64,000 nt of DNA from Chiloscyllium plagiosum. Taxonomy: Eukaryota. The stretch is from contig NC_057719.1 in assembly GCF_004010195.1 (NCBI RefSeq), forward strand, positions 26,509,537 through 26,573,536. The letters are read 5' to 3'. Positions 1 through 64,000 of this stretch are shown here, piece by piece. The position numbers were made by a program, and so were the translations under genes. Position 1 is the first letter of the stretch. Each line of letters begins with the position of its first letter. The notes under the pieces were generated by a model, which was not told the origin of the DNA, ran no database searches, and saw only the letters and a list, made by a program, of their open reading frames with translations.

Positions 1-390
1 ATTTTGTACACTACGTTGGTTTTGCTCATCCTGGGTATCAGGTCCTTTGTCCTGGTGAGTTGTTGTCTGAGAGTGGCTGTTGGTTTGTGTGCTGTTATGA
101 GTCCTAGTGGTCGTAGTAGTCTGGCTGTCAGTTCAGAAATGTTCTTGATGTATGGTAACGTGGCTAGTCCTTTGGGTTGTGGCATGTCCTTATTCCGTTG
201 TCTTTCTCTTGGACATCTGTTGATGAAATTGCAGGGGTACCTGTTTTTGGCAAATACTTTGTAGAGGTGTTCTTCTTCCTCTTTTTGCAGTTCTGGCGTG
301 CTGCAGTGTGTTGTGGCCCTTTTGAACAGTGTCTTGATGCAACTTCTTTTGTGTGTGTTGGGGTGGTTGCTTTCGTAGTTCAGGACTTCC
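1..390 (-). mobile_element. Penelope-like retroelement fragment (RT C-terminus/linker leading into the GIY-YIG domain), cut by the window edge
   Basis: Minus-strand translation reads VLNYESNHPNTHKRSCIKTLFKRATTHCS...LATLPYIKNISELTARLLRPLG...KTNVVYK, typical of the PLE RT thumb/linker. It resembles the PLE at 49878-51495. Confidence 0.8.
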
Positions 391-409
391 TGAATCTCTG
401 AATCCTGAA

Positions 410-433
410 TCTGAATCTCTGTTTCTGCTACAG
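410..433 (+). promoter_or_regulatory. Candidate splice acceptor for the WDR89 coding exon
   Basis: Pyrimidine-rich tctctgtttctgctacAG ends at 433, upstream of the ATG at 578. Not confirmed by transcript data. Confidence 0.45.
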
Positions 434-577
434 AATGCATTTAGCTTTGAGTTGAGGATTTGGAGAACAGAGCCAAAGAATATGTTACTTGGATCCATTT
501 TGGCAAGTTATTTATGTCTGTCTGTTTATCTCATTGAACTTCAGCAAACAGCTAAAGCATAAAAGAAGTGTTCACTC

Positions 578-1744
578 ATGGAGGAGATCGAGCAGTGGTT
601 TAATCACCTGCGCATTGCAAAACGATCCACACAGAAAGCCGAAGAATTAACCTACCTTCTGGATATTGACTGCCTGAAGGTACCCATAGGACAAAGCGGT
701 CAACTTGTTGCAGTTTCATGTTCGAATCATTGTATCCGTGTTTACAATAAACAGACACTGACTCTAGTTCAACAGTTCCAGGGCCACTCTGCTCCTATTA
801 GTGGCATTAGGTTTGCACAAAACACTGGCCATTTGTTATTCTCTGCATCATGTGACGGGACAGTGAAATGTTGGGATGTGCGTTCCTCTAGCACAGACCC
901 AGTTCAAAATTATACAGGTTATCCTAATAACACATTTATCAGCTTTGATATTAGTTGTAATGATTTGGTTATCTGTGCTGGAACAGAAAAGGTTGAAGAA
1001 GATACTTTCTTGGTTTTCTGGGATGCACGCACTGTGACAAACACGGATAGTCATGGAAGTCAGGAACCTCTTGGAGTTTATTCAGAGACTCACAACAATG
1101 ACATCACCCAAGTGCGTTTTCACCCCTCAAATCCCAACATGGTGGCATCGGGGTCGACTGACGGATTGGTCAACATTTTTGACATTAGCCAAGAAACAGA
1201 AGATGATGCCCTTCTTGCAACTTGCAACTCTGATTCCTCAGTCAGCTTCGTTGGGTGGTCTGGGAAAGAGCTGGAACAGATTTTTTGCATGACCTACGAT
1301 GAAGGTTTCTATCTGTGGGACCTTGCCAACCTGCACAATGATGAGCCCATCACACTGGTGAAAACACAGGATGCCCGGGAAAGCTTGAAACTTGACAATG
1401 GCCACCTGGACTACTTGATTGGAGGCTTTTACCATGAAAAAGCTGAAAAGTTGTTTGTACTGGGTGGCACCAGTATGGGGAAGCTTCACTTTTTAACATG
1501 TGATGCCAGCGAGCTTGCACACCTGCACACCCTGCATGACAGACACTCAGCTATAGTTCGTGCTTTTTATTGGGATTCTGAGGATAATTCTCTGTTGACA
1601 TGTGGGGAAGATGCTCAGCTATTTTTATGGAAACCAAATGCCACAGAATTAACTACAGGAAAGAAGACATCAATGAAGCTTCCATCTGATGTGCATAGAA
1701 AAATGAAAGTTCATAGCAAAAACTCTTACCAAAGCAAGAAGTAA
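578..1744 (+). CDS. WDR89: WD repeat-containing protein 89, complete intronless CDS (388 aa)
   Basis: Long intact ORF with WD40 repeats (GHSAPISGIRF..LFSASCDGTVKCWD, HNNDITQVRFHPSNPNMVASGSTDGLVNIFD, HSAIVRAFYWD..LLTCGEDAQLFLWK). Motifs, length, single coding exon and adjacency to PPP2R5E match WDR89. Confidence 0.93.
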   Translation: MEEIEQWFNHLRIAKRSTQKAEELTYLLDIDCLKVPIGQSGQLVAVSCSNHCIRVYNKQTLTLVQQFQGHSAPISGIRFAQNTGHLLFSASCDGTVKCWDVRSSSTDPVQNYTGYPNNTFISFDISCNDLVICAGTEKVEEDTFLVFWDARTVTNTDSHGSQEPLGVYSETHNNDITQVRFHPSNPNMVASGSTDGLVNIFDISQETEDDALLATCNSDSSVSFVGWSGKELEQIFCMTYDEGFYLWDLANLHNDEPITLVKTQDARESLKLDNGHLDYLIGGFYHEKAEKLFVLGGTSMGKLHFLTCDASELAHLHTLHDRHSAIVRAFYWDSEDNSLLTCGEDAQLFLWKPNATELTTGKKTSMKLPSDVHRKMKVHSKNSYQSKK

Positions 1745-2054
1745 GATAAACAGGCAACTCCTCGCACTTGCATACAGCTGAGTTTCATTGAGATTAATTT
1801 CCGTTTTTATAAGAGGAAAAGAATTTTTTCTGTCAGTTAGGAATTCAGTCATTCAACAACGACTAATTGACTCCAGATCTGTGTTGCTTCTAAACAGTGA
1901 GGCTTTAATTGGGGAAACCTAGAAAGTGCAATAACATTCTAAAAAATGGAGCTGGGATTTTTTTGTTGGGATTGGGATTTTATTCGAATGGCTGTAGCTT
2001 TCTTTTATTTTGATTCATTCATCTTTTTTTTTACAACTCAGAAGGTTGGTGCCT

Positions 2055-2126
2055 ATTAAAAGAAAAAAAACGTTTCTGCAAATGTGTTTTGTTGGGATTA
2101 TTTTACTAAGTTACATATAAATTAAA
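2055..2126 (+). terminator. Candidate polyadenylation signals for WDR89 (ATTAAA at 2055 and 2121)
   Basis: Variant hexamers followed by U/GU-rich sequence. No canonical AATAAA was seen nearby. Confidence 0.3.
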
Positions 2127-3249
2127 GAGATGATGCAAGATTTAAAATGCATTTTTTGGTTGAAGAAGACATTGGTGTATTTTCTTTTGTAAATTAGACT
2201 ACTTGTTTGCATTGGACTGGGTTTTTGTGTTCAAATTGCTCTTGTTATGCAAACTTAACACAAACTCTGCACATATCTGCTATATTGTAGGGCAGGCCCT
2301 ATAAATTGAGATTTTTAACTTCACTTTTTAAAACATAACACAACCATTATGGTGCTGATGAAGATTGTTCTGTGTTGGAAGAGGCAAGGTACACTGCTGA
2401 TAGCTTTGAGGAGTGACCAGGGTCATTTTGACTTTGGCTGACTGTGTACAATCAGTACAGCCATACTTATACTTAGTCTTTTTTTAATCTCCGTTGTCTA
2501 AAATACAAATAGTAGGACAATCCATTTCCATAGTTCACTATTATTAGATGCCAAGGCTAGTCAATACAACTTTGAAGAGATCTAGTGTCCATAATTGAAT
2601 GTAGTGCTTCTGATGCCATCTGTCCATGCTTCATAATGTGAGGTGTAACCTCCTCATGTGGAATTCTAACTCCTTTGACACAAAATACTCTTTGGATTTT
2701 TTAACTTGTGCATTAGTTTTAGTATTTAATACAGGAGACGGAGAATCTATTTGGTACCTAGTCTCTTGCTATTTAGAAAATAATCTGATTTGTCTTTCTT
2801 AGATCCAGAGAGAATGACTTCAGTCTTCCCCAGTATTGAATTCCATTTGCCATTCACTTATAGTCTGTCAATGCCCTTAGTAACTTCTTGCTCTTATCCA
2901 CTTAACTTACGATTAAAATGCTATTATTTCAGCCAGAGACCACTCCATTTAAAGATCTGGCACAGAAAGGTTTGAAGAGCAATGCATTCTTGTAAATACT
3001 AGGTGTGCAGTATAGTTTTGTGTGTTCGCTTTTGTAAATTGCTGAATTCTCTCTAGGCTTAGCTTGGACGAAACAGCTAATAATTGAGACATTTGGTCAA
3101 ATTCTATCCCTGGTAAAATGTGAACTTAAAATCTAACAACATGTGTACTGACGCTAAAAAAAAGACTACCTGAGTATTACAATTCCAAACTGGATTGTTA
3201 ATATCCTTCAGTGTAAATAACTTTCCACTCTTCATGATCTGGTCTATTT

Positions 3250-3690
3250 AGAACTTCAGTTCCAAATGCTTGCCACCCAATGACTGGAGGAAGAATGCCT
3301 CATCTTCTGCCTTGGGACCCTCCAACCACACGGAATCAATGTCGATTTCACCAGTTTCCTCAACCCCCCCCCCCCTAACCTTCCAACTCAGCACTGCCTT
3401 TTTGAACTGTCCTACCTGTCCATCTTCCTTCCTGCCTATCTGCTCCACCCTCCACTCTGACCTATCAGCAGCACCCTCCACCTTCATCTACCTATCGCAT
3501 TCCTAGCTACCGCCCCCGCACTCCCCCAGCCTCAACCCCACTCCCATTTATCTCCCAGCCTCCTTGGCCTAAACCCCCCGCACGCATTCCAGATGAAGAG
3601 CTTATGCTCGAAACGTTGACTCTCCTGCTCTTCAGATGAGGCCTGACTGGCGGCCATTTTCCAGGGCCACATTTTTTGACTCCAGATGAC
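3250..3690 (+). mobile_element. PLE 3' end (GIY-YIG C-terminus plus terminal repeat, family A) with a degenerate hammerhead motif
   Basis: Translates LEEECLIFCLGTLQPHGINVDFTSFL (PLE endonuclease C-terminus), then a C-rich tract, then ccagatgaagagcttatgctcgaaacgttg and the family A terminal sequence. Confidence 0.75.
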
Positions 3691-3854
3691 GTGGTTCACT
3701 TGATAGCTTAAGCATACTTCAGAACTTACAGTAAATACTGTCTGACTTGTGTGACCCATATCTTTGGGAAAAAAAGTGTTGCCATATTCTGATTTCAGGG
3801 GTGACAGATATAAAATACAAAATCCAGTCAGTGAGATCATGGTTAACGATTAAA

Positions 3855-4130
3855 GAGGCAGTGGCACGGTGGTTACTCGACTATTAAGCCAGAGACCAAG
3901 ACTAATATTCTAATCATTGTTGTAAGATCCCATTCAGTTCACAAATGCCCTCTGGGGAAAGAAAGTTGCCGTCCTTACCTATTCTGACATACGTGTGACC
4001 TCAGATGCACAGCAATATGCTTGACTCTTAATCAGCTCTCTGCGCCATTTCAGAAGACAGTTCAAGAAAAATTATAGATGGGTGACATATTCTGGCCATG
4101 TCATTAATGTTCATGTACTGAACACAAGAA
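3855..4130 (+). mobile_element. tRNA-derived SINE, family B (unclassified)
   Basis: Shares body and tail with the copies at 7560, 21925, 33300 and 41130. Confidence 0.6.
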
Positions 4131-4132
4131 TG

Positions 4133-4281
4133 CAGAGGAGCCTCGATTATCCAAACGTCGATTGTCCAAATTTCGGATTATCCGAGCAAAGTCGCGACGC
4201 TTGGCTAAACTGTGTTATCCGGACATTCGATTATCCAAACAAACACTCCCCTCCTGTGTTCGGGTAATCGAGGTTCCTCTC
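4133..4281. mobile_element. Tc1/mariner (pogo/Tigger-like) MITE
   Basis: TIRs cagaggagcctcgattatcc / gggtaatcgaggttcctctc, internal repeats of cgattatcc, and TA on the right flank. Confidence 0.7.
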
Positions 4282-4859
4282 TACGTTTTTAAAAATTTTA
4301 CTATTAGAATTGATGTATATTGGTCAGTACAATAGAAAGTAAATGTTGCAGGTTTCAGCTTATAAGGGCCACATTCTACTTACCAAAACTTGCATTAGCA
4401 AGAAGTGTTAACGAAAACTAATTAATTGCCAAAACAGTTGAGTTTGAGCCTAAAGCCTAAAACAAAGCCAGGGGAGTGGTGCTGTAATGCAATTGCCAAT
4501 CCATTCTCTGAGAGCTGCACAGGAAAGATGTCAAAGCAGACCTCTGGTTTCAGAGGATTGAGTGATGAGGAAACGTAACTGAAATGAAGTCTCTAACTTG
4601 GAAAACATTTAAATGACAAAGTTAATTGAGGGCTATAATTTGAGGCCAGAAAATATGCATCCAAATTGGCTTAGTGATTTTTGTATGTAACGAGAACAAA
4701 AAACAGCTAGAGGCTACTTCTAGCAGGTCATCGTTCCATTGACAAATGCTGGGTAGTGGGGATAGATGCTTCTTGCATTGTCCCACTGAATCCAAGTGTC
4801 ATAAGTGGAGCTGGCAGGATGATGCCATCCATCAGTCCTACCTCCCATTACCCTGCACA

Positions 4860-5165
4860 AATTCTGAGATGACTGCAGGGATCATGTTCCCCCTGACCAA
4901 GGGTATCCCAGAACAAGGGGGCACTGCCTTAGGGTACATAGTAAGTCATTTTGAACTGGGAAGAGACTTGTTCACTTCGAAGGTGGTGAACCTGTGGAAT
5001 TCACCACCACAGCAAGCTGTAAAAGATGAAGTCAATTAATATGTTTAAGAAAGCATTAGATTTCTAGAAGCCAAAAGGACATGGGGAGAGTCTGGAAGTT
5101 GGTGTTGAGAGAGAGTATCAGCTATGGTGAATGGCCTACTCCAGCGACTATATTCTATTTTTTTC
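4860..5165 (+). mobile_element. Old CR1 LINE 3' fragment
   Basis: CR1 3' motif (F)TSKVVNLWNSPPQQAV followed by a CR1-like 3' UTR. Confidence 0.65.
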
Positions 5166-5354
5166 TTGCGTAGTGCGGAATCTTGGGTTTGCTATCGGCA
5201 TCATATCAATGCTCTGGAATGTGTCAGTGTGATACTAGGTCCATCATGCAAACATGATAGCAGGACAAAGCTACAAACAATGAGATCCTACATTGTGCTG
5301 GGACCAAGACTATGGAGACTACACTCCAGAACATTCAACCTATCTTCCATATGG

Positions 5355-5581
5355 GAGAAAGTGAGGACTGCAGATGCTGGAGATCAGAGTAAAGAGTGTG
5401 GTGCTGGAAAAGCACAGCCGGTCAGGCAGCATCCGAGGAGCAGGAGAATTGACATTTCAGGCATAAGCCCTTCATCAGCAATGAGGCTCGTTCCCGATGA
5501 AGGGCTTTTGCCCAAAACATCAATTCTCCTGCTCCTCGGATGCTGCCTGACCGGCTGTGCTTTTCCAGCACCACACTCCTG
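5355..5581. mobile_element. Fold-back PLE-derived element (family A) with 92-bp inverted arms and a 12-bp TSD
   Basis: Arms 5394-5485 and 5487-5578 are reverse complements. TSD tcttccatatgg at 5343-5354 and 5582-5593. Each arm carries a hammerhead-like core. Confidence 0.85.
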
Positions 5582-6107
5582 TCTTCCATATGGATGATTA
5601 CAGAATTCCAAGCAGATGATCTATGTAAAACTGTCACAGGGTAAATAAAATCAAGGTGGTTAGTACAAAGGATGGGACCTTGAACCCAGCCTTTCTGGCC
5701 CAGAGAGAGGGGCAGTATGCCTGCACCACAGGAACTCTGCCAACCTGGTTTACAAGAAATGCAAAATTGCTTTCAAATGTGCAGTGTCTAAAATTTGTGA
5801 TTTTGACACTGAGCTACTATCTAAGAATTAATGGCATTTTGTCTTGTGTTATGTTACATTAAAACTTCCCATCATGACTTGGATGTTGCCATATGAACAT
5901 GACAGTAAAAGATTCCTCGACTTAATTGGAACAGACTACAATTATAATTGAAGCAGAAAATGTTCTAAATATAGCAGGAGATGAATCAGTAGTTAAAAGA
6001 CTAAAACAAGTGAACTATTCTGATAGTGTGAATAAAAAAGAAAAGCATCCTGAAAATGCTGGATCTCCAAAATAAAAAGATGATGCTGGAAATATTATTC
6101 CTGTTAG

Positions 6108-6126
6108 TAGCCACTAGATGGCACTA
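6108..6126 (+). promoter_or_regulatory. CTCF-binding motif match
   Basis: tagCCACTAGATGGCACta closely fits the CTCF core consensus CCASYAGRKGGCRS. Confidence 0.55.
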
Positions 6127-6165
6127 ACAATTCTGATGACTGAACAGTCAGTTTATTATGGCGTT

Positions 6166-6360
6166 GTGAGTTGGAGGTGCCAGTATTGGACTGGGGTGGT
6201 CAAAGTTAAAAATCACACAACACCAGGCTATAATCCAACAGATTTATTTGGAAGTACTAGCTTTCGGAGCAGCACAACCACCTGATGAAGGAGCGGCGCT
6301 CTGAAAGCTAGTGCTTCCAAATAAACCTGTTGGACTATAACCTGGTGTTGTGCGATTTTT
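6166..6360. mobile_element. Fold-back PLE-derived element (family B) with a hammerhead motif
   Basis: Inverted arms at about 6208-6270 and 6298-6360. Degenerate 14-bp TSD tttattatggcgtt / tttatcatgacgtt. Related copies at 21360-21480 and 52416-53089. Confidence 0.8.
6279..6313 (+). ncRNA. Minimal type I hammerhead ribozyme motif
   Basis: cac-CUGAUGA-a-ggagc ggc gcucu-GAAA-GCUA-gug. Stem I cac/gug pairs, stem II is a hairpin, and stem III is the palindrome AGCU. Confidence 0.7.
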
Positions 6361-7559
6361 ATCATGACGTTATAGCTGAAAGCTTCTGGAAAACATTTGA
6401 TATATAAAAAAAACTAATGACAGCAAGTTTACACTTTCAGAATATGTATTAATTGTATCAGTCTACACTTCTGGTGCTTTTTATTTCACTTGGATCATCT
6501 ATACTTTGGGATATAATATCCCGTATTCTATTGAAAATATCTGTGGTACTAATGATAGGTGTATCTGTTATTTTTTGTCGTTCAACACTGTACACAGCCC
6601 TGAAAATTAAAAGCAGTGTATGAATTTAAATGAAAATGCCAAATATCTAATTAAAAATTCATCACCAAGTACAGTATCAATTACTTTGTAAAATCTTATG
6701 AATCCAGAGAGACACACCATTTGTTAGAGATAGCAAAGATTAGAAATTGGACCTGGAGACTTCATATCCTAACCTGTACTCACTAGAGAAGGTCGCTGAG
6801 TTAATAGGACAAACCTTGGAGTTCAAAATTTCCAAATTAGATGTTGTGTAAAACACATTGCAGAAAGCCTACTTGTGGATTGTGAAACTGAGGTTTAGTT
6901 CTGCACTGGATAAACTCACTGAACCATCAGTCTGCTTAAGAATCATTTGCAGCTGGTGAACATTTTGAGCTGTTAAACCAGAGGATTGAGGATACATACG
7001 CAGGATATGCAGTTTTGGCATGGTACCAATCAGTTTTGGAGATTAACGCCTCATTTATCAACCCTTGTGATTCAGATGCAATGATTTTTATACAAATTAA
7101 AATGTTTTGTCCTGAAAGTGGACAGTGTCCTGTTCCAGCCACGTATTGTGGATTTTTTGTTTGATTTTGCATGTTAAAAGCAATAATTTCAATAATACAA
7201 TCACTTTGTTGATACAGAAGTTTGGGAAGAATTGGTGCCTCCTGATATGATCTAGCTCAAGGATGAGAGCCAGCAGTGGTTCACTGGCATTGAGAAGTGA
7301 GATTTCTTGTTTGCTTTTTTTGGTGTCTACAGTTACTTTGTTCCCTGATATTTTGTAAAAAGGCAGCAAGAGTAGACATGAGCTCACCAAAAAATTTTGC
7401 TTTGAGTAAGAAGACAGATAATCACATTAAGTAAGTATAATGAAATTATTCTTGAAATATGTTATGCATAATCATGTTAGTAAAAATTTCTTTAAAGCAG
7501 CAAGTTACAACTTTGTCAAAGACAATCACTGGGGCTAGCTGACATTACAGGTTGGTTTT

Positions 7560-7800
7560 TCCAAATTCCTTCCTGGGACATTGGTGACTTTGGACAGGCC
7601 AGCATTTATTGCCCATCCCTAATCACCCAGTGGATAGTTTAGCATTAACCACATTCCTGTCGGGAGTTGCATGTCAGTCAGACCAAGAAATGATGGCAGA
7701 TTTTGTTCCCTAAAGGGCATTAGTGAACCAAAAGGGTTTATGAGGTCATTAACCTTGATTGCGTAGTTACCATTAGGTCATCTTTTTAATGTTTGAGATT
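7560..7800 (-). mobile_element. SINE family B
   Basis: Reverse complement of the gatgggcaataaatgctggcc tail. Confidence 0.6.
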
Positions 7801-7824
7801 CCTTTTGCAGTCCTGTATTAATGG

Positions 7825-8085
7825 GAGTGTTTAGAATCCTTGCAGTGTGGAAAGAGGCCATTTGGCCAATTGAATAGAATGAACTGCCAGAGGAAGTGGT
7901 AGTTGCAGGTACAGTTAGAACATTTAAAAGACATTTGGACAAGTAAATGAATAGGAAAGGTTTAGAAGAATATTAGTGAAATGCAGGCAAATGGGACTGG
8001 TTTAGTTCAGGAAACCTGGTCGGCATGGATGAGTTGGACTGATGGGCCTGTTTCCATGCTATACGGCTGTATGACTGTATGTATG
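7825..8085. mobile_element. CR1 3' fragments
   Basis: gaatgaactgccagaggaagtggt...gggcctgtttccatgcta matches the CR1 3' end seen elsewhere in the window. Confidence 0.7.
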
Positions 8086-8129
8086 TAAGTCTGGACCATG
8101 TCTCCGAAGACCATCCCAGCTGGATCCAC

Positions 8130-8400
8130 CCCCTATTGTATCTCTCAAACACTGCATTTCCCATGGCTAACCCACCCAGCCTGCACATCCCTGGACACTT
8201 TGGGTAATTTATCATGGCCAGTCCACCTAAGCTGCACATCTTTGGGCTCTGGGAGGAAACCGGAGCACCCGGCAGAAACCCAAGCAGATATAAAGAGAAT
8301 GTGCAACCTCAGCAAAAAAATAGCCACCCAAGACTGGAATTTAATCTGGGTCCCTGGTACTGTGAGGCAGGAGTGCTAATTACTGAGGGACTGTGCCACC
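8130..8400 (-). mobile_element. HE1-like tRNA-derived SINE
   Basis: gggaggaaaccggagcacccgg core and A/B-box head on the minus strand. Confidence 0.75.
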
Positions 8401-9274
8401 TGATGCTGTGTCATTGGTTTCCCAGAAGCCATCAGAAGGTGCATTGATCTCAACCTTCCAGCAATAATCTTCATGACTTCCCAGGTGTGGATGTCTATCA
8501 TATTTTGTTCGGTCCTATCTGAATCAGGGTGATCAGCAGTACTGTGCTGTGCATACTGCTACAGTGTAATTGAAAGTACAGAGGTTTATATCCACAGACT
8601 TTATTGTGTAGAGCATTTCTTCCTGCTGGACCAGAGAATGTTTTTACTGAAACATCATAATTTTTTGGGAGGTGCTGCCATCTTGACATCCTGCTCACCT
8701 TCCTTTCCTAGAGGGGTTGTGGTAGGACACCTCTGCAGGCAGTCTGATTGGGTCTACATTCCCTTTGATTGGGTCTGCAGCCTCAGAAACCACCTGCCAC
8801 CGTCAGTTGGACAGTGGATGCAAAGGCAGCCAAGCGGACTTTGCCAGTTGGCACCTCCCAAATGATTATGTGTGTTCCAGCTGCTGAAAGTATTCAATCT
8901 GTACCTGATTCTTCCCACTGTGTGCAATGTTTTGGGAAAGCCTACAGTTAAATTCATGCTCAATAGCATGTCAAAATGGACAGAAATTTCCCACAAATTT
9001 AGTGCTCAGACAAATCTCTCAGAAAGCAAATAATCAAAAGCACAACAACCTGCCATGTATAAAATACAAATTGTTAGATTAGATGCAACTTCTTTATCTC
9101 CTTTCTTCATAATTACCCAAGCTCTGAGTCAAAAGAGGTGAGTACCCTGCAAAATCTTCTCGACCAAAACACTAAAAGGATAGTGCTCCATGGATTTCTC
9201 CTGCTTTTCATTATGCCATTTTCCCATTTCATGAAGAAAGGCTGTCCTTTTCTGATTATAATACAGTAATTTGT

Positions 9275-9482
9275 AACAAAAACAGAAATTGCTGGAAAAT
9301 CTCAGCAGGTGTGGTAGCATCTGTGGAGTGAAAGCAGAGTTAGTGTTTCGGGTCCAGTGACACTTCTTCCAAATCAATTTCACTCCACAGATGCTGCCAG
9401 ACCTACTGAGATTTTCCGGCAATTTCTCTGTTTTTATTTCTGATTTCCAGCAACCGTAGTTCATTTGGGTGTTTTTTTTCCC
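9275..9482. mobile_element. Fold-back PLE-derived element (family C) with a decayed hammerhead on the minus strand
   Basis: Arms at about 9275-9333 and 9378-9438. The loop reads (-) gaagaagtgtcactggacccgaaac. Degenerate TSD cagtaatttgtaa / cagcagtttataa. Relatives at 9650, 40315, 43480 and 59755. Confidence 0.75.
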
Positions 9483-10751
9483 CAGCAGTTTATAAGTTGG
9501 TGGAGAATATTATTGTCTTATGAATGTAGAGCAAACTATTAGGTAGTTTAGAAAGTCTCTTTTTTTAGGAATTTGAGGTTTTCAGAATTGAGAACTACAT
9601 CTGAATTTTAAGTAAAAATATGCTAAGTTGCCAGTTGTATATAAAAAAAGCAAAATTCTGCAGCTGTTGGAAATGTGAAAATGATCAGATGAAAAACTGG
9701 TGTTGACTTTGTGGAAAGAGAAACAGATGTTGCCTGACCTTTGTGTTTTTATAGCATTTTATGCTTACATTGTTAATAAAAAAAATTGCATTATCCTTTT
9801 ATGAAGAATTGATTGAAGAAGCTCCATGTAATTGTGTATCAGAAAACTTTACAAATGAAGGTAGGAAGTAGAAATATAAAACCCAAATGACTAGCATCAA
9901 ATGCACAATCATACAGAAATAGAAGTGAGTAAAAAGAATGGAGATACATATTGAAAAATTTAAATAAGCTTATCTAATGAGATGTGAGCCAGCAATAACT
10001 GCTACCAGGAAGTTTCAATAAGCTATATCACCCTCGAATAAATTATGCTAAAATACTTATTATGCATTGACGATAGGAGCCTCACACAGAAACATAAAGC
10101 ATTTACTATGTTTCTGCAGAAGCAGATGTCCTTGAATTAATCTGAATTTCACTGACTAGACAGGCACATATTAGCTAAACGGATGCAATTATTTGATAGG
10201 AAGGAAATACTGAAATGCATCAGCTGGCCATCTATCTCCCAATTCCAGTAACAGATGCATACATGACATTCACTGTCTGCTAAGAAGTTTGAGGATACAT
10301 ACTGGTCCAACAAATGGATGAGTTCTCACTACCTTATAAAATGAGCTAAGCTTTACATGAATAGACAGGCTACCTGCATCTGACCTTTGAGTCTGAAACA
10401 AATGTGATAAAGTGACAGATGGAAGAAACTCACCATTGCATTTGCTCCCGGCTGAACTTGAGTTTGGAAGAACTGTCTGGGTTAAAGAAAAATACATGAC
10501 TGAGACTACAAACTGCTATCAACAAAAACTGAAGAAGCTTTTAAGAATTGATCCATGTACTTTGTGATTCAAATGACTACAGGCATAATATTAAATATTC
10601 ATATAACTATTACTGATAGAACCAAATGGAAGCTAATGCTACTGTTTACATTGCCTGAATATGCTTTGATAGTTTACTTGTGCATTAAAAGTTATCATGT
10701 TAAAGTAAACAAACAATAGTTTGCATCAATAGTTCTACACATGGTGAAAAC

Positions 10752-10873
10752 TAGGCGAAAGTGAGGACTGCAGATGCTGGAGATTAGAGTCGAGAGTGTG
10801 CTGCTGGAAAAGCACAGCAGGACAGGCAGCATCCGAGGAGCAGGATGAAGGGCTTTTGCCTTTCACGCTCTCA
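10752..10873. mobile_element. Collapsed family A fold-back element
   Basis: Starts with gaaagtgaggactgcagatgctgg and includes gatgaagggcttttgcc. TSD acatggtgaaaac (10739-10751) / acatggtaaaac (10874-10885). Confidence 0.75.
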
Positions 10874-12261
10874 ACATGGTAAAACATATTAACACTATGT
10901 TCTACCAAATGGAGATTATTATTCAGTTTAAAAGTCTAACAAGACTTGAGTGGAATTCTGGCAGGCTATTAAATTTAATGCCCAGTTAATTCAATCAGTC
11001 ACTGTAATAAATGGATTAATATTGTTGCAAAGAATCATTATGTTGATTTGATCACTCTGTATGGCATACAGATCAGTCATTTGTACAGACTGGACCCTCA
11101 AATGGCTCACGGTTTAATTATGGGCATTTCTATCTGATGATTGTACTGTTGCAAAACTTATTGTTACTCATTATGCTCACTGGAACAATTTGTATTTAAA
11201 TAAAATTATTCCTCGAGATCATTAAGTGGCAAATAGAGTTAGAAAATATGCTTAAAATGTTAACCACATACTTAGTGTGAATATTTTTGCCCTACAGTGT
11301 GATAAAATATTTGAAGGTTATGTGAAAAGAAGTACTCCAGAGTGATAATACCATTATTATAATTAATTGCATTATGAAACTTTACCTATTTATAGAGGAA
11401 CCCCACAATGATGTAATCTGTCTAATTGTATTTAATGGACAGTTTCACACAAAACTATATTGAATTTACAGGACAGAAACAAGCCATTCAGCCTACTGGT
11501 CTGTACGGGTTTTTAAAGCTGCATGGAAGCTTCCTCTGACTTTATTTCATAATACCCTCTCTTCATATACTTTTGTTCTTTTCTCCATTATATAGTTGTC
11601 TAGTTTCCCCTTAAAAGCAGCTATATATTTGACCCAGCTGGTATAGCAGGTTCCACTCATAAATCTAGTTGATATTTCAACATACAGTGACAGTCTTCTA
11701 TTTATAGCCCCTAATTTTGAACTGTATCTCAAGTGGAAACCTCAATGTCTATCATAAGAAATGTTAACATTTCAAAATGAAACCTTTGTTCCTTGACAGT
11801 GTTTTATTACTCTGGCACTGCTCTGAGCATGAAAGCCAACTTTAACAGGCCTACTAGTATCCCAGTTGAGGTCAGCTAACATAGCAGAGACTGAGCATTT
11901 TTGCTTTATGATGCAGAACCTTCATTTGGCAGAAATACCTACCAGCAGATTACAGGCCAGGAAATAGTGCATAAGAGAATTTCATTGGCTCGCTGTTCAT
12001 TATGTGCTTTTTTTATTGTTCCGTATCAATGGTATTAATCATGCCTGCAGTTAGTCTGCAACAGCTGAATTAGTCCTCAATTTTATGTAACTCAAGATTC
12101 TGGTGAATTGTGTGCAATGTATTCAGGTTTCCAAGATTAAGCATTGTGGATTGCTGTACTTTTCAAATAGAAACATGATTTTTTTTCTAAAATATGATCT
12201 TGCGTTGATCATTTATCTCACTTTGTTTTGGAGGTGGGCAAAATATAATGAGGGAGATTTC

Positions 12262-15200
12262 CTAGCACAAAGAACAGCACAGGAACAGGCCCTTCAACCC
12301 ACCAAGACTGTGCCAACACATAATGCCTTCCCAATCTAAACATCTTTTGCCTCTATGCTGTCCGAATCCCTTTATTCCCTGCATATATCTATCAAGATAC
12401 CTTTTAATCACTGGCATTGAATCGCCTCCACCACCTCCTCTGACAGTACATTCCAGGCACTTACCACACTCCATGTAAAAAACTTGCCTCTGACATCTTT
12501 AAACCTTAAACCCTTTTACCTTGAACCTATGCCCTCTACTAATTGATGTTTCTACCCTGGGAAAAAGACTCCAACTATCCATTCTATCCATGCCTCTGAA
12601 ATTTTGTAAACTTCCATCAGGTGTCCCCTCAGCCTCTGATGTTCAAGTGAAAACAAGCCAAGTTTGTCCAACCTCTCCTCGTAGCTAATACCCTCCAAAC
12701 CAGGCAACATCCTGGTAAACTAATTCTGTACCATCTCCAAAGCCTCCACATCCTTCGAAAACTGTGGCAACTAGAAATACACAATATCCCAAACGTGGCC
12801 AAACTAAACTTCTTTACAGCTACAACATGACTTCGAGTCATAGTCATAGAGATGTACAGCATGGAAACAGACCCTTTGGTCCAACCCATCCATGCCGACC
12901 AAATATCCCAACCCAATCTAGTCCCACCTGCCAGCACCGGGCCCATATCCCTCCAAATCCTTCCTATTCATATACCCATCCAAATGCCTCTTAAATGTTG
13001 CAATTGTACCAACCTCCACCATTTCCTCTGGCAGCTCATTCCACACCTGTACCACCCTTTGTGTGAAAAAGTTGCCCCTTAGGTCTCTTTTATATCTTTC
13101 CCCCTCACCCTAAACCTATGCCCTCTAGTTCTGGACTCCCTGACCCCAGGGAAAAGACTTTGCCTCCTTACCCTATCTATGCCCCTCATAATTTTGTAAA
13201 CTTCTATAAGGTCACCTCTCAACCTCTGATGCCCCAGCCTGCACAGCCTCTCCCAATAGCTCAAATCCTCCAACCCTGGCAACATCCTTGTAAATCTTTT
13301 CTGAACCCTTTCAAGTTTCACAATATCTTTCTGATAGGAAGGAGACGAGAATTGCACGCAATATTCCAACAGTGGCCTAACCAATGTCCTGTACAGCCGC
13401 AACATGACCTCCCAACTCCTGTACTCAATACTCTGACCAATAAAAGAAAGCATACCAAACGCCTTCTTCACTATTCCATCTACGTGCGACCTCACTTTCA
13501 AGGAGATATGAACCAAGGTCTCTTTATTCAGCAACTTGCAAATTTTTATCCCCTATGCCTTGACCGATGAAGGCAAGCATGACATATGCCTCTTTGACCA
13601 TTTTCTTGACTTGTTGCTACTTTCAGGGAACTGTGGGAACAGAGGGGAAGCCTGGATCCCTCTGTGTGTTGCTGCTACTCAGGGTGCTACCATTTTCTGT
13701 ATATTTCTCTCCTCCATTAGATCTTCCAAAATGTATTATCTTGCATTTGTGCAAATTAAATTCCGTCTGCTATTTCTCTGCCCAAGTCTCCAGCCTATCT
13801 ATATTCTGCTGTATCCTCTGGCAAACCACCTCACTATCTGCAGCTCCTCCAAACTTTGCATCATCCACAAACTTACTAATTAGGCCACATTCTCCTCCAA
13901 ATCATTTATATGTATTATAAACAATGGAATCCCAGCATTAATCCCTGCGAACATAACTGTTCACAGAAAAACAACCTTCCACCTCTACTGTCTATCTTCT
14001 AGATAGAGAGTTCTGTGTCCATATGCCAGCTCACCATCGATCCCATGTGACTTCACCCTTTGTATCAGTCTGCCATGAAGGGTCTTATCAAAGCCTTGCT
14101 AAAGTCCATATAGACAACACCGCCCTGCCCACATCAATCATCTTTGTTAGTTCCTGAAAAACTTAATCAAGTTTGTGACACATGACTTTCACCACACAAA
14201 TCCATGTTGTCTATTGCTAATAAGTCCTTATTATTCTAAACAGTGAATAAACCATTTCCACAGAAAAGTTCTACAATAATATCCCTACCACTGGCATAAG
14301 GCTCACTGGCCTGTAATCTCCTGGATTATCCCAGCTGCCCTCTTAAGCAAGGGTCAAATGTTGATTATTCTTTTCTGGGACCTCTCCTGTGACTAAAGAA
14401 GATACAAAGATTTCTTACAAAGTCTGAGCGATTTCCTCAGTTGTTTCCCGCATCATTCTGGGATAGATACCATCAGGTCCTGGGGTCTTGTTTACCTTCA
14501 TGCTTTTCAAAATACCTAACACCTCCCTTTTTATATTGACATGCCCCAGAATATCAACATATACCCCTGAGTATCACCACCAACAATGACCTCCTTTGTG
14601 AATACCAATGCAAAGTACTCATTAAGGACCTCACCCACTTCCTCCAGCTCCATGCAAAAATTCCCTCATATGTCCTTGAGTAGACCAATCCTTTCTATAA
14701 CTTATCCTTTTGCTCCTTATATAAATATAAAAATTTAGGATTTTCCTTAATCCTATTTGCCAAAGACATTTCATGGCCCCTTTTAGCCCTCCTAATTCCT
14801 TTTTAAAGTTCTTTTATCTTTGTATCCTTTGAGGATTGTGTCTTCAATTTCTTAAACCTTACATATGTCTCGTTTTTCTTTTTGACTAAGCTCACCATTT
14901 CTCTTGTCATCGAATGTTCCCGAACCTTACCCATTCTTATCCTTCATTTTCACAAAAACATGCTGGTCCAGAACTTTAGTAACAGGTCTTTGAAAAATTT
15001 CCATTTTCAAGATATTGATTTATCCTCAAACAGCTGCTTCCCAATCTACATTTCCCAGTTCCTGCCTATTGTGGTGGTTGGCCATCTCCTGAATTAGTAT
15101 TTTCATCTGAGGACTACTCTTATCTTTATCCATAAGTAACTTAAAACTTAGAGAATAATGATCACTATAATGATCAAGTGGGAAAACGCGCCCCCACTGA

Positions 15201-15850
15201 AACTTTGATCACCTGACTGGATTCATTCCCCAATACCAGGTCTAGTATGGCCCTTTCCCTAGTTGGACATATCATATATTGTTTGAAAACTGTCCTGGAC
15301 ACATCTAACAAATCTCCCCATCTAAGCCCTTGACACTAACAGGTCCCAGTCAATGTAGGAGAAGTTATAATCACCCACCACAATAATTCTTTTTTTTACA
15401 CTTTTCCATATCCTATCCACATGTTTGTTCCTCCATCACCCACTGGTTATTGGAAGGCCAATAGTACAACCCCATCAAAGTGATTGCACCCTTCCTATTT
15501 CTGAGCTCTAACCATATAGCCTTGCTGGTTTGGTTCTCCAAGGAATCCTCCCTCTGCTGTGATTCTCCCTTAGCACTTACACAACTCTCCCACCTCATTT
15601 ACATTCATCTCTATCATGACCGAAACATATAAATCCGAGAATGTTAAGCTACCAGCCTTGTCTCTTTCTCAACTAAGTCCCCATAATAGCTACAACATCA
15701 CAGTTATCTGTATTAATTCAAGCTCTAAGTTAATTTGCCTCACCTGTCATGCATTAAAATACATACACCTCAGACCACCAGTCCCTCCTTATTCCCTCCT
15801 TTCCCTGTCTGTTAGTCCTCTTAGCCTTACAGGCCTCAGTCTCTGACTCC
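12262..15850 (-). mobile_element. Older CR1 LINE (decayed ORF2 from APE to 3' end)
   Basis: Minus-strand peptides such as AIWLELRNRKGAITLMGLYYWP (APE) plus decayed RT. Interrupted by a younger CR1. Confidence 0.8.
12833..13532 (-). mobile_element. Younger HER1/CR1 3' fragment nested in the older CR1
   Basis: ORF 13079-13534 reads LYRTLVRPLLEYCVQF..KLERVQKRFTRMLPGL, with a (ctatgact)n tail at 12835. Confidence 0.85.
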
Positions 15851-16419
15851 TCCTGGTCATTTTATGTTATACATAACTTCATAGCCCATAGGCCTCTAAC
15901 AATGTAAGAGAATGAGGCAGGACAGATTAGAACACTGGCAATGACCCTGAGAATATTGCCACCGCAATATCCTTAAACAGCACCAAAGGAAGCCATTCAT
16001 TTTGGTAACGTTATCAAACTAGTTATAATTCCTTACACTTTCTGTCTGAAGAGAAAAAGATTGCAGAATTAAATATTTATCTAATTCCCTTTTGAAGGTT
16101 ACTATTGAATCTGCGTCCACAATCCCTTCAGGCAGTGCATTCCAGGTCACAATGTTTTGTATAAATGAATGTTTCCTCATGTTGCCAATGGTGCTTTTCC
16201 AATTACCTTAAATTCCTGCCTGGTCATTAATGTTACTGCTGCTGGAAATGGTTTACCTTATTTATTCTCAGCCCCAATGAGTTTGAGTGCAGACTCTTTG
16301 AAGGACTCAATTTGAAACTGTTGAGCCCACCTCCCTTACAGATCATTTCCTTTTCTGTATGAGCCATTTAGCCTACATGCAAAGAAGATATGAAATGTTG
16401 GAGGTGTCAGTTTTGCATC

Positions 16420-16700
16420 AGTGGCCTCACAGCACCAGGGTCCCAGGTTCAGTTCCAGCCTCGGGCAACTGTCTGTGTGGTGTTTGCACATTCTCTCCAT
16501 ATCTGCATGGGTTTCCTCCGGGTGCTCCGGTTTCCTCCCATATTCCAAAGATCAGGTGAATTGGCCATGTTAAATTGCCCATAGTGTTAAGTGCATTAGT
16601 CAGAAGGAAATAGGTCTGGGTGGGTTACTCTTCAGAGGGTCGGTGTGGACTAGTTGGGCCGAAGGACCTATTTCCACATTGTAGGGAATGTAATCTAATT
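16420..16700 (+). mobile_element. HE1-like SINE
   Basis: gcctcacagcaccagggtcccaggttc head, gggtttcctccgggtgctccgg core and taatctaat tail. Confidence 0.8.
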
Positions 16701-17187
16701 TCCCCTCCGGTAGTTGAATATTAAAAAAAGCACAGCACCTGTTTAGTTTGGAAGAAATCTGTATGTGCACCTTGAAGAGGGGAGCGATACCATTCCATTG
16801 GAAAGTTGGAACTGCAAATTTTTCTCACCGAAGCAATACCATGAATGTTAAGCAATTGAACAAAGAGAAAGTTGCTCTCTTTTCATGGAACACCAATTGC
16901 GCCAAGTTTGCAATGAACCAGGCAATACTTGAGTATTAGTGAAAAAGTTAAAAAGTATGGTGCTGGTAAAGCGCAGCAAGCCAGGCAGGATCCGAGGAGC
17001 AGGAGAATAAGGCTGGTATGCCAAGCGGGCTGAGATAAAAGGTAGGGGAGAGGGAATTTAGGGGAGGGGCGCTGGGAATACGATAGGTGGAAGGAGGTGA
17101 GGGTGAGAGTGATAGGCCGGAGAGGGGTTGGGGGCGGAGAGGTCGGGAAGAAGATTGTAGGTCAAGAGGGCGGTGCTGAATCCGAGG

Positions 17188-17876
17188 NNNNNNNNNNNNN
17201 NNNNNNNNNNNNNNNNNNNNNNNNNNNNNNNNNNNNNNNNNNNNNNNNNNNNNNNNNNNNNNNNNNNNNNNNNNNNNNNNNNNNNNNNNNNNNNNNNNNN
17301 NNNNNNNNNNNNNNNNNNNNNNNNNNNNNNNNNNNNNNNNNNNNNNNNNNNNNNNNNNNNNNNNNNNNNNNNNNNNNNNNNNNNNNNNNNNNNNNNNNNN
17401 NNNNNNNNNNNNNNNNNNNNNNNNNNNNNNNNNNNNNNNNNNNNNNNNNNNNNNNNNNNNNNNNNNNNNNNNNNNNNNNNNNNNNNNNNNNNNNNNNNNN
17501 NNNNNNNNNNNNNNNNNNNNNNNNNNNNNNNNNNNNNNNNNNNNNNNNNNNNNNNNNNNNNNNNNNNNNNNNNNNNNNNNNNNNNNNNNNNNNNNNNNNN
17601 NNNNNNNNNNNNNNNNNNNNNNNNNNNNNNNNNNNNNNNNNNNNNNNNNNNNNNNNNNNNNNNNNNNNNNNNNNNNNNNNNNNNNNNNNNNNNNNNNNNN
17701 NNNNNNNNNNNNNNNNNNNNNNNNNNNNNNNNNNNNNNNNNNNNNNNNNNNNNNNNNNNNNNNNNNNNNNNNNNNNNNNNNNNNNNNNNNNNNNNNNNNN
17801 NNNNNNNNNNNNNNNNNNNNNNNNNNNNNNNNNNNNNNNNNNNNNNNNNNNNNNNNNNNNNNNNNNNNNNNNNNNN
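17188..17876. other. Assembly gap (689 N)
   Basis: Run of n characters. Confidence 1.
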
Positions 17877-17896
17877 CCGCTTGGCACACCAGCCTC

Positions 17897-17932
17897 ATTC
17901 CTGAAGAAAGGCTTATGCCCGAAACGTCGATT
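17897..17932 (+). ncRNA. Minimal hammerhead ribozyme motif (family A)
   Basis: auuc-CUGAAGA-aaggc uuau gccc-GAAA-CGUC-gauu. The catalytic boxes are intact, stem III is the palindrome ACGU, and stem I is weak. Confidence 0.6.
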
Positions 17933-18889
17933 CTCCTGCTTCTCGGATGCTGCCTGGCCTGCTGCGCTTTTCCAGCACCATACTTTTCAACTCTGGGCTC
18001 CAGCATCTGCAATCCTCACTTTCTCCTATTAGTGAAAAAGACAAATTTTATCAAAGCTTTTCATCTTGCATTTGCCAGGGCAATTTGTAAGAAATACTAA
18101 AGTAAAGGGAAAACAACAGTTACACCGTATGAGAGAAGATTGCTGATTGGTTGGCAAGTAAACTCTGATTGGTCGAGGCATTACCATGGAGAATACACCA
18201 CTTAATGATGACAGGCAAACTAATTGATAACCTTTATTTAAATTTTGAACTGGACAGGTTCAGTAGTTAATGAATTGCTCTGAAAAATGAACCAGAGAAT
18301 AGCTGTTATCCAGAGCCTGGGACAGGACAGTATATCAGGGTTCGTGAACTGGAGTTCTGAGATTGAACTTGCATGTACCGAGAAGATTCATATAGCAACA
18401 AACAAGGCTATCTTGTTTGCAGACAGAAAGAACATGTACACACATTACACCTGTTTTAATGCCACTAAATAGGTGACGGGCATTCTTGTGATATCACCTT
18501 ATCGAATCAGTGTTAACCTTTCTGGTTTAAAATTTAAACAAATATTTGCAGTTAACTGTCAGTCATCATGAACTGGTGCATTTGCCACTGATAACTCCTC
18601 CACCAATTAAAGTCCACTTGTCAACCAATCAGTGTTTACCTCTCATACAGTACAAATATTGTTTCCCCTGTGATATTTCTTGTGAATTCATGAGTGTAAG
18701 ATGAAATCATTTAAAAAAACGTGTCTGTTTTCAGCAATACTCAAATTCTATATTACCAAAACACACTCTGGCATGTTCACTTTACTTTTCTGTACAGTGC
18801 TGTTGGGAACTTTGACAGATTATTCCAAGTATGCCAAAGTTTTGCCTCATCTGCTACTGTGACTTATGGATGTTATCAATAGCATTTAC

Positions 18890-19185
18890 TCTTGTGGCAC
18901 AGTGTAAGAATATGGGATAAGCCATTCAGGATTGAGATGAGGAAGAATTTCTTCACTCAGAGAATTGTGAACCTGTGGAATTCACTACCACAGGAAGCTG
19001 TTGGGGCCAGTTCATTGGATATATTCAAGAGGGCCTTTGATTCTAAAGAGATCAAAGGGTATGACGAGAGAGGACAGGAATGTGATACTGACGTTGCATT
19101 ATTAGCTATGATCATATTGAATAGTGGTGCAGGCTCGAAGGGCCGAATGGTCTATTTCTGTATCTACTTTTTATGTTTCTATTTC
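18890..19185 (+). mobile_element. CR1 3' fragment
   Basis: RKNFFTQRIVNLWNSLPQEAV. Confidence 0.75.
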
Positions 19186-20539
19186 TTCTCAGATACCTTA
19201 AAACGTAGCAAATTGTGAAGCCTCCTGCACCTACAGGGACATGAAGCAACCTACTTGATCAAGATTCTTCCTGAGCAATTGACTTTTCAGGTGAAGCAGT
19301 GATGTGGGACTTGTGTGAGCATGGGTGCTTCTCTATTAGTTAGTCAGATTTGCCTTTGTTTTACCGTACCAAAAAAAGACTGGTCCTTAAATGACCTGCT
19401 ACTGCAGTTTAAGTAAAGGCAACAAGATTGGAGATCCTGCTTGGCCCTCACAGCACCAAATGGATTGAAATTGGCAACTGAAACTTTGCTGGGAGTAATT
19501 ATTGATCCTAATGTCGAGGGCTTTTAAGAATGTATGTGCTCCCATTTACTCAGTTTCAGTGGCTAGAGTCCCAACAGTGAAAAGTCCATCTCCAAATAAT
19601 GCTTAAGATAGAATGTATCAAAATGTTGCCGTTTTGCTCAATGCTCTGATTAAAGCTCATTGCCTAGTTTCAAGCAGACAGAATCTGAACATAATTTTAC
19701 TTAAGACTTCTTGAGCGCATAAGGATATAGATCACATATCACTAAATCCTTTGGGTCTAAAAACTCCCTGAAAATAGTGCTCAACAGATTTATTACTGTA
19801 TTCTTTACAGTAAAAGTGTTGATACTCGTGTTTAATGAGAAAAGCAGACCTAGCTCAAATTTTCAAGTGGTTCATTCACATGGCTCAGAAATACTATATT
19901 TCTAACCGATTACCGAAGGTGGAGGTGAAGGTTCTGATTTGAAAATGCAGTAATTTAAATAGAGTCACAAATCATATGTTTCAAAGTATTTAAAGGCTTT
20001 CCTTTCCGAGAATACTACCTCAACACTCTATTAGTTTACACCAAAGTCTCTTTTTATTTTGTATTTTGCAGAATAATTGTACCTTTTGCATGAATACACA
20101 TCCTGCTGTGGGGAATCATTACATTTGTTATACAATGTGAACTCAAAATGATGACTGTGGGAGTAAAAGTCACATTTTCTCCCAGATGAGCTCCTAAGGC
20201 TGTGTAGAAAGCCTTCCACAAAGCTTAAAGACATGGATATAATTCGAAGAGGCAACACTCACAAAATCACATTCAATCACTAATTGAAAATGATGATGAC
20301 TTACTGACAAAATTTATTCTTAATTCTCCAGAGCCACAATGAAATGCTCCAACAATGTTCCCACTATGATGCCCAAGGGTTTGGAATATCTGCTCAAGGT
20401 CGACAATAAATTGCTGTTGGTGGGTGGGGAGGGGAGCCAGTTGTTGTACTTACCAATGATGTAGGAAAAACTATGAAAGCTTTTGTCTAGGCTGTATAAA
20501 GAACAAGTCGTTAAATCAACAGGCAGAATGTCAAAAAGT

Positions 20540-21345
20540 GATCATCTCTGATTTATTAGCTGAGTCACATGTAAATTAGACTGGGATAAGGAAGATTAAA
20601 GTGTTGCATTTGAGACCCAAAGACCACAATGTGGGAGAAAGGGGTTCCAATTCATTGAAGTAGTATGGGGTGACAGGAGGGGCTGTACCATTGCAATGGA
20701 CCTTATCTGAACTATGCTGGGAGCAGGTGTTCCAGCATTCATATAATAAGGTTTTAAACTAAATAAAGAGGGAAAGGAATTGTGTAGCGGAAGATTGAGT
20801 GGGCCCCACAACGACATGACAAGACAAGATCAGGTAGCAATAAAGGTTATGGTAGAGTATGGAGGAAGGGACGGTGTTTGCAAACTCTTAGACAGATATG
20901 CCTTATGTGATGCTGTTGAGGGGATGGCCTCCCAAGGGAAAGTGACAACAGCCAAGTTTGTGGCACCCTCAGGATTGACTGTGCTGCATAGAAGGGGAGG
21001 AAACAGACTGGGAGGGTTTTAATGATCGTGAATTCAACTGGAAGGTGAACTGACAGGTCTTTCTGTGGCAGAAAGCAGGACTCTTGAATGGTATACTGCC
21101 TCCCTGGTGCCAGGGTCAGGGATGTCTCAGAACAGCTGGGCTTGGCATCTAAAGGCTGGCAACATTTGTAATAAAACTGATGACTTAGAAGTTCAAGTAA
21201 AAGTTTATACATATGACTGATGACCACGACAGATATGCGGCAGCAAGGAAACTAAGACCAGGAGCTCAATATGCAAGGCTAACATTCAGGAAGGACAGTA
21301 AGCTGGGAAAATGTAGTGGGGGATGTCTACTAGTTACAAAAGGTA
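20540..21345 (+). mobile_element. Decayed CR1 5' region (ORF1 esterase remnant)
   Basis: tgcctccctggtgccagggtcagggatgtctca (CLPGARVRDVS) is homologous to 24330-24370. Confidence 0.6.
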
Positions 21346-21359
21346 TTAATAATGTAGCC

Positions 21360-21480
21360 ATGATGTGGAGGGGCAGGTGTTGGTCTGGGGTGGACAAAGT
21401 TAAGAATCAGTTATAGTCCAACAGGTTCATTTGGAAGCGTTAGTTTTCAGAGCTCTGCTCCTTCATCAGGTAACTAGTGG
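21360..21480 (-). mobile_element. Family B PLE terminal fragment with a hammerhead motif (21441-21471, minus strand)
   Basis: Minus strand reads acCTGATGAaggagcagagctctGAAAacta. Confidence 0.7.
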
Positions 21481-21924
21481 GCCCCACTAGAGTCAAAGAT
21501 CAGGAAGCAGGGTTCTTTCATCTTATTTTACTGTCTTCATGTAGTTCCAAAGATAAAGGGAAATTAAGATTAAACAATAAGTGCATGAAATAAAGCCTGG
21601 GTTACATTGCCCTAAGAAAACCGTCAGTTGTCTACCCTCCTCTACCCATCAACTCTCCTTCTACCACCAATGACACCTATTTTCCAAAGAAGGTCTATAT
21701 GATTGCTCCAGCAGCCCTCCCTCACCATCACCACCTATGAGTGGACGTCCCAGGCCAAGTGCTCAAGCTCTCTTGCATAGTACCTTCCCTCACCATTGCA
21801 ACCTGCTGATGGAGGTCGCTCTGTACAATTCCATGCTTGAAACTTGCCGCGCCAGCACACTGACAGTTAAGCAGTTGCATGATTGCAGTTTCAATTACAG
21901 GAGAGTCAATGGCCTGGTCATGAT

Positions 21925-22285
21925 TGTAGGGGACTCAATGGCCTAGTGATTTTATCAATAGACTGTTATTCCAGAGACTCAGGTAATGTTCTGGGGATAC
22001 AAGTTTGAATCCTGCCACAGCAGATGGTAGAATTTGAATTGAATAAATATGTGGAATTAAGAGTCTAATGATGACTATGAATCCATTGTTGCTTGTTGTA
22101 AAAACCTACCTGTTTCACTAATGTCCTTGAGGGAAGGAAACTGCCATCCTTGCCTGGTCTGGCCTACATCTGACTCCAGACCCATAACAATGTAATTGAC
22201 TCTTAAGTGCTCTCTGGGGAAATTAGGAATGGGCAATAAATACTGACCTAGCCAGTGATGCCCCTCATGGATTAAAAAGAAATTG
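21925..22285 (+). mobile_element. SINE family B
   Basis: tRNA-like head (tggcctagtg...gtttgaatcc) and gggcaataaatact tail. Confidence 0.7.
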
Positions 22286-22329
22286 TGAATATTCAAGTTC
22301 ATATTAATGGCAGCAGATCTTCTTGTGTC

Positions 22330-23480
22330 ATTGACTTGGCCTAAGGGTTAAGGGTTGGGATGATATCAGCATTTGTTTGATAAGACTTTCTTAGCCCCTT
22401 AGCTGAATTGGCACCTTTCAAGGGATCCAGGTTCTGTGGTAGTCCACTTACTGTGGGCTTTAGGTTGACCAGGTCTCTAGGAATCATATAATTGATGGTG
22501 TGTGTAGCTTCAATTTCCATCTCCAGCCAAGTCCTCCAAGCATTGTTTTCCATGGCCAGAGTAGCTCTCCACACATTGGATACATCCCCTGGATTCACAG
22601 CAGCACCAATTAGCTGAAGTTGTCTGAAGTTCTCTGTCGAGAGAGGTGCTAAAGGTATGCTGACACCACACCTATCTGGACCAGGTTTGGATCCCACCTG
22701 TACATGTATCAGTGACACTCAGCTGATTCTTAGCCTGCAGGGAATTGGGTTCAGAGTGCTGCCTTTAACTTGGGATATGGCATCAGTCACAGTCCCCGCT
22801 ATCCAGGAAGGGATGGGTTCCCTCCCATGATCTGTCTTCTACCCCAAGCCATTACATTGCTTTTGCCTGATCTGTAATGGATCTGGAATCAAACCATTGG
22901 GTCTTTGTTGCTCTAAACTTGGTGGATATTTGAAAGTAGCTGAGTGGGTGGTTATGAGCGAACACTTCAAATTCTGCACCGATCAGCATTCTCTGGAAAA
23001 CTTGGAAATAGCTCATCTCAAAAACTAGCAGCTTGAGTTTGATACTGGAGTAATTCTCCATGTTCCTCTCATTCTGCATGTGACTCCAACTGGCATAAGT
23101 GATAAACACTCTTTTCTGCCCTCGAACCTGTGACAGCACCACTCCTAGACCAAGGAAACTGGTGTGGTTTCCAGTATAGAAGGGAATTGGAAATGTGGGT
23201 GGCCAAGGCCAGGTGACAAGACAGGTTTCTGTTTGAGATTGCAAAAGGAGTCTCCACGTCGGGGCTCAAACTCCCTGCGGATGCTCCGAGAAATATCATA
23301 TCTCACACAACCTGCAACATTCTTTGATTTCCCATGCATATTGTGAAATGGGGCAGCCAACTGTGTATGGCCTTGCTCAAACGTGTTACAGTAACCTGCT
23401 CCAATAAGGAACCCACACAGCTACTTCGCTGTTTGAGGTTGGCACCATCACTCAAATTTTTGCATTGTCAGGAGTAATAG
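22330..23480 (-). mobile_element. Ty3/Gypsy LTR-retrotransposon pol fragment (RT connection and RNase H), decayed
   Basis: SFLGLGVVLSQ..ITYAS..NERNMENYSSIKL..LIGAEFEVFAHNHPLSY is the Gypsy RNase H signature. Upstream QLAAPFH resembles the RT connection motif. Confidence 0.8.
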
Positions 23481-23954
23481 TAAAGTGCTCAATGTAAGGA
23501 TTCTTTATTCCACTGTTAGCAGGTAATTATAAACATGAAGGCAAATTCACGTTAAACAAGGAAGTATTTATGTCTTATGGTCTTATTTACAGTATGTACA
23601 TGAAATGAAGTGTATGGGTTATATTGGGCTGAGGAATCCTTTTTTGTCTACTCCTATTCCCATAGACGTCCTTCTGTCAGATACCCTCTTTTCCCACAAG
23701 CATCCATTCAACTGCTCCATCTTCCCTCTTTCGTCATCTCCACCTGCTGGTGGAGGTCCTGTCACCGATGTTGTGTACCTCCCTCACCATTGCCATTTGC
23801 TGCTGGAGTTGTTTATAGACTACAAAACAACAGTGATAAAATAAAGCACAGAAGTAATCTGAAAAGTTAAGGTGCATTTGAAGGAGAACGTACTGGCACA
23901 GATTAACAACTGAACTGGTTAACAGACAGAAAACAGATTGGGAATAACTATCGA

Positions 23955-26900
23955 ATCGAATGGATAAGTTGGAGCGACAATTAGAGGCAATGAGGAATTT
24001 ACAAGAGCAAGGTGGTGTGTTGGATGGCAGTTATAGGAAGGGAGAAAAGCCACAGATACAGTCAGATTGATGGGTTAACTCCTGGAAAAGTAGGACAGGT
24101 AGGTGGGTAGTGCAGGAGTCTCCTGTGGCTATCCACATTTCAAACAATTGCGCTGTTTTAGTAAGTGTAGGAGGTGATGGATTTTCAGGGGAATGTTGCA
24201 CGAACAGCCAAGTTTCTGATATCAAGACATGCTCTACTGTAATGAGGGTTACATTGGGTTCCAAGCAATCAATTGGGGACTCTCTAGTCAGGGGCACAGA
24301 CAGATGTTTCTGCAGCCAGCAGCGAAAAGTCAGAATGGTGTGTTGCCTCCTGGATCAAGGATGTCTCAGAGGAGGTGCAGAATATTCTCAAGGAGGAGGG
24401 ACCAGCAGGAGGTCATTGTACACCTTAGAACCAACAACATAGGAAGGGAAAAGGTTGAAATTCTGAAGGGAGAATACAGAGAGTTAGGCAGGAATTTAAA
24501 AAGGAGGCCCTCAAGAGTAATATCTGGATAACTCCCGGTCTACGAGCTAGTGAGGGTAGGAATAGAAGGGTAGAGCAGATGAATGCATGGCTGAGGAGCT
24601 GGTGTACGGGAGAAGAATTCACATTTTTGGATAATTGGAATCTATTCTGGGGTAGAAGTGACCTGTACAAGAAGGATAGATTCCACCTGAATTGGAAGGG
24701 GACTGATATACTGGCAGGGCGGTTTGCTAGAGTTGCTCAGGAGGATTGAAACTAGTAAGGTGGGGTGTTGGGACCCAGGCAGATAGTGAGGAAAGAGATC
24801 AATCTGAGACTGGTACAGGTGAGAAAGGAAGTGAGTCAAACAGGCAGGCAGGGACAAAGCAGGGAGCAAGGTAGAATTGATAAATTAAACGGCATTTATT
24901 TCAATGCAAGAGGCCTAACTGGGAAGGCAGATGAACTCAGAGCATGGTTAGGAACATGGGATTGGGATATCATGGCAATTACAGGAATGTGGCTCAGGGA
25001 TGGACAGGATTGGCAGCTTAATGTTCCAGGATACAAACGCTACAGGAAGGATGGAAAGAGGGACAAGAGAAAAAGGGGAGTGGCATTTTTGATAAGGGAT
25101 AGCATTACAGCTGTACTGAGGGAGGATATTCCCGAAAATACATCCAGGAAAGTTGTTTGGGTGGAACTGAGAAATAAGAAAGGCATGATTACCTAATTGG
25201 GATTGTATTATAGCCCCCTAATAGTGAGCAGGAAGTTGAGAAATAAATTTGTAAGGAGATTTAAGCTATCTGTAAGAATAATAGGGTGGTTATGGTAAGG
25301 GATTTTAACTTTCCAAACATAGACTGGGACTGCCAAAGCGTTAGGGGTTTAGATGGAGAGGAATTTGTTAAGTGTGCAAGGAACTTTGCTAAGTCAGTAT
25401 GTGGATGTACCTACTAGAGAAGGTGCAAAGCTTGATCTACTCTTGGGAAATAAGGCAGCGCAGCTGACTGAGGTGTCAGTGGGCGTGCCCATTGGGCCAG
25501 CGACCATAATTCTATTTGTTTTAAAATAGTGATGGAAAAGGATAGACCAGATCTAAAAGTTGAAGATCGAAATTGGAAGAAGGCTAATTTTGACAGTACT
25601 GGCAAGAACATTCAAAAGCTGATTGGGGGCCAATGTCCTCAGGTAAAGGGATGGCTGGAAAATGGGAAGCCTTCAGAAATGAGATAATGAGAATCCAGAG
25701 ACAATATATTCCTGTTAGGGTGAAATGAAAGGCTGGTAAGTGTAGGGAATGCTGGATGACTAGATAAATAGAGGGTTTCAGTAAGAAAAAGAAAGAAATA
25801 TATGTCAGGTATAGACAGGAGAGATCGAGTGAATCCTTAGAAGAGTATAAAGGCAGTAGGGCTGTATTTAAGAGGGAAATCAGAAAGGCAAAAAAGGGAC
25901 ATTATTTTAGAAAATAGGGTTAAGGAGAATCCAAAGGGTTTTTACAAATACATTAAGGACAAAAGGGTAACTAGGGAGAGAATAGGGCCCCTCAAAGATC
26001 AGCAAGGCGGTCTTTGTGTGGAGCCACAGGAGATGGAAAAGATAGTAAACGAGTATTTTGCATCTGTGTTGACTGTGGAGAAGGACATGGAAGATATAGA
26101 ATGTGGGGAAATAGATGGTGACATTTTGAAAAATTTCCTTATTACAGAGGAGGAAGTGCTAGATGTCTTGAAATGCATAAAGATGGATAAATGCCCAGGA
26201 CCTGATCAGGTGTACCCTAGAACTCTGTGGGAAGCTAGGGAAGTGATCGCTGGGCCTCTTGATGAGATATTTGTATCATCGATAGTCACAGGTGAGGTGC
26301 TGAAAGACAGGAGCTTAGCTAACATGGTACCACTATTTAAGAAAGGTGTTAAGGAAAAGCCAGGGAACTATAGACTTGTGAGCCTGACCTCGGTGGTGAG
26401 CAAGTTGTTGGAGGGAATCCTGACGGACAGGATTTACATGTATTTGGAAATGCAAGGACTTATTAGGGATAGTCAACATGGCTTTGTGTGTTGGAAATCA
26501 TGTCTCACAAGCTTGACTGAGGTTTTTGAAGAAGTAACAAAAGGATTGATGAAGGTAGAGCGGTGGATGTGATCTATATGGACTTCAGTAAGGCTTTCGA
26601 TAAGGTTCCCCATGGGAGACTCGTTAGCAAGGTTAGATCTCATGGAATACAGGGAGAACAAGCCATTTGGACACAGAACTGGCTCCAAGGTAGAAGACAG
26701 AGGGTGGTGGTGGAGGGTTGTTTTTCAGACTGGAGCCTGTGACCAAGGGAGTGCCACAAAGATTAGTGCTGGGTCCACTAGATTAGATTAGATTACATTA
26801 CAGTATGGAAACAGGCCCTTCGGCCCAACAAGTCCACACCGACCCGCCGAAGCGAAACCCACCCATACCCCTGCATTTACCCCTTACCTAATACTATGGG

Positions 26901-27642
26901 CAATTTAGTATGGCCAATTCACCTGACCCTGCACATCTTTGGACTGTGGGAGGAAACCGGAGCACCCGGAGGAAACCCACGCAGACACGGGGAGAACGTG
27001 CAAACTCCACACAGTCAGTCGCCTGAGGCGGGAATTGAACCCGGTTCTCTGGCGCTGTGAGGCAGCAGTGCTAACCACCGTGCCGGCCACTACTTTTCGT
27101 CATTTATATAAATGATTTGGATGTGAACACAAGAGGTGTAGTAAGTTTGCAGATGACACCAAAATTGGAGGTGTAGTGGACAGCTAAGAAGGTTACCTCA
27201 GATTAAAGTGGGATCTTGACCAGATGGGCCAATGGACTGAGAGTGGCAGATGGAGTTTAATTTAGATAAATGTGAGGTGCTGCAGTTTGGGAAAGCAAAT
27301 CTTATCAGGACTTATACTCTTAATGGTAAGGTCCTAGGGAGTGTTGCTGAACAAAGAGACCTTGGAGTGCATGTTCATAGCTCCTTGAAAGTAGAGTTGC
27401 AGGTAGATAGGATAGTGAAGGTGTTTGGTATGCTTTCGTTTATTGGTCAGAGTATTGAGTACAGGAGTTGGGAGGTCATGTTGCAGGACATTGTTTAGGC
27501 CACTGTTGGAATATTGTGTGCAAGTCTGGTCTCCTTCCTATCAGAAGGATGTTGTGAAATTAGATTGGGATATCTGGTCGGCATGGATGCGTTGAACCGA
27601 TGGATCTGTTTCTGTGCTGCACATCTCTATTACTCTATGACT
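23955..27642 (+). mobile_element. Near full-length HER1/CR1 LINE (ORF1 SGNH esterase, ORF2 APE-RT), frameshifted
   Basis: IGDSLVRGTDR (GDSL esterase), YFNARGL..ELRAWL..WDIMAIT (APE), PGPDQVYPR and PGNYRLVSLTSVV (RT), and a ctctatgact tail. There is an internal deletion near 27560. Confidence 0.9.
26781..27086 (-). mobile_element. Young HE1-like SINE inserted in the CR1 RT
   Basis: CpG-rich copy with a (gatta)n tail. TSD ccacta at 26775-26780 and 27087-27092. Confidence 0.9.
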
Positions 27643-29835
27643 CCAAATGGGCCATTTTCAGTTTGGCAGACTGTGAGTCATGGGCTACTGTCAGGATCAG
27701 TGATGGGTCCCAGATATTCACAATCTATATCAGTGATTTGGATGTTGGGATTAAATGCAGATGACACAAATCTTCACAGATCTCATCCTCTCATTAAGAA
27801 ACCATTTTAGTTTGTTTTTCTTACATCCAAACTGAATGACCTTATACTTGTGAATGAGTATTGCTCATCCTCCTTCCAATCTCCTTCTCAACCCTCCAGG
27901 ACAGACAATGTGTTGTCCCAGTTCACTGCCAACCGGCTTTCCTTTTACTCATATGCGCTGCCTCTTGGAACACAAATATTAAATCCAGCAAGGTGCTCAT
28001 GTCCTGATGGTATAAGAATGTCAATAGTGATCTTCTTGCCTCATTGGTTGTTGTTTCTTGAATTGTACCCAGATTCAGGCAAATCAATTTCTACACCCAT
28101 CTTTACTGCATGGTTTGTATTCTGGTCGGGTGTCTTGTTTTGGAGTGTGCTGCATTTAAGTATAAGTCCCTAAACAGGAAATTCAAACTTGCTTGTTAAT
28201 CTTGTTTCACAGCTCATATTGCTTACAAAACCAGTTATCATCAGTGTGGTGATAATTAGAACAGGTTTATCTGTGAAAGGGCAAGAACCACATAATGGAC
28301 TGTTTCCACTCCACCCCACCACATTCTGAACATACCACTCATTAAATACATTTCAGAAGTGAATAAAAAGATAAAACAGATAAAACTTGAGAAACTTGAT
28401 TTCAAGCAACCTTTCTCACTCCAACTCCAACAGACTTTATTTTGCAATATAATTTTGAATAATGTATTGTAATCTTACAGATAATGCAAATTATGTACTT
28501 AAAAGGTATAAAGTGATTTAATGCTTTACAAATTGAACTCACTTTTTGAGAAACATAATGCTATTTTGCCCTTAAGGAACTGATGTCTCCTGGTCTTGAT
28601 TAATGCTACAACTCTACTCATTTGCAGTGATGGACACACCTAAATTGGGTATGCATGGTATGTGCTCGAAAGCCATATTTCCAACTGAGCAAGGTAGAAT
28701 GTGGATGACGAGTTGTGTAAGAATCATGCTTCATGCCAAAGTTAATTAGAGGTTAAATTATTGTCTTGTGAGTTGTGTTGGTGCCCTTTTCAGCTTTAGT
28801 TCCCTTCATTGTATAAGAATACACTGTTTAATCTTAGACAACACAAACAATAGTAGAAAGCATATGCTGGCACAAGACCCAATCAGCAGATATTGTCCAA
28901 GCAGATGCTTAATTAGTAGGTTCTACAACTGCTTGCTTTAATATACTCAATGCCCAGAAATCCCCTTTGTACTCCTAGACCTCCAAATTCCTTTCAGCCT
29001 TTCTGGAATTTTTGTTTCGTAATATAACTTTCCTCTTCCTCTAAAGTTTCCCCTTGTATCATCTTCCTTTCTCAATTCAGAAGAAACGTCAAAGATTGTT
29101 CACACATTTCTGAATGTACTTTAGATCTGGCCACAAAAATGTGAGCCCTGGGTCACTCACCTGTTAATTTTCTCTGCTTGTTTGCACAGTAAGAGCAAGG
29201 ATAAATGAGAAACATGACATTGCTTAAAGCCTTGACTAATTACAGAACAGTTAGAGTTTGAAGACAAAAAGACTTTTTGTGGCTTAAAAAAAGAGTAAAT
29301 GTGAACCTATTTATTTTTTAAAAAACTTAGGTTTCATTCCATTAATATCTCAGTACAACCTGTATTACATGAAGTGACACTAAGGCCAGCTGATCAAGCT
29401 AATTCCAGATCCAATCCCAATTATTATTTAGATTGCTAGTCTCAGCCAGTGGTAGCTACTTTTAGGTTCATTTGTTCTTATTTAGGATGAAAATCTCCCA
29501 AGTTTCAAAGCTTTTTTGTGATCAAGATTCCAGTGTATGATTTGCAGTACTTCTTATTATTAATTCATGGGATGTGAGCATCACCAGTTGGGCCCCATCC
29601 TTGTGAAAGGCATATAATGTTCCACTGTGCGGGATACAAATCCTGGATCACTGTAGATTGATCACAGTCATCTGTGAAGCAGAAGTAATTGCAAGTGACC
29701 TTAAAAGGTCATTTCACAATGACAATCCAATGTCTGATTGGCTGCTCAAAGACTTAGAAACTGATGTTCTCTCACTTTGAACTTACATATTTGCCAACAT
29801 GCCCGTGTATGTTACGTTGCCTTTCTTGGTAATAT

Positions 29836-29901
29836 CTTCGAGGAGAAAGTGAGGACTGCAGATGCTGGAGATTAGAGCTGAAAATGTGTTGCTGGAAAAG
29901 C
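29836..29901. mobile_element. 66-bp family A terminal fragment with a 17-bp TSD
   Basis: TSD gcctttcttggtaatat (29819-29835) / gcctttcttagtaatat (29902-29918). Confidence 0.8.
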
Positions 29902-30640
29902 GCCTTTCTTAGTAATATATCAGTAATCACTTCCAAAGCAACACATGCAAGCTCCTACTTTATTTGTACAACACGGCTTGTGCTGCATTCATTGGAATAA
30001 AGTGCCCATGTCAGAGGTCCATACAGAGGTTGGAGTTCTTGATGTTCAACTGTAAAGAGGACTATGCTAATCTGTTATTTGTGTGTGATGCGAATACTGA
30101 CAGCCCACATTGCTAAGGACCTTTACTCTTTCCGATACCCCCCACACAGCTTCATTGGAAGCATGACAAATGGAACTATTCACAGCAGGGCTGATCATTA
30201 CTGTGGCTATGGTGTGATAAAGGTCCAGAGGAATTGAGGAGGAAATGATGCTCCAGTAAGCCTAGGACCAGGAGCTGGTGAATAGCCTGCACATGAAGGG
30301 GTCACAGCTGAAATACCCCTCTGGATTTGCAGGAGGCCCAGAGGCCATAGCCCTTGATGTCATTTTCTCCACCAAAGCGAGGGGCATCATCACTACAAAC
30401 TGACAATGCATTGGGAGACTGTCACAGAACTGTGCCAATGGCTGGAGTGGGACCTGTGACATGAAGGTATGGGTGGCCACTCCTGGTGGCTGTCAAGGTG
30501 ACAGCTGCATTGAACCTTTATGTACCTGGCTGTTCCAAGATTACACTGGGGACCTGTGTGGGACTTCTCAATCCTCAACCCACAAATGCATCAAGACTGT
30601 TACCAATGTATTTTGTACCAGTTCACACCTTTTCATCTCA

Positions 30641-31602
30641 ATATAAATGATTTGGATTGAGCATTAGAGGTATAGATAGTAAGTTTGCAGATGACACCAA
30701 ACTTGAAGGTGTAGTGGACTGCGGACAAGGTTATCTCAAATTACAATGGGATCTTGACCAGATGGGCCAATGGGCTGAGAAGTGGCAGATGGAGTTTAAT
30801 TTAGATAAATGTGAGCTGCTGCATTTTGGGAAAGCAACTCTTAGCAGAACTTATCCACTTAATGGTAAGGTCCTGGGTGTGTTGCTGAACAAAGAGAACT
30901 TGGAGTGCAGGTTCATAGCTCCTTGAAAGTGGAGTCGCAGGTAGATAGTATAGTGAAGAAGGCATTTGGTATGCTTTGCTTTATTGGTCGGAGTATTGAG
31001 TACAGGAGTTGGGAGGTCATGTTGTGGCTGTACAGGACATTGGTTAGGCCACTGTTGGAATATTGCGTGCAATTCTGTTCTCCTTCCTATTGGAAATATG
31101 TTGTGAAACTTGAAAGGGTTCAGAAAAGATTTGCAAGGATGTTGCTATGGTTGGAGGATTTGAGCTACAGGGAGAGGTTGAATAGGCTATGGCTGTTTTC
31201 CCTGGAGCATCGGAGGCTGAGGAGTGACCTTATGGAGGTTTACAAAATCATGAGGAGTATGAATAGGATAAATTGACAAAGTCTTTTCCCTGGGGTCGGG
31301 GAGTCCAGAACTAGAGGGCATAGGTTTAGGGTGAGAGGGAAGAGATTTAAAAGAGACGTAAGGAGCAACTTTTTCACACAGAGGGTGGTGCATGTATGGA
31401 ATGAGCTGCCAGAGGAAGTGGTGGAGGCTGGTACAATTGCAACATTTAAAAGGCATCTGGATGGATATATGAATAAGAGGGGGTTGGAGAGATAGGGGCC
31501 AGGTGCTGGCAGGTGGGACTAGATCGGGTTGGGATATCTGGTCATGGACTGTTTGGACCAAAGGGTATGTTTTCATGCTGTACATCTCTATGACTCTATG
31601 AC
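30641..31602 (+). mobile_element. 5'-truncated HER1/CR1 LINE
   Basis: SKFADDTKL RT motif, LYRTLVRPLLEYCVQF, and a ctctatgact tail. Confidence 0.9.
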
Positions 31603-31972
31603 AAGGTCAATGCTGCCATTTGAGCAGTAGGTTTTGCCAACATAGTTGGCCTCTTCCAAGTACAGGGCACAATAGACAGTGCACATGTGGAATTGACAGC
31701 CCCATATCATAACATGAAATAAAAAAAGATTCCATTTCATCAATGTACAAGTGATCTGTAATCATTGGTACTACATATTAGAAGTGTGCATCAGATATCC
31801 TGGGAGTTGCCGTGATGTCTATATCTTTGAGATCTCCCATGTTGCTGATTCATTTCAACAGCTGGATACCTTACAAGAATAGCTATTGGGAGAAAATGGT
31901 TACCCTCTGCAACCATGGCTGATGACTCCAAAATATAACCCTCAACTCAGATCGAGTATAAGTATCATGCAG

Positions 31973-32137
31973 TGTCGAGAGTGTGTTGCCGGAAAAGCAC
32001 AGCAGGTCAGGCAGCATCCGAGGAGCAGGAGAATTAATGTCAATTCTCCTGCTCCTTGGATGTTACCTGACCTGCCGTGTTTTTCCAGCAACACACTCTC
32101 TACTCTGATCTCCAGCATCCGCAATCCTCACTTTCCT
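31973..32137. mobile_element. Family A fold-back element with the hammerhead centre deleted, 16-bp TSD
   Basis: Inverted arms meet at gagaattaatgtcaattctc. TSD tataagtatcatgcag (31957-31972) / tataaatataatgcag (32138-32153). Confidence 0.8.
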
Positions 32138-33299
32138 TATAAATATAATGCAGCCTATTCTTCAGCCAGGGCCATAGTGGAGCAAACAGTAGACCTGCTG
32201 AAGATTAGGTTCTGAGGCTTGAATGAATCATGGTGGGGGTGGTGGTGGTGAGGAATGGGGTTGGGAATGGGGGGTAGATCCTTGTGGTTAATCCTATACC
32301 GAACATGATGCATGAATTTGAGCATGTCTATGCTCTGCACAATGCAAAGAGGGAATGTGATGTGCACTGAAGAGCTGGGAGAGTGGCAGTGGTCTTCCAA
32401 GGAGGAAGGTGAGGACACTGAATAGGACAAACAGCATCTTCAGTATGATCAAGCGCTGCAGCATTGGGCACAATAAACCAGACAGAACTTAATTGACAAA
32501 CACTTCCAATAGATGTGAACTAGTTGCAGTCCCTGTCTGTTTATTTGTTCGTTTTTGTGTTGCTGAATGAAATGAATGTTTTCAACTGAATTAAGACTTT
32601 TTAGTATATGACGGTCCCACACTGAAGAATGAGAAGATGTTACAGCTACACTGGGCATTGGAGAAACTGTAGCACATCCTTACAGAGAATGGAATGAGGA
32701 TAAGGACAGGTAACCTGTGAACATTGGTTCTTATGTAGTGGTCCAGTTATATATGTGAACTTGTATTTGTAAAAAGGTGTCAGCTATCGCACCTATGTAT
32801 TCTCAGAAGCATTTCTTCTCTGCTTCCCTCTCACTATGTGCACTGTGAAGGACTGGCAGCAATTGATCTGGGCATGACTGAGCTTTAAAAATAGCACTGA
32901 GACCAGGAGTCCTGGCAGTAATGATATTTCTATCACTGCTGAGTGAAGATAGTAGGACTGAGGCAACATAGAGGCCTGGTGTACAGTAAATGAGGCAAGC
33001 TGATTTGATTCAATTGTTTACTGTCACATGCGCCTAAGTACAGTGAAATGTTTTGTTTATGAGAAGTGCAGGCAGATCATAGTAAGCCAGGACACACAGA
33101 TCATAGGGTGAAACAAACTTACAGGGATCCAGGTTACAGAGAAATGGAGAATAGCATGCAAGGATATGCAAGAGCCCATGGAGAGAAGTCCTTCATGAAA
33201 CCCCTCAAAATTGACACTTAGTCAATTTCTGGTAAAACTTTGACCCAACGTAGTTGGAGATTATTGAATAAATCTTGCAGTTTCCAACTTGCAATCAAA

Positions 33300-33660
33300 G
33301 ACCTTTTTTTCTTTATTCTTTCATGGGATGTGGACATCTCTGAGAAAGCAAGCTTTGGTTGCTCATCCCTCCTTCAACTAAGTGGCTGTTCAAACTGTGA
33401 AGCTTCAACCAAAATATCATGGGTCAGGGGTCACATGTAGACCAGGTTATACAAAGACTTCACATTTCTTTCCCTAAGGGTCACAAGTAAACTAGATTAA
33501 TCTTTACAACAATCTATGGTTGTTTCATAGCTTCATTACTGAGACTAGCTTTACATTTCAGAGAATTAATTAACTGAAATTGTATCAGTCGCTATGGTTG
33601 TATTTAAACACATGTCTCCAGGGGATTAGAATGGTCTTTTGGATCATTGTCCAGTAGTGC
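33300..33660 (-). mobile_element. SINE family B
   Basis: Reverse-complement similarity to 21925-22285. Confidence 0.55.
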
Positions 33661-34149
33661 ATACATCTTCTGCCTCCCCATGAAAATTAAGCTGCTATTT
33701 TGTTTTCTTCTTCTTTCAGTATAAGCTGGAATTGTTTCTGGAATTCTGCAGCTGCAGTTCAGGACCCTGCCAAGTAATGTGAGCCTGTCGTCTAAGGGAG
33801 CTGTGGGGGAGACTGGAGACATATTGCATTGTGGTGGGCAACAGTGTTGAATGCCTGGCATATTTTGGGATCATTTAACCTTTTAACACTTAATATCAAG
33901 CTTCAGTCCTTACTTTGGGTTGGGGGTGGGAATCGCAGAGCCGTGAAAGCTAATGGGCAAGGTGCTGTCCAGGTTAGGAATGTTAACCCACTCTTGTTAC
34001 ACGTGTCCTTAGAATTATTTGCATGCAGTGCATTTTTGTTTAGCACACTGCTTTTCAGGAACACATTAGGCAGTTAGACGGGAACTAGCTAACACTAATC
34101 TTTCCTTACTTATCTGAGTTTTGTCTGTTTCAAATAAGGAATATAAAAG

Positions 34150-34350
34150 AAAGGCTTATAATTCTGGAGCACCTTTCATGACACAAGGTTATCACAACAC
34201 ACCATACATTCTATGAACTATGTTTCAGGTATTTAGGTCAGGACACTGAGGAAATTTCCATTACCCTTTTTATAAATATCACTTTGGGATTGTCCATCTA
34301 AAAGGGAAGATGGCACTTTGCATCTGGAGGGTCATTCCTATTGCTGCATT
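34150..34350 (-). mobile_element. Highly decayed DeuSINE-like fragment
   Basis: Minus strand reads agatggacaatcccaaagtgatattt...tttcctcagtgtcctgacc, resembling the Deu domain as I recall it. Confidence 0.35.
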
Positions 34351-34376
34351 AATAAACATGACTGTCACCTAACTTT

Positions 34377-34483
34377 AGGGTCTAGATTAGAGTGGTGCTG
34401 GAAAAGCACAGCAGGTCAAGCAGCAGCCCCAGGCCTCACTTTCACCTAGTTGATTTTAACCTTATTGCGAATCCTCTTGCAAG
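34377..34483. mobile_element. Short rearranged family A PLE fragment
   Basis: gtggtgctggaaaagcacagcagg core. Degenerate TSD gtcacctaacttt / gtcatctaaattt. Confidence 0.6.
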
Positions 34484-36414
34484 GTCATCTAAATTTGTTA
34501 TGTTTCTGGGAGTAAACAATATTCAGAATTGCTCCAATTAAGATTCCAAGATTGTGCTGGTTTGAAAGAAGGTACTGGGCTGATAAGAAGATCAAACTAC
34601 TGGCACACTGATCACTCAAGCGTGGAGTGGTCTATTTGGGCTTGGCAGCATCAAGTGTAACTCGGACATGGTGTGCGCATCAGTGATTTCCCTGCACCTC
34701 TTCCTCCTCTCCTTAGAGATGTGTTGAGGTTAGCAGAGGCCTTTGGGTCAGATCACCTCTACATAAGGGCATGCTGGGCTCAAAAAAGCTGGCAGTCCCC
34801 TTGGCAAAAATAGCAGTGTCATCTGACGGACTGTGAGTACTCCTGAGCGAGAAAGCTCCCAAACTGTTTCTTTGCCTTTTCTCAATGCTCCTCAATGAAA
34901 CATGATCGCCTGGTAAGAGGATGGTCTGGAAGACGCCTCACTAATTTAGATCTACCCATCAAATGCACTGGTGCTGGGCATGGAGGAGCAGTGGGAAATG
35001 ATGACCAAAGGTTCTTTTTTCTTGCTTTGTCCCTTTGTTTTCTTTTGGCTGCAATGTTGGTGCTACACTGTAAAAACATGTTACTTTGGTTATTTTCTTG
35101 GGTATGCATTAGAAATTGTGCCCGCAATACATTTCTGTTAAAAATGGTTTAATCATATTGAGAGATGGAATAAGATAGAACTGCTGAACATACATCATGG
35201 TAAAAGTTAATGCTGGTAGGTAAGGCTGAATAAATTTATCTGAAAGAGGTTTCCAGTGATTAACATGTACATGTCCCTCAAAAATGTCATGACTCACCCA
35301 GAGTTATAATTACATGAGTGCCACTGGCCTTAGAGAAATGCTATTCTTTATGTGTAAGCCCATGCAGTGAATATTGTTAAACTAATTGACAAACCAATCA
35401 TCTGGAAGCCTGGGTCTTTTTGACCTGATTACATAAATTTCCAGCAGGATTCTCCAGATAGTGATCAGAAACTATATAAACATAAAGGAGCCTGGACAGC
35501 TCATTGTGTTCAAACCAGCTTCATCAAGAAAAAAAATCAAACTAACCTCTCTGCCCAATTCTTTACTAATGGAGCTCTATCCTCAAATAATCAATATTTT
35601 TCTTTCTCAACTAAGGATTTTAGTCCAACTTTAGTACCTCTATTGCCACCAACAAAGGATGAGAAAGAAAATGTTGCCATTTTTGTTTAACACAATGCAC
35701 ATACCAAGCTACAAATTTATGATAATACATAAAGGTTTTAAAGGCAAGAAAGAACTTGCAGTTACCTTACACCCCGTGAGGTCACAAAGTACTTGACAAA
35801 CAATCAAAGACTGCTACTTGGCAAACCTGCTGGCAATACATGTGCCTCTGTAGAGAAAGATCTTCCTTCTAATGTAACAGTCTGAAATACTAGCCAAGTA
35901 GTGTTACAGACAGACAATAAGACTAAATTGTCTACTGGAAAGCTAATATATACCTTCAGATTGAGAGTAACTTTTTGATATTATATTGCACAATCTATGA
36001 TATTATATTTCACAAACAGGAAACATACCATTTGCATGGTTCAGGTATTCCTGCATTACTTTAATCACCCAAGCAATGACTCAATGAGTTTATCCAGATA
36101 AAAGAACTAGACTTTATTGAGTTGGTAATCTCAGCTAAGACTGCCAATTGCCTCAGCAGCTCACTGGTTTGAAAGGAGCTAATTAGCTAGATGATCTTAC
36201 AGATCACTGTACCATAGGACCAATTTATTGTAATGCACAGGCAATGGATAAGAAGATATTTGTATATAGTCACACCATCCACTGTAATTAGGGTTAACAG
36301 ATTTTCAAAAGGTAAAGCTGGAACACATTTATCAGTTCAATGTCCAGGGCGTATGAGAGATTGTGCCCTTAGTCTATTACTTAGTTATTTCTCCCAGACC
36401 CCGCTTTAAGCCCT

Positions 36415-36740
36415 TTTAGAGTCATAGAGTCATACAGCACAGAAACAGACCCTTGGTCTAACTCATCTGCACTGACCAGACATCCCAATCTGGCCTAATC
36501 CCATTTGCCAGAATTTGGTCTATATCCCTCACTATTCATATCCACCTGCTGCACATCCTAAACATAGAAACATGGAAAATGGGAGGATTAGAAGGTCATT
36601 CAGCCTTTTGAGCCTGCTCCACCATTCAGTATAATCATGGATGATCATCCAACTCAATACTATTTTATCTCTATACCCTTTGATTCCTTTAGTCCGAAGA
36701 ACCATGTCTAACTGCTTGAAAGCAATCAATATTTTGGCCT
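36415..36740 (-). mobile_element. CR1 3' fragments (two families)
   Basis: gagtcatagagtcata and catagaaacat tails on the minus strand. Confidence 0.7.
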
Positions 36741-36744
36741 CACC

Positions 36745-37878
36745 TCTCCCTAGAACATCTTGACACCAAGAACAGCTACGTAAGAATCCTACTTATTGCC
36801 TACAGTTCACCCTTCAACACTATTATCCCCTCGAGACTGATTACTAAACTTAGTGATCTTGGTCTAAGCCCACTCTCTGCACCTGGATCCTCAGTTTCTG
36901 ACCCACAGGCCACAATGTGAAGAATGGCGACAATATTTCATCCTCACTAACACTCAACACTGGAGCCATCCAGGGGTGTGTACTCAGCCCCCTATTGTAA
37001 GTACTGTATACCCATGATAGTGTCACCAAACACCAGACAAGTTCACTGATGGCACCACCATAGTCAGTCGAATCTCAGATGGCGACGAAACAGACTAAAG
37101 GTGGAAGACCTGGAAAAATGGTGCACTGAGAACAACCTAGCTCTCAATGCCAGCAAAACCAAGGAATTCATTATTGACTTTCGGCAGGATGTTACTCATG
37201 CCCCCCTACACATTAATAGCACAGAGGTGGAATGAGTGCAGAGTGTGAAGCTCTTGGGAGTGGTCATCCACTCTTTCTTGGACTCTTCATGTGGATGCAC
37301 TGGTTACAAAGACCCAACAACGTCTCTTCTTCCTCAGGCAGCTGAGGAAATTTGGCCTGATGGCGAATACCCTTGCCAACTTTTGTAGGTGTGCCATCGA
37401 AAGCATTCTGTCTGGATTTATCACTACCTGGTATGGCAACTGTATCATTCAAGATGGGAGATGGTTACAGAGAGTGGTGAACTCGGCGCGGACAATCACA
37501 AAGGCCAAACTCCCATCTATAGAATCCATCTACCAGGCCCGCTGTCAAGGAAAGGCTGCCAGCATTCTTAAAGATCCATCCCACCCTGACAATGTTTTTC
37601 TACAACCTCTACCATCGAGTAGAAGGTACAGAAGCCTGAACACACGCACCAGCTGGTTTTGAAACAGTTCCTACCCTACTGTTGTTAGAATACTGAATGG
37701 ACTCACAAACACTTAACATTCATCTGTACCTGTACCTGTGTTTTTGTTTTTGCCACTGTTTACCTATTATTTACTTATCTATGCTATTTAACTCTGTCAT
37801 CTGCCTATATTGCTTGCAAGACAAAGCTTTTCACTGTGCTTTGGTACACGTGACAATAAATTCAATTCAATTCATTCT
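36745..37878 (+). mobile_element. Rex1/Babar-clade LINE, 5'-truncated RT and 3' UTR
   Basis: [67 protein letters not shown], and an aataaattcaattcaattc tail. Confidence 0.85.
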
Positions 37879-38624
37879 ATGACAGAGAATTCCGCTGGTG
37901 TACCACGATTTAAGCAAAGAAATTTCTCCTCATCTCAGATTTAAATGGCCTATGCCATATTATTAAATAGAGGCCACTGGTACTAGACTCCCTAGTCATT
38001 GGGAAAATCCTGCCTGCATTTATCCTGTTTAGTTCTGTCAGAACTTTATAGGAAATGTAATTTAATAAAAATTCAGAAATATGGGTCATCTGGCCACTCC
38101 TATCAATGCTTCTTAACAAAGTTCACATGCATAAAGGCCATTTGGATGAAAACAGCCATCAAATCTTCCTAAAGGAATACCCCCAGCAGACCACACCAAC
38201 AATATTGCCACAGAAATGCGACAGAATCCTCAAGGAAGACTCGATGGGCCGAATGGCCTTACTTCCACTCCTATGTCTTATGGTCTAAGATCCAGGATAT
38301 TGGAATCCCAGGCTCATACTCACCTTGCCTTAGCTGCCACTGAAGTAACCACGAGGAATGGCCGAATTAAGTGTAATTTCCATTGTATTTAGCTATTTCT
38401 AATTAATCTGTTCAGAACTGTTATTACACACGTCTTGAGTCTTAAACCTGGGCCTACAGGTTCGGAGGTAGAGACACTGCCATTCTACCAAAAGAACCCT
38501 GTCTATTGTTTTAACTAATGGTTCATAAGGGTAAATGCCGACTACCTGACCTGTGAGGACATCTTCTGTGAATGCACATCATTGCTGTTCAACTGAAGTG
38601 GAATCCTCCCTCCCTTTTGGGGTC

Positions 38625-38975
38625 ACACAATGACACTGCTGCCTCAACATGCTAGGGACCAGGGTTCGTTTCCACCCTTGGGACGTCTGCCTGTTTGGAG
38701 TTTGCACATTCTCCCCGTATCTGCATAGGTTTGCTCTGGGTACTGTACTCTGATTTCCTCCAAAGAAGTGGAAGCTAGGTGGATTGGCTATGCTAAATTT
38801 CCCAGTGTCCAAGGAAGTGGAGGTTAGGTGCATTGGCCATACTAAATTGCCTATAGTTTCCAGGAATGTGCAGACTAGGTGGGTCAGCCATTAGAAATGC
38901 AGAGAATGGAGTTGGTCTGGATGTAATTTACTACGGAGGCCCGTGTGCACCGGATTGGCCGAATGGCCTGTGGGG
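38625..38975 (+). mobile_element. HE1-like SINE abutting the PPP2R5E promoter, with an internal unit of ~45 bp present three times
   Basis: ctgctgcctca head and three copies of (g)ctaggtggattggccatgctaaatt. Confidence 0.7.
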
Positions 38976-39566
38976 AGATTCTCATGACTCTCCTCCCCCC
39001 GCGGAATAAGCCGCGCGTTGCGCGATTCTTCGATTGACGTTGACATTGGCCAGTCAATATCGCGCGTTCCTGTGACGTCATTCAGATTGACGACAGACCC
39101 TTTGGCAGTACCCCCCCACCCGGGGGAAGAGGGGTGCCCCCCAACCAATGGACGAGAGGGGATCCGCGGAGGGGGCGGGTAGTGCCCCCGCCCTCAAACC
39201 GCGAGACACGCCCCCTTTTCCGTCACCTCCCCCTCCCCCACCAGCCGCACGGAGCTGGTCGTCACCCCATATTGGCAATGGACGCAGCGGCTCATCGGCT
39301 CTGACACAAAAGGAAGAGGAACACAATAGAGAGAGAGAGAGAGAGAGAAGGAGGGGGGAGGGGGGTGTGACACAAAACCAACACACAGCCAGGGCCAGGC
39401 AGCCGGTGTAGTCGAGGAATGTGACCGTTTATTCACATATTATCTGCTTCAAAAGGAAGGATCCCACCCTCATAGAGCACACGGTGCCGCCGGCCCGGCC
39501 TCTGCCGCGGTTTTAATGAAGTGAGCGGCGCGAGGACAGGAGAGAGGCGGCCTCCTAACCCCCCCT

Positions 39567-39630
39567 CGCCCCCCCATCCCCGTTACCTCCCACCGCCCCC
39601 CCCCATCCCCGTTACCTCCCACCGCCCCCC
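39567..39630. repeat. Tandem duplication of a ~28-bp C-rich unit
   Basis: cgcccccccc(c)atccccgttacctcccac occurs twice, followed by a partial third copy. Confidence 0.85.
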
Positions 39631-39949
39631 AACCCCACCTTCCCCTCCCCGGGCCCTCTGGACACAAGGCCGTGCTCCCTTAGGAGGGTGCTCTCTCGGC
39701 ACCGGGATCCGGGCCTGGCACTTTGGGGGGGGAAGTGGGTGGGGGTTTAAGGAGGCGGGGAGGAGACCAGCCCTTGTTTACCCCGGCTCTGTCTTGTGTG
39801 TGTTTGTGGGGAGAAGGGGGCGGGGAAGGCCCCTTTCTGCCTCTTGTGTTTGTCTTGTCTCAATTCCACACACATCCTCCCCCCCCTGTCCCTCTCCTCT
39901 CCTGCCCCTCCCGAGGTGAGCTGGTGACTCGGCTCGGTCGAGAGGGGAC

Positions 39950-40103
39950 ATGTCCTCGCCCACCGTCACCTCGCCGGTGGAGAAAGTAGACGGATTTTCT
40001 CGGAAGTCCGTCCGCAAGTCCAAGCAGAAGCGCTCGCACAGCTCCTTGCAGTACAAGATCCAAGGCAAAGCCGTCGACTTGAAACCCCTGCCTCTGCTAA
40101 AGG
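39950..40103 (+). CDS. PPP2R5E: PP2A regulatory subunit B56-epsilon, first coding exon (phase-1 donor at 40104)
   Basis: MSSPTVTSPVEKVDGFSRKSVRKSKQKRSHSSLQYKIQGKAVDLKPLPLLK matches the B56-epsilon N-terminus (VDKVDGFSRKSVRK..LPLLKD). It ends AAG G|gtaagg. Confidence 0.93.
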
Positions 40104-40314
40104 GTAAGGAACGGTCAGGCCTGCCTCACTTCAGTATTTTACCTCTTGATTTTTATATTTATTATTAATGTGCCTGACTTTGAGCTCGATACGTTCTTAA
40201 GCAGTGAATGGAACCGGTGAAATAACAAAGTTGCTAGATAGGTTTCTGTAATAGAAGGAGCATGTCTGTTGTGTAGTTTATTTGGATTTAAAATGTTCCA
40301 CCAGGCTTATATTA

Positions 40315-40490
40315 AAAAAAACAAAGAACTGCGGATGTTGGAAATCAAACAGCACTTGCTGGGAAAACTCAGTAGGTCTGGCAGCATCTGGCACTTCTGA
40401 TATTCTGAAGAAGGGTCACTTGGACTCCGGTCCACAAATTCTGCCAGACCTGCTGAGTTTTTCCAGCAATTTCCGTTTTTGTTTCTGAGC
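40315..40490. mobile_element. Family C fold-back element
   Basis: Arms ttgctgggaaaactcagtaggtctggcag / ctgccagacctgctgagtttttccagcaa. The loop holds CTGAAGAagggtcacttggactc with GAAA lost. Confidence 0.75.
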
Positions 40491-41129
40491 ACTTGAGTGT
40501 CAGTTTGAAGGCGATCAGGAATTTGCATGGGTTCCTCCCCCCCACTCTCTTTCCATTCCCACCCATAGTTTTACGGTTAAAATACTATAATTATTTGCAC
40601 GATTGTTGTTTGCAAGTTTTCTGTGCAGCTTGTTGTGCTGAGTATTTAAAGCTGGGTCAAATGTAAAGGACATGATTGTTACTCCCCTCTTGTCCTGTTG
40701 ACCCAAAGCCTTTGCGGTTGCCAAGCTGACAATGACTTCACAGTTCATTCCCTGTTGCTGAAGTAACAAAGGTCTCTAGAGGAGGTGACTTTTGTAACTG
40801 TTTTCTTGTAAGAGTACTGATTTAAATACATGCTTTAGATATTGTTTTCATTTGCTGATAACTTGTGAGTTGTGTTAATCTGTAACATTAACTTGAGTTG
40901 ATCAGGTGAGTTGCTCTGTTATTAGTACATTCTATGCATGAGTGAACAATGGGTATTCTAATAGCCTTCCAACTTTATTTTCAGCTAGGTATACTTTATC
41001 CAAGAGAACTTTCAAACTTGATGGAAGCTGTGGTTCTACAGCAAGATCGGAGTATTGTGCTTTCCAATTATTAAAGGGAGGAGCAAATGAGCATTAAATA
41101 AAACCAAAAGTAGTATTGCGTTCTTCTAT

Positions 41130-41520
41130 ATGCAGTAGTGCAGCAGATGCCACTGGACTGGTAATCCAGAATTGTAGATTAATGTTATAAGAATATGGGA
41201 TTGAATCCTATTATGGCAGATGGTGAAATTTTGAATTCAATAAAAATCTGGAGTTAAAAAGCTAGTCTAATCATAACTGTGTAACTAGTTTTACTCTTGT
41301 AAATACACACCTGATTGATTAATATCCTTTTAAGAATGAAATTTGCCATCCCTACCTGGTCTAATCCATATGTCACTCCAGATTTACAGGATTGTGACTG
41401 ACTCTTGCCTGCACTCTGAAATGGTCTGGCAAACCACTGAGTCCAAGGGTAATTAAAGATGGGCAATAACAGTTGACCAAGCCAACAATGTCCAAATCCC
41501 ATGATTGATTTTTTTAAAAA
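41130..41520 (+). mobile_element. SINE family B
   Basis: Homologous to 21925-22285. Confidence 0.7.
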
Positions 41521-41899
41521 GTAGCTAATGAATGCTGCACACTTCAAGATTGCAACAAGAATGTGAGATCTTTTGCAAATATGCTAATTAAAATAAATTA
41601 CTTATGATTGGGCAAGTCCTATTCTACAGTTGGCTCTATTCTCCTTAATTATTGAAATGATGTTTGCAATTATAGTCTCTCTCAAATTGTTACTAAGCAT
41701 TATGGTATTTTGCAGTTTTAAATCATTTAGTTTGGAGACCACTTAGAAATTGGTGATAAAACAGATAAGTTTGACTGTCACAGTTTTGATTGGAGTTAGT
41801 CTTTTTTTATGGTTGAAAAGAAAACTATATATTTTCATTGTAGAATATGAGAGATTGCCATCCACAAAATGCACTGCTCCTCTTTGTCTCACCTGTTGA

Positions 41900-42432
41900 C
41901 GAGGCCTCTCCTGGATTACTGTGTGTAGTCCTGGTCGCTCTGTTATAGGGAGGATATTATCAAGCTGGAGAGGGTTCAGAAGAGATTCACCAGCATGTTG
42001 TCGGGAATGGAGGGTTTGGGTTATAAAGAGAGGCTGGATCAGCTCGGACTTTTTTCACTGGAGTGTAGGAGGTTGAGGGGTGACCTTATAGAGGTTTATA
42101 AAATCTTGGTGTGAATGGCAGGTGTCTATTCCCTAGGGGGTTGGAATTTCAAGACCAGGCAGCATATTTTGAAGTTGACAGGAGAAAGATTTTAAAAGAC
42201 ATGAGGGCTAACGTTTTCGCACAGAGTGGTTCCTGTGTGGAATGAACTTCCAAAGGAAGTGGTGGATGCGGGTACAGTTTGAAAGACAGTTGGATAAGTT
42301 CGTGAATAAGAGATATTCACTGGAACGAGGGCCAAGCACAGGCAGGTGGGACTAGTTTTATTTGGCATTGTGGTTGGCATGGACTGGTTGGACCGAAGGG
42401 TCTGTTTCTGTGCTGCATGACTCTATGACTAG
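41900..42432 (+). mobile_element. CR1 3' fragment
   Basis: KLERVQKRFTSML region and a ctctatgact tail. Confidence 0.85.
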
Positions 42433-43479
42433 AATATATTCTTGAATTAGGTCCAGATCTGGTGTGTAAAGGGTATTTCAAAGAAACATTTTTCCCTTCC
42501 CTTTCCCCCAGAATTTGCTCCCATTTTTGCCAAAGGCTGTACTAGCATTATTTTTTGGATGCTGGCCCTACTTCAGCTTTTTATTTCATATGCAATTCTT
42601 CACAACCTAACTGAGTTCGCTAACAACCTATTTTATTGGTAGGAGGTGGAGCAAAGGAAGAAGTATTGTGACGACTAAGTCAAATGCTGTCTATGTGCAC
42701 TCTTTCTGCTAACTGCCACTGGGTAATGATCAAATTGGACCAAGTTTTTGTTGCTTTATACTTTCTTTGAGCCCAACATCTTAAGCCTGATTTCTACCAT
42801 CTTCAAGTTCACCTATCTAGGTGCAGACAGACATCTGAATTTGGGACAGCTTGGTTCATCTAACTCAAAGTGGATCTTCAAAGTGGAAAAAGATTTTAGC
42901 AAAAAAAATAAATCTAGGAAGCGTGCACATGCCTGCATTGAAATAGGATTTTTTTCTCTTGCAACACACTTGCTAGCATGCATATCTCTTTTTAAGCAGC
43001 AGTACAATACTCCAAGTTTGAAAATTTACAACCACTGTTAAATAAACCTTTTTGAAATCAATCCTTAGGAAATTTGACTAAAATGGAAAACATTGGTGTT
43101 TTCTCATTTCCACAAGCAGAACATCTTTGTGCTATTTCTGATTTTAGGTATTGATCAGTTGTTTGTTTGAGAAGATGGTAACATTGAAGGCATATTTCAG
43201 TTGAATGCATCAATTGACTGTCAGTCATGAGTGCAATTTGAGTACTATTTAAATCCTTATTTTTGTTACTACTTTCAGTATCATCTTGATGAATTTATAA
43301 CAAGTGCACCATTGCGTTTCTTAATCATTTAGATGCTAATTAAAAAGTCCATTTAAGTGTTGTTCCTCATGGAGATGGCATGGTGGTATGATCCATCCTT
43401 CATTATAAGTACAATTATAGTGTATACTTTACAGTAAATTGTTTTTTAAAGTTTTACCAAAGTGATAAAGTAAATGTAA

Positions 43480-43670
43480 ATAAAACAAAGAACTATGGAT
43501 GCTTAAGATGGGAAGCAAACAACAGAAAATACTGGAGAAGCTCAGCAGGTCTGACAGCATCTGTGCAGAGAAAGCAAGAATTAACATTGAGTGCAGTAAC
43601 CGTCGGAGTCTAAAAAGGAAATCACTGGCTCTGCTTTGGCTTCACAGATGCTGCTAGATTTGAGTTTTCA
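43480..43670. mobile_element. Decayed family C fold-back element
   Basis: aaaacaaagaact...cagcatctgtg / cacagatgctg inverted arms. Confidence 0.6.
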
Positions 43671-44379
43671 AACATGAAGTAAATTTCACTTGTACATCAT
43701 TGCTGTCTTCAGTTTTTCAAATGATTGTTTTGTTTTCCTGTGTCCTCTGTTGTTTTTATCTCTAGCCATAAGCTTTCTTGGCAAAGAGTGTTCTTATTGC
43801 TGGGAAATGCTCGATAAAGGGCTGCAGTACAGATCAATACCATGATTGAAAATCACAAATAATGGCATCTAATGAAGTACTTCAAGAATTAGTGATTATA
43901 ATACAACCTTTTATAACCTTTTGGGTTAGAAAGTTAGAGGAGGGCAAGTAATGGGAGGGTGATATAGTGGCACTGATGGATTGCCTGTACTATGCACCAG
44001 GTGATATTAGTTACTCCAGATAAACCAGAACTTTGATTTACACACCTGAGGCTCTCAATGGATAACCCCAGGCTAAAGGAGACAGGAGAACCAGTATTAA
44101 AACATTATACCTTTTTCTTCAAGAAGGATTCGCTTTTTAGTACAGGTACTGTCATCTTGGCAGAGTCAAACTATTTTAATGCACTGTAATGTCTCTGTTC
44201 TGTGAAATGCTTGATAATCAGTTTGCCTTAATTAAAATGGTAGTAAGCTGGGACATTGATTAATTATAGAAGGATTACTTTTCTGAATCTTTGATTTTTT
44301 TTTTTAGAATTTACATGAAATAATTTCAATCCTAATACTGTAGTTGTCTCTTTTGCCATTCAGTAGATTATGATATGAG

Positions 44380-45800
44380 TCTGTTGTCACCAGTTGTATT
44401 TATATGTGGTTAAAATGGGAGTCCCCAATTAACTTGGTCATATCTTGACTTCAGCATGCCTCAGGAAAGGTATAATGGCTGAGGTGCAATGCAGATTCAT
44501 CAGAATAATGTTTTGAGTGTTAAATTGAGGAAGAGTTGCATAACTTTGGTTTGTTTTGCCTTTATATAAGATGGTTTCAAAATCTGATCTAGTTGTTTAA
44601 CATACTAAAATTGTTTGAGGTAGATGCAACAAAAGTATTTTATTTGATGGGGTAACTAAGATCAAGCAGATACAAACTAAAAATTAGACCCAGGTAATTT
44701 AGGAGTGTATTGTACTCATTTTTTCTAATTTGCAACATAAGAATAGGAGCACAAGTAAACCATATAGCAGTGCTTTCCAAACTTTTCCCCACTGTGACCC
44801 CAGTTTTGAGTCTTAAACTGTTGTGTTCTGTCTAGGAAGAGAGCCTGCCTTAGAATGAGGGGAAGAGGGCAAAGGTTGGCCATTGCTGCCTTAAGCTTGT
44901 GACCCCAAAGTTTCAATTCCTATCCTACTTGGGGTCCAAGCTGCCACTTTAGTCATGTCATGTAGCCCTCAAGACTACTCCATTAAATGTAATCGTGACT
45001 GATCACTAACCTTAGATCCCTTTCATGTCTGCTTCCCATATCCCTTGAGAGAGACAACCTGTCTAAATATACCTCTATCTGCATTTCAACTTTAATTTTG
45101 CTCAACAAAATGGGGCATCGCAATCTTGAGGTAGGCAATTCCAGAGATTCATCTGAAAAAAAAATCCTTCTCCTCCTCCTCTTTGAATAAAATGATTGTC
45201 CCATAATCCTGAGACTGAGCTGCATGTTCTAGATTTCTCCAATCAGGGAAGCAACTTTTCAATATGTTTCAATGAGATTACCTCTTTTCTTTTATAGACC
45301 GTGTTTAGGCCCAACTTACTCAACCTGTCACTCAAGGAGCGCGTACTACTTTCCATGCATGTATATCCATCCATATTTTTCCATGGAGAAAAAGACCTAA
45401 ACTCTGTCCTTCATTCTAGGTGTGATCTTATCAAAGTGCTATTGAGTTGCAGTAAGACTGCCTTGTTCTTCTACTACTTCTACCTTGTAATAAAGAGTAA
45501 TAAGCTATTTACCTTTCTAATTGCTTGCTGTAGTTGAATGCTAACTTTACTTGTTTGATACACCTAAATTTCTCTGCACATCACCATTTAATAAGTGTCA
45601 TGCCTTTTTAATATTCAGCTTTTCTAATTATCAAACTGAAAAACCTCATGCTTCCCTACATCATACTCTATCTACAACCTTGTTGCCCAGTCAATTAACT
45701 GCACTGTTTCCAGCCTTTTGCCCACCTCACAGTTTACACTTGCACCTACCGTTGGTCAGTCAACTTAGATACTTTACTCAGTCTTTGTCTAAATCACTAA
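44380..45800. mobile_element. Old CR1 fragments (+ at 44380-44710, - at 44730-45800) with a possible hAT-like MITE at 44768-44965
   Basis: Decayed CR1 3' motifs. cagtgctttccaaactttt resembles a hAT-Charlie terminus, but no clear partner TIR was found. Confidence 0.5.
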
Positions 45801-46145
45801 TATACCATATATACTCAAGTAAAAGTCGCTCCCTTATTTTTGACCAAAAACTCTGGAATTTTCCTTATCTCATGTAAAAGTCAACGCTAGTTTTTTTTGT
45901 AGATAATCAACACTTATGTACAGGATAATACCTTGACAATCAAATGTTACAATGAGGAAATGAATTTTTTTGTGCTATCGTATGTTTTGCTGTGCAATTC
46001 ACACCAATTTGGCATGAAAGTTTAAGATGCATCAGGCCAGAATCAGGTGACAATCTGTGTTCCACTCAACTTACTGTAATTGGTTATTTTTTTATTCATT
46101 TAGAGATCAATTGGGCTTCTGCTAATGATATGGTATTTTAGACGT

Positions 46146-46458
46146 GTGGGTGGCACAGTGGTTAGCACTGCTGCCTCACAGCGCCAGAGACCTGGGTTCA
46201 ATTCCCGCCTCAGAATTGACTGTGTGGAGTTTGCACGTTCTCCCTGTGTCTGCGTGGGTTTCCTTCGGGTGTTCCGGTTTCCTCCCACAGTCCAAAGATG
46301 TGCAGGTCAGGTGAATTGGCCATGCTAAATTGCCCGTAGTGTTAGGTAAGGGGTAAATGTAGGGGTATGGGTGGGTTGCCCTTTGGCGGGGCGGTGTGGA
46401 CTTGTTGGGCCGAAGGGCCTGTTTCCACACTGTAAGTAATCTAATCTAATCTAATCTA
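46146..46458 (+). mobile_element. Young full-length HE1-like SINE
   Basis: A box tggcacagtggtt, B box ggttcaattcc, (ctaat)n tail, and a possible TSD tagac(g)tgtgg. Confidence 0.9.
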
Positions 46459-49229
46459 GACTGTGGCATGAAATTCAGCCCCTCAAAAGTAGTATCTATG
46501 TAATAGTCAACCCTGTAAATATAACCTTAGTCTAAAAAGTTCAATATTTGTACAAGTGTATATATGGTAGATTGTAAATGACTGACGTTTTAGCACTGAT
46601 CCTTGCAGTACTCCCACTAGCTACAGCTTGCCAACTTGAAAACACTCATTTATTTTTATTCTTCTCTTTCTGTCCATTATCGAATTCTCTCTGTGCTAAT
46701 ACGTTAGCTCCCATCCTGTTTGTGACCCAATTCTCTGTGCTATTTTAATATTGCCACCTGTATGTATGAATCTTTTTATCTACACCTTAGTCCTATGGAA
46801 ATTCAAGTATCCCATATCAATTCCCTTTTACCTCATTAGTTACAGCCTCCTAAAAGTTCTTTAAAGCTAGTAAAAATCTAGATTGTTCACTCCAAAAATA
46901 CTGTAGCTGCTAGGACGGATGGGAGGAATGTGAAGTTGGAATGCACCAAGATTGGCACTGAGCCTTTTCCGCTACCTGATTGTCATGGGTGTTCTAATTG
47001 AACAAGTGAGATAGAAAATGCTGTTGTCAATTATATTAGCAGGTGAAATTAATCTACTGGTGGAAATGACGAGAACATAACTGGAGACCTGGAAAAAAAG
47101 TATTGGAAAATAGGATATGAAGATAAGTCGATCAAAACCTGATTTACAGACAACAGTTTGAGTCTAGGCAAGAGATGAGAGAGAGTGTTTTTTTTACAAA
47201 AAAAACTTTAAATAAAAAAGGGGAAAATGAGCAGGTCCAGTGTGTGGGATCTGTGGCAGATGAATAATGATGAAAATAGAAACAAAGCAGTGGATTAGCT
47301 CTAGTTAGTCATTTGAAGTAGTGCAATATTGTTTTGCAATTTAAAATGTATTGCTGAAACAAAAAGGAGGAATCTTTTAGACATTGGAGAGACCAGCCTC
47401 TTCAGTTCATACAGTAATATGGATAACATTGAAGGGAACAATAACTAGGCACTAAGGTGTCGATGCTGAGGCAAGTGTGAAGAGAGGAAATGTGATGAGG
47501 TTAGTATTGGAAGTGGGGCAGCTGGGAGTAACAAGTGGAAGGCTTAAAATCAAATAGAAAGAGCTGTTAGCAAGAAACTTAAATGCAGTGGGATTAGAAG
47601 AGGAATGGGCACTTGACTGAAGATGTAGAGGACTATGGGAAGACAGTGGCATAGAATTTCTATCACTGGCCTAGAAATCCAGAGGCCCAGATTAAATATG
47701 GACATTGGTTGAAATCCTGTCAATGCAGGTGTTGAATTTGAATTTATTTTAAGTTTTATTAGATTTATTCATTGATAAGAACCTACAATTTAGAGCAATG
47801 ATCGGTAGTGGGGACATTTTACATCTATTATTATGCTGGAAAATAAATTTAACTGTTTGCAATGTTGCTGATGTGTCCATTTAATAGGTCTAATAAGTTT
47901 CCTTTGCTATTATGATACTGTTCGTTTGAAAGCATATTTTAAAAATTATTTTGTCTTTTGATTTTCAACTGGCCCTGCTCTCTCCTGCAGTTTTTAAGCT
48001 GGTCAGTAGTTGTGTAGTGCTGCTGACGGTTGAGATTTGTGCTTGTGTTCTCTTCTGATAACCTGGGTGGGATCAGAGAATGAACTTCCTTACACCACAT
48101 TGCGTTCTGGGTTGGTGTAGTATTATGCAATTTAAAAGAACTTTGTGTAGAAATTTCAGTGGAGAAATTATTACAACTAACCCATGAGAGGATTGGCTTG
48201 TGAGTCAGATATTTCCTAATTGAGAGTGCAGTGAACTTTTGGCTTTCTCTTGTAAATTAAATACCTTACCCAGAAATCCAATAAAATGTATTTTAATGTG
48301 TGCTGAGGAATATGGATATTTGCATTTGAACTGAATGATAGATCATAAATGCAAAAGCCCATCTCACGAACATGAAGTGGGCGCAGGATTAGGCTGTTTG
48401 CCCATCAGGCCTGTTCTGCCATTCAGTAGGATTATGGTTGAATGAAACAGTGCAAACAGCAGAAATACACTTGAGAAAACATTTCTGTCACAGAAAATTG
48501 TAAGGTTATATTTTCTGTTTGTAGTCTGGTTGATTTTGTATTGTTCACTATTAGAGTTAATGATTTTAAGTATGGCATTCTCTATTACATGTACTTCATA
48601 TATTACATCTGTAATTAAGACTATTAATGTGATTATTAATAATTGTTTAAAATGAACATTTGAAGTTGTGTTCTGTTTTAAAGTATTTGGACAATTTTAA
48701 AGATTGATTTTGTGGTGTTTGTATCTAATGTATTTAGACCTTGATTTGAACCAGGGTACAGATTACAAATTAAAAGAAATTTACCTAGTCATTGCAGCCT
48801 TAGATAAATTATTATACAAATCCTCTGAGCACAAAAATTGGGCCCTCTACTACATTGATGTTTTACAATGAATCTGTGTATGTATAACTCCTTGCGTTCA
48901 CTTATTTGCTGCTTGATAGTCAAAGTTTGTCTGTGGTAAGGTGACATGTTCCAATACCAAGTGAGCATTCTTTGTGATTTCACGGTATTCGACTTTTGGG
49001 TACAACAATGAGCCAAATCTCCTCCTCGCCTATTGCCCACATGCACATTTTCTATTCATTTTATTAGATATTAATCAGGAATGTAAGACTGGCAAAGTCT
49101 TGGGACTCCAGCTGGGATGTAACTAATTTAACACCTGCTTCTGGTTTGTACAGCTTGCTGCCACGTAAGTTTGTACCTTTTATCTGGGGAATGTGAAGAT
49201 GTGTTTAATTAATTGATATATAAAGACCT

Positions 49230-49625
49230 TTTTTGCAAGGTTTGTGAAGGTTTGTAGCTCAGGTTGAGGCTTAGGGTGTAGGTTTGCTCGCTGAGCTGTA
49301 GGTTTGATATCCAGACGTTTCATTAACTGGCTAGGTAACATCATCAGTGGCGACCTCCAAGTGAAGCGAAGCTGCTGTCTCCTGCTTTCTATTTATATCT
49401 TTCTCCTGGATGGGGTTCCTGGGGTTTGTGGTGATGTCATTTCCTGTTCGTTTTTTTAGGGGTTGATAGATGGCATCTTGATCTGTGTGTTTGTTTATGG
49501 CATTGTGGTTGGAGTGCCAGGCCTCTAGGAATTCTCTGGCATGTCTTTGCTTAGCCTGTCCCAGGATAGATGTGTTGTCCCAGTCGAGGAAAAAACCCCC
49601 ACCATTTCGACTGGGACAACGCATC
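49230..49625 (-). mobile_element. Short PLE (family E) 3' end with a terminal hairpin inversion, nested in a CR1 3' fragment
   Basis: FDWDNTSILGQAKQRHAREFLEAWHS..INKH (GIY-YIG C-terminus). Inverted gatgtgttgtcccagtcga / tcgactgggacaacgcatc at 49568-49625. Confidence 0.8.
49311..49350 (-). ncRNA. Minimal hammerhead ribozyme motif (family E)
   Basis: Minus strand reads cca-CUGAUGA-uguuaccuagccaguuaau-GAAA-CGUC-ugg. Stem I cca/ugg pairs and the cleavage triplet is GUC. Confidence 0.7.
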
Positions 49626-49877
49626 TGAAAGGGCAATACTTTCCACACAGGATGATGTCTCTGGAGCAGGTTGCCACAGGTAGTGGTGGAGGAGAATGCA
49701 ATTTTGTCATTTAAGAAACATTTGGTCAGGTAAATGGATGGGACCGATATGGAGGGATGTGGACCAAGCACAGGTAAATGGGACTAGATTAATTGTGAAA
49801 ACTGGCCAGTAAGGACAAGTTGGGCTGAAGGGCCTAATTCCATGCTGCATACCTTTATGATTCTGACTCTGGTAATA

Positions 49878-52391
49878 GCCAGTTTTGAGACTATTTGTAG
49901 CTCAGGTTGAGGTTTATGATGTAGGTTTGCTCGCTGAGCTGGAAGATTCATTTCCAGACATTTTGTCACCACACTAGGTAACATCTTCAGTGGGCCTCTG
50001 GGTGAAGCACTACTGATAATTCCTGCTTTCTATTTATGTTTGGGTTTCTTTGGGGTGGTGATGTCATTCCTGTTCTTTTTCTCAGGGGTGGTAGAATGGG
50101 CCGAACTCGATGTGTTTGTTGATAGTTCTGGTTGGAATGCCACGCTTCGAGGAATTCTCGTGCATGTCTCTGTTTGGCTTGTCCTAGCCTAGGATGGATG
50201 TGTTATCCCAGTCAAAGTGGTGTCCTTCCTTATCTGTATATAAGGATACTAGTGAGAGAGGGTCATGTTTGTCCAGTGTAGTGTTTGTTACAGTTCTTGC
50301 ATGGTATTTTGTAAATGACATTAGTTTTGCTTGTTGTCTGTGTAGGATCTTTCAAGTTTATTAGATGCTGTTTTAGTGCGTTGGTGGGTTTGTGGGTTAC
50401 CATGATGCCAAGGGGTCTGAGTAGTCTGGCAGTCATTTCCGAGATGCCTTTAATATAGGGGAGAGTGGCTAGGGTTTCTGGACGTGTTTTGTCTGCTTGT
50501 TTGGGTTTGCCGCTGAGAAATCAACGGACTGTGTTCACTGGATATCCATTCTTTTTGGATACACAATCAAGGTGATTTTCCTTTGCTTAGTTCCTCTGTG
50601 CTGCAGTGTGTGTTGGCTCATTGAAATAATGTTCTGGTGCAGCTTTGTTTGTGGACGTTGGGATGATTGTCTGTGTAGTTCAATATTTGGTCCGTATGTG
50701 GTGTTTTCCTGTAGATGCTGGTTTGAAGTTCCCCATTGGCTGTTTGCACTACTGAGACATCTAGGAATGGCAGTTTGTTGTTGTTTTTCCTCCTCTTTAA
50801 TGAATTTTATGCCAGTAAAGGTATTACTGATAGTCTTGAAGGTTTCCTCTTTGTTTCGTTTCGTGATGACAAAGGTGTCATCCATGTAGCGGACCCAAAA
50901 TTTGGGTTGGATGGTTGGTAGAGCTGTTTTTTCTAGTCTTGCATTACTGCCTCTAAGAACCCTGATATCGGAGATCCCATGTGTGTTCTTTTGGTTTGTC
51001 TGTAGGTTTTGTTGTTGAAGGTGAAGTGTGTGGTATACATAGGTCCACTAGCTTGACGATACTGTCCTTGTTGATGAAGTTGGTGTTTGGTGTATGTGTC
51101 TTTGGTTCTTCTAATAATGAAGTCAGTGTTTCCTTGGCCAGGTTGATGTCGATTGATGTAAACAGGGCTGTTACATCAAAGGAGACCATTATTTCATCCT
51201 CTTCAAACTTGGTGTCTTTGGTCTTCAGGAATTCTTGGGTGGAATGGATGGAGTGGCGTGAGTCTTCTAAAGTGTTTTAGTCTTTGGTGTAGCTCCTTGC
51301 CCAATCTGTAAGTTGGTGTTCCAGGTAGCAAGCCTATGGGTCTGAGGAGGGCTCCTGGTTTGTGAATTTTGGGTAATCCATAGAAGTGTAGTGTGTTGGA
51401 TCCATCTGGTTTCATTTTATGGAAGTCGGTCTTATTTATGTCTCCAGATTTCTGAAGTTTTTTGTGGAGGGCTGTTATTTGGTTCTTTAGTTTCCTGCAG
51501 ACCCATGGAACACCAACTTACAAGTTGGCCAAGGAGTTTCATCAAAGACTAAAACACTTAGTAGAAGACTCACACCACTCCACCCAAGAATTCCTGAAGA
51601 CCATCAAAGACACTAAGGTAGAACAGAACAGGATGAAATAATGTTCTCCTTTGAAACAGCCCTGTTTACATCAATCAACATTAACCTAGCCATGGAAACA
51701 CTGACTACACTATTAGAAGACCCAAAGACACGTACACGAAACACCTTTAACTTCATCAGCAAGGACAGTATTGTCAAGCTAGTGGACCTATGCCTTACCT
51801 CACACTTCACCTTCTACCTATAGACAAACCATTGGAACACCCATGGGATCTCCAATATCAGGGTTCTTAGCAAAAGCAGTAATGCAGAGACTCGAACGAA
51901 CAGCCCTGCCAGGGTACAGACAACAAGCAAAGCTAATGTTACAGTTCTTGCACGGTATTTTGTAAGTGACAAGTACTACATTGGATAAACAGGCAGAAAA
52001 CTAGCCACCAGGATACATGAACATCAACTAGCCACAAAACAACAAGACCCTCTCAGTAGTATCCTTACATACAGATAAGGAAGGACGCCACTTCGACTGG
52101 GACAACACATCCATCCTAGGACAAGCCAAACCAAGACATGCACGAGAATTTCCAGAAGCGTGGCATTCCAACCGGAACGCACTCAACAAACATTTGAGTT
52201 AGACTCCATTTACCACCCCCGAGAAAAAACAGGAAATGACATTATCAACCCAACGAAACCCAAACATATAAATAGAAAGCAGGAATCATCAGCAGTGCTT
52301 CGCCCGGAGGCCCACTGAAGATGTTACTTAGTAGGGTGATGAAACATCTGGAAGTGAACCTTCCAGGCTCACACAGCAAACGTACTTCCAA
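49878..52391. mobile_element. 2.5-kb Penelope-like retroelement with inverted structure (minus 49878-~51495, plus ~51496-52391) and a 12-bp TSD
   Basis: FYGLPKIHKP, MVSFDVTALFTSI, MGSPIS, WVRYMDDTFVI (RT) and GIY-YIG remnants. TSD actctggtaata at 49866-49877 and 52392-52403. Hammerhead motifs at 49954-49993 (-) and 52312-52351 (+). Confidence 0.9.
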
Positions 52392-52415
52392 ACTCTGGTA
52401 ATATTAATTAGAACA

Positions 52416-53089
52416 AAGTTAAAAATCACACAACACCTCCGAAAGCTAGTCTGCTTCCAATTAAACCTGTTGGACTATAACCTGGTGTTTTGTGATTTTT
52501 AACTTTGTACACCCCAGTCCAACACCGTGTGGTGTAAAATTATGTCCCAATACATGTGTGAATCATAATGTAACACATGTATTGGGCCAAGCAGTGGAAT
52601 GTGGTGAAACGGTTAAAAAATTATGTCCCAATACATGTGTGAATCTAACCGGAATGGAGGTGTTGCTTAGTCCCGTGTGAATCTTATTACACACCTCCCC
52701 GTGTGAATCTTCTTATCTGTATGTAACCAGAATGGAATGTGTTTTTTAGCCTTGCTCTGCTGTTCACATGAATGTTTATATCTGGAAAAGAGTATATCAG
52801 CTGGAAAAGTCTCCAGTTCGGTGAGTCTGCTCCGGGGTTATGTTTAACCGCCGAGCGTGGGTTGTTGGCAACCGCTCTACGAGAACTGACGGCTCCCAGT
52901 TCCGGTAACATGTAGAGTGAGTATAAGCCAGACCCGTTGTAAGGATGAGACCTGGTTGTGGCGACGCTGCGGGGAATAAAACACTTATATTCTAGCAGAC
53001 TCGCCTCTTGGCTGTTTGTTCTGTGTCAGACTACTCTCCTACGAACCTGACCTTGAGAATTTTTTAAAACACACCGGCATCTCCGAATC
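52416..53089. mobile_element. Family B fold-back element with a 12-bp TSD, interrupted by a solo LTR
   Basis: TSD ttaattagaaca at 52404-52415 and 53090-53101. Arms caaagttaaaaatcacacaacacc / ggtgttttgtgatttttaactttg. Confidence 0.8.
52528..53071 (+). mobile_element. Solo LTR (544 bp) with a 5-bp TSD
   Basis: TG...CA termini, TSD caccg (52523-52527 / 53072-53076), TATA-like gtataa near 52921, AATAAA near 52975, and internal direct repeats. Confidence 0.85.
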
Positions 53090-53199
53090 TTAATTAGAAC
53101 AGTTTTTCTTCAAATCCATTCTGGAGTCAATTGTCTACATTTGATATGCAAACAAATCTGTCAAAAATGTTCTCAGAATTGAATTTCTTATAAAAATAA

Positions 53200-53740
53200 C
53201 AGAAGATGATTAATGATGACAGTTAACACCCAAGCTTTGTTAAATGTTAAACCAGATTGCCTTGAGAACTGAACAATTTCCGAATCAATGCTCTGACCAG
53301 TGAATGGTTATAATCCACTTTATGTTGAATTTCAACTTATTAAAATACATAACTGGTTCAGAATCTAACTACGTTTTAAAATTAAACACGGCCTGGTTGT
53401 TAACTGTCAATCAGCATTAATGGGTGCATTCTTTGTCAGTGCCTCTATCAACCTTCCCTCTTAAGTGGTGTGCACGCACAGCCGCTCTGATGTTGGTGTT
53501 GGCATGCTGATGGCAGTACTGACTTGCAGTTTTCGATGTTGCTGCCCTGCACCGTGCAGCCAATAAGAAAATTAGAGGGAACACTGAACTCTGCCAATCA
53601 GAGTCCAATTGCCAACCAGTCAGCACCCTCTTTTTATGCAGTATAAGTGTGATTTACCCTTTGGATTTGTATTCTTGTGAAATATTCTGAGTGCAACTTG
53701 TAAAGCTTTGATAAAACATCTTTTTTTTAGCAACACTATT
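53200..53740. repeat. Second family D fold-back copy, containing a hAT-like MITE at 53449-53586
   Basis: gatgacagttaac / gttaactgtca arms and ccaatcagagtcca..gccaacca are shared with 18500-18744. The insert ends ttagagggaacactg. Confidence 0.6.
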
Positions 53741-53814
53741 TTGTACCCCCAGATGACCATTTGTAATAATATTACTTAAATGCAAATGATCTCGCTGTCT
53801 ATGAGAAAAAGCAA

Positions 53815-54120
53815 TTAGAGTCATGGTCAGACAGCACGGAAACAGACTGTTCGGTCCAATGTGTCAGTGCTGACCAGGCATCCCAATCTGACCTCATCTC
53901 CATTTGCCAGCATTTGGTCCATATTTCTCCAAACCCTTCCTATTCAAATACTCATCCAGATGCCTTTTAAATGTTGTAATTGTACCCGTCTTGACCAGTT
54001 CCTCTGGCTTGTTCCATGCATGCACCACTCTCTACGTGAAAATGTTACCCCTGAGGTCCACTTCAAATCTTCCCCTCTCGCCTTAATCCTATGCCCTCTC
54101 GTTTTGGAGAAAAACACCTA
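53815..54120 (-). mobile_element. CR1 3' fragment
   Basis: Reverse complement of the CR1 3' end. Confidence 0.75.
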
Positions 54121-54354
54121 GGCTTAATATGGAATATGAACAACATCTAATTTGTGTAGATATTAGTGTTGAACATCTTCCAAACCCATTTTAATTAACA
54201 ATAAATATTTTAATCAGTTGAGTTTTGCAATTCATATTTTGACACTGGATGATTTGTATCTTTTATTGCTACTTTAGTATAAGATGAGCTTTTGTTTTCT
54301 CAGAGCTGGTTTTTCATAAGTTACATAAACTGGTTGATTTATAACCTTCCTTTT

Positions 54355-54575
54355 GTTAGGGATAGTCAGTTAGATCAGTTGACTAGATGTTTGCAATGCA
54401 GACATGCCAACAGCACAGTCAATTCCCACACTAACTAAGGTTACCATGACTATCCTGCCTTCTCAATCTTGCTTCGCCTTAACCTGAGTGGTGATGCTCA
54501 GGTTAAACTCACCACCACTTATCCTCTGAGAGACTAGTCATTTGGTCTGTTTGGACTATGGCGACTTTACTTACA
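54355..54575 (+). mobile_element. tRNA-derived SINE, family C (unclassified)
   Basis: Decayed tRNA-like head and ggactatggcgactttactt tail. Confidence 0.45.
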
Positions 54576-54769
54576 AAGAAGAATTAAAAGTAGAATATTA
54601 AAAGTAGAGAGCAAATATTGATTATTAATAGATTCCAAGGCAGTTAGCAACATTGTAATCAAGGTGTAGATCTTTTGCTTAAGGGGAGTGTTTATTGACC
54701 ACCACAGTTCCCTCAATATCTTTACAGATTTAATTAGAAAAATAGGTTAATGTGTCCAATTAGTCAGTT

Positions 54770-57160
54770 AGTGTGTACAAGAAAATTTTCTGATTCAGTA
54801 TGTGGATGCATCTACTAGAGAAGGTGCAAAGCTTGACCTACTCTTGGGAAATAAGGCAGGGCAGGAACACTTTGGGGCTAGCGACCATAATTCTATTAGC
54901 TTTAAAATAGTGATGGAGAAGAGTAGACCAGATCTAAAAGTTGAAGTTCTAAATTGGAGAAAGGCCAATTTTCACAGTATTCGGCAGGAACTTTCGAAAG
55001 CTGCTTGGGGGCAGATGTTCGCAGGTGAAGGGATGGCTAGAAAATGTGAAGCCTTCAGAAATGAGATAACGGGAATCCAGAGAAATTATATTCCTGTTAG
55101 GGTGAAAGCAAAGACTGGTAGGTATAGAGAATGCTGGATGACGAAAGAAATTGAGGTTTTGATTAAGCAAAAGAAGGAAGCATATGTCAGGTATAGATAG
55201 GATAAATCAAGTGAATTCTTAGAGTATAAAGGCAGTAGTATATTTAAGAGGGAAATCAGGAGGGCAAAAAGGGAACATGAGATAGCTTTCGCAAATAGAG
55301 GTAAGGAGAATCCAAAGCGTTTTTACAAATATATTAAGGACAAAAGGGTATCTAGGCAGAGAATAGAGTCCCTCAAAGATCAGTAAGGCTACCTTTTGTG
55401 TGGAGCCGCAGGAGATGGGGCAGATACTAAATGAGTATTTTGCATCGGTGTTTACTGTGAAAAAGGACATGCAAGATATAGAATGTAGGGAAATGGATGG
55501 TGGCATCTTGAAAAACTGTCCATATTACGGAGGAGGAAGTGCTGGATGTCTTTAAACTCATAAAGGTGGATAAATCCTCAGGAACTGATCAGGTGCTCCC
55601 TAGAACTCTGTGGGAGGCAAGGGAAGTGATTGCTGGGCCTCTTACTGAGATATTTGTATCATCGATAGTCACAGGTGAGGTGCCAGAAGACGAGGTTGGC
55701 TAACGTGGTGCCACCCTTTAAGAAAGGTGGTAAGGACAAGCCAGGGAACTATAGACTGGTGAGCCTGATGTCGGTGGTAGACAAGTTGTTGGAGGGAATC
55801 CTGAGGGACAGGATGTACATGTATTTGGAAAGGCATGGGCTGATTAGGGATAGTCAACATGGCTTTGTGCATGGGAAATCATGTCTCACAAACCTGATTG
55901 AGCTTTTATGAGGAAGTGTCTCACAAACCTGATTGAGCTTTTATGAGGAAGTAATATAGAGGATTGATGCGGGCAGAGCAGTGGACATGATCTATATGGA
56001 CTTCAGTAAGGCGTTCGACAAGGTTCCCCATGGGAGACTGGTTAACAAGATTAGATCTCACAGAGTACAGGGAGAACTAGCCATTTGTATACAGAACTGG
56101 CTCAAAGGTAGAAGACTAGGGTGGTGGTGGAAGGTTGTTTTTCAGATTGGAGACTTGTGACCAGTGGAGTGCCACAAGGATCGGTGTTGGGTCCACTTCT
56201 TTTCATCATTTGTACAAAATGATTTGCATGTGAGCATAAGAGGTACAGTTAGTAAGTTTGCAATGACATCAAAATTGGAGGTAAAGTGGACAGCGAAAAG
56301 GGTTACCTCCGATTACGAGATCTTGATCAGATGGGCCAATGGGCTGAGGCGTGGCAGATGGAATTTAATTCCAGATAAATGTGAGGTGCTGCAATTTGGG
56401 AAAGCAAATCTTAGCAGGACATACACTTAATGGTAAGGTTCTCGGGAGTGTTGCTGAATAATGTTGAAATGCAGGTTCATACCTACTTGAAAGTGGAGCC
56501 GCAAGTAGCTAGAATAGTGAAGATGGCGTTTGGTATGTTTTCGTTTATTAGTCAGAGTATTGAGTACAGGATTTGGGAGGTCATGTTGCGGCTGTGCAGG
56601 ACATTGGTTAGGTCACTGTTGAATGGAGAATATCTGGTCTCCTTCCTATCGGCAAGACGTTGTGAAACTTGAAAGGGTTCAGAAAAGATTTACAAGGATG
56701 TTGCCAGGATTGGAGGATTTGAGCTATAGGGAGAAGCTGAACAGGCTGGAGCTGTTTTCCCTGGAGCGTCAGAGGCTGAGGGGTGACCGTTATAGAAGTT
56801 TACTAAATCATGAGGGGCATGAATGGGATAAATAGACAAAGTCTTTTCCCTGGGGTCGGCGAGTCCAGGACTAGAGGGCATAGGTTTAGGGTGAGAGGGG
56901 AAAGATATAAAAGAGACCTAAAGGGCAACGTTTACACGCAGGGGGTGGTACGTGTATGGAATGAGCTGCCTGAGGATGTGGTGGAGGCTGGTACAATTGC
57001 AACATTTAAGAGGCATTTGGATGGGTATATGAATAGGAAGGGTTTGGCGGGATATGGGCCGGGTGCTGGCAGGTGGGACTTGATTGGGTTGGGATATCTG
57101 GTCGGCATGGATGAGTTGGATTGAAGGGTCTGTTTCTGTGCTGTACATCTCTATGACTCT
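54770..57160 (+). mobile_element. 5'-truncated HER1/CR1 LINE ORF2, frameshifted
   Basis: TREGAKLDLLLGN, PGNYRLVSLMSVV, DFSKAFDKVPH, and a ctctatgactct tail. Confidence 0.9.
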
Positions 57161-57944
57161 GACCCGATCTGTTCAGAGATATTGTTGCACACCTCTGGAG
57201 CCGATGGCACTTGAACCCAGGCCATCTGGTCCTTGGGGATGAATGTAACCCCTCTGCCACAAGAAGGTCCCATCAATTCCCTCCATATCCCACAGTGTCA
57301 CACATTCACCTTATTTCAATGCTCGGGCGAGTAATAGTTACCGCCAGTTTCTCACTCTGAAAAAGACATTAAGTTTGTCAATGGGCTTAGCCAGACAGTA
57401 ACATTAAGAAATAATATATCTTGATACATGAGCATCTGGCCCTTTTTAAGGAAGTGGGACTAAAATAAATTAATTTCCATACATTGACTTTTTTTAATTA
57501 GATTTGAGTGAGAAACTAAATCAAGGTGTTTTGCCAAGTGAAGCATGGGAAGAAGATTTGTTGTCGTGACAAATTACAGCACAGGATAATATGACAGTTC
57601 ATAAGTTCTCTGAGTAGACACTTAAAAAGTAAATCAAAAGAAAAAATATTATTTAAGCTACTGATTTGATGCTTATTGGGGTGATGTGTACAACAAATTA
57701 TAAGGGATTTTAGATATCATTGTAGTTCAAAAGTAGCACAATCATCTCTGTCAGCAACCCATCAAAAGTTTTAAGTGCATAGTTGAGACTGACATTTGAG
57801 GGAAGGAGTACTGTACTGATGAAGCTACTGTCTTTCCAGTCCCCTCTGGACATTGGACTCCAGTGGTCCTAATCCAAGTAAAGCAAGGAGTTGTATATTC
57901 TATACCACTTATCACTGTTATCAATTATCCTTTTGAAACTGATG

Positions 57945-59655
57945 GTCATAGAGTCAGAGATATACAGCATGGAATCAGACCCTTCGGTCCAACTCGTCCA
58001 TACCAACCAGATATCCCAACCCAATCTAATCCCATCTGCCAGCACCCGGCCCATATCCCTCCAAACCCTTCCTATTCATATACTCATCTGGATGCTTTTT
58101 AAATGATGCAATTGTACTAACCTCCACCACTTCCTCTGGCAGTTCATTCCCACATACCCACCACCCTCTGTGTGTGAAAATGTTGCCCCTTAGGTTTCTT
58201 TTATATCTTTCCCCTCTCACCCGAAACCTATACCCTCTTTTCCTGGACCCCCCTCCCGGAAAACATCTTGTCTATTTACCCTATCCTAATTTTGTAAACA
58301 AGGTCACCACTCAGCTTCTGACACTCCAGGCAAAACAGACCCCAGCCTATTCAACCTCTCCCTATAGCTCAAATCCTCCAAACCTGGCAACATCCTTGTA
58401 AATCTTTTCTGAACCCTTTCAAGTTTCACAACATCTTTCCAATAGGAAGGAGACCAGAATTGCATGAAATATTCCAACAGTGGCCTAACCAATGTCCTGT
58501 ACAGCTGCAACATGACCTCCTAATTCCTGTAGTCAATACTCTTGAGAATGTATGTAGGGTATAAGCAGGTAGGGAAAGAGTTAAGTTTTTTGAGTTTTGT
58601 CAAACAGGAGGTTCAGCTGAGCATAACTCAGATCAGATAAGAACTTGAAGTTAACAATAGGGTGCTGGAGGCAAGGGTAATGGGTTAATAAGGTGGAAAA
58701 GCATTCATTATGTAGAGCCATTTATCAATATTGGAAGCATTCAGTATGTAAGGTCAGTTTAACAAGGTGAAAAGTATTCATTTTGTGAAGCCAGTTAAGG
58801 TTATGAACATTCATTGCTTAAGAGTAGCTGGCTTAATCTTTACTGTTGATGCTCTCTGATTGTAACAGTCACCCATTCAATACGTATGTCGCCTTATCTG
58901 GATGCTCCTCCCTGTAAAATGACTATATAATTAATTAAGAAATTGCTCTTCCAGAGAAGACTGAGAACTTGTGCCTTTGTGCACAGGCGATTGTTCTGTC
59001 TCCCTCCAGAGCCCAGAATAAAGGTGAAGGAGGTAAAACTATATTGTCTCTGAGCATTTTGCTTTGACTGAGGGGGAAATGGGACGACACTCTGACCAAT
59101 AAAAGAAAGCATACCACACACCGCCTTTGCTATCCTATCTACCTGCGACTCTACTTTCAAGGAGCTATGAACCTGCACTCCAAGGTCTTTGTTCAGCAAC
59201 ACTCTTTAGGACCTTACCATTAAGTGTATAAATCCTGTGAAGGTGTGCTTTCCCAAGATGCAGCACCTGACATTTATCTAAACTACATCTGTCACTTCTC
59301 AGACCATTGGCCCATTTGATCAAATCCCATTGTAATCCGAGGTAACCACCTTTGCTGTCCACTACACCTCCAAATTTGGTGTCATCTGCAAACTTACTAA
59401 CTATACCTCTTTTATGCTTACATCCAAATCATTTATATAAATGACGAATAGTCGTGGACCCAGCACCGATTCTTGTGGAACTCCACTGGTCATAAGCGTC
59501 CAGTCTGAAAAACAACCCTCCACCACCACCCGCTGTCTTTGCCCTTTGAGCCAGTTCTGTATCCAAGTGGCTAGTGTTCTCTGTATTCCGTGAGATCTAA
59601 CCATGTTAACCAGTCTCCCATGGGGAACCTTGTCGAATGCCTTACTGAAGTCCAT
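57945..59655 (-). mobile_element. 5'-truncated HER1/CR1 LINE, interrupted by a solo LTR
   Basis: MDFSKAFDKVPHGRL..GVPQESVLGP..IYINDL and a gtcatagagtca tail. Confidence 0.9.
58543..59089 (+). mobile_element. Solo LTR (547 bp) with a 4-bp TSD
   Basis: TG...CA termini, TSD ctct (58539-58542 / 59090-59093), ctatataa near 58923 and AATAAA near 59017. The CR1 sequence resumes cleanly on both sides. Confidence 0.85.
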
Positions 59656-59754
59656 CAATGGTCTTGTGACAACTTTTTTTTTTCAGACCTTTGTGTGCAA
59701 TTTGGATTATTGAATTTTCATAGATTACAACTATGTTTCAAAAATACTTCTAAT

Positions 59755-59878
59755 AAAAGCACAATACCACAGATTCTGGAAATCTGAAATAAGAACAAAC
59801 CCAGCATGAATAGCAGAATCTGTGGTGGAGAGAAAAAAAAGTTCATGTTTTGAGTCCAATATGATTTCTTCAGAAGGC
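59755..59878 (-). mobile_element. Family C-related PLE terminal fragment with a decayed hammerhead
   Basis: Minus strand reads tCTGAAGAaatcatattggactcAAAACatgaac, with ccacagattctg / cagaatctgtgg arms. Confidence 0.55.
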
Positions 59879-61134
59879 TTTCAAGTCTTTTCATACATTG
59901 AAAAGTATATAAGAAAAAAAATTCAAAGTTGAGGAAGTGTGGGGTGGCATTTATCTCCAGAATCTAGTTTTTTTTAAAAAAAAGCTAAAATTCTATTGTG
60001 CAAAAGAAGTCTGCGAGTCACTGAAATTTTCAAACAGAGATTTGGTAATGGCACTAATCACTTACGAAGGGAGTCTCAAAGGGCTGCACAGATGTGGAAT
60101 AAATAGGAGCTTCGTATAGAATTATATTTGCAAAAGCTAACAGAAGTGTGGAATTTGTGTAAGGACGACCTTCAAAAGCATTCTTTTTATAAATCTCAGA
60201 AATTGGTTCAAAAACAAAATCAACTTCGTTTTTCTTGAAAGAAAATGTGATACGTGATAAGTTAGAATTAAAGCAATTATGCATTGGGGTTCCTAAACCT
60301 GAGCTTTCATTCCACCCACATTCGTCCATTATGAAAGTATGTCTCACTTTGTAGCATTTACTTCTGATTGGACAGGATAAGAAAATGCCAAAAATTATCA
60401 TACCTTATATTGGTCATTTGACAGGAATAAAGTTTTGCCCGAAGGTCATTTTTTGCTCATAGATGCAGATTACTGAACAATGCCTACTTCTCTCATCTTA
60501 AGTAGGGACAAATATAGTTTATTTTCCTTAACATTGATTATGTAAGATGGTTTTTGTTAAAGTTCTCAGATCTTAGAAAATTGATACATCATGAATGATA
60601 TTTTGAATTAGCTATTGGTATTTATAACCAATACTCCAGGAAATGTTAAAAACAAACTAGTCACAGATTTGGAATAAGAGGCATTAAGTGTTGCAGCAGT
60701 TTGCGTTTGAAGAGCTTATCAAAGCTTTAAAGCCACCTTTAAAGTGATTTGGAATGGAATTCAAAATGAGCCTGAGGACCAATTCTGTTAATTAGATGTT
60801 TACTGATTCCTACTTAGCTGATTTGCCTGATGTAATGGATGGCATGACTGGCCAAATGGCATTTGACAACCAAGTTTTGAATAGCCTCAAGTTTGAATCT
60901 GAAGTGTTCATTTTTCATTTTTTGTATCTAAATTGCAGTAGAACAATTTTAATTTGCTTAAAAGTACACATTATTAATTTGGCATGGAGATTAAAAGAAA
61001 GATTATTACTTTAGTTGCATTTCAAATCCACACTTCTCTTTTGACTTTGAAAAAGTGTTATGATGAAAATAATCTAGTGATATGGCTGTTACCTTAGACT
61101 AAGGAACTAAAAGCTTGGCAACTGTTATTGTAAG

Positions 61135-61452
61135 AGGACGGCTCAGTGGTTCGCACTGCAGCCTCACAACACCAGGGACCTGGGTTCGATTCCAGCCTCA
61201 GGCGACTGTCTGTCTGTGTGGAGTTTGCACATTCCCCCCGTGTCTGCGTGGGTTTCCTCCGGGTGTTCCGGTTTCCTCCCACAGTCCAAAGATGTACAGG
61301 CTAGGTGAATTGGCTGTGCTAAATTGCCCATAGTGTTAGGTGCGTTAGTCAGAGGGAAATAGGTCTGGGGAGGTTGCTCTTCGGAGGGTCGGTGTGGATT
61401 TGTTGGGCCAAAAGGCCTGTTTCCACACTGTGGGGAATCTAATCTAATCTAA
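61135..61452 (+). mobile_element. HE1-like SINE
   Basis: Full head, core and (ctaat)n tail. Confidence 0.9.
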
Positions 61453-62011
61453 AGTCATTCAGGCCAGTTTCTACAGCTGAATAATAACAAAGAAAGTCAA
61501 AACATTGAAAACTTTTCTTTCCTCCATAAAGATTTTGAGATCGAATTTGTCATATTACAGCTACTTGGAAGACAAATTGCAACCGGCTGCTGAAGCATTG
61601 GAGGTAGTGAAGTGTCAAGCGGAGACCAAGTCAGTTTTGAGCAGAGTGATTTAATTGTCTTACAAGGTCATCCTACAGTAAGGGTTTTTGTGACAATGGT
61701 AGTTTCCCTGCCTTTGAACTGGAAGGCTTGCATTTAAGTCCCACCCATTCCAGACCTCTGTCATGGCACACCTAAACAGATCAATTAGATGGATGTTTTC
61801 CTGTAATGGAACATTACTGCATCTGTTGAGTTTCATTTTTCTAGGTGTAGCTGGAATGCTAAAACTAAACTAGTATAGATGCATGTTATGTTGGTTTTTT
61901 TCCCTTTTGAATGGATTATTTGTTGATTTAAATCAATAAATTATTATCCAGACAGTTCATTGGTGCAGCTTAGTTTTGAAGTACTATGCATAAAAGTTGC
62001 ATATTTTCAGT

Positions 62012-62316
62012 TTAGATTAGATTAGATTCCCTACAGTATGGAAACAGGCCCTTCGGCCTAACAAGTCCACACCGACCCTCAGAAGAGCAACCCACCCAAA
62101 CCTATTCCCCTACATTCATCCCTGACTAATGCACCTAACACTATGGGCAATTTAGCATGGCCACTTCACCTAACCTGCACATCTTTGGCCTGTGGGAGGA
62201 AACCCACGCAGATGTGGGGAGAATGTGCAAACTCCACACACAGTTGCCTGGGGCGGGAATTGAACCCGAGTCCCTGGCGCTGTGAGGCAGCAGTGCTAAC
62301 CACTGAGTCACCGTGC
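62012..62316 (-). mobile_element. HE1-like SINE
   Basis: (gatta)n tail and reverse-complement head. Confidence 0.9.
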
Positions 62317-62714
62317 AGCCCTGACAGTTACCTGACTTTATGCAAATACCTGGTAAATTAATATTTCCCACTTAACAATCAAACATAATGTCCGTCATTT
62401 TAAACAAAAAATTTCATTTTCTATTTCCTGACTCATTTTGAAAGTTCTTGCATTTATTGTGAAGTGAAAGTGTGTTTATGTAGCTAATTTTTAAAAATTA
62501 AAATTTCATTGTCCTGATAATTTTATTGACAGCTTTCACAATCATTCAGGAGTATGCTGCATCCTAGCATATTTTTTACTGCTACCTGCAAAAGCTAAAG
62601 GTATTGATGCAAATGTAAGTTTTTTTTTAAACAGTTTGATTTCTCTGAACTTTCTGCCCCAGCATTGTATGACTGCACCACGCAAGCTGCTTTGCTCTGA
62701 TTTTTCACTGTTGC

Positions 62715-63170
62715 AAAATTTCTAATTAATTATTGCGACGACTGAAACTGTTGACTTCAATTCTGACCTCACCTTTGACTCCATTCCTGTCCTTGGCAGC
62801 TGTCTGAAGTTGTATCAAATTGAATGCAACCCCAACATTATATTTGACCCAGAGATGAGTTTCTAACATGTACCAGTAAAATCATGAACATTTTCAATTT
62901 CAACATCCATAAGATCACTTCCTCTCACCCCCATTTCCCTCAGCATCCCGCAAGCTCACTCCTCTGCTGACATGCTCATCCATGACCTTTATCTCTGGAA
63001 GCAACTGTCCTAGCTCACTCCTTGGCTCACAGCCCACCCATATTGTATCCTCTGAAAAGTGCACCCACCTTCAATTAACTAATACAGATAGTAAGAAATT
63101 GAGCCCTAACCTGATCCCTGTGACATTCTACTCATTACTTTCCTTCCACCTTCAAAAAACTTGATTATGA
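62715..63170 (+). mobile_element. Decayed L2-clade LINE fragment
   Basis: atatttgacccagagatgagtttc (IFDPEMSF) and ctcatccatg (LIH) resemble the L2 RT C-terminus. Confidence 0.5.
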
Positions 63171-63302
63171 TCTTGAGTATGTTAACACCGAGAAGACAAA
63201 TTCTCCATCCATGCTAATACATAATACAGCAATTAGTCCAGCATGCCTCTAAGCAAAGTTATCAAACATGAATATCCTTTTACAATACTATGTTGACTCT
63301 GT

Positions 63303-63542
63303 ACGGCGACTGACTGTGTGTGTGGATTTTGCACGTTCTCCCCGTGTCTGCGTGGGTTTCCTCAGGGTGCTCCGGTTTCCTCCCACAGTCCAAAGATGTG
63401 CAGGTCAGGTGAATTGGCCATGCTAAATTGCCCATAGTTAGGTAAGGGGTAAATGTAGGAGTATGGGTGGGTTGCGCTTCGGTGGGGCGGTGTGGACTTG
63501 TTGGGCTGAAGGGCCTGTTTCCACTGTAAGTAATCTAATCTA
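63303..63542 (+). mobile_element. 5'-truncated HE1-like SINE, followed by a decayed minus-strand CR1 APE fragment
   Basis: Core and tail are nearly identical to 46215-46458. Confidence 0.85.
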
Positions 63543-64000
63543 AGAAATCTATTTCCCTTGCTGCTACTTATTTCCACATCATAATTTATTGCACCTATAT
63601 CACAGTTCTTCATCACATTAATGCTGTCCTTTATTAACAATCTATGCCACCTCGTTTTTTTATTTTTGCTTATTGTTCCAGAACATTGGATACCCTTAAA
63701 TATTCAAGTTTGAGATCCTGGCCATCTTGTAAACATGTATCTGTAATAGTTATCAGGTCATATTCATTCATTTCTTTGTGCCAACATCTATCTTCTCTAT
63801 AAATATTGTATACACTCAGATAAACAGCATTATTTTGACTTTTTGCCATTATTACTTATTCTGGTTCTAATTTCTCTTGTCTTCTGCTTATATTTTCTGC
63901 CCTTGTTACATTTTGGTTACCTTTGCCTATTCACTACCCTGTACTTCTGTCTTCTTGTTTTTGCTTTGTTAAACTTTCCTTCAATTACTCCCTCCCTAAA

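What the first reader, a model, noticed from the sequence alone, without database searches (positions are those of the whole stretch)
3250..59878. Multiple unrelated families of short fold-back, hammerhead-bearing Penelope derivatives with long TSDs
Seen: roughly a dozen short insertions of 65-230 bp in three sequence-unrelated families (A: 5355, 10752, 29836, 31973, 34377; B: 6166, 21360, 52416; C: 9275, 40315, 43480, 59755). Most are inverted repeats centred at or near a CUGANGA-hairpin-GAAA-NUH motif, and eight have 12-17 bp AT-rich TSDs. Family A is directly linked to a PLE GIY-YIG C-terminus at 3250-3690. Known: PLE terminal repeats encode minimal hammerheads, and PLE copies often have inverted 5' ends. 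Inference: these are either recurrent products of PLE reverse transcription with strand switching near the ribozyme, or a non-autonomous hairpin-RNA element class mobilised by PLE enzymes. They look like MITEs but have retroelement-type TSDs. Junctions differ between copies here, which favours independent formation. I cannot tell whether this is already described for sharks.
Basis: partly seen in the sequence, partly recalled or inferred. Interest (0 to 1): 0.8.

Follow-up and report, generated by a model that had tools for sequence, protein, structure and literature searches.

The report
Twin-primed miniature Penelope insertions, shark
These short mirror-image inserts are real stubs of Penelope-type jumping genes in a layout already known for that group, with one arm carrying a short tail that the other lacks, and each was likely made afresh when both cut DNA strands primed copying of the element's RNA, which would explain a long-unexplained shape of these elements.

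Summary
The inserts are real. Nine of 12 named have two arms, both Penelope-like-element (PLE) 3' ends pointing outward; 8 of 12 have adjacent 11-17 bp TSDs; only 3 keep an intact hammerhead core. A and C share sequence, so the families are not all unrelated. Family A links to a shark RT+GIY-YIG protein; B and C parents were not found. In 10 of 11 two-arm inserts (one more degenerate) one arm has a 30-42 nt tail and the other lacks it: the published 'inverted 5'-truncated copy plus tail' layout, also seen here at 1.1 and 2.5 kb. Public contigs show two fixed 3' ends in families A and D, and family-A 5' ends piling 4 nt before CUGANGA at an initiator-like site, not at the ribozyme cut. All 9 window junctions differ, so a self-propagating hairpin class is unsupported. 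Likely mechanism: both nicked strands prime at two RT start sites, and the short cDNAs join head to head. The scan found this before on other DNA (178 notes, at least 20 genomes).

The parts
3252..3690 (+). Old family-A PLE 3' end: GIY-YIG C-terminal peptide (3284-3361), C/T-rich UTR, decayed hammerhead (about 3590-3617), start of the terminus
5354..5578 (.). Family A two-arm insert: tailed arm on - (5354-5491, intact hammerhead core at 5478), tail-less arm on + (5487-5578); TSD 5339-5354 / 5578-5593, 15/16
6166..6361 (.). Family B two-arm insert: tailed arm on -, tail-less arm on + with intact hammerhead core at 6282; TSD 6152-6165 / 6358-6371, 12/14
9275..9479 (.). Family C two-arm insert: tail-less arm on - reaching the hammerhead front, tailed arm on +; TSD borderline (10/13, p 0.083)
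10754..10872 (.). Family A two-arm insert: tailed arm on -, internally deleted tail-less arm on + starting inside CUGANGA; TSD 13/16
16948..18026 (.).
17895..17901 (+). Initiator-like heptamer; its A (17897) is where genome-wide family-A 5' ends pile; predicted transcription start
   Evidence: the Inr consensus YYANWYY is recalled
21361..21471 (-). Family B single tailed arm, 5' end 2 nt before an intact hammerhead core; no TSD found
29840..29903 (-). Family A single tailed arm, 63 bp, no hammerhead, no inversion; TSD 16/17
31973..32137 (.). Family A two-arm insert: tail-less arm on -, tailed arm on +; both 5' ends within 6 nt of the predicted ribozyme cut; TSD 14/16
34377..34443 (.). Family A insert of two non-overlapping pieces: tail-less arm on -, and 13 nt of the tail end on + (12/13, weak); TSD 10/11
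40315..40488 (.). Family C two-arm insert: tailed arm on -, tail-less arm on + starting at the hammerhead front; no TSD found
43478..43674 (.). Family C two-arm insert, degenerate: tailed arm on -, shorter tail-less arm on +; TSD 43465-43475 / 43674-43684, 10/11
49235..49626 (-). Family D tailed arm with hammerhead core at 49347 and a 20-bp micro fold-back at its 5' end (49568-49626); no TSD found
49878..52391 (.).
52414..53089 (.). Family B two-arm insert: 25-nt tail-less arm on -, tailed arm on + whose tail is split by a later insert (about 52528-53069); TSD 52400-52415 / 53086-53101, 15/16
59753..59878 (-). Family C single tailed arm, old, 5' end 2 nt before CUGANGA; no TSD found

Best explanation
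These are very short insertions of endonuclease-bearing Penelope-like retrotransposons, most made of two element 3' ends set head to head inside one 11-17 bp target duplication, and each was likely built afresh when the element's enzyme cut both target strands and each cut end likely primed its own short cDNA from the element's RNA. Steps: (1) A staggered cut leaves 11-17 nt 3' overhangs (inferred from the TSDs and the outward-pointing arms; cutting and extension of both strands is shown in vitro for the anole element PAc). (2) The two cDNAs start at two fixed sites about 30-42 nt apart, giving one tailed and one tail-less arm (two fixed ends are shown here; that they are RT start sites is inferred from PAc). 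Because pairs are always one of each, the two starts are likely coordinated, for example by a protein dimer on one RNA (inferred). (3) Each cDNA stops early. In family A most stop at an initiator-like A 4 nt before the hammerhead core (shown), likely because the RNA begins there (inferred, about 0.5); in family D there is no such stop (shown). (4) Host repair joins the two cDNA ends head to head (inferred). The hammerhead is a passenger of the terminal repeat, and the products are likely dead ends.
For: Layout: 10 of 11 two-arm inserts in the window clearly pair a tailed with a tail-less arm (the 11th, C43480, fits but is degenerate); none is tail/tail or none/none; chance at best 0.5^10 = 0.001. 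It holds in four families and two PLE clades. In 5 of 9 named two-arm inserts the tail-less arm reaches 24-69 nt further 5' than the tailed one, so neither arm can be a plain copy of the other. Genome-wide: family D has two listed outer ends with mixed A/T-rich flanks, 49876 (168/163/96 contigs in X1/X2/X9) and 49918 (458/479/288). Family A has loose ends at about 17977-80 and 18027-8, and tail depth is 0.50 of body depth in raw reads of X21. Family-A 5' ends pile at 17897-8 (378+265, 246+156, 312+226 contigs; 212 reads at 17897), and depth upstream falls to 0.01-0.05 of the body. In the window 8 of 21 arm 5' ends lie at -13..+3 of CUGANGA (2.6 expected, p 0.003) and none further upstream. Junctions: 9 of 9 differ; 7 listed strand-change joints for A and 3 for D all differ, each in 1-2 contigs. 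Parent link: A; D. Literature: PAc cuts and extends both strands, starts RT at two internal sites that bound the tail, is predicted to dimerise, and does not need ribozyme cleavage (PMC11167929).
Against: Palindrome centres can be deleted unevenly after insertion (recalled), which would mimic the arm asymmetry; two short arms (10752, 40315) do carry internal deletions. D49235 has a 20-bp micro fold-back at its 5' end, so local fold-back does occur. In D, tail-less ends outnumber tailed ends about 2.7 to 1 among listed rows (a further 51-78 contigs clip at 49894), not 1 to 1, and there is no listed 5' pile: upstream depth stays at 0.54-0.66. 4 of 21 arm ends lie within about 6 nt of the predicted cut (p 0.19). 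The lay tables show only top rows (882 and 902 loose-end rows, 24 and 16 joints hidden), contigs break at palindromes, and the A reference ends 20 nt upstream of the pile. One joint (18023-4 to 17960) has depth 80-167, above single-copy level, and its kind was not shown. The extra G before 17897 is only the majority letter in 3 of 4 runs (X21 shows T); no window copy shows it clearly. Same-insert arms are more alike than other pairs only in A5355, A16946 and D, not in A31970, B6166 or C. PAc is Poseidon-type whereas family A is Neptune-type. No parent ORF was found for B or C.
Confidence: 0.68

Rival explanations
1. One cDNA folds back on itself, or the RNA self-primes on an antisense template, and the second arm is copied from the first; uneven centres come from later deletion, and the tail from endonuclease resolution of the intermediate.
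For: Proposed in PMC3846280 (Discussion); the tail is ascribed to EN-mediated resolution in PMC8557442. Micro fold-back at 49568-49626. A5355 arms are 56/56 identical in the outer stem. 4 of 9 inserts are compatible with it as they stand.
Against: 5 of 9 inserts need an extra deletion, in each case from the tailed arm. It does not explain why the second arm stops at one fixed point about 40 nt short, whereas PAc has two RT starts bounding the tail.
Confidence: 0.18
2. A non-autonomous, self-propagating hairpin-RNA class: a fold-back element is transcribed whole and re-inserted by PLE enzymes as a unit.
For: Very high copy number (36,000-49,000 contigs laid on the 150-nt A terminus per run); TSDs flank whole hairpins; non-autonomous PLE derivatives exist (retrozymes, bioRxiv 10.64898/2026.07.22.740005); one unexplained multi-copy joint.
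Against: 9 of 9 junctions differ; 10 listed strand-change joints are each in 1-2 contigs; single arms and 1.1-2.5 kb inserts share the same ends and TSDs; only 3 of 12 keep an intact core.
Confidence: 0.07
3. Hammerhead cleavage makes the RNA's 5' end, and RT runs off at the NUH cut, which fixes the turning point.
For: Both arms of A31970 end within 6 nt of the predicted cut; 4 of 21 arm ends are near it. Cleavage was proposed as the role of PLE hammerheads (PMC4209133).
Against: 4 of 21 is not above chance (p 0.19). No listed pile at 17928-9, while the pile is 32 nt upstream. Many arms contain the whole ribozyme upstream of the cut. PAc insertion does not need cleavage, and no reads began at its cut.
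Confidence: 0.04
4. MITEs (DNA transposons) that happen to resemble PLE ends, at least for B and C.
For: Short, inverted, high-copy; no parent ORF seen for B or C.
Against: TSDs are 11-17 bp and vary; arms are unequal; single-arm copies exist; C shares sequence with A, which is tied to an RT+GIY-YIG ORF; B keeps a hammerhead core.
Confidence: 0.02

Closest known systems
Complex insertions of endonuclease-positive PLEs: 5'-truncated copy, adjacent inverted 5'-truncated copy, 30-40 bp tail at one end, TSD (Craig et al. 2021 PMC8557442, passages and section 15; Arkhipova et al. 2013 PMC3846280, passages and Discussion)
   Same: Head-to-head 3' ends, tail on one arm only, TSD around the whole unit, hammerhead in the terminal repeat, RT plus C-terminal GIY-YIG parent (A, D).
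   Different: Here the unit is mostly 60-230 bp with no ORF, is very abundant, has longer TSDs (11-17 bp against 8-10 bp in the rotifer passages read), and in family A stops at one 5' site. Those papers leave the mechanism open or propose self-priming.
Poseidon element PAc of the green anole, in vitro (Frangieh et al. 2024 PMC11167929, parts 1-2 of 4 read)
   Same: Two 3' ends bounding a tail, A/T-rich targets, both strands used, ribozyme cut not the boundary.
   Different: In the parts read, PAc work does not address inverted products, TSD length or 5' stops. Family A is Neptune-type by its homologue's linker; only D is Poseidon-like.
Minimal type I hammerheads of metazoan PLEs (Cervera and De la Pena 2014 PMC4209133, parts 1-2 of 4 read)
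   Same: CUGANGA, long stem II, GAAA, short palindromic link, NUH. That paper notes dual motifs 100-700 bp apart on opposite strands.
   Different: Sharks are not named in the parts read; most copies here have decayed or lack the core; activity untested.
Non-LTR retrozymes (bioRxiv 10.64898/2026.07.22.740005, part 1 of 5 and passages read)
   Same: Non-coding, hammerhead-bearing, PLE-derived; present in one chondrichthyan genome.
   Different: Retrozymes are head-to-tail tandems with a ribozyme in each unit; these are head-to-head or single arms with TSDs.
L1 twin priming (recalled; named only in a search listing)
   Same: Both target strands prime cDNA, giving an inversion inside one TSD.
   Different: In L1 the second priming is at a variable internal site and the pieces barely overlap; here both starts are fixed, about 40 nt apart, so the arms overlap and form a palindrome.

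Membership tests
Endonuclease-positive PLE insertion | Parent ORF with RT and C-terminal GIY-YIG (families A, D) | tested here: met
   A: 3284-3373 is 23/31 identical to the C-terminus of P0018, which has RVT_1 (below its cut-off) and GIY-YIG (above its cut-off). D: pieces match RT proteins at 53-80% and the GIY-YIG region of P0009 at 57%. The window pieces alone gave no Pfam hit above cut-off.
Endonuclease-positive PLE insertion | Parent ORF for families B and C | not testable with these tools
   No whole genome held; C is tied to A only by DNA likeness; B has no link but the motif and layout.
Endonuclease-positive PLE insertion | Inverted 5'-truncated copy adjacent at the 5' end | tested here: met
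   9 of 12 named inserts plus 16948 and 49878.
Endonuclease-positive PLE insertion | 30-40 bp tail at one end only | tested here: met
   10 of 11 clear, 30-42 nt; two fixed ends genome-wide.
Endonuclease-positive PLE insertion | Minimal hammerhead motif in the terminal repeat | tested here: met
   Core in A, B, D copies, CUGANGA half in C; listed variants in A fall at N7, loop II and CpGs (134 rows hidden). No Rfam hammerhead model matched.
Endonuclease-positive PLE insertion | Ribozyme self-cleavage | not testable with these tools
   Six motifs folded alone gave no hammerhead fold and z-scores of -1.2 to +0.5; minimal motifs are reported inactive as monomers.
Endonuclease-positive PLE insertion | Target-site duplication | tested here: met
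   8 of 12 named, plus 2 of 4 further PLE pieces.
Endonuclease-positive PLE insertion | Partial tandem (direct pLTR) | tested here: inconclusive
   None in the window; three listed tail-to-head joints elsewhere, 1 contig per run each.
Neptune clade (family A) | CX2-5CxxC linker between RT and EN | tested here: met
   Present in homologues P0018 and P0019 (motif), not readable in the window; no RT tree was built.
Neptune clade (family A) | Microsatellite insertion bias | tested here: inconclusive
   None of the family-A TSDs printed is a microsatellite; by eye, small sample.
MITE | Equal terminal inverted repeats with a short fixed TSD | tested here: not met
   Unequal arms, single-arm copies, 11-17 bp TSDs.
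Non-LTR retrozyme | Head-to-tail tandem units, each with a complete type I hammerhead | tested here: not met
   No tandem units in the window self-comparison; definition.
Self-propagating non-autonomous element | Many dispersed copies sharing one internal junction | tested here: inconclusive
   9 of 9 window junctions and 10 of 10 listed strand-change joints are distinct, but 40 joints were hidden and contigs break at palindromes.

The most novel reading that the evidence does not exclude
One PLE protein dimer loads on one capped RNA, uses its two RT start sites to extend the two cut target strands at once, and in family A usually runs off the transcription start about 90-130 nt away. Most genomic copies are then strong-stop-like records of the RNA's 5' leader, and the class-wide inverted pLTR plus one-sided tail is the direct footprint of coordinated twin priming in both Neptune and Poseidon clades.
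Probability: 0.35. Interest if true: 0.65.

Novelty: new member of a known kind. Interest (0 to 1): 0.4.

Why it matters
How PLEs form their inverted repeats and one-sided tail is named as an open question in PMC8557442. Tens of thousands of miniature copies with mappable ends give a natural data set, and the existing PAc in vitro system can test the twin-priming prediction directly. For annotation, these hairpins can be mistaken for MITEs or microRNA precursors (weak miRNA-model hits). The elements themselves are not a new class.

Tried and rejected
No whole genome was available, so no census of junctions or search for B and C parents. Motif scans of viral and metagenome contigs gave 1 and 25 loci; all 26 match over only 19-28 nt, i.e. 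chance. Rfam gave no hammerhead hit and only sub-threshold miRNA-type hits on the hairpins. Pfam on 8 window peptides: nothing above cut-off. Word-based protein search with the A peptide: none; the HMMER search gave 2 hits, of which P0013 is a chimera, and a search with it led to P0018 and P0019. Single-strand folding of six hammerhead motifs was uninformative. No RNA holder was listed for the window; RNA run X22 laid 0 reads on family D, which is no test; X21 reads were used only as a sample of copies, not as evidence of element expression. Literature searches for a shark description or for twin priming in PLEs found nothing relevant, nor did the search for a cap-derived G; subscription journals, Repbase and Dfam were not searchable, and no supplements were read. 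An 11/12 repeat near 59755 was rejected as a TSD because it lies 28 bp off the edge. Rejected readings: MITE, retrozyme, cut-site run-off.
Full report
Setting. The window is 64 kb of vertebrate DNA (41% G+C, one gap at 17188-17876). Its retroelement peptides match proteins of Stegostoma, Rhincodon and Chiloscyllium, so it is shark DNA. No whole genome was held; genome-wide evidence comes from laying public contigs and reads on two window stretches.

Observation. The fold-backs are real: seven arm pairs of 25-92 nt at 81-96% complementarity. Of the 12 named short inserts, 9 have two arms and 3 are single arms (29841, 21360, 59755). Adjacent TSDs of 11-17 bp pass a null of 1000 random site pairs at p<=0.003 in 8 of 12; I set the edges after looking, and with looser edges only 4 of 12 reached p<0.01. 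The TSD of B52416 appears only across a later 540-bp insert, and C43480 ends at 43674. An exact hammerhead core survives in 3 of 12. A and C are related (85% over 40 nt; co-alignment). Two larger inserts with the same layout were missed: A16948-18026 (14/14 TSD) and family D 49878-52391 (12/12 TSD).

Identity. The peptide at 3284-3373 is 23/31 identical to the C-terminus of P0018, a whale-shark protein with RT and GIY-YIG domains. P0018 carries a CX4CxxC linker, the Neptune mark according to PMC8557442. Its relative P0019 ends in a peptide that by eye reads through a family-A-type hammerhead. Family D encodes broken RT and GIY-YIG pieces 53-80% identical to RT proteins and 57% to the endonuclease region of P0009, which is only 26% identical to P0018 over the RT region. 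I call D Poseidon-like from that contrast; no tree was built. B and C have no ORF link in the window.

Anatomy. In every two-arm insert both arms are element 3' ends pointing outward. In 10 of 11, one arm runs to the end of the terminus and the other stops 30-42 nt short; C43480 fits but is degenerate. This is the published PLE layout: an inverted 5'-truncated copy next to the main copy and a 30-40 bp tail at one end only (PMC8557442 passages; PMC3846280 passages; PMC8969392 passages). Independent choice of ends would give mixed pairs at most half the time, so 10 of 10 has chance 0.001. In 5 of the 9 named two-arm inserts the tail-less arm reaches 24-69 nt further 5' than the tailed arm; the other 4 fit either model. 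All 9 junctions differ. Of 21 arm 5' ends, 8 lie at -13 to +3 of the CUGANGA box (2.6 expected, p 0.003), none further upstream, and 4 within about 6 nt of the predicted cut (2.3 expected, p 0.19).

Genome-wide test, family A (single arm 17877-18070, 80% likeness). 48,975, 35,775 and 48,532 contigs (X1, X6, X9) and 3,381 raw RNA reads (X21) were laid. The largest listed 5' loose ends are at 17897 and 17898 (378 and 265; 246 and 156; 312 and 226; 212 reads at 17897), with mixed flanks (agreement 0.31-0.33 in contigs). Position 17897 is the A of an initiator-like heptamer, 4 nt before CUGANGA and 32 nt before the predicted cut, where no pile is listed. Depth upstream is 0.01-0.03 of the body in contigs and 0.05 in reads; tail depth is 0.50 of the body in reads. 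3' loose ends are at about 17977-80 and 18027-8. The majority letter before 17897 is G in the three contig sets and T in X21. Seven strand-change joints are listed, all different, in 1-2 contigs at depth 7-45. Limits: 882 loose-end rows and 24 joints are hidden, the reference ends 20 nt upstream of the pile, contigs break at palindromes, and one joint of unshown kind (18023-4 to 17960) has depth 80-167.

Genome-wide test, family D (49850-50150). About 10,000-12,600 contigs per run were laid; X22 laid none. Two outer ends dominate, 49876 (168, 163, 96 contigs) and 49918 (458, 479, 288), both with mixed A/T-rich flanks; 51-78 more clip at 49894 with a different tail. There is no listed 5' pile at the hammerhead, and upstream depth stays at 0.54-0.66. 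So the two 3' ends are general, while the 5' stop is family-specific. Three strand-change joints are listed, each in one contig per run; 16 joints are hidden.

Mechanism. The anole Poseidon protein PAc cuts and extends both target strands, prefers A/T-rich DNA, starts reverse transcription at two internal sites that bound the tail, is predicted to dimerise, and inserts without ribozyme cleavage (PMC11167929, parts 1-2 of 4). Applied here (inference): a staggered cut leaves two 3' overhangs, each primes a cDNA, one from each start site, and repair joins the truncated ends head to head, giving TSD, palindrome and one-sided tail in one event. For family A the 5' pile suggests run-off from an RNA that starts in the terminal repeat; an internal pLTR promoter with an initiator is documented for Drosophila Penelope (PMC2377424 passages). 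The cap-derived G is recalled from other retroelements, was not found in print and is weakly supported here. The main rival is fold-back or antisense self-priming (PMC3846280 Discussion) followed by uneven deletion of the centre. The 20-bp fold-back at 49568-49626 shows such events occur, and the A5355 arms (56/56 identical outside, 28/36 inside, p 0.0003) show that arms may be altered after insertion.

Comparison and novelty. The inserts work like, and by the tested features are, endonuclease-positive PLE insertions; they fail the MITE and retrozyme tests. The hammerheads are the minimal PLE type (PMC4209133); activity is untested. Ten literature searches found no description of these shark inserts or of twin priming in PLEs; Repbase, Dfam, subscription journals and supplements were not seen, so a prior description is possible. 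The scan's own notes hold 178 findings with these words in at least 20 genomes, with the same twin-priming and start-site readings. They are unchecked and not independent support. My twin-priming reading was noted before I saw them; the start-site lead, the longer-arm test and one paper came from them and were then tested here.

Verdict. Real, a known layout at its smallest size, not a new element class. Twin priming is the best-supported mechanism (0.68); run-off at a transcription start in family A is about even odds. Interest 0.4.

Noticed in passing
window 52528-53069: A 540-bp insert with TG...CA ends, short terminal inverted repeat and a 5-bp duplication splits the tail of B52416; it looks like a solo LTR and is younger than the B insert. 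It holds a 29-bp internal direct repeat.
   Followed up: partly
window 5394-5578: The two arms of A5355 are 56/56 identical in the outer stem but differ at 8 of 36 inner positions (p 0.0003). Unexplained: conversion between arms, or two templates.
   Followed up: partly
window 49568-49626: 20-bp inverted repeat at the 5' end of the family-D piece 49235-49587, inside ORF sequence: a local fold-back unlike the twin-ended inserts.
   Followed up: partly
window 52392-52415: B52416 inserted immediately beside the right TSD of D49878; three PLE inserts lie within 49235-53101, suggesting a preferred A/T-rich site.
   Followed up: no
window 17008-17010: The tail-less arm of A16948 lacks the whole hammerhead by a clean deletion between short repeated letters.
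   Followed up: no
window 4134-4280: A 147-bp element with 23-bp equal terminal inverted repeats, a MITE-like contrast to the PLE fold-backs.
   Followed up: no
window 563-1744: Single 393-codon open frame that looks like WDR89 (name recalled).
   Followed up: no
window 39000-40110: G+C-rich island and a first coding exon at about 39953-40106 that looks like PPP2R5E (name recalled); the C inserts at 40315 and 43478 would lie in its intron.
   Followed up: no
window 12382-15383, 25290-27652, 30629-31602, 54773-59655 and others: Many LINE-like RT fragments and a dispersed 300-bp SINE-like family, some nested or inverted.
   Followed up: no
window 18027-18260, 18515-18739, 53594-53727: A further repeat in inverted orientation across about 700 bp, into whose edge A16948 inserted.
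   Followed up: no
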